NCBI GenBank assembly: GCA_945639195.1
Contig: CALZEE010000007.1
Location: 87,210 to 151,209, forward strand
Reading direction: 5' to 3'
Length of the DNA stretch: 64,000 bases
Origin: an uncultured Ignatzschineria sp.
Lineage (GTDB): Bacteria; Pseudomonadota; Gammaproteobacteria; Cardiobacteriales; Wohlfahrtiimonadaceae
Shown: positions 1 to 64,000 of the stretch, one piece after another
Layout of the letters: each line of letters starts with the position of its first letter
Numbering within the stretch: the first letter of the stretch is position 1
Made by a program: the position numbers and the translations under genes
The notes under the pieces: model-generated
What the model saw: the letters and a program-made list of their open reading frames with translations, nothing else
What the model was told of the DNA's origin: nothing
The model's database searches: none

Positions 1-176
1 CTGTTCCTATGAAGTCAAAAGCAGAGAAACGCGCGTTTAAAGAGAAAAGACGTGAAGCACAAGCGATTGTGGAAGCAGAAGCTGTTGAAAAGGGGCAGTA
101 TAGTGAAGCGAGTAAGATTATTACAAGTCTCGCTACGCATTTAGAACAATATGAGAGTCGTCGTGGAAGATTTTGA
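1..176 (+). CDS. 3' end of an upstream ORF entering the window. Lys/Glu-rich C-terminus, unrecognised and not RecA-like. Overlaps the recX start by 26 bp in another frame.
   Basis: Frame 3 is open from the window edge to TGA at 174-176. Translation: ...KSKAEKRAFKEKRREAQAIVEAEAVEKGQYSEASKIITSLATHLEQYESRRGRF. No family recognised. Confidence 0.2.
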   Translation, partial: VPMKSKAEKRAFKEKRREAQAIVEAEAVEKGQYSEASKIITSLATHLEQYESRRGRF

Positions 177-672
177 TAACGAACCGATTGCCGAATGGGG
201 CGAAACATTAGAAGACCTCATTGCTGACGCTGCAATAGAACCTATTGTAGATGCCGCCAAAGTGGAAGCCGAGCGTTTAAAACTTTGGCGTTATTGGCGT
301 GAGCGAGGAATGAATTTTCTAGTGAGGCGAGAGCATAGTGAAGTAGAGCTTCGGCAAAAGCTTCGTTTACGAGAGTGTCCTGCTGATCTGTTAGAGGAAA
401 TTATTGCGTGGTTTTATGAGCGGAAATATCTCTCTCTAGAGCGTTTTGCCTATAGTTATGCCAAAAATAGGGCAGACTTAGGATATGGCCCTATTAAGAT
501 ACGTTATGAGCTATCGAGTCAACATCAGGTTTCAGATCGAGATATTGGTCTTGCCTTTGAGGAGATTGATTGGGGGCGAGCGAGAGCGACGGCAGAACGA
601 AAAATACGTCAAACAGATCCCGTTAAATATCGTGCAGCACTCTATCGTCGAGGTTTCTCATACGAAGATTAA
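151..672 (+). CDS. recX: Recombination regulator RecX
   Basis: 173 aa. REHSEVELRQKL and GYGPIKIRYELSSQ align with E. coli RecX REHSEQELRRKL and GYGPARIRQELNQKG. Length is typical. Confidence 0.85.
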   Translation: MRVVVEDFDNEPIAEWGETLEDLIADAAIEPIVDAAKVEAERLKLWRYWRERGMNFLVRREHSEVELRQKLRLRECPADLLEEIIAWFYERKYLSLERFAYSYAKNRADLGYGPIKIRYELSSQHQVSDRDIGLAFEEIDWGRARATAERKIRQTDPVKYRAALYRRGFSYED

Positions 673-827
673 AATGGAAGATGCTTAAGCCATTGATATT
701 TGTATTTCAATGACTTAATGCATGGAATCAACTTAAATCTGTATGCTTTTGATCTAACTTCCCTCCTTCCTATAAATTCAAGGTATAATAGTGCCAAATA
801 TTTTGACCTAAATTTAGAGGAAGAAAC

Positions 828-3800
828 ATGGCATTAGATGAGCAGTTGCAACAGTATGGCTTGAGCTTTAAGGATCTCCAGAGCCGCGAGGGTTTAGTTG
901 AGGTTGATACCCTTTTCCAACAACTATTACCGGAAGAAGTCTTACAAACTTTCTTACAGTGGAGACGTGGTGAGACCAGCTTTACAGCAATTGAAGAGTC
1001 TGAGTTTCAGATCGAATTAGGAAAATATGTAAATACCTTCGTCTCTAAGCTCTTTGGGCTTGAGAACGAAACAGAATTCTTGATTGATCGTGCCACACGT
1101 TATGAAACCTTGATGTTATTTAAGGCGCAATTTATCCAACGAGGCGCAAAACGTTATCGACAAGCGATTGAAGGTGACTTTGCAACGCACCATGCCGCAC
1201 TTTTAGCAAAAATCGGTGTGAGTGATGACGATCCTGCGTTAGAAGCTAAAATTGCCAAATACGCTTTAAAGCTCAATGCAGAAACAGATGCAACTGAGAT
1301 CGAAGCGATTCATCAGTGGGGATCTTTAGCTGAATCTGATCCTGTTGGCCAAGCGCGAGTGCAAGATTGGATTACTTTTAAATTCCCGGCAAGACTTGAT
1401 TTTGATAATCTTGTGGGCACAAAAGAAGCAACTTTCCAAGGCATTCCTGTCAAAGTAGGCACGAATCCGCTTCGTCATCGTGATGGTTTTGATCTGACAG
1501 ATAAGCGCATGGATCGTTACGAGATCGCGAGCGAAATTGAATATTGTAAGTATTGTCATGATCATGATGGTGACTTCTGTAGTACGGGCTTCCCTGTTAA
1601 GAAGGGCGATCCGGCACAAGGATTCCGTAAGAATCCCTTTAATGAAACATTAAGTGGCTGCCCACTTGATGAGATGATTTCAGAAATGCAGCGTCTTGAG
1701 AAAGATGGTTTATCAATTGGTTCACTTGCGATCACAATGGTCGAAAATCCAATGGTACCGGCAACAGGTCATCGTATCTGTAATGATTGTATGAAGTCAT
1801 GTATCTATCAGCGCGCAGAACCGGTCAATATCCCTCAAATTGAGACAGGCGTTTTATCAACGGTATTAGATCTTCCTTATGGGGTTGAGATTTACAACCT
1901 TCTTGCAAAATGGAATCCATTAAAGCCTGTCGACTATCTTCCTGCACCAGAAAATGGCCGTAAAGTATTGGTTGCCGGAATGGGACCTGCGGGCTTCACG
2001 ATGACGCATTATCTTGCTCAACAAGGGTGTCATGTTGTCGGGATTGATGGTTTGAAAATCGAACCGCTTCCAGAATCCGTCTTAACACAGCCGATTGAGC
2101 GATGGTCAGACTTAGAAGAGAATCTTGGGGATCGTATCCTTGCAGGTTTCGGGGGTGTTGCGGAGTATGGTATTACCGTTCGTTGGGATAAAAACTTCCT
2201 CAAACTCATCTACTTAACGCTTGCACGTCGTCAAAATGTTGAAGTTTACGGCGGGGTACGCTTGGGCGGTACTTTAACGTTAGATGATGCCTTTGATCTT
2301 GGGTTTGATCACGTTTCGCTTGCTGTTGGCGCAGGTCTTCCACGCGTCTTGAAGATTGATAATTCACTTGCAAAAGGGATGAAACAAGCTTCTGACTTCC
2401 TGATGGCTATGCAGCTTACAGGCGCGGCTAAAGATACTTCAATTGCGAACTTGCAAGTAAGATTGCCGGCAGTGGTCATTGGGGGCGGTTTAACTGCGAT
2501 TGATACCGCGACAGAAGTACAAGCGTACTATATTAAACAAGTTGAAAAAACCCTTCGCCGTGTAGAAGTATTGGGCGAAGCAAAAATCCGTGAAAATCTC
2601 TCACCAGAAGATGATGAGACGCTTACAGAATTCTTGAATCATGGTTTAGAAGTTCGTGCAGAGCGTGAGCGTGCAGCCGCATTAGGCATTGATCCTGACT
2701 TTAACGCACTCATTCAAAAATGGGGCGGAGTGATGATTGCTTATCGCCGTACGATGCAGGAATCTCCGGCATATACGCTTAATCATGAAGAGGTTACAAA
2801 AGCCTTTGAAGAGGGCATTCACTTTGGAGAAGAGCTCAACCCATTAGGCGTTGAACTGGATCAATTTGGTCATGTAAAAGCGATTCGCTTCACAAAATCA
2901 GGCGAAGAAGAAGTCACGGTTCCAGCGCGTGCGGTACTTGTTGCGGCAGGTACATCGCCTAATACCATTTATGGTACCGAATACCCAGGATCTCTTGAAA
3001 TTGAAGAGAAGCACCATTTCCAAGGATATGATCTTGAGGGTAATCTTGTACCGTTTAACTGGGGTACTAATAATAAAGAATCATTTGCACCGTTTACTTC
3101 ATTTAGACGCGGTGAAAAACGAGTATCTTACATTGGTGACACGCATCCCGTCTTTAACGGCAACGTGGTAAAAGCGATTGCGAGTGCGAAGAAATCATCA
3201 CGCTTCATTATGGAAGCGTTAGATCGTCTTCCTGAAAATACGCTTGCGAATGAAGATCTCTCTTTAACCATGCAAAATGGTTTAACGGCGACGATCCAAT
3301 CGATCGATGCTTCTAACCCAACCGTTTGTGAAGTGTGGGTAAAAGCGCCGATGGCTGCGAAAAACTTCAAGCCAGGGCAATTCTTTAGAATGCAGACGTT
3401 TGAAACAGGGAGTGAAATTGTAGATGGCACGCGCTTACAGATCCCGCTTCTTACGGTATCAGGTACGGGTTCAACAGATGATGCGATTCGCCTTTTAGTA
3501 TTCCAATGGGGAACAGGACAACGCCTTATTCCTTCATTAAAACCGGGCGATAAAGTTGTCTTAGCCGGCCCAACAGGAGCGCCAACAGATCTGCCATCTG
3601 GTAAAACTATTCTAGTTGTTGCTGGTCGTTGGGGCGCTGCGGTGATGCTCGATATCGGTTTTGCTCTGAGAAGTGCCGGTAATAAGGTGATTTACCTTGC
3701 GGCGATGGGCTCTAAAAATGATGTAGACCATATGGATGAGCTCGAAGAGGGCGCAGATCAAATCATCTGGGCGGTTGGTAAAGGTGATCCGATTGAAGCA

Positions 3801-4247
3801 AGACGCCCACAAGATCATTCAGTTGTTGAGTGGGATGTGATTAAACTTATCAATGAGCTTGATGATCAAGGCATTGTCGATATGAGTAAAGTCGATCGCT
3901 TAATGGCAATGGGTTCAACAGGAATGCTTAAAGGCTTCCAGAAAGAGCTCTCAGAAGGGGGCACATTACAACCACGCTTTAAAGAAGATGTGCATGTAAC
4001 GGGAACCATTGGTAGCCCAATGCAATGTATGATGAAAGGGGTGTGTGGTCAGTGTCTACAGTGGCAGATTGATCCGGCAACAGGCGAAAGAACAAAAGCG
4101 GTCTTTACCTGTTCTCAGCAAGATCAAGTTCTTAAAAATGTAGACCTTGATAACCTCACGGCACGTACAAGCCAAAACCGATTACCAGATATCATCTCAT
4201 CACATTGGTTAAGTCATGTGCTTGAAGAGAAGAAAAAATCAGAGTAA
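828..4247 (+). CDS. Large fused Fe-S/FAD oxidoreductase. It has a GltD (glutamate synthase small subunit)-like 4Fe-4S plus FAD/NAD(P)-binding core, a C-terminal PyrK/FNR-like domain ending in a 2Fe-2S Cys motif, and a roughly 230-aa N-terminal extension of unknown function.
   Basis: 1139 aa. Cys cluster CKYCHDHDGDFCSTG...GCPLDEM...ICNDCMKSC. Dinucleotide-binding VLVAGMGPAGFT and VVIGGGLTAIDTA. C-terminal CMMKGVCGQCLQWQIDP...FTCSQQD resembles the PyrK/NfnA 2Fe-2S motif. RBS GAGGAAGAAAC precedes the ATG. Confidence 0.7.
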   Translation: MALDEQLQQYGLSFKDLQSREGLVEVDTLFQQLLPEEVLQTFLQWRRGETSFTAIEESEFQIELGKYVNTFVSKLFGLENETEFLIDRATRYETLMLFKAQFIQRGAKRYRQAIEGDFATHHAALLAKIGVSDDDPALEAKIAKYALKLNAETDATEIEAIHQWGSLAESDPVGQARVQDWITFKFPARLDFDNLVGTKEATFQGIPVKVGTNPLRHRDGFDLTDKRMDRYEIASEIEYCKYCHDHDGDFCSTGFPVKKGDPAQGFRKNPFNETLSGCPLDEMISEMQRLEKDGLSIGSLAITMVENPMVPATGHRICNDCMKSCIYQRAEPVNIPQIETGVLSTVLDLPYGVEIYNLLAKWNPLKPVDYLPAPENGRKVLVAGMGPAGFTMTHYLAQQGCHVVGIDGLKIEPLPESVLTQPIERWSDLEENLGDRILAGFGGVAEYGITVRWDKNFLKLIYLTLARRQNVEVYGGVRLGGTLTLDDAFDLGFDHVSLAVGAGLPRVLKIDNSLAKGMKQASDFLMAMQLTGAAKDTSIANLQVRLPAVVIGGGLTAIDTATEVQAYYIKQVEKTLRRVEVLGEAKIRENLSPEDDETLTEFLNHGLEVRAERERAAALGIDPDFNALIQKWGGVMIAYRRTMQESPAYTLNHEEVTKAFEEGIHFGEELNPLGVELDQFGHVKAIRFTKSGEEEVTVPARAVLVAAGTSPNTIYGTEYPGSLEIEEKHHFQGYDLEGNLVPFNWGTNNKESFAPFTSFRRGEKRVSYIGDTHPVFNGNVVKAIASAKKSSRFIMEALDRLPENTLANEDLSLTMQNGLTATIQSIDASNPTVCEVWVKAPMAAKNFKPGQFFRMQTFETGSEIVDGTRLQIPLLTVSGTGSTDDAIRLLVFQWGTGQRLIPSLKPGDKVVLAGPTGAPTDLPSGKTILVVAGRWGAAVMLDIGFALRSAGNKVIYLAAMGSKNDVDHMDELEEGADQIIWAVGKGDPIEARRPQDHSVVEWDVIKLINELDDQGIVDMSKVDRLMAMGSTGMLKGFQKELSEGGTLQPRFKEDVHVTGTIGSPMQCMMKGVCGQCLQWQIDPATGERTKAVFTCSQQDQVLKNVDLDNLTARTSQNRLPDIISSHWLSHVLEEKKKSE

Positions 4248-4291
4248 TTGAATTGCCGGCATTAGTGCGGTAGTTAAGTATTATAAAGAGA

Positions 4292-4319
4292 GCCTCAACA
4301 GCGATGTTGGGGCTTTTTG
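4292..4319 (+). terminator. Rho-independent terminator after the oxidoreductase gene
   Basis: Hairpin GCCTCAACA-GCGA-TGTTGGGGC followed by TTTTTG. Confidence 0.55.
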
Positions 4320-4339
4320 TATCTGAGGGAAACGATCGT

Positions 4340-4646
4340 ATTAAACGCACTTGCATGGCGTCGGATTTAACGATTGTTGTGCTTCTCTAATCTAGCTCGC
4401 CGACTTTTAAAAGCGACTGGCTTTTAATCTGCTGGCGCGAGAGTGCCGGAAAACCGTACCCATTCGATCCAGCTTTGAGAATGCCGGGAAATTCACGCAT
4501 TAAACGCACTTACATGGAGTCGGATTTAACGATTGTTGTGCTTCTCTGATTCGGCTCGCCGACTTGTAAAAACTACTGGCTTTTAATCTACTGGCGCGAG
4601 ATTTTTGGAAAACTGCAAGTATTCGCCCCAGCTTTGAGAATGCCGG
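4340..4646. repeat. Two-copy tandem direct repeat with a period of about 159 bp and roughly 85% identity. It is non-coding and each unit holds an imperfect hairpin (GTCGG...CCGAC).
   Basis: Copy 1 spans 4340-4486 and copy 2 spans 4499-4646. Both run ATTAAACGCACTTRCATGGMGTCGGATTTAACGATTGTTGTGCTTCTCT...CTGGCTTTTAATCTRCTGGCGCGAG...CCAGCTTTGAGAATGCCGG. Confidence 0.8.
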
Positions 4647-4663
4647 AAGAAACATCGACGACC

Positions 4664-4975
4664 CTAAAACGCTTCGAGCTTAATCACATCATATGCCGGC
4701 ACTTCGTAAGGATGTGCGGACTTCATGGCATTCACCGCTGCTTGGATAAGAGTGGTTTCAATAATCATCTCTACACGCCATTCAGGGACTTTTTTCACTT
4801 CATCAATCGTGCCAGAATAAGGGTTGCTGCCCGGAAGGGGTTTGAATTGACCATCCCCGAGAACTTGCCATGCACAGTGAGAGTAGCTCCCAATTTGACC
4901 GCCGCCGACACTAAAAATAGCTTCTTTCACAGATTCAACATGCGAGTCTGGTACAAAAAATATGAATTTATACAT
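4664..4975 (-). CDS. Small conserved hypothetical protein of 103 aa. Family not recognised with confidence.
   Basis: ATG at 4973-4975 with RBS GGAGC. Product: MYKFIFFVPDSHVESVKEAIFSVGGGQIGSYSHCAWQVLGDGQFKP... The annotated TTG-extended ORF and the + strand antisense ORF 4634-5011 are less plausible. Confidence 0.45.
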   Translation of the reverse strand: MYKFIFFVPDSHVESVKEAIFSVGGGQIGSYSHCAWQVLGDGQFKPLPGSNPYSGTIDEVKKVPEWRVEMIIETTLIQAAVNAMKSAHPYEVPAYDVIKLEAF

Positions 4976-5040
4976 CTTTGCTCCTACTTCGGTAAAATAG
5001 ATCAATATTGAAGATCTATCATAAACGAGAGGGGATTTTA

Positions 5041-5430
5041 ATGAAACGATTGCTTTTACTCAGTGCCGGGGCGCTCCTGTTAACGGCTTGTGCGTCGAGT
5101 GTTCCTGCTAAAAATCAGGTAACTCTCATCGTTGCCTCAGCCCAAACGAATTGTGTGGGAGTTGTGCCGCAAAAATGCCTTTTGGTCAAAGAAGATGCTT
5201 CTGAAAACGCATGGCAATATTTCTATAGCAATATCGAGGGCTTTGAGTATCAGCCAGGATATGAATATACCCTTAAGATCGAAAAGATCGCTCGTGAACA
5301 GGTTGCAATGGATCAATCATCGATTATTTACCGCTTAGTGAGAGTTGAGCAAAAAGCTCAACGACAATCGGATAATCTTCCGCGTGTGTTGAGTATGACA
5401 ACGCTCACGCCGGCAATGCGACAAAGGTAA
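5041..5430 (+). CDS. Lipoprotein of about 130 aa with a two-Cys motif, possibly DUF4377-like. Function unknown.
   Basis: RBS GAGAGGGG sits 5 nt upstream. Signal peptide with lipobox MKRLLLLSAGALLLTAC. Motifs NCVGVVPQKCLLVK and FEYQPGYEYTLKIEKI. Confidence 0.55.
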   Translation: MKRLLLLSAGALLLTACASSVPAKNQVTLIVASAQTNCVGVVPQKCLLVKEDASENAWQYFYSNIEGFEYQPGYEYTLKIEKIAREQVAMDQSSIIYRLVRVEQKAQRQSDNLPRVLSMTTLTPAMRQR

Positions 5431-5433
5431 TGA

Positions 5434-6093
5434 ATGGAGTTTTATTATAATCCCCCGATAGCGCCTTGGCTCAATATCCTCTATCAAGATGAAGAGATTA
5501 TGGTGGTGAATAAACCCGCCGAGCTTCTCTCCGTGCCGGGAAAAGGGGCAGAGCTTCATGATAGCGTGATTAGCCGTGTGCAGTGGGAATTTCCGATTGC
5601 CGAAACGGTGCATCGCCTCGATATGTCGACAAGCGGAATCTTAGTCATTGCCCTTACAAAAGATGCCGAGAGAGAACTTAAGCGACAATTTCGAGAGCGG
5701 GAAACATCAAAGCGTTATATTGCTGATGTCTGGGGAATAATGCCGGAAGATGAAGGGATCATTAATCTCCCATTAATTTGTGATTGGCCCAATCGCCCGA
5801 AACAGATGGTTTGCTATGAGCGCGGTAAAGAAGCGATTACGGAATATCGCGTTTTACTGCGAGATGAGAAGCATCACTTTACACGTGTTGAGCTCACACC
5901 GATTACCGGCAGATCCCACCAATTACGCGTACATCTCTTATCATTGGGGCATGTCATTCTTGGGGATCGTTTCTATGCGCATCCCGACGCGCTTATCGCC
6001 AGAGATCGTTTAGCGCTTCACGCAAGCGAGTTGGGATTTACGCATCCCAAAAGTGGTGAGTTTATGCAGTTTAAGGTGCCGTGTGACTTTTAA
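5434..6093 (+). CDS. rluA: rRNA/tRNA pseudouridine synthase A
   Basis: 219 aa, the same length as E. coli RluA. Near-identical blocks include ILYQDEEIMVVNKP, HRLDMSTSG, LKRQFRERE, LPLICDWPNRPKQ and ITGRSHQLRVH. Confidence 0.9.
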   Translation: MEFYYNPPIAPWLNILYQDEEIMVVNKPAELLSVPGKGAELHDSVISRVQWEFPIAETVHRLDMSTSGILVIALTKDAERELKRQFRERETSKRYIADVWGIMPEDEGIINLPLICDWPNRPKQMVCYERGKEAITEYRVLLRDEKHHFTRVELTPITGRSHQLRVHLLSLGHVILGDRFYAHPDALIARDRLALHASELGFTHPKSGEFMQFKVPCDF

Positions 6094-6314
6094 TAAGGGC
6101 TTTCTCTTCCTCTTTATTATATTAAAGTTATAATTGTTTTTAAGGGTGAAAGTGATGGATTATTGCATAATCCGGTTAGCTTTATCTTTTAATCAGTATT
6201 CATCCGGATTCAAATCATGAGTGATATCTATATCGGGGCTCGTGCTATCTTTCCTAGATATGGTCGTATTACATGTATTATTAATAGAAAAATAAAAGAG
6301 TATTAGGAGCGGTA

Positions 6315-7334
6315 ATGGCTGTGAATTTTTTTGAGCGAAAAGGAATTTCGCTCTCCCCAAGAGTTTATTTTATAGATGCTTTGAGTTATATGGCGTTGGG
6401 GCTTTTCTCATCTTTATTGATGGGGTTGATCGTAAAGACTTTAGGGCAACAACTTGGGATAGAATCCTTTGTTGAACTCGGTAGCTTTGCCATGAAGCCA
6501 GAAATTGTGGGTGGTGCGATTGGGGTAGCAATTGCCGCAAGTTTAAAGGCACCGCCATTGATTCTATTTTCTGCGGTATTTGTGGGCGCTTTTGGAAATT
6601 CACTTGGCGGGCCTGCCGGCGCGTATGTATCTGTGTTGATTGCGGTAGAATCTGCGAAGCTTATTTATAAGCTGACGCGATTAGATATTATTTTAGTACC
6701 ATTTGCGACCTTTATTGTGGGTTACTGGATTGCAAAATGGATCGGGATTCCGATTAGTGAGCTCATGAAAGGGCTCGGTGATCTGATTAACTGGTCTACA
6801 GAGCAACAACCTTTGGTGATGAGTATTTTGGTTGCGACGTTAATGGGATTAGCACTCACTGCACCGATCTCAAGTGCTGCGCTCTCCTTTATGCTTGGGC
6901 TTGATGGCTTGGCAGCGGGTGCTGCTGTCATTGGTTGTAGTGCGCAAATGATTGGTTTTGCAACGAGTAGTTATCGTGAAAATGGCTTTGGCGGTTTCTT
7001 AGCACAAGGTGTCGGGACATCGATGCTGCAGATTGCCAATATCATTAAGAATCCGCTTATTTTAATTCCGCCAACAGTCGCAGGGATGATCGCCGCGCCC
7101 ATTGGTGTTGTACTCTTTAATATGACTAATAATGCAGCGGGTGCCGGAATGGGAACGAGCGGTTTTGTTGGGCAATTTATGGCATTTGAGTCGATGGGCT
7201 TTTCTGTCACTACGGCTATTTATGTGCTTATTTGTCATTTCTTATTGCCGGCAATTGTGAGTTTTACAATCGCAAAATGGTTTTATAAAAAAGGCTGGAT
7301 TAAGCTCGGTGATATGAAGCTGAATTATGAATAG
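6315..7334 (+). CDS. Polytopic inner-membrane protein, tentatively PTS_EIIC_2-like. Function unknown.
   Basis: 339 aa, highly hydrophobic and Gly/Ala-rich with at least 8 predicted TM segments. The family assignment is from memory only. Confidence 0.45.
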   Translation: MAVNFFERKGISLSPRVYFIDALSYMALGLFSSLLMGLIVKTLGQQLGIESFVELGSFAMKPEIVGGAIGVAIAASLKAPPLILFSAVFVGAFGNSLGGPAGAYVSVLIAVESAKLIYKLTRLDIILVPFATFIVGYWIAKWIGIPISELMKGLGDLINWSTEQQPLVMSILVATLMGLALTAPISSAALSFMLGLDGLAAGAAVIGCSAQMIGFATSSYRENGFGGFLAQGVGTSMLQIANIIKNPLILIPPTVAGMIAAPIGVVLFNMTNNAAGAGMGTSGFVGQFMAFESMGFSVTTAIYVLICHFLLPAIVSFTIAKWFYKKGWIKLGDMKLNYE

Positions 7335-7646
7335 GGGATTGACCAGTAGAAGCATTTTTTCGCTTTTATTTGATGATCAAAGCCATTCAACTCTTTGAAT
7401 AAGTGATAGATTCATGTTCTTTTAAAGTCACGTTTGAATCTTGAGATGAGTTGAAATATTAATAGGACTAATTTAGTCCTATTTTAGTGCTACAGGCTTA
7501 ACTCGCTATTGTGTTACTATGAAACCTGTGCGGATATTCTCTCTGTGGGTGCTTTTCTAAAGTGGTCAGAGTGAGTATATTTAAGCAATAATTTTGCAGT
7601 CTATCTCGATAGTTTCTATCAATTCTCAATTTAAGAGGAATCAAAT

Positions 7647-8153
7647 ATGACAAACAGAACTGGCATTACAATGGGTGGTAACCCGATTACTTTAATCGGT
7701 ACAGAAGCAGTTGTTGGTGAAAAAGCAGCTGATTTTACAGTGGTGAATTTTGACTTAAAACCTGTATCACTTGATGCATTTGAAGGTAAAGTAAAAGTTA
7801 TTTCAGTGGTTCCTTCAATTGATACCGGCGTTTGTGCTATTCAAACAAAACGTTTTGAAGCAGAAGCTGCGGCATTGAAAGATACGGTTGTATTAACAAT
7901 TTCTGTAGACCTTCCTTTTGCACAAAAGCGCTTTGTAGGTGAAAACCTTATTGAAAATAATATGCTGCTTTCAGATTACCAAACACATGATTTTGGTGTG
8001 GAATATGGATTTGAGATCGAAGGATTAGCATTGCTTGCTCGTGGAATCGTTGTGATTGATAAAGACAATACGATTCGTTACGTTGAATACGTGAAAGAAG
8101 TGACCACAGAGCCAGATTACGACGCGGCAATTGCTGCAGCGAAAGCGCTTTAA
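7647..8153 (+). CDS. tpx: Thiol peroxidase (atypical 2-Cys peroxiredoxin)
   Basis: 168 aa. GGNPITL..., VVPSIDTGVCA, DLPFAQKRF and EPDYDAAIAAAKAL match E. coli Tpx across its length. Confidence 0.9.
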   Translation: MTNRTGITMGGNPITLIGTEAVVGEKAADFTVVNFDLKPVSLDAFEGKVKVISVVPSIDTGVCAIQTKRFEAEAAALKDTVVLTISVDLPFAQKRFVGENLIENNMLLSDYQTHDFGVEYGFEIEGLALLARGIVVIDKDNTIRYVEYVKEVTTEPDYDAAIAAAKAL

Positions 8154-8197
8154 TGCCTCTTTAGGTTATAGCATTTAGTAAGTATTAACATTATGAA

Positions 8198-8228
8198 GCA
8201 GTATCTCTATGAGATACTGCTTTTTTGT
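8198..8228 (+). terminator. Rho-independent terminator of tpx
   Basis: GCAGTATCTC-TAT-GAGATACTGC followed by TTTTTTT. Confidence 0.7.
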
Positions 8229-8305
8229 TGACTTCATAAAAGCAGGTAATCATGATCAGGATGATGCTTTGAGTTTTAAGGCTTAATCCGCGGATATTCA
8301 AGGTA

Positions 8306-8335
8306 CAAAAAAACGATGTCTAGGCATCGTTTTTG
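8306..8335. terminator. Bidirectional hairpin terminator. On the minus strand it serves the glutaredoxin gene.
   Basis: AAAAAAA-ACGATG-TCTAGG-CATCGT-TTTT. Confidence 0.55.
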
Positions 8336-8419
8336 TATAGATATGACCAAAGATCGATGATCTTACGGAGTGACTCATAATGAAGTTTATCGATGAGCAC
8401 ATAAAGCCGTTAAAGTACC

Positions 8420-8809
8420 TTATGAGAGATTAGATGTAAGGCTCTCTAAGTATTGATTGATTGTGTCAGATTCATACATCCAGTTCACAGAACCATCACT
8501 GTTGACGATACGAAGGCAAGGAACTTGTTTTTTGCCACCTTCATTTAGAAGTTCATTGGCAAATGTCGCATCATTTTTAGCATCGCGAAGCTCAATATTC
8601 ATATTAAGACGCTTAATTGTACGACGAACTTTTACGCAAAATGGGCACATATGATATTGATAGAGCGAGAGATTTTGCGTTTTCTCATCAACCATTTTTT
8701 GTGCTTCAGGAGAGCGTTTCACTGGGGTTGGCGCAAAAGTGCTATCAAAGAAGAGAATGGTTTTTCCAAGAATGTTACGAATAAGTCTCATAATGAATTC
8801 CTTAATCAA
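8420..8809 (-). CDS. Glutaredoxin-family protein with a CPFC active site
   Basis: 129 aa with a CPFC motif and glutaredoxin-like fold length. The start may be the internal Met at 8791. Confidence 0.65.
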   Translation of the reverse strand: MIKEFIMRLIRNILGKTILFFDSTFAPTPVKRSPEAQKMVDEKTQNLSLYQYHMCPFCVKVRRTIKRLNMNIELRDAKNDATFANELLNEGGKKQVPCLRIVNSDGSVNWMYESDTINQYLESLTSNLS

Positions 8810-8941
8810 TGAAGGTCGATCAATAACGGGTTCTAAGTTGATCGCTATTGAGGCGGGATCTAGGTAATTGGGGACAATAGTGTACCAATTATTGGGGGTA
8901 AACGGAAAAGAGATTCTGTATGGGGATTGGGTTGCTAAGGC

Positions 8942-9397
8942 TTAAGCGCGGTGATGATCTCGTAGCCAGCGATCTAAGCTATTTGTAAATAGTTGACGAT
9001 CTCTTTGTGAAAGAGGGGCAGGACCTTTGGTTTGAATGCCGCTTCCACGGAGTAATTCGTTAAAGTCACGCATGGTGAGCTTGGCGTCAATGGTGCCAAG
9101 ATCATAAAAATCGCCTCGTGGATTGAGGGCATAGCCCCCTTTATCTAAAACTTCTTTTGCGAGCGGAATGTCGGCAGTGATAATCAGATCATCTTTTTCT
9201 GTGAGTTCTACAATACGATCATCCGCAACATCAAATCCAGACATGACCTGAATCGCCTTTAAAAAAGGAGATGCTTGTAGTTGTGTGCGTTGATTGGCGA
9301 CAAAGGTCGCGGTGATTTTTTCACGAATGGCAGCTCTACAGAGAATCTCTTTGAGAACATTAGGAATAGCATCGGCATCAACGAGAATTTTAGTCAT
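8942..9397 (-). CDS. yaiI: UPF0178/DUF188 protein YaiI
   Basis: 151 aa. Matches E. coli YaiI along its length, including ILVDADA.PN, FVANQ, GFDVAD, ITADIPLA, LNPRG, LTMRDF, SGIQT.GP and LSQRDRQ. Confidence 0.85.
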   Translation of the reverse strand: MTKILVDADAIPNVLKEILCRAAIREKITATFVANQRTQLQASPFLKAIQVMSGFDVADDRIVELTEKDDLIITADIPLAKEVLDKGGYALNPRGDFYDLGTIDAKLTMRDFNELLRGSGIQTKGPAPLSQRDRQLFTNSLDRWLRDHHRA

Positions 9398-9521
9398 AGT
9401 TTTTAACGGAATCGATTTAATAAATGAATAGGCAGAAAAATGAAAGTAGGGGAGATCATAAAGTAAAAGCCCTTTATGATAAAGGGCTTTTGATGTTTTA
9501 TAGGGATTTTTATAATCCGTA

Positions 9522-9953
9522 TTAACGAACGATCATGATATCGCAAGTTGAGTGACGTAATGTGCTCTCTGAAACAGAACCTACGAACATTCTTTCAACC
9601 ATACCGTAACCTGTTGCGCCCATTACGATAAGATCTGCATTGACTTCTGGTGCAATTTTCTTCGCGATTGCACTTCTTGGTGAACCTTCTTTTTTGAGGG
9701 TTGTTACTTCAGTGATGCCTGCTGCACGTGCTTGTTTTTCAGCTGCTTCCAAGATTTTCTTCGCATTCTCTTCCGCATACTCTTCGAGAGGTTCTCTATA
9801 AGCGATCGCAAGTGAATATGAACGAACATCGATAACGTGTGCGATAACTAATTTACTGCTGTAGAACTTCGCCATTTCGATTGCTCTGTCGAGCGCTTTA
9901 AGGGAAGCTTCTGACCCATCAACGGGGACTAAAATCGTCTTATAGTTACTCAT
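9522..9953 (-). CDS. Universal stress protein (UspA family)
   Basis: RBS AGGAGA 7 nt before the ATG at 9953. MSNYKTILVPVDGSE..., VIAHV and GATGYG fit the Usp fold. Confidence 0.8.
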   Translation of the reverse strand: MSNYKTILVPVDGSEASLKALDRAIEMAKFYSSKLVIAHVIDVRSYSLAIAYREPLEEYAEENAKKILEAAEKQARAAGITEVTTLKKEGSPRSAIAKKIAPEVNADLIVMGATGYGMVERMFVGSVSESTLRHSTCDIMIVR

Positions 9954-10350
9954 AATGGTCTCTCCTAACAAGAATAGTGGATAAAACAGGGTTTAAAAAT
10001 ACGATTAAAAAGATACAAAACAGATTTAAAATATTTAAAAGGCTTTAAAACTGGTTTAGAAATTGATTAAAATAATATTATTTTTATCTTTTCCTTATAT
10101 TGTCATTATACCCAACTTTACGGCTATTTACAGAGGTGCGTGCAAGTAAGTTTCGGAAATAGCTTTTATTTCACTATTTTTTGATAAAGATACGGTTATC
10201 TATCAAGTGGGTTGAAAATGGATAGTTGATGAGAAAAAACCTTAATAGAATCCTATGTGAGAATATCTATTAAGGTTTTTGATTAAGAGAATGATTAATA
10301 CGATCAATAACATCATATTATGACGCTGGCATCATCTCCATTAATAATGA

Positions 10351-11628
10351 TTAACGGCGATAAGTCACGCGCTCTTTCTCATTGAGCATGATATGTGTTT
10401 CTGGCAGGGTTGTTTCCGCTAAAATTTTACCGTGACGAATAGAGTAACGGGTAGGCACTTGACGGCGAAGGGCATCAAAGCCATTTTCTGCCGGCAGAAT
10501 AATACAGTTAGCGGGATTGCCGGCTTCAATGCCGTAATTTTGTAAGTGAAGCGTACGAGCACTATTTTTGGTAATAAGATTTAAGCCGTTATTGAGCTCA
10601 GGATATCCCATCATTTGTCCAACATGCATCCCCATATGAAGAACTTGGAGCATATTCGCGGTTCCAAGTGGATACCAAGGGTCAAAGACATCATCATGCC
10701 CAAAACAGACGTTAAGACCGGCTTTAAGAAGTTCTTTAACGCGTGTCATGCCTCGGCGTTTAGGATAGCTATCAAAGCGTCCTTGAAGATGGATATTTAC
10801 AAGGGGATTGGCAACGAAGTTAATGCCGGAAAGTCTAAAGATTCTAAAAAGGCGTGATGCATAAGCATCGTTATAAGAGCCCATAGCGGTCGTATGGCTT
10901 GCAGTGACTCTTTCGCCGATCTCATCACGGTAGGCGAAGGCGGCAACAGATTCTACAAAGCGCGATTGCTCATCATCAATTTCATCACAGTGAATATCGA
11001 TTAAACGATCATATTTCTTAGCAAGCTCAAACACATATTGGAGTGACTCAACGCCATATTCTCGAGTAAATTCAAAGTGGGGAATACCACCAACCGCATC
11101 AGCGCCCATCTTCATCGCTTCTTCTAAAAGCGCTTTCCCATTAGGGAATGAGAGAATCCCCTCTTGCGGAAAGGCAACGACTTGCACATCGATAAAGTCA
11201 CGAACTTCTTCTTTGAGTTCAAGCATCGCTTTTAGCGCGGTAAGCGTCGGATCAGAAACATCCACATGCGTTCTGACATGCTGAATACCATTCGCAATTT
11301 GCCATTTTAGCGTAGTGAGCGCGCGGTTTTTTACATCTTCATTGCTGAGCATCGCTTTGCGTTCAGCCCAGCGCTCGATCCCTTCAAAGAGCGTTCCCGA
11401 CTCATTCCATTTGGGCTCGCCGGCAGTTTGTGTGGTATCTAGATGAATATGTGGCTCAATAAAAGGCGTGGTTACTAAGCCTTCTTCGGCATCAATGATC
11501 TCAATATCATCACTGAGCTGAAGGTTTTCGCTCATCGGGGAAATTTGGCTAAATTTGCCATCTTTCATCACAATTTGCCAAAGGCCATCTGCGTCTCGAA
11601 GTCGAGCATTTTGAATAACACGGGTCAT
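10351..11628 (-). CDS. codA: Cytosine deaminase
   Basis: 425 aa with extensive identity to E. coli CodA, e.g. [49 protein letters not shown] and [25 protein letters not shown]. Confidence 0.95.
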
Positions 11629-11639
11629 ATAGAGTCCTT

Positions 11640-12869
11640 TTATTTAATATGGTTGCGCGCGCCGATTGTTTTCTCAAGCACGACATAGGTAATGAGGCTG
11701 GCGACTACTGAGTTTACAGGGACGATTCCGTTCAAAGTATAGCTCGCAACAACGCCGGCAATGACAGTGATGATAGCATTCCAGTTAATGAAAGTAGCAT
11801 TCATCTCGGTCAAGTTTTGATAGCGCTGACGATTCATAAAGAAGTCGATAATGAGAATTGTACCGATTGGAGGAATCGCAGATGACAAGAAGACCAACCA
11901 GCCGACAAAGTTATTATAGAGCCAGAGTGAGGAGATGGTTCCGATGACGCCAAGGATCATGGAGAGTTTGCGGCTAGAAATGCCGGTAATGCTTGAAAAA
12001 CCAAGACCAGATGCATAGAGCGCATTGTTATTTGTGGTCCAGATATTTAAGCCTAAAATGATAATTGCCGGGATAATTAATCCTTGAACGAGCATCACAT
12101 CAAAGATATCGGCTTTACCGAGCGCTAAGGTTCCCATTGCGCCGAAGATAAACATGAGGGAGTTTCCGATAAAGAACGCAAGCACGGCAACGATAATGGC
12201 AGTTTTTGCATTTTTACCAAAGCGTAAGAAGTCAGCGGTTAAACTACCGGCACTAATGAATGAGCCAATGACGATGCTAAGCGCACTCGCCATCGTTAAG
12301 GGATCTGTTGGCTCAATGAGCGAGAGCGCTTCAATGCCGCCAACGCCATCGACTGCTTTCCAGACGGAGTAAGTGCCGAGAATCGTCATTGAGGGAACGG
12401 CGAGGATAGAGAGTGCGGCAATTGCTGAGATGCCAAAGTACATCGTAGCCGTCATCATTGCGCCGGCAAGCACAATAAGGAGATAGATATTGATGCCTGT
12501 TACTTTACTCACAGGAATAACGAACATCGCGACCCCTACGCCAAACCAACCGACCTGCGTACCAGCGAGTAAGAAAGAGGGAAGCCAAGCTCCGCGGCGA
12601 CCAAAAGAGTAACGTGCTAAAAGATGGGTTGTAAGGCCTGTTTTGACGCCGATGTAGCCAAGAAGGGCGGTGTAGATCGCGAGGAACGCATTACCAAGTA
12701 AGATGACAATAAAGAAGTCATTGAGATTAAGCCCCGCACCGACGCGGCCACCGGCAAGCATACTTGCTGAGAAGAAGGTTAAACCTAACATGATAAAGGC
12801 GAGGGATAGCAAGCTTTTGCGTTGGCTAGGCGGCACAATTCCTTGGCTGAAATTGACATCTGTAGACAT
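11640..12869 (-). CDS. codB: Cytosine permease, first gene of the codBA operon
   Basis: 409 aa. [55 protein letters not shown] and [10 protein letters not shown] are near-identical to E. coli CodB. Confidence 0.95.
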
Positions 12870-13200
12870 CTGTTCACTCCGTATAGTGGTTCATTTGATT
12901 TGAACTGAGATAAGTTCTTGATATAGAAAGTTTGTTGCCTTTGTTGTAATGCTATTCGCTAACTGTTCACCGGGCACAAAACTTTCTTATCTTAAAGGTT
13001 TTTAGAAAAAAGGTAAGATTTTTTTCAGGGTTTTTTTCTAAAAAACAGTCAAAAATAGCGCTTCAATGCGAGATTATTGCCGATAATCAAAATATTAGCG
13101 GACATATCCCCTGATTGATGAAAGGTCGTATAAATAGTGCGCATAGTGTTCGAGGGTTCTTGGAAATGCCGGGAAAAGAGCATAGCAGAAGTTCTAGGGA

Positions 13201-13238
13201 GATTAAAAAAGCCCAATATCGGTAAAGATATTGGGCTA
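13201..13238 (-). terminator. Rho-independent terminator of gapA
   Basis: 11-bp stem AGCCCAATATC/GATATTGGGCT, followed on the minus strand by TTTTTT. Confidence 0.7.
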
Positions 13239-13304
13239 TATAGATCTGAATTTAAGCGAGATTGAAATAGGCAATCTCTAGATCTGTGATGTTTATCTCA
13301 GCAA

Positions 13305-14351
<1,047 letters not shown>

Positions 14352-14550
14352 TCAAGGGATTATTACGCCATGATCAACAATGGATGCTTACTTTTGCATG
14401 GCGTAATGTTACTAAAACGGATTACCAATAATAAAACTTCAAAACTTTAATGGCTCGATTATACAGATTGTTAAGGTTCTTTCATGGCGCAAAATCATCC
14501 GCTTTCAAGGAACTTGCTTAACCCGCTGAACCTAAAGTAATATTTGAACC

Positions 14551-16044
14551 TTATGCTTGATAGTTTTTGATGAAATCAAGTAAGAGTGGAACAGGACGCG
14601 CTGTTGCACCTTTCTCTTTACCTGATGTCCATGCAGTACCTGCCACATCTAAATGCACCCAAGGCGTCTCTTCTACGAAGCGCTCAAGGAAGCATGCTGC
14701 CGTAATAGAGCCAGCACCGCGTCCACCACTGATATTGCCCATGTCTGCAAAGTTTGAATCAAGCATTGGTTGGAAAATATCGTTCCAGATTGGGAATTCC
14801 CAAACGTGGTCACGTGTGACTTCAGCAGAAGCGCGAAGTTTTGCAGTTAATGCGTCATTATTACTGAAAAGACCAGATACTTCATGGCCTAAAGCAACGA
14901 TGATTGCGCCTGTTAAGGTGGCAATATCAACAATCGCTTTTGGCTTAAATTGTGTCGCATAGGTGAGCGCATCACAAAGGATAAGGCGACCTTCTGCGTC
15001 AGTGTTTAGGATTTCAATGGTTTGGCCAGACATTGAGGTCACAACATCACCAGGTTTTACGGCATTGCCTGATGGCATATTTTCTGTTGCTGGAATAAAG
15101 CCGATTACATTCGTTTTGATGTTGAGTTCAGCGAGTGCACGGAATGTTCCAAGTACAGAAGCTGCGCCGCCCATGTCGTATTTCATCTCATCCATGGCTG
15201 CGCCTGGTTTGAGTGAGATACCGCCGGTGTCAAATGTTACACCTTTACCAACGAGCGCGATAGGTGCTTCATCTTTGTTCGCATCATGGAGGTATTCAAG
15301 CACGATAAAGCGAGGTTCTTCAGCAGAACCTTGTGCAACTGCTAAGAATGACCCCATTTTAAGCGCTTCGATTTCTGATTTTTTAAGCACTGTGACTTTA
15401 ATGCTAGGGAACTCTTTACCAAGGGCAATCGCAGTTTCACCAAGGTCTGTTGGTGTCATCATGTTTGCCGGCATATTCGCAAGGTCTTTTGTTAAAGACA
15501 TCCCGTTTACTAATGCTTGGCCGTAAGCGACTGCATCAGATACGTCTTGGTCTGCATTTTCATCAAGGATGATGATGCTGTTAAGATCAAGCGCTTTTAC
15601 CGCCTCTTTTTTTGGTGCTGCAAATTGATAAAGTACATCGCCGATTGCTTGGGTTAATACCGCAATAGAAACGGCTTTACGCTTGCATTGTTGCAAGAGT
15701 GAGAAGGTCAGGCTTTTGATGGGGGTTGATTTAGCCCAGCGAGTGACGCTTTGTGCAACTTTACGAACCACATCAAGCGAGTATTTCTCTTCTTTACCAA
15801 GACCAACAATGACAAGGCGTTTAGCATTGATGCCAGTAAGCCCCATAAGCGGGAGGATTTCGCCAGCTTTCCCGCTGATATCGCCACTTGCGAGAAGCGC
15901 AGATAATTGGCCATTTAATTTAGCATCAAGCGTTGCAGCATTGGCAGTGAGTTTGCCCTCAAATGCACCGACCACAAGACAATCAGTGACATGTGCGTCA
16001 AGGGCATCTTTAGATACTTGGAAAGTCATTTTATTAATACTCAT
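14551..16044 (-). CDS. pepA: Leucyl aminopeptidase (M17 cytosol aminopeptidase)
   Basis: 497 aa with the M17 signature NTDAEGRLILCDALTYA and VGKGVTFDTGGISLKP. Confidence 0.9.
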   Translation of the reverse strand: MSINKMTFQVSKDALDAHVTDCLVVGAFEGKLTANAATLDAKLNGQLSALLASGDISGKAGEILPLMGLTGINAKRLVIVGLGKEEKYSLDVVRKVAQSVTRWAKSTPIKSLTFSLLQQCKRKAVSIAVLTQAIGDVLYQFAAPKKEAVKALDLNSIIILDENADQDVSDAVAYGQALVNGMSLTKDLANMPANMMTPTDLGETAIALGKEFPSIKVTVLKKSEIEALKMGSFLAVAQGSAEEPRFIVLEYLHDANKDEAPIALVGKGVTFDTGGISLKPGAAMDEMKYDMGGAASVLGTFRALAELNIKTNVIGFIPATENMPSGNAVKPGDVVTSMSGQTIEILNTDAEGRLILCDALTYATQFKPKAIVDIATLTGAIIVALGHEVSGLFSNNDALTAKLRASAEVTRDHVWEFPIWNDIFQPMLDSNFADMGNISGGRGAGSITAACFLERFVEETPWVHLDVAGTAWTSGKEKGATARPVPLLLDFIKNYQA

Positions 16045-16150
16045 TATTTATTCCTTATTAACGGTGATTTAAATGATGTGAAACGAATGATGCAAAAGTG
16101 TTTTTAAAGCGGTTTAAATTCTACAATGACATCATTATGTAACTTATTAG

Positions 16151-16483
16151 TTAGTGTGAGTTTAACCACACTCCTGACGCGATCTTTTGATCAGAAAAGG
16201 CGTGCGCTAGAGATGCGTTATTACGAGAGGAGATGTGATTAGATCTTCCGGTTACACCTTCTAAGAAAGAATGGAGATGGGAAGTAAACGCTATGTTTTT
16301 TGGAAGAAGCGTATTGACTTGTGTGCCTGCTTCTTGCCAGATATCAGCAACGATTTTAACTTCAGAAGTTGAGGCTAGGTCACAAAGTGTTTTAAGAGAG
16401 CCTGTCATGTTGTCTAAATCGACCTCATTCCTTTGGCAACTTTGGGTCTGAATATAAAAGTTTTTATATTGGGATGTAGCCAT
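16151..16483 (-). CDS. Hypothetical 110-aa ORF upstream of pepA. It may be non-coding.
   Basis: Open frame only. No SD sequence and no recognisable motifs. Confidence 0.2.
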   Translation of the reverse strand: MATSQYKNFYIQTQSCQRNEVDLDNMTGSLKTLCDLASTSEVKIVADIWQEAGTQVNTLLPKNIAFTSHLHSFLEGVTGRSNHISSRNNASLAHAFSDQKIASGVWLNSH

Positions 16484-16889
16484 ATTGTTTACTTAAATCT
16501 CACAAGTTAGATTTCGATAATTTTATCGCCCCATTTTAGCCTATTTTTTGGGGAAAATCAGGTTACTTTCTTGTCGATTCCCTGAAAATCCCGAAATAGT
16601 GTGAATGTATCTGTTGTTTAAAACAGAATATGTAGTGTTATTGTTGCTTTATCTACTTTCACTGTGCTCGTAATATCATGGGGATAGATCTTTGAAACTC
16701 AAGCTAAGCGGAATATTTGGTAATAAAGGGATGATTAGATGCGTATATAACGCCGAGATCGAGATAAGGTCATTGTGTACGAAGTACCAAATTATTATGA
16801 TTGCGCAATAAGGCTTAAGGGTTGATTGTCTCCAGTGTCGGCGAATATGGTGGATAGAAAGGTGTTGGCGTCATAATGCATACAGATAT

Positions 16890-16926
16890 AAAAAAACAGC
16901 GTACTTTATGCAAGAGCGCTGTTTTA
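16890..16926 (-). terminator. Hairpin terminator downstream of pgeF
   Basis: AACAGCG-loop-CGCTGTT flanked by A and T runs. Confidence 0.6.
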
Positions 16927-16966
16927 AAGATGTTTTTAGCCATTTGATCGAGCGATAGAGGCGCGA

Positions 16967-17791
16967 TTATATCTGTCTGTTTATCGAATCATCAATCCAG
17001 ATAAAACTCGCCATTCGTCCAGAGCGATTCCCATCTCTGCGATAAGAGTAAAAATACTCAGGATCACTGTAGGTGCAGAGATCGCCGCCATAAATCTGGC
17101 TTTCTGGCACGCCAAGATTACGAAGTCTCAAGCGTGCAAGTTCATAAATATCGGCATAGAGTTTGCCGGCATTCACCGATGGGATAAAGAGTCCTTCAGG
17201 ATTGCGTTCCGCTTCCGGCAATTGATGCAGTAACGTATTGCGATAACGGAAGGCAGAGGCTACTTCTGGGCCAATCTCAAACGCCTTCTGTGAGATCGCA
17301 GGACCCAGCCAAACAAAGAGCTCTTCTGGATTTTCATCAAGCATTGAAACGCTATTTTCGATGATATCCATCAAGAGCGAACGCCAACCAGCATGAATCC
17401 CTGATACGATTGTCTCTTTGCGGTTTGCAATGAGGACGGGCAAGCAATCTGCGGTTAAGATCACAGAGGGCGTATTCGCTTGATCTGTATAAGAGGCATC
17501 GGCACCCGCATGATTCCACTCAGGCATTATCGGAACACAGAGATTGGAATGAATCTGTGTTAGATAGAACGAATTATGCGGGATCTTAAGTGTGCGGTAG
17601 AGCAGATCTCTATTGGCATTCACATCTTGAGGGTTGTCAGCAGTGCTGAGACCGAAATTAAGGCCTGCAAAATCGCCAACGCTCACGCCCCCTTTACGAG
17701 TTGTCGTAAAAGCTTTAATACGCGAAGAGAGTGGCCAGTTTGGACCGACCACCTCAATCCCAGTGATGGGGTCTTTAATTATCTTGCTCAT
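16967..17791 (-). CDS. pgeF: Purine nucleoside phosphorylase/laccase-domain protein YfiH (PgeF)
   Basis: DUF152 motifs TTRKGGVS, NRDLL and QIHS; same position after rluD as in E. coli. Start placed at MSKII to match E. coli YfiH; the listed ORF extends 13 codons further upstream. Confidence 0.8.
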   Translation of the reverse strand: MSKIIKDPITGIEVVGPNWPLSSRIKAFTTTRKGGVSVGDFAGLNFGLSTADNPQDVNANRDLLYRTLKIPHNSFYLTQIHSNLCVPIMPEWNHAGADASYTDQANTPSVILTADCLPVLIANRKETIVSGIHAGWRSLLMDIIENSVSMLDENPEELFVWLGPAISQKAFEIGPEVASAFRYRNTLLHQLPEAERNPEGLFIPSVNAGKLYADIYELARLRLRNLGVPESQIYGGDLCTYSDPEYFYSYRRDGNRSGRMASFIWIDDSINRQI

Positions 17792-18767
17792 AGATGATGC
17801 TTTCATCACGAATTGCCTCAACAAGCGCATTCATATCGTTAGGATAAGGTTGTTCAAAATAGAGCTCTTCGCCCGTACGAGGGTGTGTAAGACCAATCGC
17901 AAAGGCATGAAGCGCTTGGCGTTTGAAGCCGCGAAGAACATTTTCCGCATGCTGCCCAAATTTCTTAGGAAGCTTAAGGCGCGCACCATAATCACTATCG
18001 CCCACGATAGGGTAGTTGATATGTTGCATATGGACACGAATCTGATGTGTACGACCCGTTTCAAGTTGCGCTTCTACTAAGGTGTGCGCTCTAAAACGTT
18101 CTTTCACACGAAGATGCGTAATCGCCTCTTTGCCTTCGTTGTTACCATCTTCATCGGTTTCTGTGACCCACATATGTTTTCTACGATAAGGGTTACGACC
18201 CATGGGTGCATCAATGGTGCGACCAGAGATAAGTTCGCCAATTACAAGCGCATGATAGATACGGGTTGGTAAACGTTCTTTAAATTGTTCGAAAAGTGCT
18301 TCTTCCGTTTCACTATTTTTAGCAACAACGAGTAAACCCGATGTTTCTTTGTCTAAACGATGGACAATGCCGGCACGTGATAAACAGGCAAGTGCAGGGC
18401 AATGATGAAGGAGTGCATTTGCTAAAGTCCCCATGTTATTGCCGGCTCCAGGATGCACGACCATGCCCGCGGGCTTGTTAATAATCATGAGATCTTCGTC
18501 TTCAAAGAGGATTTCAAGATCCATTTTTTGCGCGGTAATGACATCGTCATCTGAATTTTCTTCAACTGTTAGTTGAATAATATCGTCAATAGATACATTA
18601 TCTCTAGGGCGTGGAACTTCTCCATTGAGAAGAACATCTCCACTTTTTATAAGCTTTTGAGCTTGGCTTCGAGAGAGTGCGGTATGGAGTACTGGAAGGA
18701 TAACATCAATGCGTTGTCCATCTAAATGCTCGGGAACTGTTAACGTAAAAGTTTCTGAATGTTTCAT
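17775..18767 (-). CDS. rluD: 23S rRNA pseudouridine(1911/1915/1917) synthase
   Basis: 330 aa. N-terminal S4-like region, HRLDKETSGLLVVAKN catalytic motif. Divergent from bamD as in enterobacteria. Confidence 0.9.
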   Translation of the reverse strand: MKHSETFTLTVPEHLDGQRIDVILPVLHTALSRSQAQKLIKSGDVLLNGEVPRPRDNVSIDDIIQLTVEENSDDDVITAQKMDLEILFEDEDLMIINKPAGMVVHPGAGNNMGTLANALLHHCPALACLSRAGIVHRLDKETSGLLVVAKNSETEEALFEQFKERLPTRIYHALVIGELISGRTIDAPMGRNPYRRKHMWVTETDEDGNNEGKEAITHLRVKERFRAHTLVEAQLETGRTHQIRVHMQHINYPIVGDSDYGARLKLPKKFGQHAENVLRGFKRQALHAFAIGLTHPRTGEELYFEQPYPNDMNALVEAIRDESIIYEQDN

Positions 18768-18824
18768 AATATATCTGTATAATCTCGAAGAATTAATTCA
18801 ATTTGTTGGACCTATAGTAATAAA

Positions 18825-19637
18825 ATGAAAGCGAAAACACTAAAATTTTTTATGGTTTTGATCTCAGCGGGTATTATTACTGCGTGTGGATCATCTTCTG
18901 TGAAGAAAGAAGACAAATATTTTGTCATGACCGGGCAAGATCTTTTGGCGGAAGGCGATAAAAACCTTGAAGGCGCAAGTTACGAAGTAGCTGTCCAGCA
19001 TTATGAAGCTATTGAGGCAAGATTCCCGCATACAAGTTTAGCGGAACAAGCAAAACTCAATAAGATCTATGCTCATTATCATGATAGACAGCATGATAAG
19101 GCGTTAAAAGAGATTGTGGAGTTTACCAGACTCTACCCTAATCATGAAAGCATTGATTATCTCTTTTATATGCAAGGACTCATCAACTTTGACCGTGCAC
19201 GATCTATCTTAGATAAATTATTGCCGCCTGATCGCTCAAAAGTGGATCAGAATCAGATGCGTGATTCATTAGCCTCATTTATGACGGTTGTTGAAAAGTA
19301 TCCTGATGGCGAGTATGCAGAAGATTCTGCGAAGCGTATTATCTATCTTCGAAATTTATTAGCAGAAGCGGAGATCCATAAAGCAAACTTCTACCTTGAA
19401 AGACACGCATATGTGGGCGCGATTAATCGTGCACAATATGTGCTCGATAACTATGACGCTACAACGTCAGTATCAACTGCGCTCTATATTCAAGCAAAGG
19501 CCTATCAAGCACTTGGCTTGCCTGAGCTCTCTGAAAAGGTAGTGGATGTTCTCCGCTTTAACTTCCCTTATGATGCGAGATTGCCAGAATTTGGTCATGC
19601 AAATACGCCAAGAGGGGAGATGAGTGAATCCGAATAA
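18825..19637 (+). CDS. bamD: Outer-membrane protein assembly factor BamD (YfiO), a TPR lipoprotein
   Basis: 270 aa. Lipobox ITAC, TPR-like repeats. Conserved position divergent from rluD. Confidence 0.85.
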   Translation: MKAKTLKFFMVLISAGIITACGSSSVKKEDKYFVMTGQDLLAEGDKNLEGASYEVAVQHYEAIEARFPHTSLAEQAKLNKIYAHYHDRQHDKALKEIVEFTRLYPNHESIDYLFYMQGLINFDRARSILDKLLPPDRSKVDQNQMRDSLASFMTVVEKYPDGEYAEDSAKRIIYLRNLLAEAEIHKANFYLERHAYVGAINRAQYVLDNYDATTSVSTALYIQAKAYQALGLPELSEKVVDVLRFNFPYDARLPEFGHANTPRGEMSESE

Positions 19638-19743
19638 ATCTGTTCCGGGTTCAGAACGAGATTTTAAATTTGATCTTGCCTGTCTGTGGTTCTAAAATAA
19701 CAAGATCAAATTTTAACTCACTTACGTAAAAGAAAGACGCATT

Positions 19744-21033
19744 ATGATAATCCTAACACTCTACCGAGTTTTGTGGTGGCTATTACTACCAGGGATCATC
19801 ACGATGCGTTTTTTTCGTGATTGGCGTTCTCCGCTTGGTGTACAAGGTTTTTGGAAGCGTTTTGGGTTTCATGACGTGGCGCCAGCAGATCTCTTGATAC
19901 ATGCGGTGTCTCTTGGAGAAGTCCGTGCGGTCACTCCGCTTGTAAAACGCCTGTTACACGAGAACCCCACGCAAAAAATACTTTTTACTGCGACAACATT
20001 AACGGGAAGTGAGCAGATTCAACGCTCTTTTAGTGCTGCGCTTGAAAGCGGTCAATTGAGTCATACTTATCTCCCGCTTGATTTTGGTCCATCGGTGGCG
20101 CGTTTTCTTAAAAAAGTGTCGCCCAAGGCGATTCTCATTATGGAAACTGAGATTTGGCCAAACCTTATTCATCAGGCGAAGAAACAACAAATCCCTCTTT
20201 TAATTATTAGTGCATGTCTATCTGATCGCTCGTATCGCCGTTATCAAAAAATTCGTAAAACCATCCGTTATCTTTTAAGCAGTGTTGAAGTCCTGGCTCA
20301 AACGGATGAAGACGTATTACGCTTTGAAGTGCTTGGCGTTAAATCCGCAATGAGAATGGGTAATATCAAATATGATTTAGTTGTGCCGGACGTTGTGTAT
20401 GAGCGTCTCGCCCAATTTAATGAATGTCGTTTACCCAATTCAATCTACTGGATTGCGGCAAGCACCCATGAAGAAGAGGAAGAGATTATGATCGAAGCCT
20501 TTATTCGTGCACGTCGTGCTGTCCCTGAATTAAAGCTTATTTTAGCGCCTCGCCATCCTGAGCGTTTCCAAGAAGTAAAATCGCTCTTAGAAGAGTATGT
20601 GGATGCTCATAATTTTAAACTCTCAGTAAGAAGCGAGGGCACGTTGTATGATCTCTCGCCGGAAGCAGACATTTGGTTGATTGATACGCTTGGAGAGCTG
20701 CTTCTTTTCTATGCATTTGCGGATATGGCGGTTGTTGGCGGAAGTTTTGTGCCGATTGGTGGGCATAATATTTTAGAGCCCGCATATTTCTCAAAGCCGA
20801 TTATTGTGGGTCCATTTATGGATGAAAATCGAGAAATTATGCAGCGATTTTTAGAGAATCAGGCGATTATGCAGACGGATAGTGAGAAGTTATCAAGGCT
20901 GGTCAAAAATATTGCGAGCAATGCAGATGACCGCGAACATTACGGAAAAGCTGCATTTAAAACGATGGCAGAGAATCAAGGCGCCGTTGACGTCGTTGTT
21001 GAGAAGCTTGATGCGATGATTTCTCGTAATTAA
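19744..21033 (+). CDS. waaA: 3-deoxy-D-manno-octulosonic acid (Kdo) transferase
   Basis: 429 aa. The N-terminus aligns with E. coli WaaA (WGERYGF vs WKRFGFHD) and carries the HAVSLGE motif. Confidence 0.85.
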   Translation: MIILTLYRVLWWLLLPGIITMRFFRDWRSPLGVQGFWKRFGFHDVAPADLLIHAVSLGEVRAVTPLVKRLLHENPTQKILFTATTLTGSEQIQRSFSAALESGQLSHTYLPLDFGPSVARFLKKVSPKAILIMETEIWPNLIHQAKKQQIPLLIISACLSDRSYRRYQKIRKTIRYLLSSVEVLAQTDEDVLRFEVLGVKSAMRMGNIKYDLVVPDVVYERLAQFNECRLPNSIYWIAASTHEEEEEIMIEAFIRARRAVPELKLILAPRHPERFQEVKSLLEEYVDAHNFKLSVRSEGTLYDLSPEADIWLIDTLGELLLFYAFADMAVVGGSFVPIGGHNILEPAYFSKPIIVGPFMDENREIMQRFLENQAIMQTDSEKLSRLVKNIASNADDREHYGKAAFKTMAENQGAVDVVVEKLDAMISRN

Positions 21034-21553
21034 GACAGTGGCTCACGATTACCTTTGATATTATTGATGTTGGTAGGCTGTCTAGCGCCTCTATTTTTTA
21101 AGGCTTATCTGTTATTTGCAGAGATCTTATCATAAGAGAAATAGTGCGAATTGAATGCTCAGACGATTTAATTCGGTGATTTTGCGTTACATCCTCATAT
21201 GTTGCTTCAAACATCGATAAAAGTACTTTAAGTCCGTTTTAATGATTGCTGAAGCTTTAATGATTCTTTCTAGATCATTGTAATAATCCCTATCTTATTT
21301 ACTTTTACGAGCTGATTTGCCTAAGCGCATTCATCTCTTATATACTGCCTGAGATGATTGATTACAAGGTGCTTTAATAAACTACGGACACTGATATAAA
21401 AATAGGATGTATTCGTAAAAAAATAATAAGCCCATTAGCCCTTGGTCTAAAAGATTTTACAGTATGCGTGGCAAGAGGTGGGTGAATAGTCTTGCGTTAC
21501 GTGTACGGTTTTACATTAAGTAAGTATTCGTTTTAACATTTTTAATATTTTAA

Positions 21554-23797
<2,244 letters not shown>

Positions 23798-23873
23798 CTG
23801 TTTTACCTCTATTGAGATATCCTCTTCTTTCTAAGGATTGTTGAGAGTAAAATCTAATAGATCATGTTAGATA

Positions 23874-23913
23874 AACACGAATAATGACTTCCATCGTTAT
23901 TCGTGTTTTTTTT
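23874..23913 (+). terminator. Rho-independent terminator of icd
   Basis: 10-bp stem ACACGAATAA/TTATTCGTGT followed by TTTTTTTT. Confidence 0.75.
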
Positions 23914-23921
23914 GTGTAAAA

Positions 23922-23940
23922 AATCATAATGATGATTAAT
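23922..23940. promoter_or_regulatory. Candidate Fur box upstream of the TonB-dependent receptor. A second weaker candidate lies at 24066-24086.
   Basis: AATCATAATGATGATTAAT resembles GATAATGATAATCATTATC. The downstream genes are heme-related. Confidence 0.4.
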
Positions 23941-24186
23941 TTTTAGGAAGTATTGAATTTATGGCACAACTAATAGATCTTTTTATAGTGTTATTTTTTT
24001 AGTTTTTGGAAATGAATCAATAGGATGAGAATTCCTGTGATGAGTTTAAGGTTATTTAAATGAAAGTAATAATTAAATGATATTAGTTCTTATTTGAAAG
24101 GGGGGATGATAGCGCGTAGAATCTCTGTCCTCGATGGAAAATATTTGTTATTTTTTGATCTTAAATGACCACAGGAAAGGAATCTC

Positions 24187-26508
24187 ATGTCAAAGATTGG
24201 TATGTATCAGCTGAAGCCATTAGCGTGTGTTGCTGTGCTTTTATTGTTGACTCCGCTGGCAGAAGGCACAAAATTATCAGAGGCTTCTTTTGATGCGGCA
24301 GACTTAGTAGGCTCGGAATCAGAAACGTTAACGCCGGTGAATATAGGGAATGTTATTGTTTATGGTGAGTTGACAGACCTTGTAGGAATGAATGCAGGCG
24401 TAGGGCAGGATATTGTTGGTAAAAGTACCTTAAATCAAGCGCAGATAGATCTTATTCAAGCGAGCAATATGGCATCGGTTTTAGATAAGATTCCTGGTGT
24501 TTCAATGTCTGGGAGTCCGAGACCTGGAGGGCAAACGATTAACATTCGCGGAATGAGTGAAAGTAAAAATGTCCCTATTACGGTAGATGGCGCGCTAAAA
24601 ACGTTTGATAAGTATCGTCAAGGTTCACTTTATGTCGATCCTGATTTAATTAAGCAGGTAACGGTTCAAAAAGGGGCTTTCAATCCTGAGGTTGGGAATA
24701 GTGGTTTTGGGGGAAGTGTGCAGTTGAAGACCAAGGATGCGACGGACTTTTTAAAGAAAGATCAGCAGATTGGTGCCTATTTGAAATATGGTTTTCATAC
24801 TAATAATCGTCAAAATAACTATGCCGGTGCAGTATATGCTCAGTCAAAAAATGAGAAAATTGACAGTCTTCTTTATGTTACGCAGACGAATTCACAAGAT
24901 ATTAAGCTTGCCGAGGGAGATCGTTATCGTGGCTCATCAATGGATCAGAAGAGTTATCTCTTTAAGACAAACTTGCATCTTTTTGAAGAGAGCAAGCTAA
25001 CTTTAACCTATGCCAATACCCATTTTAAAGGTTGGATGCCTTTTGCCGCGATGGGGGGAAATACGATTACCACAGACCCCAATAATGATTATGATTGGAA
25101 GCGCCGTATTTTTTATCGGGATCAGAGAGATCAAAATTATGGGGTAAACTTTGAATATGATCCTACTGATAATCCTTGGGTAAATTTCAAGGCAGATATC
25201 ACCCATTCAATTACAAAACAGCATGATGTAAAGATTAAGCCTAGAGAGGGAGAGAAAGCGCCGAGTATTACATTATCAACTTTCGGAGAGGAGAATTGGA
25301 CGACTTATAAAAATACCAATATACATTTGCGTAATAGTAGTACTTTCACGATGGGAGAAATGACTCATACTCTTACAATAGGCGCGCAATATTTGCGTAA
25401 ACAGCAAGATGCCTTAATGTTTTATAATAAGTTGTCTTATGGTACTGAAGCATTTAACTTCGGGTTATTTACGCCACCATTTCTCCCAGCAGGGAGGCAA
25501 ACTGTCGCGAGTATCTATATTAATGATGATATTCAGTTAGGTAATTTAACAATTAGCCCCTCTCTACGTTATGATCATGTTCGTAATAAAAGTTTTGGTA
25601 ATGTAGCAGGATATTCCTCCATAGATCCTCAAGATGGGCATGATTATCGTCCAGTAAGTTATAGAGGATTGTCTCCAAAATTATCACTTTATTGGCAACC
25701 AAATGATCATTGGGCATTATTTTCTGATTATGCCTATAGTTGGCAATCGCCAAGTATTGATGAGCAATATACCGTACAAGGAAAAGGGACTAATGGCCCC
25801 AATGGTACCAGTCGTTATTTGGGTAAAGAGAAGCTAAGAGCATTTAGAATAGGTGGGCTCTTAAATTTCTATGATCTTATTCAAGAGGATGATCAGCTTT
25901 CACTGCAAGTAACGGCCTTTCATAATCGTGTAAATCATGAGGTGATTCGTAAAATTGGGGCGATCTATTGTGAAGCACATAAAGTGACAGGTAGTGGTGC
26001 TAGTTGTGGAAAACCAATGGGGACATTTCATAATGGTCCGGGCTATACAATTCAAGGAATTGAGTTGGAAGCAAAATATGATAGTGAATACCTCTTTGGA
26101 AGCCTTTCCGCTAGCATGATGAAAGGTGAGCGAAAAGGTTCTCCAAGAGATTTGTGGTTTGAAAAAGATACATGGATGCGAGATATTCCTCCAAGAGAAA
26201 TTAGTGCGACGCTAGGATTTAATATTCCCAATATTAATCTGAGCGCTGGATGGCACGGAAAATTTGTTCGTAAACAAGATCGGTCACCTTTTAATGATGA
26301 TCCGAAAGCGGGTGCATTAAGTTATAAATTAACGCATGGATATGCAGTTCATGGACTCTTTATGAGTTATGCGCCCAGTGGGATTCACGGACCTCAAATT
26401 AATCTTACGATTGATAATCTCTTTAATAAGGCTTATGCCCCTTATTTGAATGATGGTGTAGAAGCGCCGGGGCGAGATATTCGATTGAGTGTTTCTTATC
26501 AATTTTAA
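24187..26508 (+). CDS. TonB-dependent outer-membrane receptor, probably for heme/hemoprotein given the adjacent hemO
   Basis: 773 aa. Signal peptide, plug-domain motif INIRGMSESKNVPITVDGA, C-terminal terminal Phe (SVSYQF). Confidence 0.85.
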   Translation: MSKIGMYQLKPLACVAVLLLLTPLAEGTKLSEASFDAADLVGSESETLTPVNIGNVIVYGELTDLVGMNAGVGQDIVGKSTLNQAQIDLIQASNMASVLDKIPGVSMSGSPRPGGQTINIRGMSESKNVPITVDGALKTFDKYRQGSLYVDPDLIKQVTVQKGAFNPEVGNSGFGGSVQLKTKDATDFLKKDQQIGAYLKYGFHTNNRQNNYAGAVYAQSKNEKIDSLLYVTQTNSQDIKLAEGDRYRGSSMDQKSYLFKTNLHLFEESKLTLTYANTHFKGWMPFAAMGGNTITTDPNNDYDWKRRIFYRDQRDQNYGVNFEYDPTDNPWVNFKADITHSITKQHDVKIKPREGEKAPSITLSTFGEENWTTYKNTNIHLRNSSTFTMGEMTHTLTIGAQYLRKQQDALMFYNKLSYGTEAFNFGLFTPPFLPAGRQTVASIYINDDIQLGNLTISPSLRYDHVRNKSFGNVAGYSSIDPQDGHDYRPVSYRGLSPKLSLYWQPNDHWALFSDYAYSWQSPSIDEQYTVQGKGTNGPNGTSRYLGKEKLRAFRIGGLLNFYDLIQEDDQLSLQVTAFHNRVNHEVIRKIGAIYCEAHKVTGSGASCGKPMGTFHNGPGYTIQGIELEAKYDSEYLFGSLSASMMKGERKGSPRDLWFEKDTWMRDIPPREISATLGFNIPNINLSAGWHGKFVRKQDRSPFNDDPKAGALSYKLTHGYAVHGLFMSYAPSGIHGPQINLTIDNLFNKAYAPYLNDGVEAPGRDIRLSVSYQF

Positions 26509-26543
26509 GGGATCAATAAGTATAAAGTTTGCGGCGTGAAGAG

Positions 26544-26572
26544 AGCTACAAGAGGATTCTTGTAGCTTTTTA
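26544..26572 (+). terminator. Rho-independent terminator after the receptor gene
   Basis: AGCTACAAG-AGGATT-CTTGTAGCT followed by TTTTT. Confidence 0.65.
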
Positions 26573-26702
26573 TATTTCGTATTGAAGCTTATAGAGCAAG
26601 AACGAATGATGTATTAATTCTGTTTTAAGAAGTTCTTGGGCTGAATAGTCAATAAAATATTGCGCATATTGCCTTTTTTATAAGTACTTAAAAGTAATGT
26701 AA

Positions 26703-26734
26703 ACGATTATCATTTGTATTTCTTTTATCATTGG
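26703..26734. promoter_or_regulatory. Candidate tandem Fur boxes upstream of hemO
   Basis: GATTATCATTTG and TTTTATCATTGG. The reverse complement AATGATAATCG matches the Fur consensus core. Confidence 0.45.
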
Positions 26735-26792
26735 AATACAATTCACAAATGTTTAACTTTCCATGACTGATATAGAAGATAGGAATCACGCT

Positions 26793-27386
26793 ATGCAACC
26801 CAATAATAGAGATCTTAATTTGTTAACCCATCGTTTAAAATTTGAAACAAATGATACGCATGACACCGTTGATAACTTAGTGATGTCAGTAAACCCATTC
26901 GCGAATGTGGGGAATTATGGTAAATTCTTGCAGTTGCAGGAGATTTTTCATAAAATTGTCGATGATATCTATGCGCGTGAAGATTTAAATGCAGCGATTC
27001 CAGGATTAGCAGAAACGGCGCGTCATGCAGCGGTTTTAGCAGACATGGCGGATTTGAATGTCGAGAAGTTTGAAATCGATGCATTGCCGGCATTAAAGCC
27101 AGAAGAAGCGATCGGTTGGCTCTATTGTGCTGAGGGTTCCAATTTGGGCGCAGCATTCTTATATAAAGAAGTGAACAAGATTGATTTAGATAATAATCGT
27201 GGGGCGCGTCATTTGGCTGCACACTCAGATGGAAGAGGAAAGCATTGGCGTGCATTCTCTGAAAAACTTAATGCCATGGAGCTCGATGAGGCGGTAAGAC
27301 AAGCGGCAGTAAACGGTACCAAAGAAGCATTTAACTATTACAAGAAACTCTTACGTACGATTTTCGAATTACCAGAAGCAGCTTAA
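26793..27386 (+). CDS. hemO: Heme oxygenase of the HemO/PigA type
   Basis: Strong match to Neisseria HemO: HDTVDNLVMS, NYGKFLQLQEIFHK, IGWLYCAEGSNLGAAFLYK, GARHLAAHSDGRGKHWRAF. RBS AGGAAT precedes the ATG at 26793. The listed ORF start at 26763 lacks an RBS. Confidence 0.85.
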   Translation: MQPNNRDLNLLTHRLKFETNDTHDTVDNLVMSVNPFANVGNYGKFLQLQEIFHKIVDDIYAREDLNAAIPGLAETARHAAVLADMADLNVEKFEIDALPALKPEEAIGWLYCAEGSNLGAAFLYKEVNKIDLDNNRGARHLAAHSDGRGKHWRAFSEKLNAMELDEAVRQAAVNGTKEAFNYYKKLLRTIFELPEAA

Positions 27387-27390
27387 TTTA

Positions 27391-27792
27391 ATGACAACAA
27401 TTACTCGTCTATTTTTCATGATTGCCGGTGCAATATCCCTCTTTTTGGGGATATTAGGGATCTTCTTGCCACTATTGCCGACAACACCTTTTGTACTTTT
27501 GACAGCACTTTGCTGGGCAAAGAGTTCACCACGTTTTCATGCATGGCTTTTAGCGCATAAATTCTTTGGACCGATTGTTAATAACTGGGAGAAGGGGCGA
27601 GTAATTCCATTTAAAATGAAATTGCTTTCCACCGTAATGATGAATGGGGCAATCTTCACCACTGTCTTCACGCTTCCTGCGGATAAATGGTGGTTGAAAA
27701 TTATTATGGCGTGTATCAGTATTGGTACGACAATTTGGATCTGGTCATTCCCGCATACAATGCCGGAAGAGCATCTTGAAACAGCTGAGTAG
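27391..27792 (+). CDS. ybaN: DUF454 inner-membrane protein YbaN
   Basis: 133 aa with 3-4 TM segments. LGILGIFLPLLPTTPFVLLTALCWAKSS is typical of YbaN. Confidence 0.7.
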   Translation: MTTITRLFFMIAGAISLFLGILGIFLPLLPTTPFVLLTALCWAKSSPRFHAWLLAHKFFGPIVNNWEKGRVIPFKMKLLSTVMMNGAIFTTVFTLPADKWWLKIIMACISIGTTIWIWSFPHTMPEEHLETAE

Positions 27793-27851
27793 TTGTGAGT
27801 TATCCATTGTCTGCTTTTATATTGATGATTATCTCGGCTGAATGCTGCATA

Positions 27852-28799
27852 TTATTGAGAGACTGTGGGTGACGCTTTTACCGAAAGCTGTGACTTAATC
27901 TCGCTAGGCGATATAAGAATGGCCTCTAATGCATCGATCGTTTTCGATTCAAGCATGATCGATGCGTTAAGATCAAAGATATTTTTAAAGCTATTTTCTT
28001 CATTACTGAGGGTGATTTCTGAGAGCATTAAGGTCTGTTGCTCTCTCTTAGGTGCCTTTGTAGGTAAGTGCTGTGTGACGCCACTATTAATAATTTTAAG
28101 ACGATTTTTGCGGTAGCTTAAGGTTTCTGTAAGCCTCAATTGCTGGCGCCAAAGCGGGATAATCTCGTGGATAATGAGATTGATCTCCGTGAGATAACGA
28201 GAGATAGATGCGATAGATTGCTGTAGCTGGAGATCATGTAGCATTAGGGCATGCAGATTTGTTTTTAAGAGCACCGCGTAAGATTGGGCAGATTGTTGAG
28301 TCATTTTTGCCGGGCATGAGAGATCCTCTTTGACGGCTGATGACTGATGATTTAGAAGGCGATTTATTTGAAATTTTAGTTGGATGATTTTTTCTGATAA
28401 TGCGCTTAATTCTGATATTTTTTGTGCAATCTGCACACTTTGTGCATTTAAGAGATTATTGAGACGCTCAATTTTCTCCAAAATCTTTAAGTGACGCTGA
28501 TGTAAAGAAGTGATTGGACTAAAATAAATTCCAATAATGGGTAATTGATAGAGCCATCTTTTTAGAGGGCTATAAGGATTGGGCAGACTTTTAAGATCAC
28601 TTAAGGCCGCTTTAATCTCAACAGAGAGATCAAAGGGTCTAAAGGTATTTACAATACGTAAAGAGTCGCTCATTAAGCTCCCAGTAGCCTGTAATAAGAT
28701 TTGGGCTTCTTCTTGAATGTGAGTTTGTGCCAACTGTGGGGAGATTTCTGCCCGAGTACAGCTGTCATTTGCTTGAAGCGATTCTTTTGTATTTTTCAT
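27852..28799 (-). CDS. Gln/Leu-rich coiled-coil protein, 315 aa, unknown function. Co-operonic partner of the giant ATPase.
   Basis: RBS AGGAAT 8 nt upstream. Starts 45 bp after the stop of the 1644-aa gene. Long heptad-like segments such as LNAQSVQIAQKISELSALSEKIIQLKFQINRLL. No TM segment. Confidence 0.5.
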   Translation of the reverse strand: MKNTKESLQANDSCTRAEISPQLAQTHIQEEAQILLQATGSLMSDSLRIVNTFRPFDLSVEIKAALSDLKSLPNPYSPLKRWLYQLPIIGIYFSPITSLHQRHLKILEKIERLNNLLNAQSVQIAQKISELSALSEKIIQLKFQINRLLNHQSSAVKEDLSCPAKMTQQSAQSYAVLLKTNLHALMLHDLQLQQSIASISRYLTEINLIIHEIIPLWRQQLRLTETLSYRKNRLKIINSGVTQHLPTKAPKREQQTLMLSEITLSNEENSFKNIFDLNASIMLESKTIDALEAILISPSEIKSQLSVKASPTVSQ

Positions 28800-28844
28800 A
28801 AAAGATCATTCCTATGTTTTACTTTCGTGATGCCTATAAATATT

Positions 28845-31800
28845 TTATTCCTTTGATTTATTAGATGTTTGGGAAAGAGAAAACTGCTGCCCAATATTGG
28901 TAATCGCTTGGCCAATATCGCTAAGACCGCTTCGCATGCCGATAAGTTGGCTGGCAATTTGCATCTGCGGATCATCTTCACTGCCGAGTTCAGCATTGCG
29001 AGAGAAGCGTTTTTTAATCTCATTCCAGCGGATCTTATCTTCCTCAGTAAGCGTATTTCTGAGTTCTTTTAGTTTTAAGAGATTTTCTTCAGCGCCAGTC
29101 GTCAGCGTTTGAGCTTCTCCAATATAGTGATCATCAATTAAGACTTGTAGCTCAGATTCTGTCATCGCAGAGACCACTTTTTCTGTGAGTTTATTCATAT
29201 CTCGATAAGAACCTTGTAGTAAAAACGGCGGCTCTGTACGGTAATGATCGGCGGTTGCTGCCGAAATAATATATTGCTGATTCACTAGCAGTAAGATCTC
29301 TTGTACTTTTAGAAGATGTTTTAAAATGCCGGCAATTTCATTAATCTCTAAGGTAGAGTAGGGATATTCCAGATCATTGGCATTAATTTTGTGACCTTTG
29401 GCTTCCTCAACTAAAAGATAGAGATCCTCAAGATTCCGAGTGGCAAGCGGTGCTAAAATCGTGTTAGAGGTTAATGCATTTTCAATATAAGAGAGCTCAA
29501 ATGCCGCTCTTTGATCTGATAGCATATCGCCAAGGTTGTAAATATCTGCACGGTTCGCCAGCATATCCGGCACTTTGAAGGATTCGCCCGATTCTGTATA
29601 AGGGTTCCCAGCCATGATAATGGAGAATTTTTTGCCGCGCATGTCATAGGTTTTAGGAACTCCATTCCAAACGCCATCAATACGTCTTGTACCGTCCGAG
29701 AGTGAGATGAATTTTTGTAAAAACTCCGGATTGGTATGCTGGATGTCATCTAGATAGAGCATCACATTACTACCCATTTCAAGCCCAAAGTTGAGTTTTT
29801 CAATCTCTTTTGCAGCGGTCGCATTTGGCGCATCAGCAGGATCTAAAGAGGTTACTGTATGCCCAAGAGAAGGGCAGTTAATCTTCACAAACACAAGGCC
29901 CATTTTACTGGCGATATATTCAACGAGTGTTGTTTTACCATAACCAGGCGGGGAGATTAAGAGCAGCAATCCCATTAAGTCTGTTCGTTTTTGATCTCCG
30001 AGAGTTCCCATCTGCTTGGCAAAGTTTGCCCCAAAAAGTTGTAGATAAGAGTCTGTGATAAGTTTATTGCGAACAAAAGAGGTTAAGGGGCGTGCTTTGA
30101 GCTCATCGATATTAATCTTCTCTTTCATCGATTCGATCAATTGGTTTCTAGCCTGAAGATATTGCGTATAGTTGGGATAAACAACGGTTTCATGAAGCAG
30201 TCCTCTGAGTAAGAAATCATCCAATGTTCCTGTAAGAGTGCCGGCATTCAGCGTTTCGTGTTGTCCTAATAAACCTGTAACATGATATTTTAGTGAGAAT
30301 TGGCTCTGTTGGAATTGATACGCTTTAAGGCCATTTAGCGTCATAATTCCTGCGCTCTCTTCGATAAATTCTAAAGGCATATCACGATGCTTACAGTAAG
30401 CGGTGAGCCAAGTAATATGTCTTTGATAGCGATCAACAGGGGATAAAGTTTCTTCCTTAAATCCAAGAGACTCCCTAAAAATTTGATACTCACGCGCGAG
30501 TTCATTGGCTTCTCGAGAAACTAAGATCGGAGATTTCAGCCCTAAGATTGCCGTGATATATTCCGTCATTTGTGCGACTAATGCCGGCGATAAATGGGCA
30601 TTCCAAGCAAAAATACGCGCTTCCCAGCCCGCTCTTTCATGTGTTAGCGCATCATTTTCACCAAACTCTTGGTAGAGAAGGCGCGCATCAACGGCATTAT
30701 CGCTAAGAGGCAAGAGAGTATCCTCATCAATTTCAAAGAGCATGATTAAAGCGAGCATTCGTGCGTTTTGACTGAGTCTGAGTAAGCCGGCATCTTCGTA
30801 GATAGGTAATATTTGATCAAGAAGCTTGCTCGTATCATGATCATGAACCCCTCGAAGATACCCTTCACGATATTTCGTAGCGCTATATTTGGTGACTAAA
30901 TCATGTAGGGATTTCTCTTTTTGCGAGGCTAATAGACGGCTCAGAGTAAGTTTACCGGTTACCTCATCAGGCGTTTCTTGTTTTAAGGCGCTACTGATGA
31001 TTGAGTAGGCTAAAAATTCACTGCGGTAAAGATCCGGACTTTCAGAAGGAATCTCTAATGAAGCGTACTCTTCAAGCGCTAAGAAATCCGAATCTTGAAC
31101 GGTCTCATAAAACTCTGTTCCTGTAATATGGAACGCTGTTTTATTATGGTGCTCTGAGAGTGTGAGATCAAAAGCTTGCTGATTAACAGAGAATCTATGG
31201 CGACCAAGCTTAATGACTGCGCCATTTTCTTCAAAGATATCCTGATTATCACGAAGAGAGCGAAGTGATTGATCTTGTAGGCTTTTAAGTTTTGCCTCTA
31301 TGCCATCTGCTCTGACACTATCTTTCAGGGTGCGGATATTTTTAGCAAGTTCTCGCACCTTCATGACCATCGGATCGCTAATAAAATAGCTATTTAAAGC
31401 ATCGATTGATTCGAAACGTTGGACGCGGTTTTCGATACTTTTTAATGAAATATCGGCAGCTTTGGAGATATTATCAATCCGGCGTTGATACTGGCTAAGC
31501 TGATCTTTTTTATAGTTTTCGAAGACGGTGACAATTTCATTACGTTTTGCGTAAATCTCACTTAAGAATTGATCAAATTCTGCAAAGCGGCTCTCTAGTT
31601 TTTCCACCATCCCCATAATTCTTGCCTGTTGAAGGTCTGCATCTTCCGGCGTTTGAATCTGCGAGAGTGCAGTTTCCATTGATTGGGTGAGGAGTTTAAA
31701 CTGTGAGGAGAATTCCGCCTCAGCTTCTACGGAGCGAATGGATTTCTGCTGGTTACTTAATGTGGCTAACAGCGCATTTAAGCGAGAGATAACATTGGTC

Positions 31801-33779
31801 GTCAGGTCAATAATACGGGTTGTTTTTGTAGGATCATCTGTCTCAATGGTGGAAACCTCCTCATTGACCAACATTAAATCATCACGAATCATGGCCGCTT
31901 CTTCTTCAAGCTTTGCCAAATCAACGCTACGCTCACTGTTTTCTAGTGCCTGATAGATCGCATCAATACGCGTCATAAATGGGGTAAAAGCCGCCTCATC
32001 TTGAAGGAGATCGACAAGATGTTGATTTAGAATGGCTTGCTCTTTTGTCAGGGCATTTTCAAATTCTTTTAATGCTTCTTGATCAATATAACGCTCTTGG
32101 CGAAGGCTCATTAATGCGCCCATAAGACGTTTTAGCTCAGAAAGTAGCGTGATAAAATCCGCTGCATTATCGCTAGTGGTGGTTTTGATCTTTGTAATCA
32201 ATGCATATTGTTTTTCTTCAAAAGCTTTAAGTCTTTCCTCACTCGTAGCTTTGAGAGATTGATACTTTGCAAACTCATCAATGATATCGCCGGCAGTGGT
32301 AACAATTTCAGTAATTTTGGTTTTAATGCCGGATGCATTGGCATCATTGATCCAATAGTAGAGATCTGTAGTGCGGGTACAATAGTTGATCAATGCTTCA
32401 AAGAGGCTCTTTGTTGATTCTTGTGAGTGCGTATATTGAACAATGGTATTAAGGTCTGAGATCCCGCGGACAAGATCGGCATTTCCATTATTCCGATAAA
32501 ATTGGGGAATATCCGATGTTGATTGCTGTTCATATTGCTCTTTTGAGAGATAAGGCGTTTGCCAAATGCGCATAGGATGGACGCGAGAGGATTCCTGATT
32601 ATCACTATGACGGAACATAATGAGCTTACCATCATCAAAGCGGGAGAACCCATGATTATAGATTGGGGTCGCCACATCTTTCTCTATAAGGCTGTATGAG
32701 TAGAGAAGGTAGGCACCTTCATTGCGATCATAAAAGACATACAGAACATCTTCGCCATTAGGAGAGTGAACAATATGGCTAAAGTGAAGATCATCTTGGT
32801 GTTCATTAAAGAGACGTGTCTCTCCACTTGCAAGCGCATATCCATTGGAGAAGATTAAACCATGATCTTCAGGTAAAAGCTTACAAGCATGGCCCAGTGC
32901 ATCCAGACGAATCACCTGTTCTGTCAGGCGATTGAAGAGGAGATAACGGAACGCTTTTTCTCGATGTGGTCGAATTTTTAAGAGAATAAACTCTGAAATT
33001 TGCGCATAGCTAATGTCCGCATCTGAGAGTAACTGGTGTTGATCCATAACGGCTTCACTATAGATGCCGAGTCCCGTTTCTGTATTATTTTCAATCTTTA
33101 CAGTAAGATCACCCCCGACAGTTTCTACAAAGAGCGTATCAAGAATGTTGATATGGGGATGAATACCGGCAATATGATCCGAGCGCGAAGTTTCTATCCA
33201 AGAGATATCCGATTGCGATTCATTATAGATATCATGATGACCTTGATCATCGAGGTAGCGAACGGTTTGATGCGCGCCAATTTCAAAGCGAAATACTTTA
33301 AGATCGGTAATAAACTGTCCAATTTGGAAAGCGATATAGATTCGATGAGCATCACTTTTGACTTTAACGAGCTTCGCTTCTTTATAGTAAGTAAAGAGCT
33401 CTGTGAAGGATTGCTTAAAACGTGGATCTTGAAGGAATGATTCTTCAGAAGAGATCGCTTCAATGCTATATTCGCCCGCTTTTTCTTGCATCTTATAGAG
33501 CAGCAGCATATCGCTTATCTCGGGCGTTTGTTTGAGCCCTAAGGTGACGTCATAACCCATGAGGATAAGATCATTCACTTTGGCGATATCGATAGGCGTA
33601 CAGCGATTTTCAGTATGAACATTGACCTTGGCAATCACCTCGTTTTGGCTCTTACCAAAAATCTGTGTGCGTTGCTCATTAAAATTGCCGACTAAAGTCG
33701 CGAGCTCAGTTCCTTGTTGGCTGAGTCTATTTTTTAAAACATCGTAGTTACCACTGCTGTTTTTTTCAATTGTTTCCAT
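28845..33779 (-). CDS. Giant 1644-aa protein. A MoxR/AAA_5-type P-loop ATPase module sits around residues 1265-1400. The N-terminal roughly 1250 aa, which include a long coiled-coil/helical stretch, are uncharacterised.
   Basis: Walker A LLLISPPGYGKTTLVEYIA at nt 29925-29970. Walker B NVMLYLDDIQHTNPEF at about nt 29740-29770. Sensor region IIMAGNPYTESGESFKVPDMLANRADIY. Single uninterrupted ORF with a plausible RBS. Confidence 0.7.
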   Translation of the reverse strand: METIEKNSSGNYDVLKNRLSQQGTELATLVGNFNEQRTQIFGKSQNEVIAKVNVHTENRCTPIDIAKVNDLILMGYDVTLGLKQTPEISDMLLLYKMQEKAGEYSIEAISSEESFLQDPRFKQSFTELFTYYKEAKLVKVKSDAHRIYIAFQIGQFITDLKVFRFEIGAHQTVRYLDDQGHHDIYNESQSDISWIETSRSDHIAGIHPHINILDTLFVETVGGDLTVKIENNTETGLGIYSEAVMDQHQLLSDADISYAQISEFILLKIRPHREKAFRYLLFNRLTEQVIRLDALGHACKLLPEDHGLIFSNGYALASGETRLFNEHQDDLHFSHIVHSPNGEDVLYVFYDRNEGAYLLYSYSLIEKDVATPIYNHGFSRFDDGKLIMFRHSDNQESSRVHPMRIWQTPYLSKEQYEQQSTSDIPQFYRNNGNADLVRGISDLNTIVQYTHSQESTKSLFEALINYCTRTTDLYYWINDANASGIKTKITEIVTTAGDIIDEFAKYQSLKATSEERLKAFEEKQYALITKIKTTTSDNAADFITLLSELKRLMGALMSLRQERYIDQEALKEFENALTKEQAILNQHLVDLLQDEAAFTPFMTRIDAIYQALENSERSVDLAKLEEEAAMIRDDLMLVNEEVSTIETDDPTKTTRIIDLTTNVISRLNALLATLSNQQKSIRSVEAEAEFSSQFKLLTQSMETALSQIQTPEDADLQQARIMGMVEKLESRFAEFDQFLSEIYAKRNEIVTVFENYKKDQLSQYQRRIDNISKAADISLKSIENRVQRFESIDALNSYFISDPMVMKVRELAKNIRTLKDSVRADGIEAKLKSLQDQSLRSLRDNQDIFEENGAVIKLGRHRFSVNQQAFDLTLSEHHNKTAFHITGTEFYETVQDSDFLALEEYASLEIPSESPDLYRSEFLAYSIISSALKQETPDEVTGKLTLSRLLASQKEKSLHDLVTKYSATKYREGYLRGVHDHDTSKLLDQILPIYEDAGLLRLSQNARMLALIMLFEIDEDTLLPLSDNAVDARLLYQEFGENDALTHERAGWEARIFAWNAHLSPALVAQMTEYITAILGLKSPILVSREANELAREYQIFRESLGFKEETLSPVDRYQRHITWLTAYCKHRDMPLEFIEESAGIMTLNGLKAYQFQQSQFSLKYHVTGLLGQHETLNAGTLTGTLDDFLLRGLLHETVVYPNYTQYLQARNQLIESMKEKINIDELKARPLTSFVRNKLITDSYLQLFGANFAKQMGTLGDQKRTDLMGLLLLISPPGYGKTTLVEYIASKMGLVFVKINCPSLGHTVTSLDPADAPNATAAKEIEKLNFGLEMGSNVMLYLDDIQHTNPEFLQKFISLSDGTRRIDGVWNGVPKTYDMRGKKFSIIMAGNPYTESGESFKVPDMLANRADIYNLGDMLSDQRAAFELSYIENALTSNTILAPLATRNLEDLYLLVEEAKGHKINANDLEYPYSTLEINEIAGILKHLLKVQEILLLVNQQYIISAATADHYRTEPPFLLQGSYRDMNKLTEKVVSAMTESELQVLIDDHYIGEAQTLTTGAEENLLKLKELRNTLTEEDKIRWNEIKKRFSRNAELGSEDDPQMQIASQLIGMRSGLSDIGQAITNIGQQFSLSQTSNKSKE

Positions 33780-34183
33780 ATTGTTCTACTCTTTATATCT
33801 ATCAAGGGGCAGGGTGATGGAGAGACTGATAGTGAATCTCATGGCTAAATGATCATCGACAGAGGGATTGAATCAGTCTTTAAAGCCGCCCACTAAAGTG
33901 TTTGTATGTATAAGATGACAAGAATTGATTAACGATCAGCACGCGGCTGTTTGGCGCAGTGCGATTAAAGATCATCAAAGCACTCAGACGAGAGGGATTT
34001 TGATGAATAGCAAAAAGAGTGATGATGGTTAATAAATCATTGTTAGATAATGGTTGAAAATAATGGTTAAAAAGTAGCTAAATGATAGATGAAGAATATT
34101 TAAGTATTTTGTTATGTATGACGCTATTTCTAATGAAAGATCTAGTGCATCACCTAATACAATACCTAATACCTAAGGCAAGA

Positions 34184-34218
34184 CCGATAGCGACTTTATC
34201 AATACAGGTCGCTATCGG
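34184..34218 (-). other. Perfect 11-bp-stem hairpin about 70 nt downstream of the flotillin stop. It lacks a U-tract.
   Basis: CCGATAGCGAC-13 nt-GTCGCTATCGG. On the minus strand the following bases are GTCTTGCCTTAGG. Confidence 0.5.
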
Positions 34219-34289
34219 CTGCTAATAGATGATTAATGATTAAAATTACTCATCAAAAATTACTCATTAAAAATTAATTGTGAAAAATA

Positions 34290-36281
34290 TTACTTTTTCT
34301 GTAAGAACAAGGCGCGAATCGCTTCGATTTGTTCTGGGCTATCAGCCAGTTTTTTCATTAAATTTGCACTTGAAAGGTTCGTTAAATCTTCAGATTTAAT
34401 GCCTCCTTCCATTAAGACATCTTTAATGTCATCGATCACGCTTCTATCGCCCGCAACATACTCTTTTACTAATGGATTAAGCACTTCACTATTGCCATAT
34501 TTCGCGTCAACAGTTGCTGCGCCCATGACTGCTTCACGGATCTCTCGCATGCCTTCGCCACCAAAGAGTTTGATATCTGCATTTGCAAGTGCATTCGCTA
34601 AGACGCGGCCATTTTCGATATTAACGGCTTTGTTTGCTTCAATACTAGAGAGTCGTAACTCTTTATCCATATTGAGCTGCATTACCCATTTATCATGCTC
34701 ACGTGCCGTATCATCATATTTTTGAGCAGCTTCAAAGCGCGCTGACTGAGCTTCTGCTTCTGCATGCCCTTTTTGACGAATAACATCGCTTTCTGCCTTT
34801 TCAACTTCGATACGAGCAAGTCCTTCTTTTTGAATTTCCATCTCGATCGCAGCGGCCATACGCTCTTTCGCAATAGCACGATTCTCTTCAGAGATGAGAT
34901 GTGCTTTTGCCTGATTCTCCTCATAGATATAGAGCGCTTCTGCTTCTTTTGTTTTCACTAAGAGCTGATTCTCGGCAATACGGGCATCTTTTTTCGTTTG
35001 CGCATCGACTTCTAGTAAGAGGCGTTCGCTCTCTTCTTTCATCGCTTCTTTTTCTGCACGAGCAAGGGCTAATTTATGGACGACTTCCGCTTCAGCTAAT
35101 GCTTCGGCTTCCGTCAAGGTCACCTTTTTGTGACGGTTTGCCGCTTCAAAGGCTCTAAGATTTTTAGTCTCTTCCTCTTCACGCGCGATTTTACGCTCGA
35201 TCTCAGTGATTTGTGCACGCTTTTCAACGACTTGTTTGCGAGCTTCTTCGATCAATGCATCTTTCTCCATCTCCTGAGAAGAGACTTCGCGTTCCGTTTT
35301 AACACGTTCTGTGCCTTTTGCACGGTTAACTTCTTCCTGAGAGATAACAGTTTGACGCTCTGTACCAATGCGAGTAAGTTCAATTTCCATCTCCATCAGT
35401 TTTTCACGTTTACCAATCTCTTCTTCTGCTGAAAGGCGCGCAAGTTCTTCACGCTGAATATTTTCTTGGTTTTTCTCTTCAGTAAGTGCGCGTTCTTGCA
35501 GTCTGATAACTTCAATCTCACGCTTGGTACGCGCTTCAACTTCTTGCTCTTGTTTTTCCAATTGGAGGCGATTGGAGTTTGCTTCCACATTTTTCTGCTT
35601 GATATTCGTCATCTCATCTTGACGAATGGCATTGGTCTCAATGTTCTTGGTCGAGGTGATCTCCGCAATCTTACGAATCCCTTCAACGTCTAATATATTT
35701 TGAGGGTTATGAGCATCAAATGCCGTTTGATCAATACGGTCGATGACAACGTCATAGATCTTAAAGCCATCCATCTCTTCGCCGATCACTTCAATCACTT
35801 TTTCTCGGAATTCGAGGCGATTAGTGAGAAGTTCTTCAAAATCGAATTGCTTTACAGCTGTTTTAAGCGCTTCAGAAAACTTCGGTTGGAAGTGCTCAGA
35901 AAGTTGTGCTGGGTCAGAGGCGCCGCGAGTTGTGAAAAGTTTTGCGACACGGATAATATCGGCTTCAATGTGATTCACGCCAATATAGAAATCTACTTTG
36001 AGGTCAGCACGAATGTTATCTTTACAGTGCAAGCCTTCGTACTCATCTCCTTGTGCATCTTTACGTCCACTGCGGCTTACGGAGATTTTTTTACGGGTGA
36101 TATCCATAAATTCATAACGATTGACTACCGGCCAGATAAAAGTCCCCGTCAGTGACGCGCGTGTTTTTGAAATACCGTTAACAATGAGTGCTTCACCTTC
36201 GCGACGAATCTTTTTATAGCGAGTGGTTAAGAACATCAAAATGATGATTAGGCCAGCTGCGCCTAAGTAGAGAAAGTTCAT
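34290..36281 (-). CDS. yqiK: SPFH/band-7 flotillin-family protein (YqiK/FloT-like) with a long Glu/Ala/Lys-rich coiled-coil tail
   Basis: 663 aa. N-terminal TM segment, SPFH-like core, then EA-rich coiled coil. A 4-bp ATGA overlap with the upstream NfeD-like gene. Confidence 0.85.
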   Translation of the reverse strand: MNFLYLGAAGLIIILMFLTTRYKKIRREGEALIVNGISKTRASLTGTFIWPVVNRYEFMDITRKKISVSRSGRKDAQGDEYEGLHCKDNIRADLKVDFYIGVNHIEADIIRVAKLFTTRGASDPAQLSEHFQPKFSEALKTAVKQFDFEELLTNRLEFREKVIEVIGEEMDGFKIYDVVIDRIDQTAFDAHNPQNILDVEGIRKIAEITSTKNIETNAIRQDEMTNIKQKNVEANSNRLQLEKQEQEVEARTKREIEVIRLQERALTEEKNQENIQREELARLSAEEEIGKREKLMEMEIELTRIGTERQTVISQEEVNRAKGTERVKTEREVSSQEMEKDALIEEARKQVVEKRAQITEIERKIAREEEETKNLRAFEAANRHKKVTLTEAEALAEAEVVHKLALARAEKEAMKEESERLLLEVDAQTKKDARIAENQLLVKTKEAEALYIYEENQAKAHLISEENRAIAKERMAAAIEMEIQKEGLARIEVEKAESDVIRQKGHAEAEAQSARFEAAQKYDDTAREHDKWVMQLNMDKELRLSSIEANKAVNIENGRVLANALANADIKLFGGEGMREIREAVMGAATVDAKYGNSEVLNPLVKEYVAGDRSVIDDIKDVLMEGGIKSEDLTNLSSANLMKKLADSPEQIEAIRALFLQKK

Positions 36282-37069
36282 AGAAAGAAGCTCCTATATA
36301 AGTGAAAGTAATGAATGACAATAGCCAAAAGAAATCTTTTAGAGGAGTAGAAAGATAAGGATCTTTCAGGGTGATTAAAATAGGTTCTGATAGGTATCAG
36401 CCCATGTTTTTTTGTCGTTGAATCTGCGCTATTGTCTGAATCGACTTTAATAACGAGAAAGCGTTTTTTGGTTTCATTAAATGAGACGATTAAAGCTAAA
36501 TCCCCATAAGTGAGAGGGGAAGACGAAAGATTTTCATCACAATAGACATTGAGATAATCTTCTCGCCCACTGTGATCTTTAATTGATATCTCTCCAAAAT
36601 TTGCTGTCACTTTTGTCGTTTTAATAGCGCCTGTCATGCCAATATAATTGACTGTGGCAAATGCTTTTTTCTGATCTAGGAAGGAAGAAAAAGGTTTGAG
36701 TGCCCAACTTGCAAGATGAAGTGAGATAAAAAAAATCACAAAAAGAGCTATAACTGCGGCAATCCAATAAAAAATGCCGGGGAGCATAATTAGAAAATCT
36801 TGGATAAGATAAGAGATCACTGTCGCAATAAAAAAGACAATGGAGAGGGAGACTAAAAGAGGTAATTGAGCAAGTCGCTGAGGGAAGAAGATATCTAATA
36901 TAGAAAGAGAGCTTGCTTCTGTCTCTACGTCAATATCAAATTCAAACGGTAATTCTAAGTTTCCCAAAAATCCTGTCACTAAAGAGATCAGCATCAATAT
37001 TAATAGGACGCAATATGCCCAGAAAAAAAATAGCGTAGGGAATATGGATGTTAAGTCCGAAAAAGCCAC
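36278..37069 (-). CDS. yqiJ: NfeD/YqiJ-like membrane protein. N-terminal TM helices, an acidic loop and a C-terminal OB-fold-like beta domain. Partner of the flotillin.
   Basis: GTG start at 37067-37069 with a perfect AGGAGG 5 nt upstream. Hydrophobic N-terminal half, FEFDIDVETEAS acidic stretch, C-terminal GMTGAIKTTKVTANFGEISIKDHSG...LALIVSFNE. Confidence 0.7.
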   Translation of the reverse strand: MAFSDLTSIFPTLFFFWAYCVLLILMLISLVTGFLGNLELPFEFDIDVETEASSLSILDIFFPQRLAQLPLLVSLSIVFFIATVISYLIQDFLIMLPGIFYWIAAVIALFVIFFISLHLASWALKPFSSFLDQKKAFATVNYIGMTGAIKTTKVTANFGEISIKDHSGREDYLNVYCDENLSSSPLTYGDLALIVSFNETKKRFLVIKVDSDNSADSTTKKHGLIPIRTYFNHPERSLSFYSSKRFLLAIVIHYFHLYRSFFL

Positions 37070-37351
37070 AATAGCCTCCTGCAAAATTTCTTATTGGTGA
37101 GGGGAAGCATTTGGAGAGAGTGATTCCTCTCACCAATAAGGAAAATTAAACCGAATAATTATATTAGGGAGTATTTTGTCAGGATCAGTAAATAGGGGCT
37201 TTACAACAAGAGTGATCAATCATTGCTTAATATAGGTCATTTTTGAGACCCTAATTTAAAATAGAAAAGGCTATTAAAAATAGACAGACATAAAAAATCC
37301 CGATGCTTAAAGCGATCGGGATTTGTATGATTTATAAAAGACGTTTACTGA

Positions 37352-39937
37352 TTAGTTCGCAACGATATTCACAAGGCGATTAGGCACGACAATGACGCGT
37401 CGAATCGTTCCTTCGATGAATTTTACTGCATTTTCATTTGCAAGCGCTTCTTTTTCAATCTCTTCTTTAGAGGCAGATGCCGGAACAATGATCTCCCCAC
37501 GAAGGCGACCATTTACCTGAACCATATACTTCACTTCATCCGCTACAAGTGCTGATTCTGAAGGTTGTGGTAATGCATGACCTAAGATATCGTCACCAAA
37601 GAGTGATTCCCAAATAGTATGCACAATATGCGGCACGATAGGGCTTAATAGGCGAAGCATAATTGAGAAGCCTTCTTGCTTCACAGCAGCATCATCTTTA
37701 GAATCTTTGAGTTTTCCTAAGATGTTAAGAATGATCATATTTGCAGAGATGACGGTATTGAAGTGGAAACGCTCATAGTCATAAAGCGCTTTTTTCAATT
37801 CTTGGTGGATCTCGCGACGAGCATCTTTTGCGGCTTTATCTGTAATCGCGTCCGCATTGAGCGTTGTATCTTTCAGTAATGCTTGGTTCTCATAAGCAAA
37901 GTTCCAGATACGACGTAAGAAGCGATCTGCACCTTCAAGGCCTGCATCAGACCATTCGAGTGATTGCTCTGGTGGAGAAGTGAACATCATGAAGAGGCGT
38001 GAAACGTCTGCCCCAAATTCTTTGATAATCGCTTCTGGGTCCACACCGTTATTCTTCGATTTACCCATTTTTTGGATACCGTAGTAATTAACCGGTTCGC
38101 CATCTGCTTTTAAGAAGTATTCTTTCTTACCATCTACTTCACGCGAATCAACATCTTTCACGTTGAACCACTCATAGCCTTTTGAGCCATGGCGGAAGAA
38201 TGAAGGCGCAACCACCATTCCTTGTGTTAAGAGTGCTTTGAAAGGTTCAGGACCTACTTTTTCAGTATCTCCGAGTAAGCCTTCATTGCGCATCAATTTA
38301 TGGAAGAAGCGTGAATAGAGAAGGTGCAGAATTGCGTGTTCAACGCCGCCAATATATTGGTCTACAGGAAGCCATGCAGTTGCAGCAGCCGGATCAATCA
38401 TTCCTTTGTCGTAGTTATTACATGCAAAGCGCGCGTAGTACCAAGATGATTCTACGAAAGTATCCATGGTATCAGTTTCGCGTTCAGCCGCGCCGCCACA
38501 ACTTGGGCAAGCCACATTCTTGAACGAGTCAAGTTTGTTAAGCGGGTTACCAGAGCCATCAGGGATACAATCTGTTGGTAAAACAACCGGAAGATCTTTC
38601 TCAGGAACCGGTACTTCACCACAGCTTGGGCAGTTGATGATGGGGATTGGGCAACCCCAATAACGTTGGCGAGAGATTCCCCAGTCACGAAGGCGATATT
38701 GTGTTTTTGCCTGACCACGTGATTTTTCACTGAGTGCCGCACCGATTTTTTCGAATGCTTCATCAAAGTTAAGACCTGTGAATTCACCTGAGTTAATGAG
38801 CGTGCCATGTTCAGCAAGTGAATCGTGCCAAGCATCCGTTGAGATATTCCCATCTGCAGGTTCAATCACAACTTTAATTGGGAGGTTGTATTTTTTAGCA
38901 AAGCCAAAGTCACGAACATCATGCGCCGGAACGGCCATTACAGCACCGTCGCCATATGCCATTAAGACATAGTTAGCAACCCAGATCGCAACTTTTTCGC
39001 CTGTTAATGGGTGCGTTGCAAATTCGCCTGTAGGCATTCCTTTCGCTTCTTGCGTCGCAAAGTCTGCTTCACTTGTGCCTGTTTTTTGGCACTCTTTAAT
39101 AAATTCTGCAAGCTCAGGATTATTGATCGCCGCTTTTGCTGCAATCGGATGCTCAGGGGCAACCGCAACATAAGTAACGCCCATTAAAGTATCAGGACGT
39201 GTTGTGAAGACATTAAATTGACCTTCATCGTGAAGGAAAGTCACTTCCATCCCTTGTGATTTACCAATCCAGTTCGCTTGCATCGTGCGAACTTGCTCTG
39301 GCCACTCTTCAAGAAGATCAAGATCATCTAAGAGCTCATCTGCATAATCTGTGATTTTGAAGTAGTACATCGGAATTTCACGACGCTCAACAAGTGCGTC
39401 AGAACGCCAACCGCGGCCATCAATGACTTGCTCGTTGGCAAGCACAGTTTGGTCAACAGGATCCCAGTTAACGATCCCTTTTTTGCGGTAAATAACGCCT
39501 TTTTTATAGAGTTGAAGGAAGAACCATTGCTCCCAACCATAATATTCAGGATCGCATGTTGAGAATTCACGTGACCAGTCGAACCCGAAACCGAGCTCTT
39601 TAAATTGTCTTTTCATATAGACAATATTTTTATTGGTCCATGAATGTGGTGATACTTTGTTATCGATTGCCGCATTTTCTGCCGGCATTCCGAAAGCATC
39701 CCAACCGATTGGTTGCATCACGTTGTAACCGCTCATTTTTTTGTAGCGTGTGATCACATCGCCGATGGTGTAGTTACGAACGTGACCCATATGGAGTCGG
39801 CCCGATGGATAAGGGAACATCGAGAGGCAGTAGTAATTGGGCTTATCCGTGTTATCTGCCACTGTAAAGGAGGCATTCTTTTCCCAAAATGCTTGCGCAG
39901 AGGCCTCTATAGAGACCGCTTCGTAGGTTGGTTTCAT
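37352..39937 (-). CDS. leuS: Leucyl-tRNA synthetase
   Basis: [13 protein letters not shown] (HIGH) and KMGKSKNN (KMSKS). Start set at MKPTYEAV with RBS AAGGA. The listed ORF is 23 codons longer without support. Confidence 0.95.
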
Positions 39938-40229
39938 CCTATAAAATCCTTGTTTGATAGAAGAGATACAACAAATGCGATTGATGCAGGCATTATCAAA
40001 GGTCATTGCGAAGAGAAGGGGCTTTAAGTACCTCAGATAATTCTCCGCAAACTTGATATTTATGACTGCATCAACATATTAATTTTTAACCCCGCTATTA
40101 TACACTAACTTTAAAGGCAATTGTCCTAATGGATCGGGAACTTTATAACAAATGTTCATCTGTTCTTGTGGAATCTTGGTATAATAACCGACTTGCTTTA
40201 TGTCACGGAAATGTAGGAATATTCATATT

Positions 40230-41000
40230 ATGACAAGTCAGCCCACTCTGATTGTAGAAAACATCCATAAATCGTTTGGCGATAGAGAGATTTTGAAAGG
40301 AATTTCGCTTACGCTCAACAAAGGTGATGTTGTCTCTATGCTTGGTGCATCAGGCTCAGGAAAGAGTACCTTCTTGCGTTGCATTAATCTTTTGGAAAAT
40401 CCTAATCAAGGATCGATTACGCTCAATGGCGAAAAATTGGTGTTGGTTACAGGAGAGAATGGCTTGGTGGCGAAAGATGCTAAAGCCTTACAGAAAATGC
40501 GCTCAGAGCTTGGAATGGTCTTCCAAAACTTCAATCTTTGGGGACATATGACAGTGCTCGAAAATATGATTGAAGCGCCGATGCATGTGTTGGGGCTCTC
40601 TAAAAAAGAGGCTAAAGAGCGCGCGTTAAAGCTACTTGCAAAAGTGGGAATGAGTGAGCGAGTGAATGATTATCCGATCTCTCTTTCAGGTGGGCAGCAG
40701 CAACGAGTGGCAATTGCTAGAGCACTAGCAATGGAGCCAAGTGTGATTCTGTTTGATGAACCAACATCCGCATTAGACCCAGAACTTGTTCATGAAGTTT
40801 TAACCGTCATGCAAGGGCTTGCAAAAGAGGGAATGACGATGATTGTGGTGACGCATGAGATGGATTTTGCGCGAAATGTTTCTAATCGCGTGGTCTTCTT
40901 CCATGAAGGTCGAATTGAAGAAGAGGGCGATCCTCAAGAGCTCTTTACTAACCCAAAATCAGATCGCTTTAAGCAATTTATTAAGCACTACAATCGTTAA
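40230..41000 (+). CDS. ABC transporter ATP-binding protein of the polar amino-acid type (ArtP/HisP/TcyN-like). No permease or binding protein nearby.
   Basis: Walker [10 protein letters not shown], signature [15 protein letters not shown], Walker [13 protein letters not shown]-loop VTHEM. Start at MTSQPTL. Confidence 0.85.
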
Positions 41001-41159
41001 TGGTGTTCCAAGAACGCAGGTGACACTATACAGTATGCATTGAGCTCCGAAAGGGGCTCTTTTGTTTTGGGGAATTACGTTATAATCCTTAGAACTATTT
41101 AATATGCCGGCATTATTTCGAGAGGGATAATGCGAGGCCTTTACTAATAAGAGATAGAT

Positions 41160-42803
41160 ATGAAAATCAATTTAGATACCTTTGGACTCCCCGAATTTGA
41201 GACGGCTGATGCAGATGTCGTAAGTAAGCTCCCCTCAAAACCGCAATTTTCCAATATGATCTATCTTGATTATGCGGCAACAACTCCTGTCGCGCCGGAG
41301 GTGATCGAAACCATGGTATCGGCGATGGAGAGCGATTGGGCGAATGTGAGCAGTCCGCATGAGCTTGGCGTAATGACAGCACAAAAAGTGAATCAGGCGC
41401 TGGCGACGATTGCCGGACATTTTAATGTAAATGCCGATGAAATTATTATGACAAGCGGTTCAACAGAGTCGATTAATCATGCGCTAAAAGGCGTTCTCCG
41501 GGCGCAAAAGAAAAAAGAGATTATCACCACGACGATTGAACATAAAGCGGTGATTAATACGGTGCAAGCCTTGATGAAAGAGGGCTATCGGGGGAAATTT
41601 GTCGCGCCCAATGCTCAGGGCGAGATCACGGCTTCTATGATTGAAGCAATGATTACGGATGAAACGGCTTTGATATCACTTATCTGGGTGAATAATGAGA
41701 CAGGCGATAAGCTCCCTGTTGAAGCGATTGCGAAAATTGCCCGTGAACGGAAGATTCCGATTCATATTGATGCGACCCAAGCGGCGCCCCATTTTCAATT
41801 TGATGCATCACAATTTGACCTTGTGAGCCTTTCGGCACATAAATGCTATGGGCCTAAAGGGCTTGGCTTGCTATATCGCCGGAGTTTCCCTAAGCTCCCG
41901 ATGCTCCCTATTATTGATGGTAGTGGTGCGCAATTGGCGCTTCGTGCAGGAACAATGCCAAATGAAGGCGTGATGGGATTTGCTAAAGCACTTTCATTAA
42001 TTGCACAAAACTGGCAAGAAGAGCGCTATCGCCTCGCAAAATTAGAAGGCTATTTAATGCATCGATTACGGGAATTTGGCGTAGAAATTAATAGTGGAGC
42101 GCCAGAAGGTGAGCGTGAACCTGGGGTACTAAATCTCTATATTCCCGGCGTGCATGCCGATACTTTAATGGCATTAACCCCGAAACTTTCGTTAGCAAAA
42201 GGCTCGGCGTGTAATAGCGATAGCTCGTTAGCATCGTATGTTTTGACAGAGATGGGCTATTCAGTTACAAGAGCACTCTCCTCAATTAGAGTGAGCGTGG
42301 GGCGCTTTACGAGCGAAGAGGAGATCTTTGCTGCGGGCGAGATGTTAGCATCTGCTATCGAGTTTATTCAAAATATGGCAAACGGTGCGCCGGCGAGTTG
42401 GTATGGGGAATATAATCTTCATGATCGATATATGGGTGCGGTATTGGAGCCTGATCTTGTATTGCCGGAATCAGCGGGGGCAGTTGGATTAAGGGGATCA
42501 AAGGCATCACAGAACCTCTGCACTATTGCTAAAGACCACTTTAGTCTTGAGTTACAAGGGCGCATTAAAAAACAGACGCAAGATGATGGTAATGTTCTGA
42601 GTTTTGAAATGCTTGATGTCTGCGTCTTTGGTGCGCCATATTACTTGGCGCTTGCCAATGATTTAGCGATTGCGCTGAGAGATGAGCAGATTACAGAGAA
42701 TCTCTCTTTAGAAAAATTATTGGGCCTAAAAGTGCCTTCAGAATATTTGCGTGATACGCTCTTTATTGAGAAGGCACTTCGAGAGTTTGTGAAAAGCCAC
42801 TAA
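41160..42803 (+). CDS. Class-V aminotransferase-fold cysteine desulfurase (NifS/IscS-like) with an unusual roughly 150-aa C-terminal extension
   Basis: PLP-Lys motif SAHKCYGPKG. Active-site Cys loop AKGSACNSDS. Residues about 400-547 have no NifS counterpart. Confidence 0.7.
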   Translation: MKINLDTFGLPEFETADADVVSKLPSKPQFSNMIYLDYAATTPVAPEVIETMVSAMESDWANVSSPHELGVMTAQKVNQALATIAGHFNVNADEIIMTSGSTESINHALKGVLRAQKKKEIITTTIEHKAVINTVQALMKEGYRGKFVAPNAQGEITASMIEAMITDETALISLIWVNNETGDKLPVEAIAKIARERKIPIHIDATQAAPHFQFDASQFDLVSLSAHKCYGPKGLGLLYRRSFPKLPMLPIIDGSGAQLALRAGTMPNEGVMGFAKALSLIAQNWQEERYRLAKLEGYLMHRLREFGVEINSGAPEGEREPGVLNLYIPGVHADTLMALTPKLSLAKGSACNSDSSLASYVLTEMGYSVTRALSSIRVSVGRFTSEEEIFAAGEMLASAIEFIQNMANGAPASWYGEYNLHDRYMGAVLEPDLVLPESAGAVGLRGSKASQNLCTIAKDHFSLELQGRIKKQTQDDGNVLSFEMLDVCVFGAPYYLALANDLAIALRDEQITENLSLEKLLGLKVPSEYLRDTLFIEKALREFVKSH

Positions 42804-42845
42804 GGTAAATCACGTTTTTTTGTAGTGCTTTAATCCTAAGAATAT

Positions 42846-43466
42846 TTAAGGGATTGTTGAGTTGTAGGACTCGGCAATCCCTTTTTTGATGCGGTTAAAA
42901 ATCGTATAGCAGAGTAAGGCAGAGGTGAGGTATAAAATTGTGTTAATCATAATAGATGGCAGTAAACTTAGCGCAATAAAGACGGCTAGAGCGCCCATGA
43001 TAAAGGCGCGGTCGCTTTTTCCCATTGGGCCATCGTAACGTCTTGATGCGCCGATAAGGGGCGCCATAACCCCGGCATATTCTGAAATAATGGCTAAGAA
43101 TATTAAAAGAAGTACAGCGTAAAGGTGTACGCCGGGCACAAAGATCAATACTAAAAATAGGGCGGTGTCGGCAATCACATCGCAGAGCTCATTTAAATAA
43201 GCGCCGAGAGCGGATTTTTGATCAAATTCGCGGGCAAGCATGCCATCAATCGCATTGAGTGCCATACGGATAAACATCCAAACAGGGATCAGCCACAAAA
43301 TTAGAGTGTTGGGGAGTAATATCACAATAATGCCGGCAATGAGCAGTGAGCCACAACAAGCGAAGAGTGTTACTTGATTTGCGGTGATATTTGCTTTGTG
43401 GAGTATTTTTGTAAAAGGACGTAGCAAGTTTTGAAAAGCAGGTTTTAACTGGTAAATAGAGATCAT
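42846..43466 (-). CDS. CDP-alcohol phosphatidyltransferase family protein, possibly phosphatidylcholine synthase-like. Distinct from pgsA.
   Basis: Motif DGMLAREFDQKSALGAYLNELCDVIAD fits D-G-x2-A-R-x8-G-x3-D-x3-D. RBS AGGAG precedes ATG MISIYQL. The listed ORF has an unsupported 52-codon N-extension. Confidence 0.65.
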   Translation of the reverse strand: MISIYQLKPAFQNLLRPFTKILHKANITANQVTLFACCGSLLIAGIIVILLPNTLILWLIPVWMFIRMALNAIDGMLAREFDQKSALGAYLNELCDVIADTALFLVLIFVPGVHLYAVLLLIFLAIISEYAGVMAPLIGASRRYDGPMGKSDRAFIMGALAVFIALSLLPSIMINTILYLTSALLCYTIFNRIKKGIAESYNSTIP

Positions 43467-43752
43467 TAGGTCTATCTCCTGAGGATTATATAGGTCGTAG
43501 TATTGTCTTTGATTCTTGGTGTTTTGTATTTGAGTAATAATCAATATTATATGATTTGAAAATGTAGATGTCTGGTGTGATTTTCTGGTAAAAGTATGGC
43601 AGTGTTTGGTTATTTTTATCAATGGTTAGAATAATAAACAAATATATAGGCGATATCTTGATTTTTTTATAATATAATACGGATATTAGATTTTAATCAT
43701 ATTAAATTTATATGTTTTTATGAAATTCACCTGTTTAAATAAGGTTGTTGCA

Positions 43753-44460
43753 ATGAAGAAGATGGCACTTTTGTTAGGTAGCGTTGGGATTTTTACGGCT
43801 GCTTGTACGCCTCTGCAGATAGATCAGCAGAGTAATCGCGTTACGGATAGGCAGGAAGATGCGACGGCTTGCTTATATCTTTACGATAATGAAAAGATGA
43901 ATGTGGCCCCAGAAGGGTGTATTCCTGTATTGTTAAATCCAGATGCACCAGGTTTAGAGCTTGCGGTTAAGCGAAGAGAATTATCGCAAGATTATGCGAC
44001 ATCTGATGAATGTTGGTGGTGTGCTTATCAGGATGAGGCTTTAAATAAGCTCGTTGAGACTGCGATAGCAGATCCTTTGGGGATTGAAAAAAGAGTAGAG
44101 GTTCTTAAAGAGACTCAAAAAATCATTCAGCGAGATTTAAATGATAAAGCGCAACAGCAAGAAGCGTTGATTACGGGCATTATAGATACCTATTTTGAAG
44201 TGAGTTATTTAAAAGATGCAGTAACCCATACAAAAGCGCAGGTGGATCTTTATCAAGATGTTGTGATTACAACGGACAAAAATCGCGAGATTAAAAAGGC
44301 AACCGCTATTGATTTAGAGCGAGCTAAAGGGCAGTTGGCAAAGTATCAGCATAATCTTCGTCATTATGAGGATCTATTGGGGTATGAGCAGGCTATTTTA
44401 GATGGCGTTGTTTATGGTAAGCCGGTACTCGTTCCTCGATTAACGATAGTTGAGCGATAG
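43753..44460 (+). CDS. Hypothetical lipoprotein
   Basis: MKKMALLLGSVGIFTAAC lipobox. Coiled-coil-prone C-terminus. No family recognised. Confidence 0.45.
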   Translation: MKKMALLLGSVGIFTAACTPLQIDQQSNRVTDRQEDATACLYLYDNEKMNVAPEGCIPVLLNPDAPGLELAVKRRELSQDYATSDECWWCAYQDEALNKLVETAIADPLGIEKRVEVLKETQKIIQRDLNDKAQQQEALITGIIDTYFEVSYLKDAVTHTKAQVDLYQDVVITTDKNREIKKATAIDLERAKGQLAKYQHNLRHYEDLLGYEQAILDGVVYGKPVLVPRLTIVER

Positions 44461-44513
44461 ACTCAGTCTTTTAAAAAACTTTGGTATTTGAAGATGCTTA
44501 AAGGGAATAGCAT

Positions 44514-44551
44514 AAAAAAAGCGCATATTATATTAAATATGCGCTTTTTTT
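44514..44551. terminator. Bidirectional rho-independent terminator between the lipoprotein gene (+) and pgsA (-)
   Basis: AAAAAAA-GCGCATAT-TATATTAA-ATATGCGC-TTTTTTT. Confidence 0.75.
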
Positions 44552-44563
44552 ATTCAATGTTTG

Positions 44564-45118
44564 TTATCTAACACGGAGAACTTTCCAGGTAGAGTAGAGA
44601 TATTGAATCATTGACCAGAGTGTTAAGAAGGTCGCAATGATCAAGAAGATTAACCCTAAATTGTAGATAGGAATGCCGAAAAGATCTTGTTTGTACAGTA
44701 AGAAAGTTATCGCGCCCATCTGAAATGCTGTTTTCCATTTACCGATCCAAGAGACCGCAACGACACCGCGTTCGCCCATTCCAGCCATCCATTCACGAAG
44801 GGCAGAGATGGTTATTTCTCGGCTGATAATGATCATAACTGCAAGGGTTAAGAGCCAGTTGTGCATCTCATGGTCGACGATAGCAATTAATGCAACGGCG
44901 ACGAGTAGCTTATCTGCAACAGGGTCTAAGAAAGCGCCAAAGCTCGAGGTTTGATTCCATTTACGTGCTAAGTACCCATCTAACCAATCCGTAAAGGCTG
45001 CCGCCATAAAGATCAGTGTCAAAACAATGTTTTGATGGGGGGTAGGGAGGAAGTAACATAGGATAAACACCGGTATCGCAAAGACGCGAGCCCAGGTGAT
45101 AAGGCTTGGAAGGTTCAT
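44564..45118 (-). CDS. pgsA: CDP-diacylglycerol--glycerol-3-phosphate 3-phosphatidyltransferase
   Basis: 184 aa. N-terminus [15 protein letters not shown]... and DWLDGYLAR...FLDPVADK match PgsA. Confidence 0.85.
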
Positions 45119-45274
45119 GCTTTTTTATTACTCCTCAAGGTCATTTTCATAGGCGCCGTTGATCATTATAACAAAGATTTTCAAACTCTCAAATGCCTGA
45201 TAAAATCCGTCATCAGGCAAATAATTGTGTTAAAATACAGCTCTTTTAAAATTGGCGTTCTTGGAGAGAGACAT

Positions 45275-46735
45275 ATGCTTAGAATAATGGAAAAAGGTTT
45301 AACCTTTGATGACGTATTATTAGTACCTGATTACTCTGAAGTTCTTCCGAGGGATGTGTCGCTTAGGACGCAACTAACTCAAAAAATTGCATTAAATATT
45401 CCCCTTTTATCTGCAGCGATGGATACCGTTACCGAAAGTAAAATGGCAATCGCGTTAGCACAACAAGGTGGAATTGGTATTATTCATAAAAATCTAACAC
45501 CAGCAGAACAAGCACGCCAAGTCCGAAAAGTGAAAAACTTTGAAAATGGGGTATTAACGGATCCTATTACAGTTACCACTGATTGCTCATTGGAAGAAGT
45601 TCGCAATATTATGCGTAATCGTAAAATTTCGAGTGTTCCAGTTTTAACGCTTGATGGGAAAGTGGCTGGAATTATCACGACCCGCGATCTTCGTTTCCAA
45701 ACGGATCTATCACAAAATATTACTAAGGCGATGACGAACCGTGATCGCCTTATTACTATCCACGAAGGGGCAAGCCGTGAAGAGATTGTTGAGCGTCTTC
45801 GTTCACATCGCTTAGAGCGTTTAGTGGTTGTGAATGATAATAACGAACTCCGTGGTTTAATCACCGTAAAAGATCTCTCTCATACAGATACACATCCTAA
45901 TGCCGTTATGGATGATCAAGAGCGCCTTCTTTGTGGTGCTGCTGTAGGTGCGGGCGATGGTACTGAAGAGCGTATCGAGCAACTCGTTGAAGTCGGTGTT
46001 GACGTGATTATTGTAGATACTGCCCATGGTCACTCAAAAGGCGTGATTGATCGCGTTCGTTGGGTTAAACAAAACTTCCCGGATCTTCAAATTATCAGTG
46101 GTAACATTGCAACTGCAGAAGCGGCGAAAGCCCTTTTAGCGGCAGGGACTGATGGGGTAAAAGTAGGGATTGGTCCGGGCTCAATCTGTACAACACGTAT
46201 CGTTGCAGGTATTGGTTTCCCACAAGTGAGTGCAATTGCAAACGTTGCGGCTGCACTTCGTGGTACTGGCGTTCCTGTAATTGCTGATGGTGGTGTACGT
46301 TATTCTGGTGACATGGCAAAAGCATTAGCGGCAGGGGCAAACTCTATCATGGTGGGTTCAATCTTAGCAGGAACAGATGAATCTCCAGGCGAGATCGAAT
46401 TCTACCAAGGCCGTGCATATAAATCATATCGCGGAATGGGTTCAATCGGCGCAATGAATGCCGGATCTTCAGATCGTTACTTCCAAGAAGGTTCAAGTGC
46501 AGACAAGCTCGTTCCTGAGGGGATCGAAGGTCGTGTTGCCTATAAAGGTTCTGTATCACCGATTGTTCATCAATTAATGGGCGGTATCCGTGCAGGTATG
46601 GGTTATGTTGGTTGCGGCACTATTGAAGAGATGAATACAAAACCTCGTTTTGTAGAGATCACAAGTGCAGGAATGAGTGAATCTCACGTGCATGATGTGA
46701 CTATCACCAAAGAAGCACCTAACTACTCACGTTAA
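45275..46735 (+). CDS. guaB: IMP dehydrogenase
   Basis: Start [18 protein letters not shown] with RBS GGAGAG. Twin CBS domains. Catalytic loop [11 protein letters not shown]. Confidence 0.95.
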
Positions 46736-46756
46736 TTCTTAACGAATAAACTTTAT

Positions 46757-46790
46757 AAGCTCATACAGTTTCGTGTGAGCTTATTTTTTT
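46757..46790 (+). terminator. Rho-independent terminator of guaB
   Basis: AAGCTCA-loop-TGAGCTT followed by ATTTTTTT. Confidence 0.6.
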
Positions 46791-47156
46791 GAAAAAACGT
46801 TAAGGATCATTCAAGATAATCAATACGATTGGATGATTGATAATAGACCGATTCACGAGATGCTTTAATTGCGCTGTTTTGAAAATTAATTAACAGAAGT
46901 TAAGGCAATTTAGCGCAAAATAGTGGATAATAGACGGTTGATTTATTCGTAATAATGCATTTGAGTGATGAAAGCGAGATTTGAAGTAAGTCTTAATTAT
47001 TCAAAGTGCTCAGCAGTGTATTAAAACGGTATTAAAGCAGTATAGAAAAGAATTTAATGAGAATTTATTAAGGTCAATGGATTAGGGCCGGTAATGTCAA
47101 AGACATTGTTTGGTGTTCCTAATATTTTTTAACCATTATTTGAAGTAGAAAAGATC

Positions 47157-48674
47157 ATGACAAAAGAGACTGTAGTGTGCGAGCACGATCAAACTGAAAA
47201 CCATCTTATTACAGAGCGCCGTGAGAAGCTTGCGAAGATTCGCGAAGAGAAGGCGGTTGCATTCCCTAATAACTTTAGAAAAGATACAGACGCAAAAGAT
47301 CTCCATATCGAAATGGAAGGTTTTGACCGTGATGCGCTGAAGGAAAAGGGAAAGATTGTGAAGATGGCGGGTCGTATCGTTGCGAAGCGTCTCTTTGGTA
47401 AGGGTGGATTTATCAGTCTTCGCGATCAAAGTGGTGATATCCAAATCTTCGTCAATACAGGGTTAATCGGTGCAGAAGCATTTGCTGACTTCACGACTTG
47501 GGATGTGGGTGACATCGTTGCTGTTGAAGGAGAAGTATCTCGTTCGGATAAAGGTGAGTTAACTGTTCGTGCGAATGTATTAACACTCTTAACGAAATCA
47601 CTTCGTCCATTACCAGATAAATTCCACGGCTTAACAGACGTTGAAGCACGTTATCGTCAGCGTTATCTTGATCTGATTATGAATCAAGAATCACGTGATA
47701 CATTCCGTAAGCGTAACTTAATTCTTCGTACGATTCGTACTTTTATGGATGAGCGTCACTTTGAAGAGGTGGAAACACCGATGATGCATTCAATTCCTGG
47801 TGGCGCAAATGCAAAACCATTTGTAACGCATCATAATGCATTGGATATGGAATTCTATCTTCGTATCGCCCCTGAACTTTACCTCAAGCGTTTAGTTGTG
47901 GGCGGGATGGAGCGTGTTTACGAGATTAACCGTAACTTCCGTAACGAAGGTGTTTCAACGCGTCATAACCCTGAGTTCACCATGATGGAATGGTATTGGT
48001 CATATGCAGATTACAAAGACATGATGGATATGACAGATGACATGATGCATGAGATCGCGGTTAAAGTTACTGGTGGAACAGAGGTTCCTTACCAAGATTA
48101 TGTGATTGATTTTGGGAAGCCAGCAGAACGCATGACGGTTCAAGAGTCAATCATGAAGTACTGTGCTGAAGCGAAAGATTTTGATCTTGATACGCGTGAA
48201 GGTGTTGCAGCATTGGCAGATCATTTCCATATCAAATACGATAAAGTGAATGATTGCTGGGGTAAAATCTTAATGGAAATCTTCGATGAAAAAGTAGAAG
48301 AGAGCCTTATGCAACCAACCTTTATTACAGGTTACCCATTAGCAGTATCACCGCTTGCACGTAAAAATGATGAAAACCCGCTTATTACAGATCGTTTTGA
48401 GTACTTCATCGGTGGACGTGAAGTAGGGAATGGTTATTCGGAGTTAAATGACGCAGAAGATCAGCACGAGCGTTTTATGTCGCAAGTTGAAGATAAAGAT
48501 GCCGGCGATGACGAAGCAATGCATTATGATAAAGACTTCGTAACGGCATTAGAATATGGTATGCCACCAACAGCAGGTGAAGGTATCGGGATTGACCGTT
48601 TAGTGATGATCTTCACAGATGCACCATCGATCCGTGATGTGCTTTTATTCCCACATATGCGTATTCGTGATTAA
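47157..48674 (+). CDS. lysS: Lysyl-tRNA synthetase, class II
   Basis: 505 aa. Anticodon-binding OB N-domain. Class II motifs FRNEG and [11 protein letters not shown]. Typical length. Confidence 0.95.
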
Positions 48675-48841
48675 TAATTACAAGATTAATGATGGTTGTT
48701 GGATGTCATTCGTATTAGCGTAATCAAAAAAGTCATAAAAGCCACCTCTTAGTAGGTGGTTTTTTTGTTGATGTTATATTCTTTGTTTACGGAAGTTGGT
48801 GATTTCAGTAGTTTGAATTATTTTAAGGATTTAAAGACAAT

Positions 48842-48877
48842 AAAAAAGCCCGTAGACAGTAGTCTCGGGCTTTTTTA
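48842..48877. terminator. Bidirectional terminator downstream of lysS. A weaker hairpin lies at 48737-48767.
   Basis: AAAAAA-GCCCGTAGAC-AGT-AGTCTCGGGC-TTTTTT. Confidence 0.6.
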
Positions 48878-48957
48878 TTTTTGTTTGAGAATCATATCCT
48901 TAATGAATCTTATGACTTAAGGTCGTTAAGATCAATTAAGAACAGGAATCAAATTGA

Positions 48958-49140
48958 TTATGCAGCGATTTGGATGAAGTTTTTCATTTCTTCAAACCAG
49001 TTAAAACCGCCATTTTTATACCAAACTTGTTCAGTATTTGTGTCAATACGAATAATCGTTTCGATACGTTGATCTCTCATTACGTTGTTGCCAACATTTA
49101 CTGAGTTACCATTTTTGTCAAAAAGTTTTTTTGTAATCAT
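48958..49140 (-). CDS. Small hypothetical protein of 60 aa
   Basis: Good SD AGGAGA 8 nt before the ATG. The terminator at 48842-48877 lies directly downstream. No homology recognised. Confidence 0.3.
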   Translation of the reverse strand: MITKKLFDKNGNSVNVGNNVMRDQRIETIIRIDTNTEQVWYKNGGFNWFEEMKNFIQIAA

Positions 49141-50357
49141 AATATATCTCCTATTATTATTAATTATTATTTAGATAGGATCAATGGCGTGATGATTAAT
49201 TGTTTGAAACACCTGGCCATTTGTGGAGTAAGCTGCCGGTAATTGCCATTCACTTACGATTAACTGTGATATTTTCTATCTAGGGTCTATCACAATATTG
49301 GTGTCTATTAAATTTGATTGATCTCAGCGAACTCGTCAATTTTGAGTGTGCTTTTAGATAGAGCAGATCTTTTTAATAGCGCCGGTGAGAATATAAGAGG
49401 TGATTTTCTATTGGCATCATTTAAACGTCGGAAATACTCACAATCGTTTTATCGGTATGGATAATAAATAGAGTACGTCTTGGTGACAGTCAAGACAAAA
49501 TGCCTAATGGAAATATCAGTATCAGATATTCATATAAATTTTTAAAGAGGGAATTTTAATGAGATGTGCAGATGATAGATTAAGATCCGTATCTGTTTGG
49601 TATTCAATAAGATAAAAGGCTATCTTCTGGACATACCAATATAATTCCAACTAAAACAATATAGATTACAAATAAAGCAAAAGCAATACTATTTTATCTC
49701 TTCTTGTTAGTAAAATTGATCTAGATACTTATTTAAACAGCTTCTTATGATCATCATTGTGCTTTTATTCTTTGAATTTTCACTTTATTTATTTTTTTAT
49801 AAGTGAACAAAACAGCAAGATTACAAGCGCAGCTATATTAGCTAACCTGAGAATGATAGCACTGTTCGTTAAAAACGCCTAATTTTTATAAGGTCGCAGA
49901 GTATGTGATTTCCTCACAGCAGCTGATTAGAGGATATTGTATGTGTTTGATGTACTTTGATATTTGAACTTTATATTGAGCTTATTAAGGAGGGAGAGGG
50001 AAAGGTATTTTGAGAGATGTTTTTATCCTAGGACGGCTCTATTTAAGTTGAGGAAATATAACCTATCCAGCTATTTACTTATTCTTGATTTAGTGTAAAT
50101 ATTTATATATTAAATATAATATTTAAGGTGATTTTAGAGTTATTCTATTTTTCAGAAATAATGATTTCTATAAGTTTTTATAAATAGTCAATTTAATGAT
50201 GAGAGTAATATCTGATATTTGAAGCTAGTTTAGCAACTGATCACAGTAATCAGGGGATAATCACTTTTAACGCTTATTATATGAAATATTTTATGAGATC
50301 TAAAAATAAAATATAAGGTTTCTATTAATTGGTTAACATTTCGAAAAGGGTGTCAAT

Positions 50358-52052
50358 ATGATGTTGTGGTCTTGGATTGCGGAAACATTCCGTACCTATC
50401 CGGAGCTCGCTATATTCCTCGCGCTTGCGATTGGGTACTGGGTAGGGGCTTTGAAATTTAAAAGTTTTAGTTTAGGTTCGGTAACAGGAACATTATTAGC
50501 GGGTGTTGTGATTGGACAGATCGGGATAGATATCTCTGCACAAGTAAAGTCTGTTTTCTTTATAATGTTTTTATTCTCAGTAGGATTCGGTATTGGACCA
50601 CAATTTGTGAAAGGTCTTGCGAGTGATGGCTTGCCGCAAGCTATTTTTGCAGTGATTATCTCTTGTCTCTGTTTATTAGGAGTGTATATTGCTGCGACTG
50701 TTTCTGGTTATGGACCAGGATTAGCCGCGGGGCTTTTGGCTGGCACCCAAACGATATCAGCATCAATAGGACTTGCTACTGACGCGATCAATCAAATGGA
50801 TGTCAGCTCTGAGGTGATTAGTAAAAATCTTGATCAAATCCCTGTCGCATATGCGATTACTTATCTTTTTGGAACGGTTGGAACGGGTTGGATTGTTGCG
50901 TATGCAGGGCCTAAGATTCTTCGCATAAATTTGAAGCAAGAATGCGCGCGTTATGAAGCAGAGATGTCTCTGGGAGGGCCTGAAGAAGGGATCCAATCTG
51001 CTTGGAACCAGTTTATTATCCGAGCATTTAAATTAAATAATCCTAAAATTGTTGTGGGTAAAACCGTATTAGAAACAGAAGCGTTAGCGGGGGATGAGCG
51101 ACTTTTTATCGAAAATATTCGAAGGAAAGGTAAGATTATTGAATTTGATGATAATACGGTTTTAGAGCTTGATGACATTGTCGCTGTATCAGGGCTTCAT
51201 GAAACGTTGGTGGAAATTACCCATCAGGCAGAAGAAGTAGCCGATAAGGAGCTGTTACAGATTCCGATGTTATCTGTTGATATTATGGTTACTAGTAAAG
51301 ATGCTGCGAATAAAACATTATTAGAGCTATCGTATGCCAAAGAGGCGAGAGGCGTATTTGTACGAAAAATACGCAGAGGATCGATTGGTGTTGAGATCCC
51401 GGTTCATGCACAAACGGTACTGAATCGTGGGGATATTGTGAGCGTGACAGGTAGTAAGAAGCATATTGATGCAATGGCCGGTACGTTTGGTTATATTGAT
51501 CGGGCGACAACCTCAACTAATATGGTGTTAGTAGGTGCCGGCATTGTTATTGGGGGATTATTAGGGTCTATTGTTGTACCCATTGGTGGTTTACCTATTA
51601 CATTATCAACAGCGGGTGGTGCTCTGATTGCCGGATTAATCTGTGGTTGGCTTCGTAGTTTTCACCCTAATTTTGGCAATGTCCCCTCAGAAACATTATG
51701 GTTTATGAATTCTGTAGGATTAAATGTCTTTATTGCCATTGTAGGAATAACGGCAGGACCCACCTTTATTAGTGGTGTAGAGGAAGTTGGGTTTCAAATT
51801 TTCTTCTGGGGGATTTTTGCTACAGCGATGCCAATGTTACTAGCACCTTTAATCGGAAAGTATATTTTTAAATTTGACCCGGCAATCAATCTTGGCTGCT
51901 GCGGAGGTGCAAGAACCAGTACGGCATCTGTGGCGATGGTGGCAGAAGCGGCTGGGAGTAATGTCCCGATGCTCGGCTATACCGTGCCTTATGCTGTGAG
52001 TAATACATTACTAACCTTATGGGGATTGGCGATTGTTTTATTATTAAGATAA
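50358..52052 (+). CDS. Putative transporter of the AspT/YidE/YbjL family, with two membrane domains flanking tandem TrkA_C (RCK_C) domains
   Basis: 564 aa. Hydrophobic N- and C-terminal thirds with a soluble middle. Architecture typical of YidE/YbjL. Confidence 0.65.
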   Translation: MMLWSWIAETFRTYPELAIFLALAIGYWVGALKFKSFSLGSVTGTLLAGVVIGQIGIDISAQVKSVFFIMFLFSVGFGIGPQFVKGLASDGLPQAIFAVIISCLCLLGVYIAATVSGYGPGLAAGLLAGTQTISASIGLATDAINQMDVSSEVISKNLDQIPVAYAITYLFGTVGTGWIVAYAGPKILRINLKQECARYEAEMSLGGPEEGIQSAWNQFIIRAFKLNNPKIVVGKTVLETEALAGDERLFIENIRRKGKIIEFDDNTVLELDDIVAVSGLHETLVEITHQAEEVADKELLQIPMLSVDIMVTSKDAANKTLLELSYAKEARGVFVRKIRRGSIGVEIPVHAQTVLNRGDIVSVTGSKKHIDAMAGTFGYIDRATTSTNMVLVGAGIVIGGLLGSIVVPIGGLPITLSTAGGALIAGLICGWLRSFHPNFGNVPSETLWFMNSVGLNVFIAIVGITAGPTFISGVEEVGFQIFFWGIFATAMPMLLAPLIGKYIFKFDPAINLGCCGGARTSTASVAMVAEAAGSNVPMLGYTVPYAVSNTLLTLWGLAIVLLLR

Positions 52053-52079
52053 TAATGATTTCAACTAATGTGAAGATTA

Positions 52080-52107
52080 GCCCAGCAATAATTGCTGGGC
52101 TTTTTTG
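52080..52107 (+). terminator. Rho-independent terminator of the transporter gene
   Basis: GCCCAGCAAT-AA-TTGCTGGGC followed by TTTTTTG. Confidence 0.75.
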
Positions 52108-52209
52108 TGAGTTCATTGTTGTAACATAAACTTATGCGTAAATTTATGTCAAAAAAGTTATAATCTGGTAGGATATTCAACACCTTTTTGACTTCACTGA
52201 GTATATTGT

Positions 52210-53148
52210 ATGAAAAAAATAATAGTAATGAGCATAATCGGCATGGTTCTTGCGGCATGTGGGGATCGTGACGAGGATTATTTTTTCAAAAATCAAGATA
52301 AAGCAAAGGGAACTTTGAAAGCCTGTGAGCAGAAACTTTACAAAGCACTTGAGAATGGGGATGAAAAGGAATTTAAAACTATTCAGTCTGATGACGAATG
52401 TAAAGCGGCTGATTCTGCACTTAAAAAGCAACGCCTCATTAATTGGGAGCAAGAACAGGCTGAGCGTGAGCGTCTAAAACAGTTAGAAGAAGCTGCGAAA
52501 CGAAAAGAGATCTTAGATGAAAAAGAAAAGATTGAGATGGCGCATCAAGGTAATAGTTGGCAGCAAAATATTTCAGCTTATTTAAAGCTAGATCGTTGTG
52601 AAACGCATTTATGGCAAGCACCAAGCACAGAATGTGCTGCGTGGAGTGAGTTTTATAAAGATGCGGTTAATGAGGGAGAAACTATTTTATCAAGCTTCTC
52701 ATTTGAGGAGTTGAAAGAGAAAGAAAATACTTTTTGTGCTCTCGATAAAAGACGAGGATCTGCTTGTGAAGTTTGGATGAACGTTCGAGATGCTAAGGGA
52801 AAGGCTGCATTGAGTGGTTTAGATCTCTTTGAGATTGAGGCCGTAAAAGCTAATTATTGTCATCAAGAAAACAGTTTTTCATCGATTTGCCAAACTTGGA
52901 ATAATGCTTGGAGAGTCAAGAGTGATCAATTAGTCGCATATTATACCAATGAAGATGATGCTTTTATGGAAACTTATAATCTTTGCATGGATGAGATTGA
53001 ATCAGTTCAAAATTCTGAAGGGGATTGGAGAGAGAAGTCAGAACGAGAAAGCAGTATTAAAAGCATGAGTCCCTGTTCTCAGGCTGCAACTGCTTACCAA
53101 CGACGAGGCATGGGATACGCACCTTTCAGAGGAAAGATTATTCGATAA
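52210..53148 (+). CDS. Cys-rich (12 Cys) hypothetical lipoprotein
   Basis: Lipobox MVLAAC. Charged, Lys/Glu-rich. No family recognised. Confidence 0.5.
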   Translation: MKKIIVMSIIGMVLAACGDRDEDYFFKNQDKAKGTLKACEQKLYKALENGDEKEFKTIQSDDECKAADSALKKQRLINWEQEQAERERLKQLEEAAKRKEILDEKEKIEMAHQGNSWQQNISAYLKLDRCETHLWQAPSTECAAWSEFYKDAVNEGETILSSFSFEELKEKENTFCALDKRRGSACEVWMNVRDAKGKAALSGLDLFEIEAVKANYCHQENSFSSICQTWNNAWRVKSDQLVAYYTNEDDAFMETYNLCMDEIESVQNSEGDWREKSERESSIKSMSPCSQAATAYQRRGMGYAPFRGKIIR

Positions 53149-53175
53149 TTTCATTTTGATGATATTCTAGAAATT

Positions 53176-53207
53176 GAAAAAAGGAGATCAAATGATCTCC
53201 TTTTTTT
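53176..53207. terminator. Bidirectional terminator between the lipoprotein gene (+) and nadC (-)
   Basis: AAAAAA-GGAGATCA-AA-TGATCTCC-TTTTTTT. Confidence 0.75.
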
Positions 53208-53258
53208 GTTCATAAATGCCGCTTTTTATTCAAGGGGTTGAGACGACTGTGACAAGCG

Positions 53259-54113
53259 CTAATCCATAAAATCAAAACCAATATCCAACGCTTTCACACT
53301 ATGTGTGAGCCAACCCATCGCAATGAAATCAACGCCTGTTTTGGCAACGGCTAAAACCGTTTCAGGATTAATACCACCAGAGGCTTCTGTTTTACAGCGG
53401 CCTTTGCAGAGTGCGACTGCTTCTTTGAGCATTTCAGGGGGCATGTTATCGAGAAGTACAAGATCAATGCCCTCATTAAGGGCCAGTTTGAGCTGCGCCA
53501 ATGTATCAACTTCCACTTCAATGGGAATGAGATGACCGGCATATGCTTTTGCGAGTTGGATCGCTTTGGTAATATTGCCGGCAATGGCGATATGATTATC
53601 TTTAATTAAAATGGCATCGTCGAGCCCCATACGATGGTTACGACCGCCGCCCACTCTTACCGCATATTTTTGTAGGATACGAAGCCCAGGCAATGTTTTA
53701 CGAGTACATGTGATTTCAACAGGATAATTCTGCACGCTTTCAACAATCTTCGCAACTTGCGAAGCGATGCCACTTAAATGGGTCATAAAGTTTAGTGCTG
53801 TACGTTCTGCTGTGAGGAGCGCGCGTGCATTTCCTGAAACTGTTGCAAGGACTGTCCCCGGCATAATGCATTCGCCATCTGTGACATGCGCCTGAAAGAT
53901 AATGTTTTTATCGATAGTAGAAAAGGTGAGTTCTGCGAGATCCATGCCAGCAATGATCCCTTTTTCTCGAGAGATAATTTTTAACGAAGCTGTCTGCTCT
54001 GCTTGAATGACCGCCAGACTAGTGACATCACCTCGACGGCCGAGATCTTCTTGAAGCGCAGTTTCCACAAAAGGTTGAAGGAGCAGGTGCGGAAGGGGGG
54101 AGATAGTCGTCAT
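53259..54113 (-). CDS. nadC: Nicotinate-nucleotide pyrophosphorylase (quinolinate phosphoribosyltransferase)
   Basis: 284 aa with a QPRTase fold signature. ALQEDLGRRGDVTS and TRKTLPGLR. Confidence 0.9.
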   Translation of the reverse strand: MTTISPLPHLLLQPFVETALQEDLGRRGDVTSLAVIQAEQTASLKIISREKGIIAGMDLAELTFSTIDKNIIFQAHVTDGECIMPGTVLATVSGNARALLTAERTALNFMTHLSGIASQVAKIVESVQNYPVEITCTRKTLPGLRILQKYAVRVGGGRNHRMGLDDAILIKDNHIAIAGNITKAIQLAKAYAGHLIPIEVEVDTLAQLKLALNEGIDLVLLDNMPPEMLKEAVALCKGRCKTEASGGINPETVLAVAKTGVDFIAMGWLTHSVKALDIGFDFMD

Positions 54114-54463
54114 AATATCCTTTTCTCTTTAGGGAAAGTGGGGTGATTCTAGAACTCGCTAATATCTCAATTGTCGGCAATATTACCACTATTGAGTCAT
54201 TGTTGTCTGTATATACTCAATATGAGCATATATTTTTAAGCGCTAAATCTCAAGCGTTAAAAATTCCTTATGACGTCTTTGTAGCATTAAAATAGCCTTA
54301 ATATAATGATTTCCGGGATTTTTTGCGATTTTATTGGGTAATAATAGGGGGTATTGAAAACTTATTAGGCGAAATAAGTTGAGAATCCTCTCTTTAATAG
54401 TTATGCTCATTATGAGTATAAATAAGGGTGTTTTAAGATTTATCGCCCCAAAATAGTGAATGA

Positions 54464-55654
54464 GTGGATATAAATGATTCTCTTCAGGGAGAAAAAGGAT
54501 GTCGTATTGTGAAGCAATCATCGGATAAAAAGATCGAATACACGTTGCCCAATGCAAAAGGGGAAACGCATATTGCAGCGCTTTTTGCAGTGAAGGATAA
54601 TGCCCCTAAAGAAGATTCAGCCGTATTGATTTCGCGCATTAAGTCGCGGCTTAAAGCATTAGATGCAACGTTAATTGCCCATTATTATACGGATCCTTTG
54701 ATTCAAGCCTTGGCGGAAGAGACGGGCGGTTGTGTTGCAGATTCCTTGGAGATGGCACGGTTTGGACGAGATGCTGAAGCGAAGACCTTAATTGTAGCCG
54801 GCGTTCGCTTTATGGGTGAAACCGCTAAGATATTGAGTCCTGATAAAACGGTGTTAATGGCCGATTTAGAGGCGACTTGCTCGCTCGATCTGGGGTGTCC
54901 TGTTGAGGAGTTCTCGGCATTTTGTGATCAGCACCCAGAGAGAACTGTTGTGGTGTACGCCAATACCAGTGCTGAAGTAAAGGCTCGTGCAGATTGGGTG
55001 GTGACTTCTGCGATAGGTTTAGATATTGTCCGGCAATTGCATCAAGAAGGTCATAAGATCATCTGGGGACCAGATCGCCATTTAGGAAACTATATAGCGG
55101 CTGAAACGGGCGCTGATATGCTTATCTGGCAAGGAAACTGTATTGTTCATGACGAATTTAAAGCGAATAGTTTAGCGCTCTATCGAGAAAAACATCCTGA
55201 AGCCGAGGTATTAGTGCATCCAGAATCCCCAAGTAGTGTGATCTCACAGGCGGATGTTGTAGGTTCGACTTCTCAGCTCATTAATGCTGCTAAAAACTCA
55301 CAGGCGAATACTTTTATCGTGGCAACGGATCAAGGGATCTTCTATAAGATGCAACAAGCGGTGCCAGATAAAAAGCTTTTGATTGCACCTACTGCCGGCA
55401 ATAGCGCCACATGTAAGAGTTGTGCAATGTGTCCGTGGATGGCGATGAATACTTTAACAAAGCTCGATCTGCTTCTATCATCGCCGGAGAAAGCGAGGAA
55501 AGGGGAGATTTTAGTCGAAGAAAATATCCGCCAAAAGGCCCTAAAAAGTCTTGGGAGGATGCTCGACTTCTCAGCGCAAAAATCGATTTCTATTCAGGCA
55601 AGTGGAGATCTATTGCAAGATCAGGCACTTTTTCACAATATCGGACCGGCATAG
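54464..55654 (+). CDS. nadA: Quinolinate synthase A
   Basis: Long near-identical stretches to E. coli NadA: [98 protein letters not shown] start at 54464. Exact start uncertain. Confidence 0.9.
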
Positions 55655-55675
55655 TTTTGAATTGTGAATGAAACT

Positions 55676-56608
55676 TTACCGTGAGATCGGCAGCTTACTA
55701 CCAGAAAGAGATCTTTCCAGAAGAACATCTCCTCTAAATTGATAGAGTCTTGCCGGTCTACCAGGGTTATTTTGATCCATCTGGCCAGTCTCTTCGATCA
55801 GCGCCTGTTGCATTATAAAACGTCGGAAGTTTTGCTTATGAAGTAAAACACCGCCTAGCGCCTCGATACTTTGTTGCAGTTGGAGGAGCGTGAATTGTGC
55901 GGGCATGAGTTCAAAAATGACCGGACGATATTGGATTTTTGCTCTCAGGCGCGCCATTGCCGAAGCTAAAACACGGCGATGATCATGATCCATCGATTTC
56001 CCAATAAATTTAACAGGAAGGAGAGGCGCCGTTGTCGTCGCTTCAGGGATCATACCGATCTCGTACATGAGTTCATAACGTTGAAGGACGTATTCATCAT
56101 TCCAAGTAAAAGGCGCAATTCCCCAGCAGAGTTGAATCCGCTGCTGTCTGAACTTTTGCTCAGAAACACTGCTTCCACGACTTACCCAATGCCTAAAGAG
56201 CGGGATAAAGTGAGAAGCAATAAACTCTGGGCGCCCCATGCGATGATCTTCCCAAGGGAAATATTCATACCAATTACGCCAAATCGCCTCGGATTCAAGG
56301 TGGTTTGTCTCTTCTTGTACCAGCCCGAGATAACTAATATAGATCGGGAAATGACCGCTCGATGTTTGACGATTTGTATCAACAAATGTATAGAGTTGCT
56401 CCACATAGCCAAGTGGCTGGTGGGTTTGCGTTTCTACCCATTGACGAACACCCGCTTGCAAAGAGCGATGAATTGGGGTTAAAGGCCCAGAGGGTAGTGA
56501 ATCTCCTGAATGTACGGTTAATACTTTTGCTTCAGAATCAGTCACAGAGATGAGCACAGCTGCGAGCTCAGTTGTGCCTTCTTCGAGCGTATTAAACGGT
56601 TTATTCAT
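55676..56608 (-). CDS. nrtR: Nudix-related transcriptional regulator of NAD metabolism (NrtR-like). Degenerate Nudix domain plus C-terminal winged-helix domain.
   Basis: 310 aa, adjacent to nadA/nadC. The C-terminal block FTLLQLQQSIEALGGVLLHKQNFRRFIMQQALIEETGQ resembles the NrtR wHTH (FT..ELQ..YE..LG...DKRNFRRK). The Nudix box is degenerate. Confidence 0.55.
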   Translation of the reverse strand: MNKPFNTLEEGTTELAAVLISVTDSEAKVLTVHSGDSLPSGPLTPIHRSLQAGVRQWVETQTHQPLGYVEQLYTFVDTNRQTSSGHFPIYISYLGLVQEETNHLESEAIWRNWYEYFPWEDHRMGRPEFIASHFIPLFRHWVSRGSSVSEQKFRQQRIQLCWGIAPFTWNDEYVLQRYELMYEIGMIPEATTTAPLLPVKFIGKSMDHDHRRVLASAMARLRAKIQYRPVIFELMPAQFTLLQLQQSIEALGGVLLHKQNFRRFIMQQALIEETGQMDQNNPGRPARLYQFRGDVLLERSLSGSKLPISR

Positions 56609-57105
56609 TGATTGATCACTTCTAGTTTTGGGTAAATAGAGAAACGGATTCTTATTATAGGGGAAATGGATGGTGAAAGGTATTTTCTTAGTGGGTGCGC
56701 CTTATCTTGTATGAGGGGGTGATCCTTGGGGGGTGTGATTATCATCTATTGCGCTGTAATCGCTTGGAATATTGTGGTGGAGTACAGCGATAATGGGAAA
56801 TAGTGATCTAGGTTAACAACTAAATTAAAAGATAGTTAAACTTATGTAAATTTATGCTATGTTCGATATGTGTGCAGGATCTCATCATTAATTGAGATGA
56901 CATCCTGACATATATCACTTTATGAATAAGGGTAAATCATCAAGACAGGCAGGGATAATTTTATCTTGTTCTTGAAATAAGCATCATACGTTACCCCAGT
57001 GTCTGAGGCACTGATCATTCATATTGTTATAAATGAACCATAATAAAGATAATAATGATCGAAAAGATCAATAATCAAAATATCAAAATAGACTACAAAG
57101 TTTAA

Positions 57106-58128
<1,023 letters not shown>

Positions 58129-58278
58129 GCATTTGTCGTTGTACGAAGCTTAGGCGTTGTGTATCAAAGTGCGGGTTTCCCGCACTTGTTTTCTTAAAAT
58201 GATCTTTTAATAAGCCAGCTATCTTGCAATAAAGGCAAGATAGCGCGGTTTACTGTATGTGAAAAAGAGAGGAGTTCT

Positions 58279-58956
58279 ATGTTTCTCAATGCATACCAAA
58301 CATTGGATAAAGCTTGGCAAAAGCTTGAGATTTTTGTCACAGTTCTGATTCTATCCGCGATGACATTTGTGACTTTCACCTATACGATGCTCAACAATCT
58401 GTATACCCCTTTTTATAACTTGGCGGATTGGATTGCCGGAGATGAACCTTCGGTATTAGAAGATTTCTTCTTAAATGCCGGGGATACGATGATGGATCTT
58501 GCGGCCTCTATGAATTGGTCTAATCGTTTTACTGCCGCATGTTTTGCATGGTTGATTTTTTTCTGCATGTCCTACGGAGTTCGAATTGGCGGTCATATTG
58601 GGGTAGATGCCTTAGTAAAAGTATTCCATAAACGCGTGCAAAGAACCTTGGCTTACTTAGGTTTAGGGGCTTGTCTGCTCTATGGTGGCATTATGCTCTT
58701 TGCGAGTCTTGATTGGGTGATGAACTTCTATAAATTAGGAACATTTGCGGAAGATCTGGATCGCTTTGGGGTGAGACGTTGGCATATTACGATGATTGTT
58801 CCTATTGGATTTACACTCTTAATCCTTCGTTATTTAGAAGTTGGCTATCGAATTATTACGCATCAGCAAGATGGGCTTGGGTTAGCCGATGAAGCCAAAG
58901 ATGCAATCGAAGAGATTGCCGGGGTCGAAGGAATTAAATTAGGAGAGAAGCAATGA
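58279..58956 (+). CDS. dctQ: TRAP transporter small permease (DctQ), copy 1
   Basis: 225 aa, 4 TM segments, overlaps dctM by 4 bp. Confidence 0.85.
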   Translation: MFLNAYQTLDKAWQKLEIFVTVLILSAMTFVTFTYTMLNNLYTPFYNLADWIAGDEPSVLEDFFLNAGDTMMDLAASMNWSNRFTAACFAWLIFFCMSYGVRIGGHIGVDALVKVFHKRVQRTLAYLGLGACLLYGGIMLFASLDWVMNFYKLGTFAEDLDRFGVRRWHITMIVPIGFTLLILRYLEVGYRIITHQQDGLGLADEAKDAIEEIAGVEGIKLGEKQ

Positions 58957-60236
58957 CCATTTTATTTTTATTTGTATTGCTCTTTGCCTTAATGCTGATC
59001 GGCGTACCTGTTGCGATCTCATTGGGATTATCGAGTGCATTAACAATTATGTTTTTTAGTGCTGATTCGCCGCGAAGTTTAGCCATCAAAATGTTTGAAA
59101 CCTCTGAACATTCAACGCTTTTAGCGATTCCATTTTTCCTGATTGCCGGCGCCTTTATGACGACGGGCGGCGTTGCGCAGCGCCTTATTGATTTTGCAAA
59201 CGTCTGTGTCGGGCATATTCGCGGTGGGCTTGCGATTGGTTCGGTATTAGCTTGTATGCTCTTTGCGGCGCTCTCTGGCTCAAGTCCGGCAACGGTTGCT
59301 GCGGTTGGTTCGATCGCTATTGCCGGGATGGTGCGTTCAGGTTACACGCAAGAATTTGGGGCAGGAATCATTTGTAATGCCGGGACGCTAGGGATCTTAA
59401 TTCCACCCTCAATTGTGATGGTTGTTTATGCTGCAGCGACTGAACAATCAGTCGGTAAGATGTTTATTGCCGGCGTTGTACCGGGCGCGTTGCTCGGTGT
59501 CGCATTAATGATTGCGATCTATATTGTTGCGCGCATTAAGAAACTCCCCGCGCAGCCAAGGGCAACAGTAAGAGAGTGGCTAGGTGCATTTAGACGCGCA
59601 ATGTGGGGCTTACTGTTAATGGTGATTATCCTTGGCGGGATTTACACCGGAATGTATACGCCGACAGAAGCGGCTGCAGTTGCGGCAGTTTATTCGATGT
59701 TTGTCGCGCTCTTTATCTATAAAGATATGCGCATTCGTGATTTCTCCAAGGTGATGCTCGAGTCTGGCAAAATGACGGTAATGCTCATGTTCATTATTGC
59801 CAATGCGATGCTCTTTGCCCATGTCTTAACGACAGAGCAAATTCCGCAAACCATTGCGAACTGGGTCTCAACGATGGGCTTCTCGCCATGGATGTTCCTT
59901 GTGATCGTCAACATTGTTTTACTCGTTGCCGGAAGTTTTATGGAGCCATCGGCGGTGATTTTAATCTTAGCGCCGATCTTCTTCCCGATTGCGATGGAGC
60001 TTGGAATTGACCCAATTCATCTCGGGATCATTATGGTGGTTAATATGGAGATTGGTTTAATCACACCGCCGGTGGGCTTAAATCTCTTCGTATCATCAGC
60101 AGTGACTGGCATGCCGATCACAAAGACAATTCGAGCAGCATTACCATGGCTCATGATTCTTCTCTTCTTCTTAATACTCATTACCTATATTCCTAATATC
60201 TCATTAGGATTACCAAAATTATTGGGTGTGATGTAG
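58953..60236 (+). CDS. dctM: TRAP transporter large permease (DctM), copy 1
   Basis: 427 aa polytopic DctM-family protein. Confidence 0.9.
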   Translation: MTILFLFVLLFALMLIGVPVAISLGLSSALTIMFFSADSPRSLAIKMFETSEHSTLLAIPFFLIAGAFMTTGGVAQRLIDFANVCVGHIRGGLAIGSVLACMLFAALSGSSPATVAAVGSIAIAGMVRSGYTQEFGAGIICNAGTLGILIPPSIVMVVYAAATEQSVGKMFIAGVVPGALLGVALMIAIYIVARIKKLPAQPRATVREWLGAFRRAMWGLLLMVIILGGIYTGMYTPTEAAAVAAVYSMFVALFIYKDMRIRDFSKVMLESGKMTVMLMFIIANAMLFAHVLTTEQIPQTIANWVSTMGFSPWMFLVIVNIVLLVAGSFMEPSAVILILAPIFFPIAMELGIDPIHLGIIMVVNMEIGLITPPVGLNLFVSSAVTGMPITKTIRAALPWLMILLFFLILITYIPNISLGLPKLLGVM

Positions 60237-60283
60237 TCAGTAAACTGACAGAGAAAAGCTTGTTGAGATAATACAGTAAGAAC

Positions 60284-60322
60284 AGCCGATAAGGGAGAGC
60301 TCCTTTATCGGCTTTTTTGTTT
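60284..60322 (+). terminator. Rho-independent terminator of the first dctPQM operon
   Basis: AGCCGATAAGG-GAGAGCTC-CTTTATCGGCT followed by TTTTTTGTTTTT. Confidence 0.7.
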
Positions 60323-60692
60323 TTCATAATTTAAGTTCTTATGCATATAAGTATCATGCTGTTTTTTATAAATTTATTGATAAAAAAATGTAAATGTTTT
60401 ACAGAACTATTGAGGGATAAAGTGATTAATTCTGCCAAAAGCCAATAGATATCATGAAACACATTGAAATCATTTTCTTACACAAAAAAACAATACTGTT
60501 TTTCATTTTATTACTCAAGGATTATGCTATGTTCTCAATATGTGTTTAGTCTTATCTCTCAATAAGATAGACGGTTTATGCATGAGTATAAGAAATTTCG
60601 GTAGGCGCTTAATGTTGAATAATAAAAAGAGCACAACAATCCCATCTTCCGATTCACAGAATTCTTAGAAATAGAAATTGACCACGTCATGA

Positions 60693-61745
<1,053 letters not shown>

Positions 61746-61883
61746 CTGTATTACCTAAGCAGTACAGTATTAAATCCCTCATTTTTTGAGGGATATTCAT
61801 ATTCTTTTAATCTCCCTATCTTTTTTAAACCCCACAACTTGTGGCTAGGAGAGGGAGGCTATTTTGTCAAAAAAGGATGTTAT

Positions 61884-62561
61884 ATGTTTTTTAATCTATA
61901 TCAAGCGTTAGATAAGGGTTGGCAAAAGGTCGAGGTTTTTATTACCGTTGCTATTTTGACGCTGATGACCTTCGTGACTTTTGTCTATACGATGCTCAAT
62001 AATCTCTATACGCCCTTTTATAGTTTAGCGGATAAATTTTCTGGCGATGAGCCCTCTGCATTAGAGGATATCTTCTTAAATATCGGGGATACGATGATGG
62101 ATCTCGCTGCATCCATGAACTGGTCTAATCGCTTTACCGCAGCCTGTTTTGCATGGTTGATCTTCTTTTGTATGTCTTATGGTGTTCGGATTGGTGGGCA
62201 TATTGGCGTGGATGCGTTAGTGAAGCTCTTTAAAAAAAGAACTCAACGATTTTTAGCATATGTGGGTTTAGGAGCTTGTCTCCTTTATGGTGTAATTATG
62301 TTTTTTGCGAGCCTTGATTGGGTCTTTAATTTTTATCAGCTAGGGACTTTCGCAGAAGATCTGGATCGCTTTGGTGTGAGACGTTGGCATATTACGATGA
62401 TTGTTCCGATCGGTTTCTTATTGCTTTTTTTACGATTTTTAGAAGTCGGATATCGAATTATCACCCATCAACAAGATGGTCTTGGTTTAGCAGACGAGGC
62501 TAAAGATGCTTTAGATGAAATTGCGAGTGCTGAAAACATTCAACTAGGAGACAAACAATGA
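61884..62561 (+). CDS. dctQ: TRAP small permease (DctQ), copy 2
   Basis: Start MFFNLYQALDKGW parallels copy 1 MFLNAYQTLDKAW. RBS AAGGA. Confidence 0.85.
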   Translation: MFFNLYQALDKGWQKVEVFITVAILTLMTFVTFVYTMLNNLYTPFYSLADKFSGDEPSALEDIFLNIGDTMMDLAASMNWSNRFTAACFAWLIFFCMSYGVRIGGHIGVDALVKLFKKRTQRFLAYVGLGACLLYGVIMFFASLDWVFNFYQLGTFAEDLDRFGVRRWHITMIVPIGFLLLFLRFLEVGYRIITHQQDGLGLADEAKDALDEIASAENIQLGDKQ

Positions 62562-63841
62562 CCATTTTATTTCTATTTGTAATACTTTTTGTTTTGATGT
62601 TGATCGGTGTTCCTATCGCGATTTCATTGGGGTTATCGAGTGCATTAACGATTATGTTCTTTAGCCCCGATTCTACTCGAGGATTAGCGATTAAGATGTT
62701 TGAAACATCAGAACACACCACCTTACTTGCGATCCCATTTTTCCTAATTGCCGGTGCTTTTATGACAACGGGTGGCGTTGCACAACGGCTCATTGATTTT
62801 GCCAATGCTTGCGTGGGGCATATTCGTGGAGGTCTTGCGATTGGTTCGGTATTGGCTTGTATGCTTTTTGCCGCGCTCTCGGGTTCTAGTCCCGCAACAG
62901 TTGCCGCAGTGGGTTCTATTGCCATTGCCGGGATGGTGCGTTCTGGATATACACAAGAATTTGGGGCAGGGATTATCTGTAATGCCGGAACATTAGGGAT
63001 TTTAATCCCACCCTCAATCGTCATGGTTGTGTATGCAGCCGCAACAGAGCAATCTGTAGGTAAAATGTTTGTTGCAGGTGTTATTCCTGGGATTTTGCTA
63101 GGGATTGCGTTGATGGTTGCGATTTATATTGTCGCGCGAGTTAAAAAACTACCTGCTCAACCACGTGTTTCGGTAAAAGAGTGGCTGGGTGCATTTAGAC
63201 GCGCAATGTGGGGCTTACTATTAATGGTGATTATTCTCGGGGGGATTTATACCGGGATGTATACACCTACAGAAGCGGCAGCGGTTGCGGCGGTTTACTC
63301 GATGTTTGTCGCGCTCTTTATCTATAAAGATATGCGCATTCGCGATTTCTCCAAAGTTATGTTGGACTCAGGGAAAATGACGGTAATGTTGATGTTCATT
63401 ATTGCCAATGCCATGCTTTTTGCCCATGTTTTAACAACAGAACAAATTCCGCAAACAATCGCTAGCTGGGTTTCCGAAATGGGCTTCTCACCATGGATGT
63501 TCCTTGTGATCGTGAATATTGTGTTGTTAATTGCGGGGAGTTTCATGGAGCCATCGGCAGTGATCTTAATACTTGCACCGATCTTCTTCCCGATTGCAAT
63601 GGAATTGGGTATTGATCCTATTCACTTAGGAATTATCATGGTGGTCAATATGGAAATAGGCTTGATTACACCACCGGTAGGACTGAACTTATTTGTAACT
63701 TCCGCAGTAACGGGTATGCCAATTACTCGCACGATTAAAGCCGCATTGCCATGGTTAATGATCTTACTGGTCTTCTTAATATTAATTACTTATATTCCTG
63801 CAATCTCCCTCGCATTACCGAATTTCTTGGGAATGATGTAG
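62558..63841 (+). CDS. dctM: TRAP large permease (DctM), copy 2
   Basis: 427 aa, over 90% identical to copy 1. Confidence 0.9.
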   Translation: MTILFLFVILFVLMLIGVPIAISLGLSSALTIMFFSPDSTRGLAIKMFETSEHTTLLAIPFFLIAGAFMTTGGVAQRLIDFANACVGHIRGGLAIGSVLACMLFAALSGSSPATVAAVGSIAIAGMVRSGYTQEFGAGIICNAGTLGILIPPSIVMVVYAAATEQSVGKMFVAGVIPGILLGIALMVAIYIVARVKKLPAQPRVSVKEWLGAFRRAMWGLLLMVIILGGIYTGMYTPTEAAAVAAVYSMFVALFIYKDMRIRDFSKVMLDSGKMTVMLMFIIANAMLFAHVLTTEQIPQTIASWVSEMGFSPWMFLVIVNIVLLIAGSFMEPSAVILILAPIFFPIAMELGIDPIHLGIIMVVNMEIGLITPPVGLNLFVTSAVTGMPITRTIKAALPWLMILLVFLILITYIPAISLALPNFLGMM

Positions 63842-63901
63842 GGCGTATTAATTAACAGATAAAAAGTTAAATGGAGAGAAAATATTGCTCTCATAACGCG
63901 T

Positions 63902-63937
63902 AAAAGCCAATAAGGAGAATATCTTTATTGGCTTTTT
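63902..63937 (+). terminator. Rho-independent terminator of the second dctPQM operon
   Basis: AAAAGCCAATAA-loop-TTATTGGCTTTTT. Confidence 0.65.
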
Positions 63938-64000
63938 ATTGCTTTAAAAATAGGGGCTGTTGAACATTGTAGTTCAAAATAAAAAAAGCGAGCGGTAGAA

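Follow-up and report, generated by a model that had tools for sequence, protein, structure and literature searches.

The locus described here raises the question of why the palindromic octamer TGCCGGCA recurs so often in the DNA of Ignatzschineria, a fly-associated gammaproteobacterium (in agreement with the class assumed in the first-pass annotation), and of which unit is iterated. In the window (the whole 64-kb stretch of DNA analyzed), TGCCGGCA is the commonest 8-mer, with 18 copies against ~0.9 expected from dinucleotide shuffles (mean 0.90, maximum 4). At least 16 copies had been claimed, against ~0.4 expected by composition, and both figures hold. Eleven of the 16 positions originally listed are exact, whereas four (17165, 27086, 51535, and 61609) are off by 1 and one (39671, correctly 39680) is off by 9; the copies at 2464 and 15466 had been missed.

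The excess of TGCCGGCA falls in two reading frames and in genes of both orientations. The frame with CCG-GCA is used at 2464–2471 (TTG-CCG-GCA, two overlapping TGCCGG half-sites within the 828–4247 gene), 7246–7253 (TTG-CCG-GCA, PTS EIIC gene), 10489–10496 (CTG-CCG-GCA, cytosine deaminase gene, − strand), 15466–15473 (ATG-CCG-GCA, leucyl aminopeptidase gene, −), 27085–27092 (TTG-CCG-GCA, heme oxygenase gene, +), and 39680–39687 (ATG-CCG-GCA, leuS, −). The frame with GCC-GGC is used at 17164–17171 (AAT-GCC-GGC-AAA, 16967–17830 gene, −), 18368–18375 (CGT-GCC-GGC-ATT, pseudouridine synthase gene, −), 29327–29334 and 30239–30246 (ATT-GCC-GGC-ATT and AAT-GCC-GGC-ACT, both in a DUF3686/AAA gene, −), 43331–43338 (ATT-GCC-GGC-ATT, 42846–43622 gene, −), 51536–51543 (GGT-GCC-GGC-ATT, Asp-Al_Ex permease gene, +), 55393–55400 (ACT-GCC-GGC-AAT, nadA, +), and 61610–61617 (GAT-GCC-GGC-ACA, DctP gene, +). 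The copy at 4694–4701, in the 4634–5011 ORF, is the only one framed TGC-CGG-CAC, and another, at 53576–53583, lies in a nadC-like gene (−). Two of the 18 are intergenic: 4254–4261, which begins 7 nt past the stop of the 828–4247 gene and forms the 12-mer AATTGCCGGCATT, and 41105–41112 (in 41001–41159), which is polymorphic, reading TGCTGGCA in one conspecific contig (L033). The 12-mers reported earlier exist at shifted coordinates: ATTGCCGGCAAT encloses the octamers at 7244–7255 and 53574–53585 (each 2 nt from the position first given), and AATGCCGGGAAA lies at 4480–4491 and 13165–13176 (1 and 16 nt away).

Half-sites and palindromes

The + strand of the window carries 63 copies of TGCCGG and 43 of CCGGCA, so that both strands together hold 106 against 18.9 expected; the initial estimate of ~70 against 12 roughly matches the count for a single strand. 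Outside the palindromes, 45 single half-sites read TGCCGG on the + strand (1973–62988; starts 1973, 3674, 4444, 4482, 4641, 5064, 5534, 5741, 6614, 7142, 10518, 10824, 11981, 12066, 13167, 18440, 20384, 22632, 24822, 27423, 27761, 28308, 30582, 32327, 36775, 37478, 41411, 42463, 46459, 48500, 49234, 51629, 55751, 58434, 58476, 58917, 59144, 59321, 59378, 59468, 59927, 60925, 62749, 62926, and 62983), and 25 lie on the − strand (CCGGCA on +, 1386–59291; starts 1386, 1611, 1758, 2766, 4074, 5410, 5906, 11420, 11755, 12247, 12463, 12751, 17215, 23021, 29567, 30787, 32290, 33166, 43072, 51879, 53536, 53858, 55030, 55646, and 59286). The spacing of sites is Poisson-like (CV 1.17).

The iterated unit is the half-site TGCCGG, lengthened to AWTGCCGG in the species of the window (56 per 64 kb, ~0.9 per kb). 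The two flanks of CCGG are statistically independent: with a probability of 0.37 for a TG flank, 19.5 palindromes are expected and 18 are observed. Under a maximal-order Markov model, O/E is 1.39 for TGCCGG, 1.01 for GCCGGC, and 0.96 for TGCCGGCA (0.97 at fifth order). The whole excess thus resides in the hexamer and none in the palindrome as such, and the octamer or 12-mer as an iterated entity, as first proposed, is not supported; after correction for oligonucleotide composition, the octamer falls near an O/E of 1 whereas the hexamer stays above it. Because the CCGG center is self-complementary and the half-sites are independently enriched, they frequently coincide, generating TGCCGGCA and longer palindromes at the chance rate.

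The wider enriched class is Y-RCCGGY-R, in which G exceeds A at R and T exceeds C at the outer Y. By flank, the O/E of NNCCGG is 4.86 (TG), 2.40 (CG), 1.74 (CA), and 1.65 (TA); other flanks reach at most 1.3, and half-sites with a non-YR flank are depleted (0.4–0.6). Enrichment extends to all four RCCGGY words (GCCGGC 4.2-fold, ACCGGC/GCCGGT 2.0-fold, ACCGGT 1.55-fold), and similar enrichment is lacking outside this class (TCCGGA 0.53, CCCGGG 0.08); GCCGGC is the singular exception among GC palindromes, the others being strongly avoided. The A-rich flank (A/W at −4 and −3) is present in all frame classes; most of the information lies in 6 nt, and flanks are weak in other species.

Codon choice, non-coding DNA, and relatives

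The earlier claim that the excess is not a by-product of codon usage is borne out by synonymous-codon shuffling (1000 shuffles, with protein sequences and per-gene codon usage kept). Genes contain 16 octamers against 2.2 ± 1.4 in shuffled sequences (maximum 7; z = 9.7), and TGCCGG occurs 59 times on the sense strand against 15.8 ± 3.5 (z = 12.4). Under this control the two orientations are alike (3.7- and 3.4-fold). GCC-GGC is used 22 times and CCG-GCA 21 times, each against 5.4 expected, with GCC being the rarest Ala codon (16% of Ala codons) and CCG not preferred (25% of Pro codons). Coding and non-coding DNA are equally enriched, the latter holding 8 half-sites against 1.2 expected (intergenic O/E 6.7), so that the spread over frames, strands, and non-coding DNA noted at the outset is confirmed. 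No excess of the encoded dipeptides is found (Ala-Gly O/E ~1.09, Pro-Ala 1.0, calculated from the counts). The force acts via synonymous codon choice and non-coding DNA, leaving protein composition unchanged.

The TGCCGG excess is ~5-fold at the DNA level, independent of orientation, and belongs to one Ignatzschineria sub-clade. Genomes with a LeuRS at least 87% identical to that of the window are 3–6-fold enriched (O/E 3.0–6.1 in all 8 sampled), and 262 words are observed against 54 expected over ~199 kb. Enrichment is absent from a more distant Ignatzschineria lineage (L038, O/E 1.0); further comparison genomes give 1.8 (L024), 0.22 (L027), and 0.46 (Wohlfahrtiimonas), and in these outgroups CCGG itself is underrepresented. 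Lineages without enrichment include the RMDPL8A-like lineage, GCA_046462535.1, and Wohlfahrtiimonas; sharing of the motif among relatives, raised at first pass, extends to related species and not to Wohlfahrtiimonas (0.5-fold). Fangia, a Coxiellaceae genome, and Wohlfahrtiimonas match in GC content and show no excess.

These distributions suggest that the enrichment is of recent, lineage-restricted origin, and its presence in one clade, with outgroups depleted in CCGG, is consistent with the acquisition of a single gene. The data also suggest a weak, genome-wide rather than site-specific force, because site positions turn over from species to species, spacing is Poisson-like, dipeptides are not in excess, occupancy is low in the GAPDH (0/5) and IMPDH (1/24) genes (about 17–34% of amino-acid-compatible positions are filled overall), and positions in the motif state keep it more often than positions in other synonymous states (43% vs. 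22%). Within species, CCGG is not a hot spot for SNPs (0.26 events per site, as is usual for GC-rich 4-mers), and motif positions carry 2 SNPs against 2.7 expected (low power).

Methylation, uptake, and other possible explanations

The pattern resembles the "highly iterated palindromes" of cyanobacteria, and HIP1, already invoked in the first-pass annotation, is the best available comparison; that interpretation is thus supported in part, for its non-codon origin and HIP1 likeness and not for its octamer or 12-mer unit. In Oscillatoria PCC 10802, rCCGGy is hyper-abundant as an "alternate HIP" set within tGCCGGTg/cACCGGCa, a longer word that includes the half-site TGCCGG seen in Ignatzschineria, and rCCGGy has been associated with the m5C methyltransferase DmtD (Elhai, 2015; PMC4390886).

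Our best, tentative guess is that TGCCGG is the putative footprint of a lineage-specific cytosine methyltransferase of RCCGGY type acting with strand-wise biased repair. Enzymes of the Cfr10I/BsrFI/DmtD type recognize RCCGGY; because all four RCCGGY words are enriched, the class matches a known enzyme specificity. A hypothetical 5-methylcytosine methyltransferase of the CCGG family, most likely with RCCGGY-like specificity, would work together with a repair or strand-discrimination function; at near-cognate sites, this function would settle mismatches in favor of the methylatable sequence. The enzyme would treat the half-site of each strand separately, with the outer positions shaped by its flank preference (Y, then A/W). 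Such a process would be of the kind proposed for cyanobacterial highly iterated palindromes, for which the G-m5C-directed repair model is itself unproven. Independent half-sites with no excess beyond the hexamer are as expected from a strand-wise process. No m5C methyltransferase or Vsr motif is found in the 64-kb window or in ~135 kb of related loci, and a clean very-short-patch signature is lacking: in context, the products of deamination TGTCGG (O/E 0.90) and TGCTGG (0.77) are not specifically depleted, and TGCCAG stands at 0.50, yet nearly all NNCCAG/NNCTGG words span 0.3–1.2. By reasoning, one boosted transition would give at most ~2-fold, so a broader conversion bias would be required. 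Also against this reading, CCGG is no mutational hot spot within species, and A/W at −4 and −3 makes 8 nt per half-site, longer than the usual type II methyltransferase site.

That same A-rich flank, found in every frame class, is one argument for the main rival, which we regard as rather unlikely: AWTGCCGG, possibly methylated, would be a putative DNA-uptake or self-recognition signal, favored in binding, uptake, or recombination during natural transformation and spread by molecular drive, as for the DUS of Neisseriaceae and the USS of Pasteurellaceae. Its density is similar to that of USS/DUS and is kept despite positional turnover, both orientations are equally enriched, and only close relatives share the word, the sister genus lacking it. 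However, known uptake sequences are 9–12 nt long with a strong consensus and a non-palindromic core, unlike the 6 nt of information here and the weak flanks in the other species; the dipeptides encoded by the word are not in excess, unlike those of USS/DUS; no inverted pairs occur at terminators (both intergenic palindromes lack a T-run); no pilin or competence genes lie within the window; and the searched literature documents no natural competence in Ignatzschineria. Improbable in our view is a binding site for an abundant chromosomal protein (nucleoid organization, segregation, or replication), with one monomer per half-site and density under selection. Roughly twofold higher retention of the motif state than of synonymous alternatives at the same positions and equal enrichment of coding and non-coding DNA would suit it, and for HIP1, maintenance by selection rather than biased repair, with a role in chromosome structure, has been argued (Xu et al., 2018; PMC5861425). 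Independent half-sites, though, imply no premium on full dimeric sites, individual sites show no positional conservation, polymorphism at motif positions is not reduced (at low power), and a sudden appearance within the genus would need a new protein and thousands of sites.

A polar recombination or translocation signal, Chi- or KOPS-like and oriented relative to replication, is largely refuted and very improbable. TGCCGG is mildly in excess on the G-rich (leading) strand (62% overall; the window has 45 vs. 25 non-palindromic copies, the relatives 64 vs. 42), but base-composition skew alone predicts ~56% (by arithmetic), the bias vanishes in − strand genes (11 vs. 13), O/E is equal in both orientations relative to transcription, and perfectly palindromic sites make up one quarter; for Chi and KOPS the skew is 75% to over 85%. 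Refuted outright is an artifact of composition, codon or dipeptide usage, or restriction avoidance, by which the word would be a remnant after purging of other CCGG contexts. Avoidance of CCCGGG and TCCGGA and depletion of non-YR half-sites speak for such purging; the shuffling scores, the use of GCC-GGC and CCG-GCA despite unfavored codons, the intergenic enrichment, an excess across ~199 kb too large for removal of other words, and equal-GC genomes without excess speak against it.

On the favored methylation and repair reading, the abundance of TGCCGG in this Ignatzschineria sub-clade may be a by-product rather than a selected function. Methylation and uptake are not mutually exclusive: in Synechococcus PCC 7002, methylated HIP1 boosts transformation by a factor of more than 100 (bioRxiv 10.1101/2024.09.10.611283), and an uptake-sequence role has been proposed for HIP1 (bioRxiv 10.64898/2026.06.24.733823). 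A role of TGCCGG in uptake, if true, would also suit this current proposal for methylated HIP1.

The iterated word

The excess of TGCCGG in the window is real and robust. The forward strand carries 63 copies of TGCCGG and 43 of its complement CCGGCA, giving 106 half-sites against 18.9 expected under a dinucleotide model. The palindromic octamer TGCCGGCA, in which two half-sites overlap on a shared CCGG centre, is present in 18 copies; 100 dinucleotide-preserving shuffles gave 0.90 on average and never more than 4. TGCCGGCA is the commonest 8-mer of the window, outranking A/T homopolymer-like words, and the next commonest are its half-site extensions ATTGCCGG/CCGGCAAT (n = 31, both strands) and AATGCCGG/CCGGCATT (n = 25). 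Ranked by observed/expected ratio (O/E), the hexamers of the window are headed by TGCCGG and GCCGGC, as are those of four to seven related genomes. The first-pass annotation had placed most octamers exactly, with four coordinates off by 1 and one off by 9; its tally overlooked the copies at 2464 and 15466, which are included in the full count of 18. The 12-mers that it described start at 7244 and 53574, and AATGCCGGGAAA starts at 4480 and 13165, rather than at the positions it gave.

The same annotation took the palindrome to be the iterated entity, and this needs correcting to the hexameric half-site. In the window, CCGG is flanked by TG with a probability of 0.368, and independent flanks would predict 19.5 palindromes, compared with the 18 observed; the same test gives 25 full palindromes observed vs. 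22.5 expected in related genomes, and 36 vs. 38.0 for the G flank alone. The O/E of TGCCGGCA is 22 under a Markov model of order 1, 7.7 at order 3, 1.8 at order 4, and 0.97 at order 5. In pooled sequence (~192 kb), maximal-order Markov O/E values are 1.19 for TGCC, 1.30 for GCCG, 1.28 for CCGG, 1.34 for TGCCG, 1.40 for GCCGG, and 1.39 for TGCCGG, followed by 1.01 for GCCGGC, 1.03 for TGCCGGC, and 0.96 for TGCCGGCA. Given flank independence and the Markov ratios, the iterated word is thus the hexamer TGCCGG, and a palindromic octamer or 12-mer is ruled out as the unit; the palindromes are two opposite-strand hexamers that coincide on the self-complementary CCGG.

Preference for the bases flanking the CCGG core is graded (O/E of NNCCGG: TG 4.86, CG 2.40, CA 1.74, TA 1.65, all others at most 1.3, AG 0.38). 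Enrichment extends to each of the four RCCGGY words (GCCGGC 4.2-fold, ACCGGC/GCCGGT 2.0-fold, ACCGGT 1.55-fold), whereas TCCGGA (0.53) and CCCGGG (0.08) are avoided, so that Y-RCCGGY-R describes the enriched class. Of the 106 half-sites in the window species, 68 have A at position -4, compared with 29–34% in controls; this preference is present in nearly all frame and orientation classes as well as in intergenic DNA, and the flank is weaker in other species. The extended form AWTGCCGG has a density of ~0.9 per kb, and TGCCGG is enriched 3.4- to 3.7-fold in both orientations. Several palindromic hexamers are near-absent from the window and related loci, including CCCGGG (0 vs. 4.1 expected) and GGGCCC (0 vs. 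5.2), with CGGCCG, CCTAGG, GCTAGC, TTCGAA, and GAATTC at 0.15–0.3 of expectation. Restriction avoidance usually leaves such a signature, against which the four-fold excess of GCCGGC is more striking.

Coding and non-coding context

Synonymous codons were shuffled within each gene 1000 times, with protein sequence and codon usage held constant. On the coding strand, the 16 genic copies of TGCCGGCA compare with 2.2 ± 1.4 after shuffling (maximum 7 in 1000; z = 9.7), the 59 copies of TGCCGG with 15.8 ± 3.5 (z = 12.4), and the 39 copies of CCGGCA with 11.4 ± 3.1. GCC-GGC is used 22 times for Ala-Gly and CCG-GCA 21 times for Pro-Ala (5.4 expected in each case), an excess that is present despite GCC being the rarest Ala codon (16%) and CCG a non-preferred Pro codon (25%). 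There is no surplus of the dipeptides themselves in arithmetic from the window counts (O/E ~1.09 for Ala-Gly and ~1.0 for Pro-Ala). The octamer lies in the frames xxT-GCC-GGC-Axx (nine copies), xTG-CCG-GCA (six), and TGC-CGG-CAx (one), with two copies intergenic, and non-coding DNA (10.5 kb, GC 0.33) contains eight half-sites against 1.2 expected (O/E 6.7, p = 4e-5). Because the dipeptides occur at normal frequency and the word is in excess both with codons fixed and between genes, the excess is a property of the DNA, realized through free positions.

The contention of the first-pass annotation that the pattern is not a by-product of codon usage is therefore borne out, as is its observation of copies in several frames, on both strands, and in intergenic DNA, with two frames predominating. 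A codon or dipeptide artefact is ruled out by the synonymous shuffles, the codon-pair tables, the intergenic counts, and the occurrence in two frames and both orientations, and any compositional, codon-based, or otherwise artefactual reading is barely conceivable. Sense-strand TGCCGG occupies 34% of compatible window positions and sense-strand CCGGCA 17%, a gap that arises because their codon-usage baselines differ (O/E 3.7 vs. 3.4); occupancy is low in the genes for GAPDH (0/5) and IMPDH (1/24). The force responsible acts on DNA, independently of orientation and on each half-site separately; it is strict for the CCGG core and graded in its flank preference.

Extent among relatives, turnover, and polarity

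The LeuRS encoded in the window is 87–91% identical to those of I. cameli, I. ureiclastica, strain F8392, and several MAGs, which places the window in Ignatzschineria, and from Met24 of the ORF it is identical to LeuRS on conspecific metagenomic contigs. The longest leuS ORF (37352–40006, - strand) begins 23 codons upstream of the start in database orthologues; in all of these the start corresponds to Met24 (window 39937), and exact database matches were found only for the shorter form.

Under a dinucleotide model applied per genome, the O/E of TGCCGG is 5.6 in the window (LeuRS identity 100%) and 3.0–6.1 in seven related Ignatzschineria (87–91%), in most of which it is the first or second hexamer. 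Sharing of the word, which the first-pass annotation had proposed to check in related genera, thus holds for these seven and does not extend to the RMDPL8A-like L038 (LeuRS 80%; O/E 1.0) or to Wohlfahrtiimonas chitiniclastica (67%; 0.46); two further distant relatives, L024 (77%) and L027 (68%), have values of 1.8 and 0.22, respectively. I. indica (WP_109235338.1) counts with the enriched genomes, and the assembly GCA_046462535.1 with the non-enriched ones. Among genomes of equal GC, Fangia has an O/E of 1.3 and a Coxiellaceae genome 0.43, and in outgroups CCGG itself is under-represented (0.3–0.9). With close relatives enriched and outgroups not, the trait arose inside the genus Ignatzschineria, and the force behind it is recent and limited to one lineage. 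A separate word, CTCTTT/AAAGAG, occurs at 2.4 to 4.8 times its expectation (in 8-mers such as TTAAAGAG) across the window, the pooled related Ignatzschineria loci, L024–L026, L038, and Wohlfahrtiimonas, and is not among the top words of L027. In the loci compared (L001–L007, L021, L023–L026, and L038), this bias is thus largely shared by the family and has no relation to the CCGG word.

In nine aligned orthologous gene blocks, most sites are found in only one of three to eight species. The motif hexamer is kept in another species in 35% of cases, compared with 18% for phase- and GC-matched controls, for species pairs that are not phylogenetically independent. Where word-compatible amino acids are identical in both species, the motif state is shared in 43% of cases and other synonymous hexamers in 22% (again across non-independent pairs), and a non-motif state in one species is matched by the motif in the other in 12.8%. 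These figures indicate that the word is a favoured, longer-lived state whose individual positions are not fixed; an excess of retention is expected under any directional force. The orthologous alignments have 70–82% nucleotide identity, at which synonymous sites are too diverged to show the substitution path.

Within the species, 10 conspecific metagenomic contigs (97.6–99.7% identical to the window; 18 kb, 373 SNP alleles) have two SNPs in motif bases against 2.7 expected, a comparison of low power. There is no hot spot at CCGG in this set (0.26 events per site, a usual rate for GC-rich 4-mers; likewise of low power), and the 9:1 ratio of changes at inner and outer CCGG positions has its equal in other words, GACC (14:1) among them. 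A single TGCCGGCA>TGCTGGCA change was observed among these contigs. At 38924 and 42388 the window has CGCCGG where other strains (conspecific contigs L032 and L034) have TGCCGG; these two C/T transitions join the two most enriched half-site variants and are too few to interpret.

The 88 cores of the 64 kb window are spaced in a Poisson-like manner (CV 1.17), with no regular spacing at this local scale. Strand symmetry, one of the checks proposed in the first-pass annotation, is disturbed only by a mild bias: 62% of TGCCGG copies lie on the G-rich strand, compared with ~56% expected from composition. This bias vanishes in genes on the - strand, and GC skew is uniform across the window. A polar signal of the Chi or KOPS kind is ruled out by the mildness of the bias and its absence from - strand genes, and we regard such a reading as highly improbable.

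Known systems and possible causes

No prior description of the TGCCGG word in Ignatzschineria was found in the literature searched. Its closest precedent is the 'alternate HIP' of Oscillatoria PCC 10802, in which HIP1 is replaced by hyper-abundant rCCGGy within tGCCGGTg/cACCGGCa; there, enrichment extends to three of the four RCCGGY words, palindromic GCCGGC accounts for only about one-third of cases, and the word is associated with the m5C methyltransferase DmtD, with the first C methylated (Elhai, 2015, Life 5:921, PMC4390886). The account offered for rCCGGy is a hypothetical mismatch-repair ratchet directed by G-m5C (Elhai, 2015, PMC4390886). Both words are hyper-abundant and CCGG-centred, with RCCGGY variants over-represented and G favoured; both have a Y-R flanked 8-mer, share the half-site TGCCGG, and occur sporadically in restricted lineages, and in neither is the full palindrome 'fixed' or the palindrome the unit. 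The comparison with HIP1 drawn in the first-pass annotation is therefore upheld, with rCCGGy as the closest match. Unlike in Oscillatoria, the host here is a gammaproteobacterium, the dominant 8-mer is TGCCGGCA rather than CACCGGCA (TGCCGGTG is likewise enriched in the window, 17 observed vs. 2.5 expected), ACCGGT is also mildly enriched, and the counterpart of DmtD is hypothetical.

As with cyanobacterial HIP1 (GCGATCGC), the word is GC-rich, has a palindromic core, ranks among the commonest and most over-represented oligomers, and has clade-specific variants; it occupies every usable frame as well as intergenic DNA, its abundance arising through synonymous choice. The over-representation of HIP1 is 15- to 300-fold, its sites show conservation within and between ORFs and periodic spacing, and it is argued to be maintained by selection (Xu, Lawrence and Durand, 2018, PMC5861425); in some genomes, most HIP1 sites lie within a single longer palindromic extension (Elhai, 2015, PMC4390886). 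Here, by contrast, enrichment relative to dinucleotide models is ~5-fold for the hexamer and ~20-fold for the octamer, the octamer is wholly explained by independent hexamers, and local spacing is Poisson-like. Methylated HIP1 has been linked to transformation efficiency (bioRxiv 10.1101/2024.09.10.611283), and HIP1 has been proposed as an uptake sequence (bioRxiv 10.64898/2026.06.24.733823).

The 46 window genes are mainly for housekeeping and transport (recX, a GltD-like oxidoreductase, codAB, pepA, gapA, icd, a heme receptor, leuS, guaB, lysS, nadAC, and two TRAP systems), together with a four-gene block; Pfam and NCBIfam together identified no methyltransferase, Vsr, restriction enzyme, nuclease, or competence gene among them. 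Regular-expression searches of six-frame translations of ~199 kb (the window and related Ignatzschineria loci L001–L007 and L021) likewise found no m5C methyltransferase, N6 methyltransferase, or Vsr motifs. The four-gene block (27852–37084, - strand) encodes a 315-aa protein without assigned function, a 1644-aa protein in which an AAA domain accompanies DUF3686 ('ATPase involved in DNA repair') and DUF7902, an SPFH/Band-7 protein of 663 aa, and a ~223-aa protein without assigned function. It is present in conspecific contigs and missing between leuS and icd (or the heme-receptor region) in related Ignatzschineria species; a PADLOC scan of its four genes gave no match, and it could be a putative defence or repair module. 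Its TGCCGG density is near normal, with 10 half-sites in the large gene and none in the SPFH gene. Elsewhere, lysS is separated from a permease gene by a 1.7 kb AT-rich stretch (48675–50357; GC ~0.35) in which ORFs do not exceed 63 aa and neither a tRNA nor an Rfam match was identified, and two adjoining tandem TRAP operons (DctP-DctQ-DctM; 57127–60236 and 60726–63841) appear to be paralogous duplicates.

A CCGG-family m5C methyltransferase would methylate the core and be coupled to strand-wise biased repair, and this combination is a plausible, if tentative, cause of the excess. Bhagwat and McClelland reportedly described in 1992 a footprint of Dcm/Vsr very-short-patch repair in E. coli, by which methyltransferase-linked T:G repair can push oligonucleotide frequencies towards the methylated word. 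The effects of Dcm/Vsr in E. coli are modest and are accompanied by depletion of T-containing products, whereas TGCTGG, TGTCGG, and CTGGCA are not specifically depleted here: the C-to-T neighbours have O/E values of 0.90 (TGTCGG), 0.77 (TGCTGG), and 0.50 (TGCCAG), within an NNCCAG/NNCTGG class that spans 0.3–1.2, and TGCCAG ranks only 257th of 4093 hexamers from the most depleted. Also weighing against methylation with biased repair are the lack of any such enzyme in the ~199 kb searched, the lack of a SNP hot spot at CCGG (at low power), and a half-site that, at 8 nt, exceeds what is usual for methyltransferases.

An uptake or self-recognition signal, the main rival, is compatible with methylation and fits the density, flank length, and clade restriction. 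Like the DUS of Neisseriaceae and the USS of Pasteurellaceae, the word occurs about once per kb, in both orientations and inside genes, is common to close relatives, and accumulates without need for positional conservation. DUS and USS are asymmetric, sharply defined words of 9–12 nt that alter peptide composition and are tied to demonstrated competence; DUS is paired at terminators and tied to the receptor ComP. Here, the information is instead packed into 6 nt around a palindromic core, with weak flanks in other species. The dipeptide frequencies carry no protein imprint, inverted pairs at terminators were not seen (2 of the 18 palindromes are intergenic, neither with terminator features), and competence in Ignatzschineria was not found in the literature searched; we consider an uptake signal unlikely as the explanation. 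A selected protein-binding site is a distinctly weaker candidate, and this reading, a polar signal, and an artefact are all less likely than either methylation with repair or uptake.

To our knowledge, few bacterial genomes have hyper-abundant short words. Those that are understood (DUS/USS, Chi, and KOPS) each report a major DNA-handling machine, and the mechanism of HIP1 has been debated for three decades between biased repair, selection on chromosome structure, and a transformation signal. The TGCCGG word is a variant of the HIP kind outside cyanobacteria and of young origin, which makes its cause experimentally tractable. It is possible, if somewhat doubtful, that this is the first HIP-type system outside cyanobacteria, in which a recently gained CCGG-family methyltransferase and a repair or uptake partner would be actively writing TGCCGG into the chromosome, perhaps as a methylated 'self' tag for transformation or recombination. 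Since closely related lineages lack the word, the causal gene could be traced by presence/absence genomics and then tested, which in 30 years has not been feasible for HIP1, a word common to nearly all cyanobacteria. An independent second case of a HIP-like word, young in evolutionary terms and found in a gammaproteobacterial genus that can be cultured, would be of use in several ways. Its enriched and non-enriched sister lineages form a natural experiment for the responsible gene, the causal direction among methylation, repair, and word abundance could be tested, and one could ask if words of this kind are by-products or serve as self-recognition tags. Ignatzschineria are emerging myiasis-associated pathogens, and TGCCGG is a strong compositional signature that could serve in binning their genomes and in spotting foreign DNA.

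Follow-up and report, generated by a model that had tools for sequence, protein, structure and literature searches.

The REP, BIME, and REPIN elements of Enterobacteria and Pseudomonas are short imperfect palindromes that are located outside of genes, frequently behind a gene at its 3′-end or between convergent genes. They are found singly, in tandem, or in alternating orientation, their pairing is strand-asymmetric and includes G·T or G·U pairs, and they are passively transcribed as hairpins in 3′-UTRs. A genome typically contains many scattered copies, and a RAYT gene, which encodes a Y1 transposase, is associated with them. The ERIC/IRU, RUP, BOX, and bcr1 repeats are non-coding units of ~100-160 bp that are predicted to fold. 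Tandem arrangements are also known for sRNA genes, e.g. PrrF1/PrrF2 and OmrA/OmrB, which are transcribed from promoters of their own, end in Rho-independent terminators, and are conserved in synteny. MITEs, lastly, are small (<500 bp) non-coding units that differ in their insertion sites between relatives and are characterised by TIRs, a target-site duplication, and a parent IS whose ends correspond to theirs. The Correia elements (CREE) are a MITE of Neisseria with a length of 69-151 bp and 26-bp TIRs that start with TATAGTGGATTAA (PMC5039591).

The array described here belongs to an uncultured Ignatzschineria species and was analysed in its genomic context, i.e. a stretch of 64 kb of DNA that is called the window throughout. 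Tandem Repeats Finder located the array at 4340-4646, with a period of 159, 1.9 copies, 85% matches, 0% indels, and a score of 467, which makes it by far the strongest tandem array of the window. When unit 1 was used as a blastn query against the window, unit 2 was retrieved with 85.8% identity over 148 nt (E = 1e-45), and all remaining matches were at chance level. A direct-repeat search found a pair in register at 4327-4485 and 4486-4644 with 84% identity. These searches bore out the original prediction of a two-copy 159-bp tandem repeat with ~85% identity; the similarity spans from ~4327 to ~4657, i.e. ~2.1 units, and thus extends a little beyond the length first stated. Unit 1, called "type A" (AATCTAGC, TTTTAAAAGCGAC, GAGTGCCGG), occupies 4340-4498 on the plus strand, as delimited by Tandem Repeats Finder, alignment, and blastn. 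Unit 2, called "type B", occupies 4499-4657 on the same strand, and its last ~11 nt have diverged. In the pairwise alignment, the blocks GTCGGATTTAACGATTGTTGTGCTTCTCT, GCTCGCCGACTT, ACTGGCTTTTAATCT, CTGGCGCGAGA, and CCAGCTTTGAGAATGCCGG are invariant between the two units.

The array sits between the terminator of an oxidoreductase gene and the stop codon of a convergent small gene (4664), so that the flanks are as claimed beforehand. The oxidoreductase gene (828-4247, plus strand) lies outside the repeat and was taken from the ORF list; it encodes an FAD/NAD oxidoreductase of 1139 aa, for which RP005_N and Pyr_redox_2 were found by a Pfam search with the identical gene of contig L001. Its intrinsic terminator is located at 4287-4319 (plus strand) and consists of a hairpin of −19.7 kcal/mol (z = −4.27) and a subsequent UUUUUG. 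The minus strand of the same segment forms a weaker hairpin (−10.7 kcal/mol, z = −2.75), which is followed by UCUCUUUAU, and because of this the terminator is predicted to work possibly in both directions. On the other side of the array, the minus-strand ORF at 4664-4975, from the same list, encodes a protein of 103 aa that is YqfO/NIF3-like according to some sources and is referred to as the small protein in the following.

From 5′ to 3′ on the plus strand, each unit contains a series of inverted repeats. The 5′ segment GTCGG…CCGAC (4360-4404 in unit 1 and 4519-4563 in unit 2) was recognised in the sequence and by RNAalifold. It is followed by an A/T-rich mini-palindrome, which reads AAAAGC-GACTG-GCTTTT in unit 1 (4409-4425), where it is part of the genus-conserved core, and occurs as the variant AAAAAC-TACTG-GCTTTT in unit 2 (4568-4584). 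The imperfect core hairpin GCTGG-CGCGAG…CATTCG-CCAGC follows at 4431-4473 in unit 1 (−17.1 kcal/mol, z = −2.1) and at 4590-4632 in unit 2 (−13.5 kcal/mol), and the two copies score 78.9 and 77.9 bits, respectively, with the covariance model R1. Each unit has the word AATGCCGG at its 3′-end (4480-4487 and 4639-4646), which is a copy of a word that is over-represented throughout the genus, and unit 1 has an additional TGCCGG within the hairpin (4444-4449). The motifs that had been named for both copies, i.e. GTCGG…CCGAC, CTGGCGCGAG, and the terminal CCAGCTTTGAGAATGCCGG, were thus all recovered. TIRs were not seen in the window units, for which a comparison of the ends by eye gave a short direct similarity and no inverted similarity, and no target-site duplication could be defined for them.

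In metagenome contigs whose small protein is identical or 98-99% identical, the array likewise occupies this spacer, and most of the short-read contigs stop inside the repeat. The copy number is variable. One unit is present in L003 and L093, two units in the window and L001, at least two in L091 and L095, and two units plus the start of a third in L004. The single-copy alleles keep the entire unit, with a 12-nt internal deletion in that of L093. Unit 1 of the window and the gene-proximal L004 unit have 98% identity, but the identity between unit 1 and the neighbouring unit 2 is only 86%. Unit 2 has 94-95% identity to units of L001, L004, and L005. The two units of L001 are 97% alike. Because the unit types are shuffled between array positions among strains and the copy number varies, the sequences appear to bear the signature of an old array with unequal crossing-over or gene conversion, and not of a single recent slip. 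The earlier statement that the repeat is "not a recent slip" therefore stands for the unit types, which are old, but not for the array, which is still dynamic and ranges from one to at least three copies. Assemblies from short reads of this species are routinely interrupted here, and the strain-variable copy number is a possible typing marker.

Strains with an identical small protein also differ in their genes, as revealed by a comparison of L002 (2297-4810) with L001 and the window (5434-7334). L002 contains genes for a peptidase M20 and an MFS sugar transporter between the genes for PTS EIIC and a pseudouridine synthase, and both are absent in L001 and the window. The M20 peptidase gene is also present at this position in L107/L108 and L109.

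Within the window, no further copies were found by blastn with a word size of 7, by nhmmer with a profile, or by the covariance model with filters off, for which the next best score was 9.6 bits. For comparison, relatives were searched. In species-representative genomes, the nearest relatives of the small protein have 74-82% identity and belong to Ignatzschineria MAGs and I. ureiclastica; those of Wohlfahrtiimonas come next. Among 109 loci with a total of 996 kb, nhmmer (E < 0.05) yielded no match beyond the same-species contigs and three loci, i.e. L009, L011, and L100. No repeat above threshold was found by nhmmer and R1 in L008, L098/99, L102/103, L107/108, L109, and L110. The region of the small gene and the oxidoreductase gene is devoid of the repeat in L008, L009, L098, L102, L107, and L109, although the two genes are adjacent or close to one another. 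A copy of the core is located just after the stop codon of the small gene in three lineages, represented by the window, L100, and L011.

L009 is from an uncultured Ignatzschineria whose small gene has 79% amino acid identity to that of the window. Its spacer between the small gene and the oxidoreductase gene has 188 nt and contains only a bidirectional terminator. Two tandem units of ~155 bp are instead located behind a PTS EIIC gene, in sense orientation in the 3′-region of this gene. Their nhmmer E-values were 2e-11 and 3e-8 with the unit profile and 4e-31 and 2e-29 with the A2 profile.

In L011 (I. ureiclastica), eight copies of the 3′ core of the unit were found within 12 kb, distributed over two spacers and both strands, with R1 scores of 48-69 bits. 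One of the spacers is right after the small gene, and the other has a length of 878 nt and contains copies that alternate in orientation. A transposase was not found beside this cluster, the flanking ORFs of which encode a transporter and an ABC permease. L011 also contains inverted repeats of ~145 nt (292-437 and 5821-5967; 81-87% identity) that bracket 5.4 kb of DNA immediately upstream of the small gene, and the bracketed segment may be composite or invertible.

L100 (GCA_040777185.1) has three copies of ~135-146 bp in three spacers within 20 kb, with R1 scores of 24-50 bits. The TIRs of copy 1 are imperfect and match at 16 of 21 positions (TATAGTCATTTTGGTTTAAAAA versus TATAGTGAAATCGGCTTAAAAA), and those of copies 2 and 3 are weaker. 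The copies abut TA or TATA, and an unambiguous duplication was not found. In comparison with L102, L100 has an extra block of ~215 nt directly after the stop codon of the small gene, while the remainder of the spacer can be aligned and the terminator is shared. The spacer between the glu-synthase and TamB genes of L102 (10288-10817), which is orthologous, contains a decayed element of ~100 nt that has the termini of the L100 repeat (TATCGTGAAATCG…AAAATGACGATA) and lacks half of the core hairpin. A 62-codon ORF beside copy 2 of L100 (10433-10621, minus strand) duplicates an internal part of the adjacent gene, which encodes an oxidoreductase of 1141 aa (…GIDGLKIEPLP…GFGGVAEYGITVRWDKNF). This suggests that the repeat insertion came with, or promoted, a local rearrangement.

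L121 and L122 yielded only a marginal R1 match of 13.5 bits. They contain a hairpin TTGCCGGTGCAT…CTATCCGGCAA just after a peptidase gene (L121 5943-6006, L122 2645-2708). The over-represented word forms the arms of this hairpin, which may be unrelated or a very divergent member of the family. The exact 20-mer GGATTTAACGATTGTTGTGC had no match in species-representative genomes. A degenerate pattern with 19 specified bases matched twice in metagenome contigs; both matches failed the unit profile and were discarded as chance. Collections of plasmids and phages contained no blastn match. A literature search for genome repeats of Ignatzschineria yielded genome announcements and ecology papers, none of which indicates such a repeat family in its title or abstract. 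The possibility that the unit "occurs nowhere else", which had been raised as an argument against a dispersed element, thus applies to the 64-kb window and does not apply to the genus.

The core that is common to all repeat-bearing lineages comprises ~70 nt and consists of the A/T-rich mini-palindrome and a subsequent imperfect hairpin of ~43 nt (GCNGGCGCGAG…CATTC…CCN'GC), which has the general form GC-N-GG-CGCGAG…CATTC…CC-N'-GC. The mini-palindrome precedes the hairpin in most lineages and reads AAAAGC-N5-GCTTTT in the window, AAAAGCGCTTTT in L100, and GAAAGC..GCTTTC in L009. Only the units of the window species and L009 have the 5′ ~65 nt in common, within which GTCGG…CCGAC is located. The unit length ranges from 135 to 159 bp across lineages, and the modules that flank the core vary, with imperfect TIRs in one genome and clusters of alternating orientation in another.

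To quantify the pairing, a core structure written by hand on the plus strand of the window was applied to 19 copies. Of the cells, 80.2% were paired, compared with 36-48% after a shift of the 3′ partner by 1-3 columns. At the third closing pair, 11 copies have U-A, four have C-G, and four have G-C. The L100 copies, which were outside the training set of the model, fit the structure, and their addition yielded values of 81.4% versus 35-49%. In the plus orientation of the window, 47 cells were paired only as G·U, versus 10 A/C cells that would be G·U only on the other strand, a count that is biased insofar as the plus strand was used to choose the structure and many of the sequences are related. 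The count is no more than a hint at folding of one particular strand, either in RNA or in single-stranded DNA. The RNAalifold energies were lower for the plus strand than for the minus strand (−19.3 versus −16.4 kcal/mol for the unit, −4.4 versus −0.9 kcal/mol for the core). In the 5′ segment, RNAalifold predicted the alternative pairing GUCGGAUU/GAUUCGGC, a plus-strand helix that is possible only with several G·U pairs and for which the alignment contained no double compensatory change. The folding energy of the whole unit was no better than that of shuffled sequences (z = −0.6 to −1.0).

The features described above for REP, BIME, and REPIN elements recur in the Ignatzschineria repeat, i.e. 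the imperfect palindromes in extragenic positions at gene 3′-ends or between convergent genes, the single, tandem, and alternating arrangements, the strand asymmetry, and presumably the passive transcription. The L011 cluster in particular resembles BIMEs or REPINs. However, the tetranucleotide GT[AG]G is absent from the foot of the hairpin, where the 5′ bases are ATCT, AACT, ACTT, or CAAA and the 3′ bases are NNTGAGA or CATGCAT. The copy density is very low in the window, with one locus in 64 kb, and dispersed copies range from eight in 12 kb (L011) and three in 20 kb (L100) to zero in five other relatives. Furthermore, the window units have 159 bp, are arranged head to tail, and contain ~115 nt in addition to each hairpin. 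Unlike the inverted pairs of REP, BIME, and REPIN elements, the arrays of the window and L009 are direct tandems, and alternating orientation is confined to L011.

The size of 135-159 bp and the insertion polymorphism between relatives (L100 versus L102, and L008 and L009 versus the window) are typical of MITEs. The size class, the intergenic location, and the presence/absence differences between relatives are shared with CREE, and the imperfect TIRs of the L100 copies also start with TATAGTG. However, the agreement with the CREE terminus tatagtggattaac/aaatt... is limited to these 7 nt of the TIR in L100 only, and the interior is unrelated (PMC5039591). In addition, the window units have no detectable TIR, and the host lineage is a different one, the Cardiobacteriales. 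ERIC/IRU, RUP, BOX, and bcr1 are alike in size, non-coding character, and modularity, and BOX modules are likewise recombined between copies, but head-to-tail amplification of an entire unit is unusual in these families. The tandem sRNA pairs PrrF1/PrrF2 and OmrA/OmrB resemble the array in the head-to-tail arrangement of two non-coding units of ~150 nt and ~85% identity within one spacer, whereas a promoter, a terminator, and conserved synteny were not found for the window units. The repeat family is best explained as a new, genus-specific representative of the class of small intergenic palindromic or MITE-like repeats, and it is not assigned to one of the named families.

In our view, the array is probably a two-copy tandem of a ~159-bp non-coding unit from an Ignatzschineria-specific, hairpin-bearing intergenic family, which behaves in the manner of MITEs or REP/BIME elements. 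The family is dispersed in the genus, it is modular and variable in its presence or absence, and it forms locally unstable tandem arrays. Dispersal is established for the relatives, and a single locus in 64 kb is known from the window species. The MITE/REP-like element among the originally proposed candidates is thus favoured by the occurrence of the core at other intergenic sites, by its presence in both orientations, by the presence/absence differences, and by the TIRs in one lineage. A single unit would have been seeded in the spacer that is delimited by the stop codon of the small gene and by the terminator shared by the two convergent genes. Growth and shrinkage of the array would have followed, with unequal crossing-over, slippage, or gene conversion among the units as the mechanism.

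The units would lack a promoter of their own and would be transcribed passively, mainly as part of the 3′-UTR of the small gene and antisense to the units. The array is probably located in this 3′-UTR because no terminator is predicted between the stop codon at 4664 and the array; the first minus-strand hairpin with a U-rich tail is the reverse of the 4287-4319 terminator. Some plus-strand read-through past the oxidoreductase terminator is likely. Any effect would be incidental, e.g. a hairpin at the 3′-end that protects or insulates the mRNA. Spreading could proceed via a strand-specific single-stranded hairpin, which would account for the excess of G·U(T) pairs in one orientation. The repeat would be a further example of hairpin repeats that colonise the space between convergent genes, and with it an undescribed family and a covariance model are defined for a little-studied, fly- and wound-associated genus.

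The excess of G·U pairs (47 versus 10) and the retention of the core over distances of ~75-80% protein identity could instead indicate a selected RNA structure, and the position of the core just after the small-gene stop in three lineages could indicate function and not insertion preference. The conserved ~70-nt core, or the entire unit, would then be a functional, strand-specific structured RNA, i.e. a tandem sRNA or a 3′-UTR element that acts in cis and is transcribed from the plus strand of the window. We regard this alternative as unlikely. It is consistent with the retention of the hairpin by compensatory changes, the lower plus-strand energies, and the sense orientation of the L009 array in the 3′-region of its gene. 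Inspection by eye also revealed TTGAGA-N17-(T/C)ATTAA across each unit junction, which could be a weak promoter, but this pattern is not retained by the counterparts of L009 and L100, and a consensus scan of 4320-4663 predicted neither promoters nor terminators in the units. The units themselves were rejected as terminators, as the hairpin has no subsequent U-tract and the scan was empty. The search of Rfam 15 yielded nothing at the gathering threshold for the whole window, only chance-level matches at E ≤ 10 for the region, and no family in the repeat regions of L009 and L011. A match to ctRNA_p42d (19.9 bits) was discarded as chance-level; it coincides with the terminator of the oxidoreductase gene and lies outside the repeat. 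Furthermore, the whole unit does not fold better than shuffled sequences, the copies are non-syntenic and have both orientations relative to neighbouring genes, and the choice of a plus-strand structure favours G·U cells in this orientation. The duplicated sRNA gene of the original prediction is disfavoured by the same observations, i.e. the lack of a promoter, a terminator, and an Rfam match, the lack of synteny in sister genomes, and the z-values of −0.6 to −1.0. It is distinctly improbable that the ~70-nt two-hairpin core is an undescribed strand-specific Ignatzschineria RNA motif, e.g. a 3′-UTR stabiliser, a processing signal, or an sRNA, that is under selection, has been multiplied in tandem here, and has a closing stem TGC-N-GG that is related to AWTGCCGG. 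If true, this would tie the repeat to an uptake-like or recombination-related system that maintains AWTGCCGG. A new question arises only if the core is a functional RNA or is linked to the TGCCGG word.

The inverted repeats would also be compatible with an array of binding sites in double-stranded DNA, at which a nucleoid-associated or regulatory protein recognises the dyads, or with an insulator between convergent units. Each unit has several dyads (TCGGCTCGCCGA, AAAAGC..GCTTTT, and the core palindrome), and the location between convergent genes would be suitable, but unit 1 and L004_p have a broken TCGGCTCGCCGA dyad, changes of the G·U type keep the pairing but would break a palindrome in double-stranded DNA, and the loci have no conserved regulator gene beside the repeat, so that we give this explanation a low probability. 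A plain local duplication of spacer DNA, without family or function, has a very low probability. The occurrence at only one place in the 64-kb window, the differences in copy number among strains, and the blurred boundaries, which are expected for slippage between short microhomologies of the GGGAA type, would be in line with it. However, it is largely refuted by the related units or cores, with strong scores, in at least three other Ignatzschineria genomes, and the single-copy alleles of L003 and L093 carry a full unit. Least credible is a degraded coding remnant, e.g. of a tandemly repeated gene for a small basic peptide on the minus strand. The period is a multiple of three (159 nt, 53 codons) and type B has an open minus-strand frame, with a 51-codon ORF at 4500-4655 in unit 2, but unit 1 has stops in all frames, including the one that is open in type B, and the units share no conserved ORF. 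The variable sites are spread evenly over the codon positions (17/14/16), the L009 units contain non-triplet indels, and the sole Pfam match, a plant LysM domain, had 19 bits versus a cut-off of 36 and looks like chance. The hairpin-bearing intergenic family thus remains the preferred explanation of the array.

The over-representation of TGCCGG that had been noticed at the unit ends was confirmed for the window, with 63 copies versus 7.9 expected, and 43 copies of the reverse complement. Taken together, TGCCGG/CCGGCA occurs 106 times in 64 kb versus 14 expected, i.e. ~1 per 600 bp, both within genes, where several reading frames are used, and in non-coding DNA. It can be extended to A-W-TGCCGG-C-A and is often part of the palindrome TGCCGGCA; examples in the window are located at 4254-4261, 4444-4449, 4482-4487, and 4641-4646. 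The word is enriched 4-11-fold in all Ignatzschineria loci fetched, including L008, L009, L011, L100, L102, L107, and L109, whereas loci of Wohlfahrtiimonas, Moraxella, and Acinetobacter have 0-1 copies and no enrichment. By analogy, this genus-specific over-represented word is reminiscent of DNA-uptake or Chi-like sequences. The closing stem TGC-N-GG of the repeat resembles it. A role of inverted TGCCGG pairs as terminators was considered and dropped, as only two such pairs exist in 64 kb. The window also contains long direct repeats at 57108-58573 and 60734-62178, with blocks of at least 300 nt and 78% identity at a distance of ~3.6 kb, which look like tandem paralogous genes.

What the first reader, a model, noticed from the sequence alone, without database searches (positions are those of the whole stretch)
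27852..33779. Giant 1644-aa AAA_5/MoxR-type ATPase with a coiled-coil partner: candidate undescribed system
- **Operon:** a single 4.9-kb ORF encodes a 1644-aa protein, followed 45 bp later by a 315-aa Q/L-rich coiled-coil protein on the same strand.
- **ATPase module:** the only recognisable module in the large protein is a compact P-loop ATPase of the dynein-related AAA_5/MoxR kind. Its motifs are GPPGYGKT, hhhhDD and an NP...R sensor block, at nt 29740-29970, about 1270 residues from the N-terminus. The roughly 1250 residues before it include a long helical/coiled-coil stretch and match no family I can name.
- **Context:** the pair sits directly downstream of an NfeD/YqiJ plus SPFH/flotillin (YqiK) membrane-scaffold pair, wedged between housekeeping blocks hemO-ybaN and leuS.
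- **Why it stands out:** MoxR-class ATPases normally work with a VWA/MIDAS partner and are about 300 aa long. A 1.6-kDa-class single polypeptide with a non-VWA coiled-coil partner does not match CbbQ/NorQ/RavA/McrB/GvpN arrangements. It also does not match catalogued defence ATPases as far as I can recall (BrxC, Avs, RdrA, DruE). Plausible roles are a membrane-microdomain-associated remodelling, stress or phage-defence machine.
Basis: partly seen in the sequence, partly recalled or inferred. Interest (0 to 1): 0.8.

Follow-up and report, generated by a model that had tools for sequence, protein, structure and literature searches.

The report
Flotillin-linked giant AAA+ ATPase with TelA
The 1644-residue protein is an intact member of a very widespread, database-catalogued but experimentally unstudied family of giant ATPases that always sit next to a flotillin membrane-scaffold gene, so it is a good example of a known kind of envelope-stress gene cluster, not an undescribed system.

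Summary
Both ORFs are real and intact: 28845-33779(-), 1644 aa, and 27852-28799(-), 315 aa, 45 nt apart. The "undescribed system" reading does not hold.

- **Family.** The large protein matches Pfam DUF3686 (E 3.5e-163), DUF7902 and AAA_5. It has more than 4,300 full-length homologues across many phyla, which NCBI names "DNA repair ATPase" (I found no evidence for that name).
- **True partners.** In 73 of 73 related loci with enough upstream DNA, a long flotillin gene lies directly upstream on the same strand. A 3-TM YqiJ/NfeD-like gene precedes it in 71.
- **Prior description.** This operon, with or without PspA and a CesT-like DUF2170 gene, was described in silico by Ravi et al. [quoted passage not shown]
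- **Downstream protein.** The 315-aa protein is a fast-evolving, divergent TelA-family protein, a lineage-variable accessory.
- **Function.** The most likely role is ATP-driven remodelling of flotillin (and possibly PspA/TelA) membrane scaffolds. This is inferred, not shown.

Verdict: new member of a known but uncharacterised kind; moderate interest.

The parts
36278..37084 (-). YqiJ/NfeD-like membrane protein: three predicted TM segments plus a C-terminal soluble beta-rich domain. The likely true start is GTG at 37069, 5 nt after an AGGAGG. The stop overlaps the flotillin ATG (ATGA).
   Evidence: ORF. Hydropathy gives TM segments in res ~11-132. Homologous ~227-aa ORFs lie in the same position in 71/73 loci. 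Start context. No Pfam or NCBIfam hit, so the YqiJ identity rests on architecture, position and Ravi et al..
34290..36281 (-). Long YqiK-type flotillin: N-terminal TM anchor, SPFH/Band_7 domain, E/A/K-rich coiled coil and a C-terminal region (663 aa).
   Evidence: Pfam Band_7 E 2.6e-10, 41 bits, above cut-off. TM at res 1-22. Lies directly upstream of the ATPase on the same strand in 73/73 loci with at least 3 kb upstream. 89% identical to the copy in L084.
33780..34289 (-). 510-nt spacer between the flotillin and ATPase genes. It holds an 11-bp-stem hairpin (34184-34218) just after the flotillin stop. This may be a partial terminator or attenuator followed by an internal promoter.
   Evidence: Sequence. 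Not conserved in sequence with relatives, but L081 also has a hairpin after its flotillin gene. Function is inferred only.
28845..33779 (-). Giant soluble ATPase, 1644 aa, 187 kDa, of the DUF3686-DUF7902-AAA_5 family ("DNA repair ATPase" in NCBI naming).
   Evidence: No TM segment. More than 4,343 homologues. 80 genome loci across Pseudomonadota, Myxococcota, Actinomycetota, Planctomycetota, a Clostridia MAG and Eremiobacterota.
32559..33641 (-). Seven-bladed beta-propeller (res ~47-407), preceded by an N-terminal helix (res 11-41). It lies within Pfam DUF3686 (res 25-475, nt 32355-33707).
   Evidence: AF2 model of res 1-1200, mean pLDDT 84.6, with about 28 strands in seven groups of four. Foldseek PDB hits are WD40 and other propellers: Sec12 4h5i, PALB2 2w18, Elp1, Ski8, prolyl oligopeptidase, clathrin terminal domain, a nucleoporin.
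31245..32543 (-). Long-helix / coiled-coil stalk (res ~413-845), including Pfam DUF7902 (res 597-679, nt 31743-31991).
   Evidence: DSSP of the model shows helices of 20-58 residues. DUF7902 E 3e-14.
30330..31217 (-). Small beta unit (res 855-893) plus an all-alpha middle domain (res 897-1150) of unknown type. It carries the invariant motif EGYxxG[IV]HDxD (H979, D980, D982; nt 30834-30851).
   Evidence: Model. Invariant columns. Motif. No Pfam or PDB sequence match.
29400..30080 (-). MoxR/AAA_5-like AAA+ module (res ~1234-1460).
- Walker A: PPGYGKTT, nt 29928-29951.
- Walker B: MLYLDD, nt 29745-29762.
- Pre-sensor-1 beta-hairpin: res 1366-1379, nt 29643-29684.
- Sensor-1: AGNPYTE, nt 29592-29612.
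- Arg-finger candidate: LANRAD, nt 29544-29561.
28848..29399 (-). C-terminal helical extension (res 1461-1644) with conserved YRTEPPFxLQGSYRxMNK and DHYxGEAQTL motifs. The distal tail is low-confidence in the model.
   Evidence: Many homologues carry longer tails here.
27852..28799 (-). Divergent TelA-family protein (315 aa, pI 9.2, no TM). It is a fast-evolving, lineage-variable accessory gene of the module.
   Evidence: - Pfam does not call it.
- Only 3 relatives in 1.84 billion representatives.
- All relatives sit directly downstream of the ATPase gene.
- A 4-sequence profile hits a bona fide Vibrio TelA (Pfam 1e-75) at E 6.7e-14.
- hhalign against a TelA alignment gives E 9.5e-5 over 268 collinear columns, but probability is only 59%.
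- In the next lineage (L087/L088) the gene in this exact position is Pfam TelA, and BLASTP to it gives E 6e-7.
- It is 30% identical between the window and L084, where the ATPase is 77% identical.
37085..37322 (-). Upstream control region of the module. It contains the leuS intrinsic terminator (37291-37322), a promoter-like site (37155-37182), and a perfect 12-bp inverted repeat CTTATTGGTGAG/CTCACCAATAAG (37129-37140 and 37090-37101) next to the RBS.
   Evidence: Sequence. Promoter scan, where the number of sites is not above the shuffled expectation. Function is inferred only.

Best explanation
**What it is (shown).** The region is a four-gene cassette: yqiJ/nfeD-like, long flotillin, giant ATPase, telA-like. 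It is the "abbreviated" form of the PspA/CesT-YqiJ-flotillin-AAA+ envelope-stress operon.

The giant protein is an intact, soluble member of the DUF3686-DUF7902-AAA_5 family. Its domains, in order, are:
- an N-terminal helix;
- a seven-bladed beta-propeller;
- a helical stalk of about 430 residues;
- an unknown helical domain with an invariant HDxD motif;
- a MoxR-like AAA+ module with invariant Walker A, Walker B, sensor and Arg residues;
- a helical tail.

The 315-aa protein is a rapidly diverging TelA-family protein.

**How it most likely works (inferred).**
1. The flotillin, anchored by its N-terminal TM helix and paired with the NfeD-like protein, builds an oligomeric SPFH scaffold on the cytoplasmic face of the inner membrane.
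2. The ATPase forms a ring through its AAA+ modules.
3. It uses its propeller and coiled-coil arms to dock on that scaffold.
4. ATP hydrolysis then assembles, disassembles or remodels the scaffold, or the helical polymers and clients associated with it (PspA where encoded, TelA here), during envelope stress.

From general knowledge, this parallels FtsH inside the HflK/C cage, YME1L and PARL on SLP2, or Vps4 on ESCRT-III.

TelA, PLD-family and rhomboid genes appear to be interchangeable downstream accessories.
For: **Family and integrity**
- Pfam matches: DUF3686 3.5e-163, DUF7902, AAA_5.
- More than 4,343 full-length homologues.
- About 40% identity across phyla, with the catalytic residues invariant.

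**Obligate linkage**
- Flotillin lies directly upstream in 73/73 loci and the YqiJ-like gene in 71/73.
- The yqiJ-like stop and flotillin start overlap as ATGA.

**Envelope-stress theme**
- PspA (PF04012, 1e-50) and DUF2170 occur together in 26/71 loci.
- On pQBR103 the module follows the DUF2491-DUF350-DUF1190-glutathionylspermidine synthase operon.
- TelA, PLDc_2 and rhomboid genes lie downstream in subsets of loci.
- Ravi et al. 2024 describe the same operon and propose a role in sub-membrane dynamics.
- In B. subtilis an SPFH protein is required to link PspA to the membrane (PMC8581546).
- Human flotillin forms a dome-shaped 44-mer (PMC13000311).

**Structure**
- Propeller, stalk and helical domain, pLDDT 84.6.
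- MoxR-like AAA+ fold with a pre-sensor-1 hairpin.
- No TM segment in the ATPase or in the TelA-like protein.

**Not a mobile or defence element**
- No PADLOC hit.
- No phage record carries a homologue.
- Only 13 of 72,556 plasmid records do, mostly chromids or megaplasmids.
Against: - No experiment on any family member was found.
- Physical contact between the ATPase and flotillin, ring formation and the identity of the substrate are all inferred from gene order and from analogy.
- MoxR-type ATPases usually act as maturation chaperones with VWA partners rather than as polymer disassemblases, and no VWA gene is present here.
- The 510-nt gap and hairpin suggest the ATPase/telA pair may be transcribed separately from yqiJ/flotillin in this genome.
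- No pspA gene lies in the cassette here. I did not scan the rest of the window for one.
- The TelA assignment depends on Vibrio-type intermediates. Pfam and a Xanthomonad TelA profile do not detect the window protein (E 0.17).
Confidence: 0.6

Rival explanations
1. It is a client chaperone rather than a scaffold remodeller. Like other MoxR ATPases (CbbQ, NorQ, RavA), it matures, inserts or extracts specific membrane-protein clients, and flotillin merely provides the platform that concentrates them.
For: The best structural matches are MoxR maturation chaperones and Pfam assigns AAA_5. From general knowledge, SPFH cages such as HflK/C enclose clients of an AAA+ machine. A rhomboid protease occurs in some operons, which fits client processing.
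Against: There is no VWA/MIDAS adaptor and no candidate client gene conserved in the neighbourhood. The only universally linked genes are the scaffold genes themselves.
Confidence: 0.17
2. It is an anti-phage or other conflict system. The flotillin-ATPase core senses membrane perturbation by infection and triggers variable effectors: a PLD-family nuclease or lipase, a rhomboid protease, or TelA.
For: The downstream genes are variable and effector-like (PLDc_2, rhomboid, TelA, an unknown ~243-aa protein). The TelA-like gene evolves very fast, at 30% identity against 77% for the ATPase. The cassette sits in a different chromosomal context in each related lineage.
Against: No PADLOC model matches any of the four proteins. 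No homologue was found in phage records and almost none on plasmids. The core is extremely conserved, at about 40% identity across phyla and 89% for flotillin within the lineage, which is unlike typical defence genes. No mobility genes were seen at the flanks. GC content matches the surroundings. The recurrent link is to PspA and polyamine stress genes.
Confidence: 0.12
3. It is a DNA-repair ATPase, as the Pfam description and the NCBI product name say.
For: Only the database names support this: "ATPase involved in DNA repair" and "DNA repair ATPase".
Against: No DNA-binding or nuclease domain was detected. No repair genes appear in the conserved neighbourhood. The universal linkage is to membrane-scaffold genes. 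No paper supports the name.
Confidence: 0.03
4. The 315-aa ORF is a decaying TelA remnant with no function in the module.
For: It is shorter than canonical TelA (315 aa against 354-385). Pfam no longer recognises it. It diverges very rapidly.
Against: The ORF is intact in at least five divergent lineages, always directly after the ATPase gene. It keeps 47 invariant columns, including the LPIIGxYFSP and PLWxxQL motifs. It has its own Shine-Dalgarno-like AGGAA upstream.
Confidence: 0.05

Closest known systems
PspA/CesT-YqiJ-flotillin-AAA+ operon and its "abbreviated" YqiJ-flotillin-AAA+ form (Ravi et al. 2024, mSystems, PMC11237479)
   Same: [quoted passage not shown] An optional PLD (HKD) gene is seen in 13 related loci.
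   Different: The window cassette lacks PspA, the CesT-like DUF2170 gene and PLD. It carries a divergent TelA-family gene instead. Neither TelA nor rhomboid linkage is mentioned in that paper or in its held supplement. The paper gives one paragraph and no experiments.
MoxR-class AAA+ ATPases (CbbQ, NorQ, RavA; Pfam AAA_5)
   Same: The ATPase core fold and motifs match: Walker A, an hhhhDD Walker B, a pre-sensor-1 hairpin, and NP...G...P..LANR resembling NP...G...LP.A..DRF.
   Different: It is 1644 aa rather than about 270-500 aa. A roughly 1230-residue propeller-stalk-helical N-terminal region precedes the ATPase. There is no VWA/MIDAS partner. Walker B reads DD rather than DE.
SPFH cage plus AAA+ machine pairs: HflK/C-FtsH, and SLP2-YME1L-PARL (general knowledge)
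   Same: An SPFH-family scaffold is genetically coupled to an AAA+ ATPase. A rhomboid protease occurs in some related operons, echoing PARL.
   Different: The ATPase here is soluble, has no protease domain and belongs to a different AAA+ clade. Physical association is untested.
TelA / KlaA toxic-anion-resistance family (Pfam PF05816)
   Same: The window protein is collinear over about 260 residues and shares the LP(I/V)IG and P(L/S)W(K/R)xQ(F/L) motifs. It holds the same position after the ATPase gene as bona fide TelA genes in Vibrio, Xanthomonadales and the L087 lineage.
   Different: It is below Pfam detection, 40-70 residues shorter, and only about 22-23% identical. It belongs to a small, fast-evolving clade with three database relatives.
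Vps4 / ESCRT-III (PspA, Vipp1) remodelling
   Same: The concept is shared: an AAA+ ring acting on membrane-bound helical polymers. PspA is encoded in 26 of 71 related operons.
   Different: Vps4 belongs to the classical AAA clade and has a MIT domain. Here the clade and the N-terminal domains differ, and no pspA gene lies in this cassette.

Membership tests
DUF3686-DUF7902-AAA ("DNA repair ATPase") family | Full-length collinear homology, with a DUF3686 N-terminal domain, DUF7902 in the stalk and a C-terminal AAA module | tested here: met
   Pfam DUF3686 E 3.5e-163 (profile 1-448/448), DUF7902 3e-14, AAA_5/AAA. 98-99% query coverage against more than 100 listed homologues with the same Pfam set.
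YqiJ-flotillin-AAA+ envelope-stress operon (Ravi et al. 2024) | A flotillin (TM + band-7 + coiled coil) gene adjacent on the same strand | tested here: met
   Band_7 hit and an N-terminal TM. Same arrangement in 73/73 related loci.
YqiJ-flotillin-AAA+ envelope-stress operon (Ravi et al. 2024) | A 3-TM YqiJ/YuaF-type protein encoded next to the flotillin gene | tested here: inconclusive
   Three TM segments plus a C-terminal domain, and an ATGA overlap with the flotillin start. Homologues lie in 71/73 loci. No Pfam or NCBIfam NfeD/YqiJ hit, and no direct comparison with E. coli YqiJ was made.
YqiJ-flotillin-AAA+ envelope-stress operon (Ravi et al. 2024) | An AAA+ ATPase with N-terminal beta-propeller repeats and coiled coil | tested here: met
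   AF2 model: all-beta res 47-407, long helices res 413-845. Foldseek hits are propellers.
YqiJ-flotillin-AAA+ envelope-stress operon (Ravi et al. 2024) | The CesT/Tir-like (DUF2170) and PspA dyad in the operon (full form only) | tested here: not met
   Absent between leuS and the cassette. Present in 26/71 related loci. The window therefore carries the "abbreviated" form.
MoxR / AAA_5 clade of AAA+ | AAA_5-type core: Walker A and B, sensor-1 Asn in an NP motif, an Arg finger, and a pre-sensor-1 beta-hairpin | tested here: met
MoxR / AAA_5 clade of AAA+ | A helix-2 insert | tested here: inconclusive
   The segment between beta2 and alpha2 (model res 77-94) is modelled as a loop with a short helix. 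No clear hairpin is resolved.
MoxR / AAA_5 clade of AAA+ | A stand-alone ATPase of about 300 aa working with a VWA/MIDAS partner | tested here: not met
   The protein is 1644 aa. No VWA family appears among the recurrent neighbour clusters.
TelA (PF05816) | A sequence match to the family model | tested here: not met
   No Pfam TelA hit for the window protein or for P0122-P0124, even at E up to 10.
TelA (PF05816) | Homology to bona fide members, shown through intermediates and profiles | tested here: met
   - Partner-clade HMM against Vibrio TelA: E 6.7e-14.
- BLASTP against two Pfam-positive TelA proteins: E 2e-7 and 6e-7, collinear.
- hhalign: E 9.5e-5 over 268 columns, probability 59%.
- Positional equivalence with TelA in L087/L088, Vibrio and Xanthomonadales.
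Catalogued anti-phage defence systems (PADLOC-DB v2) | A match of any component to a defence-system protein model | tested here: not met
   No hit for the ATPase, the TelA-like protein, the flotillin or the YqiJ-like protein at E up to 0.01.

The most novel reading that the evidence does not exclude
This family could be the dedicated ATP-driven assembly/disassembly machine for bacterial flotillin (SPFH) domes. It would be a roughly 1.1-MDa hexamer whose propeller-plus-helical-stalk arms grip the scaffold. Foldseek finds this layout loosely reminiscent of clathrin and nucleoporin coat proteins. TelA, PspA, PLD and rhomboid would be swappable membrane-repair modules. That would give SPFH microdomains their first known specific remodelling ATPase and would assign a function to TelA.
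Probability: 0.25. Interest if true: 0.75.

Novelty: new member of a known kind. Interest (0 to 1): 0.35.

Why it matters
The family is large, with thousands of members across many phyla, including Proteus, Providencia, Vibrio, Stenotrophomonas and Pseudomonas. It is strikingly conserved and invariably tied to flotillin, yet it carries a misleading "DNA repair" name and has no experimental data.

Bacterial flotillin function and dynamics are still poorly understood. An obligate ATPase partner would be a direct handle on that question.

Two points here may go beyond the published description, though only modestly. First, TelA, rhomboid and PLD genes alternate at the downstream position. Second, a fast-evolving cryptic TelA clade exists. 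For this window specifically, the outcome is that the finding is a correctly spotted but already catalogued module.

Tried and rejected
- **PDB sequence searches.** I searched with the whole protein, the partner, and profiles of the N-terminal, middle and C-terminal regions. There was no informative hit. Only the Walker A stretch matched p97, NVL and RuvB.
- **Pfam and NCBIfam on the partner and its relatives.** Nothing was found.
- **hhalign with a 3-sequence partner profile.** This was uninformative (probability 3.8%). It improved once more distant clade members were added.
- **First iterative HMM on the partner.** It became contaminated by alternative-frame ORF extensions in high-GC loci. 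I replaced it with cleaner tests.
- **Xanthomonad TelA profile.** It does not detect the window protein (E 0.17).
- **AFDB50 fold search.** The library was unavailable. I could not check taxonomic spread in eukaryotes or archaea, or annotated structural neighbours.
- **Anantharaman/Aravind 2012 Ter-system paper.** It could not be retrieved.
- **Literature searches.** DUF3686, PF12458, and "DNA repair ATPase" with SPFH returned no experimental work.
- **Rfam scan of the window.** No hits.
- **Alignment of the flotillin-ATPase spacer with relatives.** No conserved element was found.
- **Promoter and terminator scan.** Promoter-like sites are not above the shuffled expectation; terminator-like sites are only modestly so, 13 against 8.2 ± 2.7.
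- **Rejected readings.** A fusion artefact or pseudogene is ruled out by the full-length collinear homologues. A mobile-island origin has no support from GC content, phage or plasmid data.

Full report
**1. Observation**

The six-frame ORF list confirms both ORFs: 28845..33779(-), 1644 aa, and 27852..28799(-), 315 aa, separated by 45 nt. On the same strand upstream lie four features:
- a 663-aa ORF at 34290..36281;
- a 268-aa ORF at 36278..37084, whose stop overlaps the next start (ATGA);
- leuS at 37352..40006, followed by an intrinsic terminator;
- on the other side, convergent heme oxygenase and DUF454/YbaN genes.

- Walker A is SPPGYGKT, res 1277-1284.
- Walker B is MLYLDD, res 1340-1345.

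The protein is 187 kDa. GC content does not set the region apart from its flanks.

**2. Identity of the large protein**

The claim that the first 1250 residues match no family is wrong.
- Pfam gives DUF3686 ("ATPase involved in DNA repair") over res 25-475 at E 3.5e-163.
- It gives DUF7902 over res 597-679 at E 3e-14.
- It gives AAA_5 over res 1272-1397, above its gathering score.
- A search of 5.8 billion proteins returned more than 4,343 hits among the 8,000 candidates scored.
- The best 120 all cover 96-100% of the query (most 98-99%), have the same Pfam set, and are mostly named "DNA repair ATPase". They include Ignatzschineria at 77%, Vibrio and Photobacterium at about 50%, and Proteus and Providencia at 44%.
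- A genome scan gave 80 loci from Gamma- and Betaproteobacteria, Myxococcota, Actinomycetota, Planctomycetota, a Clostridia MAG and Eremiobacterota. Identity was about 40% over the full length.
- Walker A and B, the sensor-1 NP, the LANRAD arginine and many other positions are invariant.

The ORF is therefore an intact, constrained gene and not a fusion artefact. No solved structure is related at the sequence level.

**3. Anatomy**

An AlphaFold2 model of res 1-1200 was built from 64 aligned sequences and reached mean pLDDT 84.6. It shows:
- an N-terminal helix, res 11-41;
- an all-beta region, res 47-407, with seven groups of four strands;
- long helices, res 413-845;
- a small beta unit, res 855-893;
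- an all-alpha domain, res 897-1150.

Foldseek against the PDB returns WD40 and other propellers: Sec12, PALB2, Elp1, Ski8 and prolyl oligopeptidase. It also returns propeller-plus-helix proteins such as the clathrin terminal domain and a nucleoporin.

The middle domain has no Pfam or PDB match. It carries an invariant EGYxxG[IV]HDxD motif.

**4. Neighbourhood**

I called ORFs in the 80 loci plus the window, clustered the neighbours, and annotated cluster representatives with Pfam.
- Flotillin lies directly upstream on the same strand in 73 of the 73 loci that have at least 3 kb upstream.
- A homologue of the window's 3-TM protein precedes it in 71 of those 73.
- PspA/IM30 (E 1e-50) and DUF2170 occur together further upstream in 26 of 71 loci.

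The downstream position is variable. Among 69 loci with at least 2 kb downstream, it holds:
- PLDc_2 in 13 loci;
- TelA in 11 loci;
- rhomboid in 8 loci;
- an unknown ~243-aa protein in 10 loci, always together with TelA.

No VWA family recurs. On megaplasmid pQBR103 the module follows the DUF2491-DUF350-DUF1190-glutathionylspermidine synthase operon. Homologues are absent from phage records and present in only 13 of 72,556 plasmid records, mostly chromids. No PADLOC model matches any of the four proteins.

**5. Literature**

Ravi et al. 2024 (mSystems, PMC11237479) describe exactly this arrangement. Their operon combines CesT/Tir-PspA with three further genes:
[quoted passage not shown] - a 3-TM YqiJ/YuaF protein, sometimes with a PLD hydrolase.

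They also note that abbreviated operons lacking PspA are widespread. The description is one paragraph of comparative genomics. I found no experimental work on the family. The window carries the abbreviated form.

**6. The 315-aa partner**

Pfam, NCBIfam and the PDB give nothing for this protein. It has only three relatives among 1.84 billion representative proteins, at 66%, 32% and 31% identity.

All relatives sit immediately downstream of a DUF3686 ATPase gene. So the pairing is conserved within this Ignatzschineria-related lineage. Divergence is extreme, however. Between the window and L084 the identities are:
- flotillin 89%;
- ATPase 77%;
- YqiJ-like 63%;
- partner 30%.

The protein is a divergent TelA, on five lines of evidence:
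- phmmer against the neighbourhood ORFs hit only the Vibrio ostreicida gene two positions downstream of the ATPase gene (E 8.9e-6). That gene is Pfam TelA at 1e-75.
- A 4-sequence profile of the partner clade hits the same Vibrio gene at E 6.7e-14.
- hhalign against a TelA alignment gives E 9.5e-5 over 268 collinear columns, with probability 59%.
- In the next-closest lineage (ATPase 58% identical), the gene in exactly this position is a Pfam-recognised TelA.
- BLASTP of the window protein to that TelA gives E 6e-7 over 256 collinear residues.

The LP(I/V)IG and P(L/S)WxxQ motifs are shared. The caveat is that a Xanthomonad TelA profile does not find the window protein (E 0.17). The link depends on Vibrio-type intermediates and on synteny.

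**7. Mechanism**

*Shown:* the gene content, the domain architecture, conservation of the catalytic residues, and the invariant genomic coupling to flotillin and the YqiJ-like gene.

*Inferred:* that the ATPase forms an AAA+ ring, docks through its propeller and stalk on the flotillin/NfeD scaffold, and uses ATP to remodel that scaffold or its associated helical proteins (PspA, TelA) during envelope stress. Two published results lend support. SPFH and PspA cooperate in B. subtilis (PMC8581546). Flotillins have a dome architecture (PMC13000311). From general knowledge, HflK/C-FtsH and SLP2-YME1L-PARL are further parallels.

The rivals are:
- a MoxR-style client chaperone working on the flotillin platform;
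- a conflict or defence system with variable effectors;
- the nominal DNA-repair role, which has no support;
- a non-functional TelA remnant, which is unlikely given the intact ORFs and conserved motifs.

**8. Local details**

- The 510-nt spacer between the flotillin and ATPase genes holds an 11-bp-stem hairpin at 34184-34218.
- A relative has a different hairpin in the same place, but the spacer sequence is not conserved.
- This could mean attenuated read-through or a separate promoter. It is untested.
- The cassette is flanked by different genes in each related lineage. It therefore behaves as a self-contained four-gene unit, although no mobility genes were seen.

**9. Verdict**

The system is a member of a catalogued, previously described and experimentally uncharacterised module, not an undescribed one. 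The real conserved partners are the upstream flotillin and YqiJ-like genes. The downstream protein is a cryptic TelA. The novelty rating is "new member of a known kind" and interest is moderate (0.35). What keeps it from being low is that the family is untouched experimentally, together with the possibly unreported TelA and rhomboid linkage.

Noticed in passing
window 37090-37140 (-): A perfect 12-bp inverted repeat, CTTATTGGTGAG ... CTCACCAATAAG, with a 27-nt spacer. It ends 6 nt before the first possible start of the yqiJ-like gene. It could be an operator palindrome or a 5'-UTR hairpin next to the RBS.
   Followed up: no
window 37067-37084 (-): The listed TTG start of the yqiJ-like ORF is probably wrong. 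An AGGAGG lies inside codons 2-3 and a GTG follows 5 nt later, at 37069, giving 263 aa. Homologues align from about residue 9. The window protein also has a C-terminal extension of about 50 aa relative to its 215-219-aa relatives, and this extension runs into the flotillin start.
   Followed up: partly
window 34184-34218 (-), within the 510-nt gap 33780-34289: An 11-bp-stem hairpin (CCGATAGCGAC / GTCGCTATCGG, 13-nt loop) sits just after the flotillin stop, with no clear T-run. Relative L081 has an unrelated hairpin at the same place. This may be an attenuator that sets the flotillin:ATPase ratio.
   Followed up: partly
window 30834-30851 (-), res 977-982 of the large protein: The motif EGYxxG[IV]HDxD (H979, D980, D982) is invariant across phyla. 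It sits in an all-alpha middle domain that matches no Pfam family or PDB sequence. It could be a metal or ligand site.
   Followed up: partly
L048:15283-16041 (+) and the equivalent ORFs in 10 Xanthomonadales loci: An unannotated ORF of about 243-252 aa always sits between the ATPase gene and TelA, overlapping the ATPase stop codon. It has no Pfam hit.
   Followed up: partly
L085 (pQBR103, NC_009444.1 86455-103329): The Pseudomonas fluorescens SBW25 megaplasmid carries the yqiJ-like/SPFH/ATPase module directly after a DUF2491-DUF350-DUF1190-glutathionylspermidine synthase operon. An MvaT/MvaU gene follows on the opposite strand.
   Followed up: partly
L080:2137-3084 (-) and 11 other loci: An FHA-GGDEF diguanylate cyclase gene recurs within a few kb of the ATPase gene in 12 loci, on either strand.
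   Followed up: no
L003, L014, L065, L080 and others: Many homologues are 100-400 residues longer than the window protein. Much of the extra length is in low-conservation C-terminal tails after the AAA+ module.
   Followed up: no
window 21584-27792 (+): This stretch holds a monomeric isocitrate dehydrogenase, a TonB-dependent receptor (Plug + barrel), a heme oxygenase and DUF454/YbaN. The last three look like a heme-uptake unit converging on the TelA-like gene. Only 59 nt separate the two stop codons, and no obvious terminator hairpin lies between them.
   Followed up: partly
window 37291-37322 (-): A canonical intrinsic terminator (ATCCCGAT ... ATCGGGAT followed by TTTTTT) lies directly after leuS. 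It separates leuS from the cassette.
   Followed up: no
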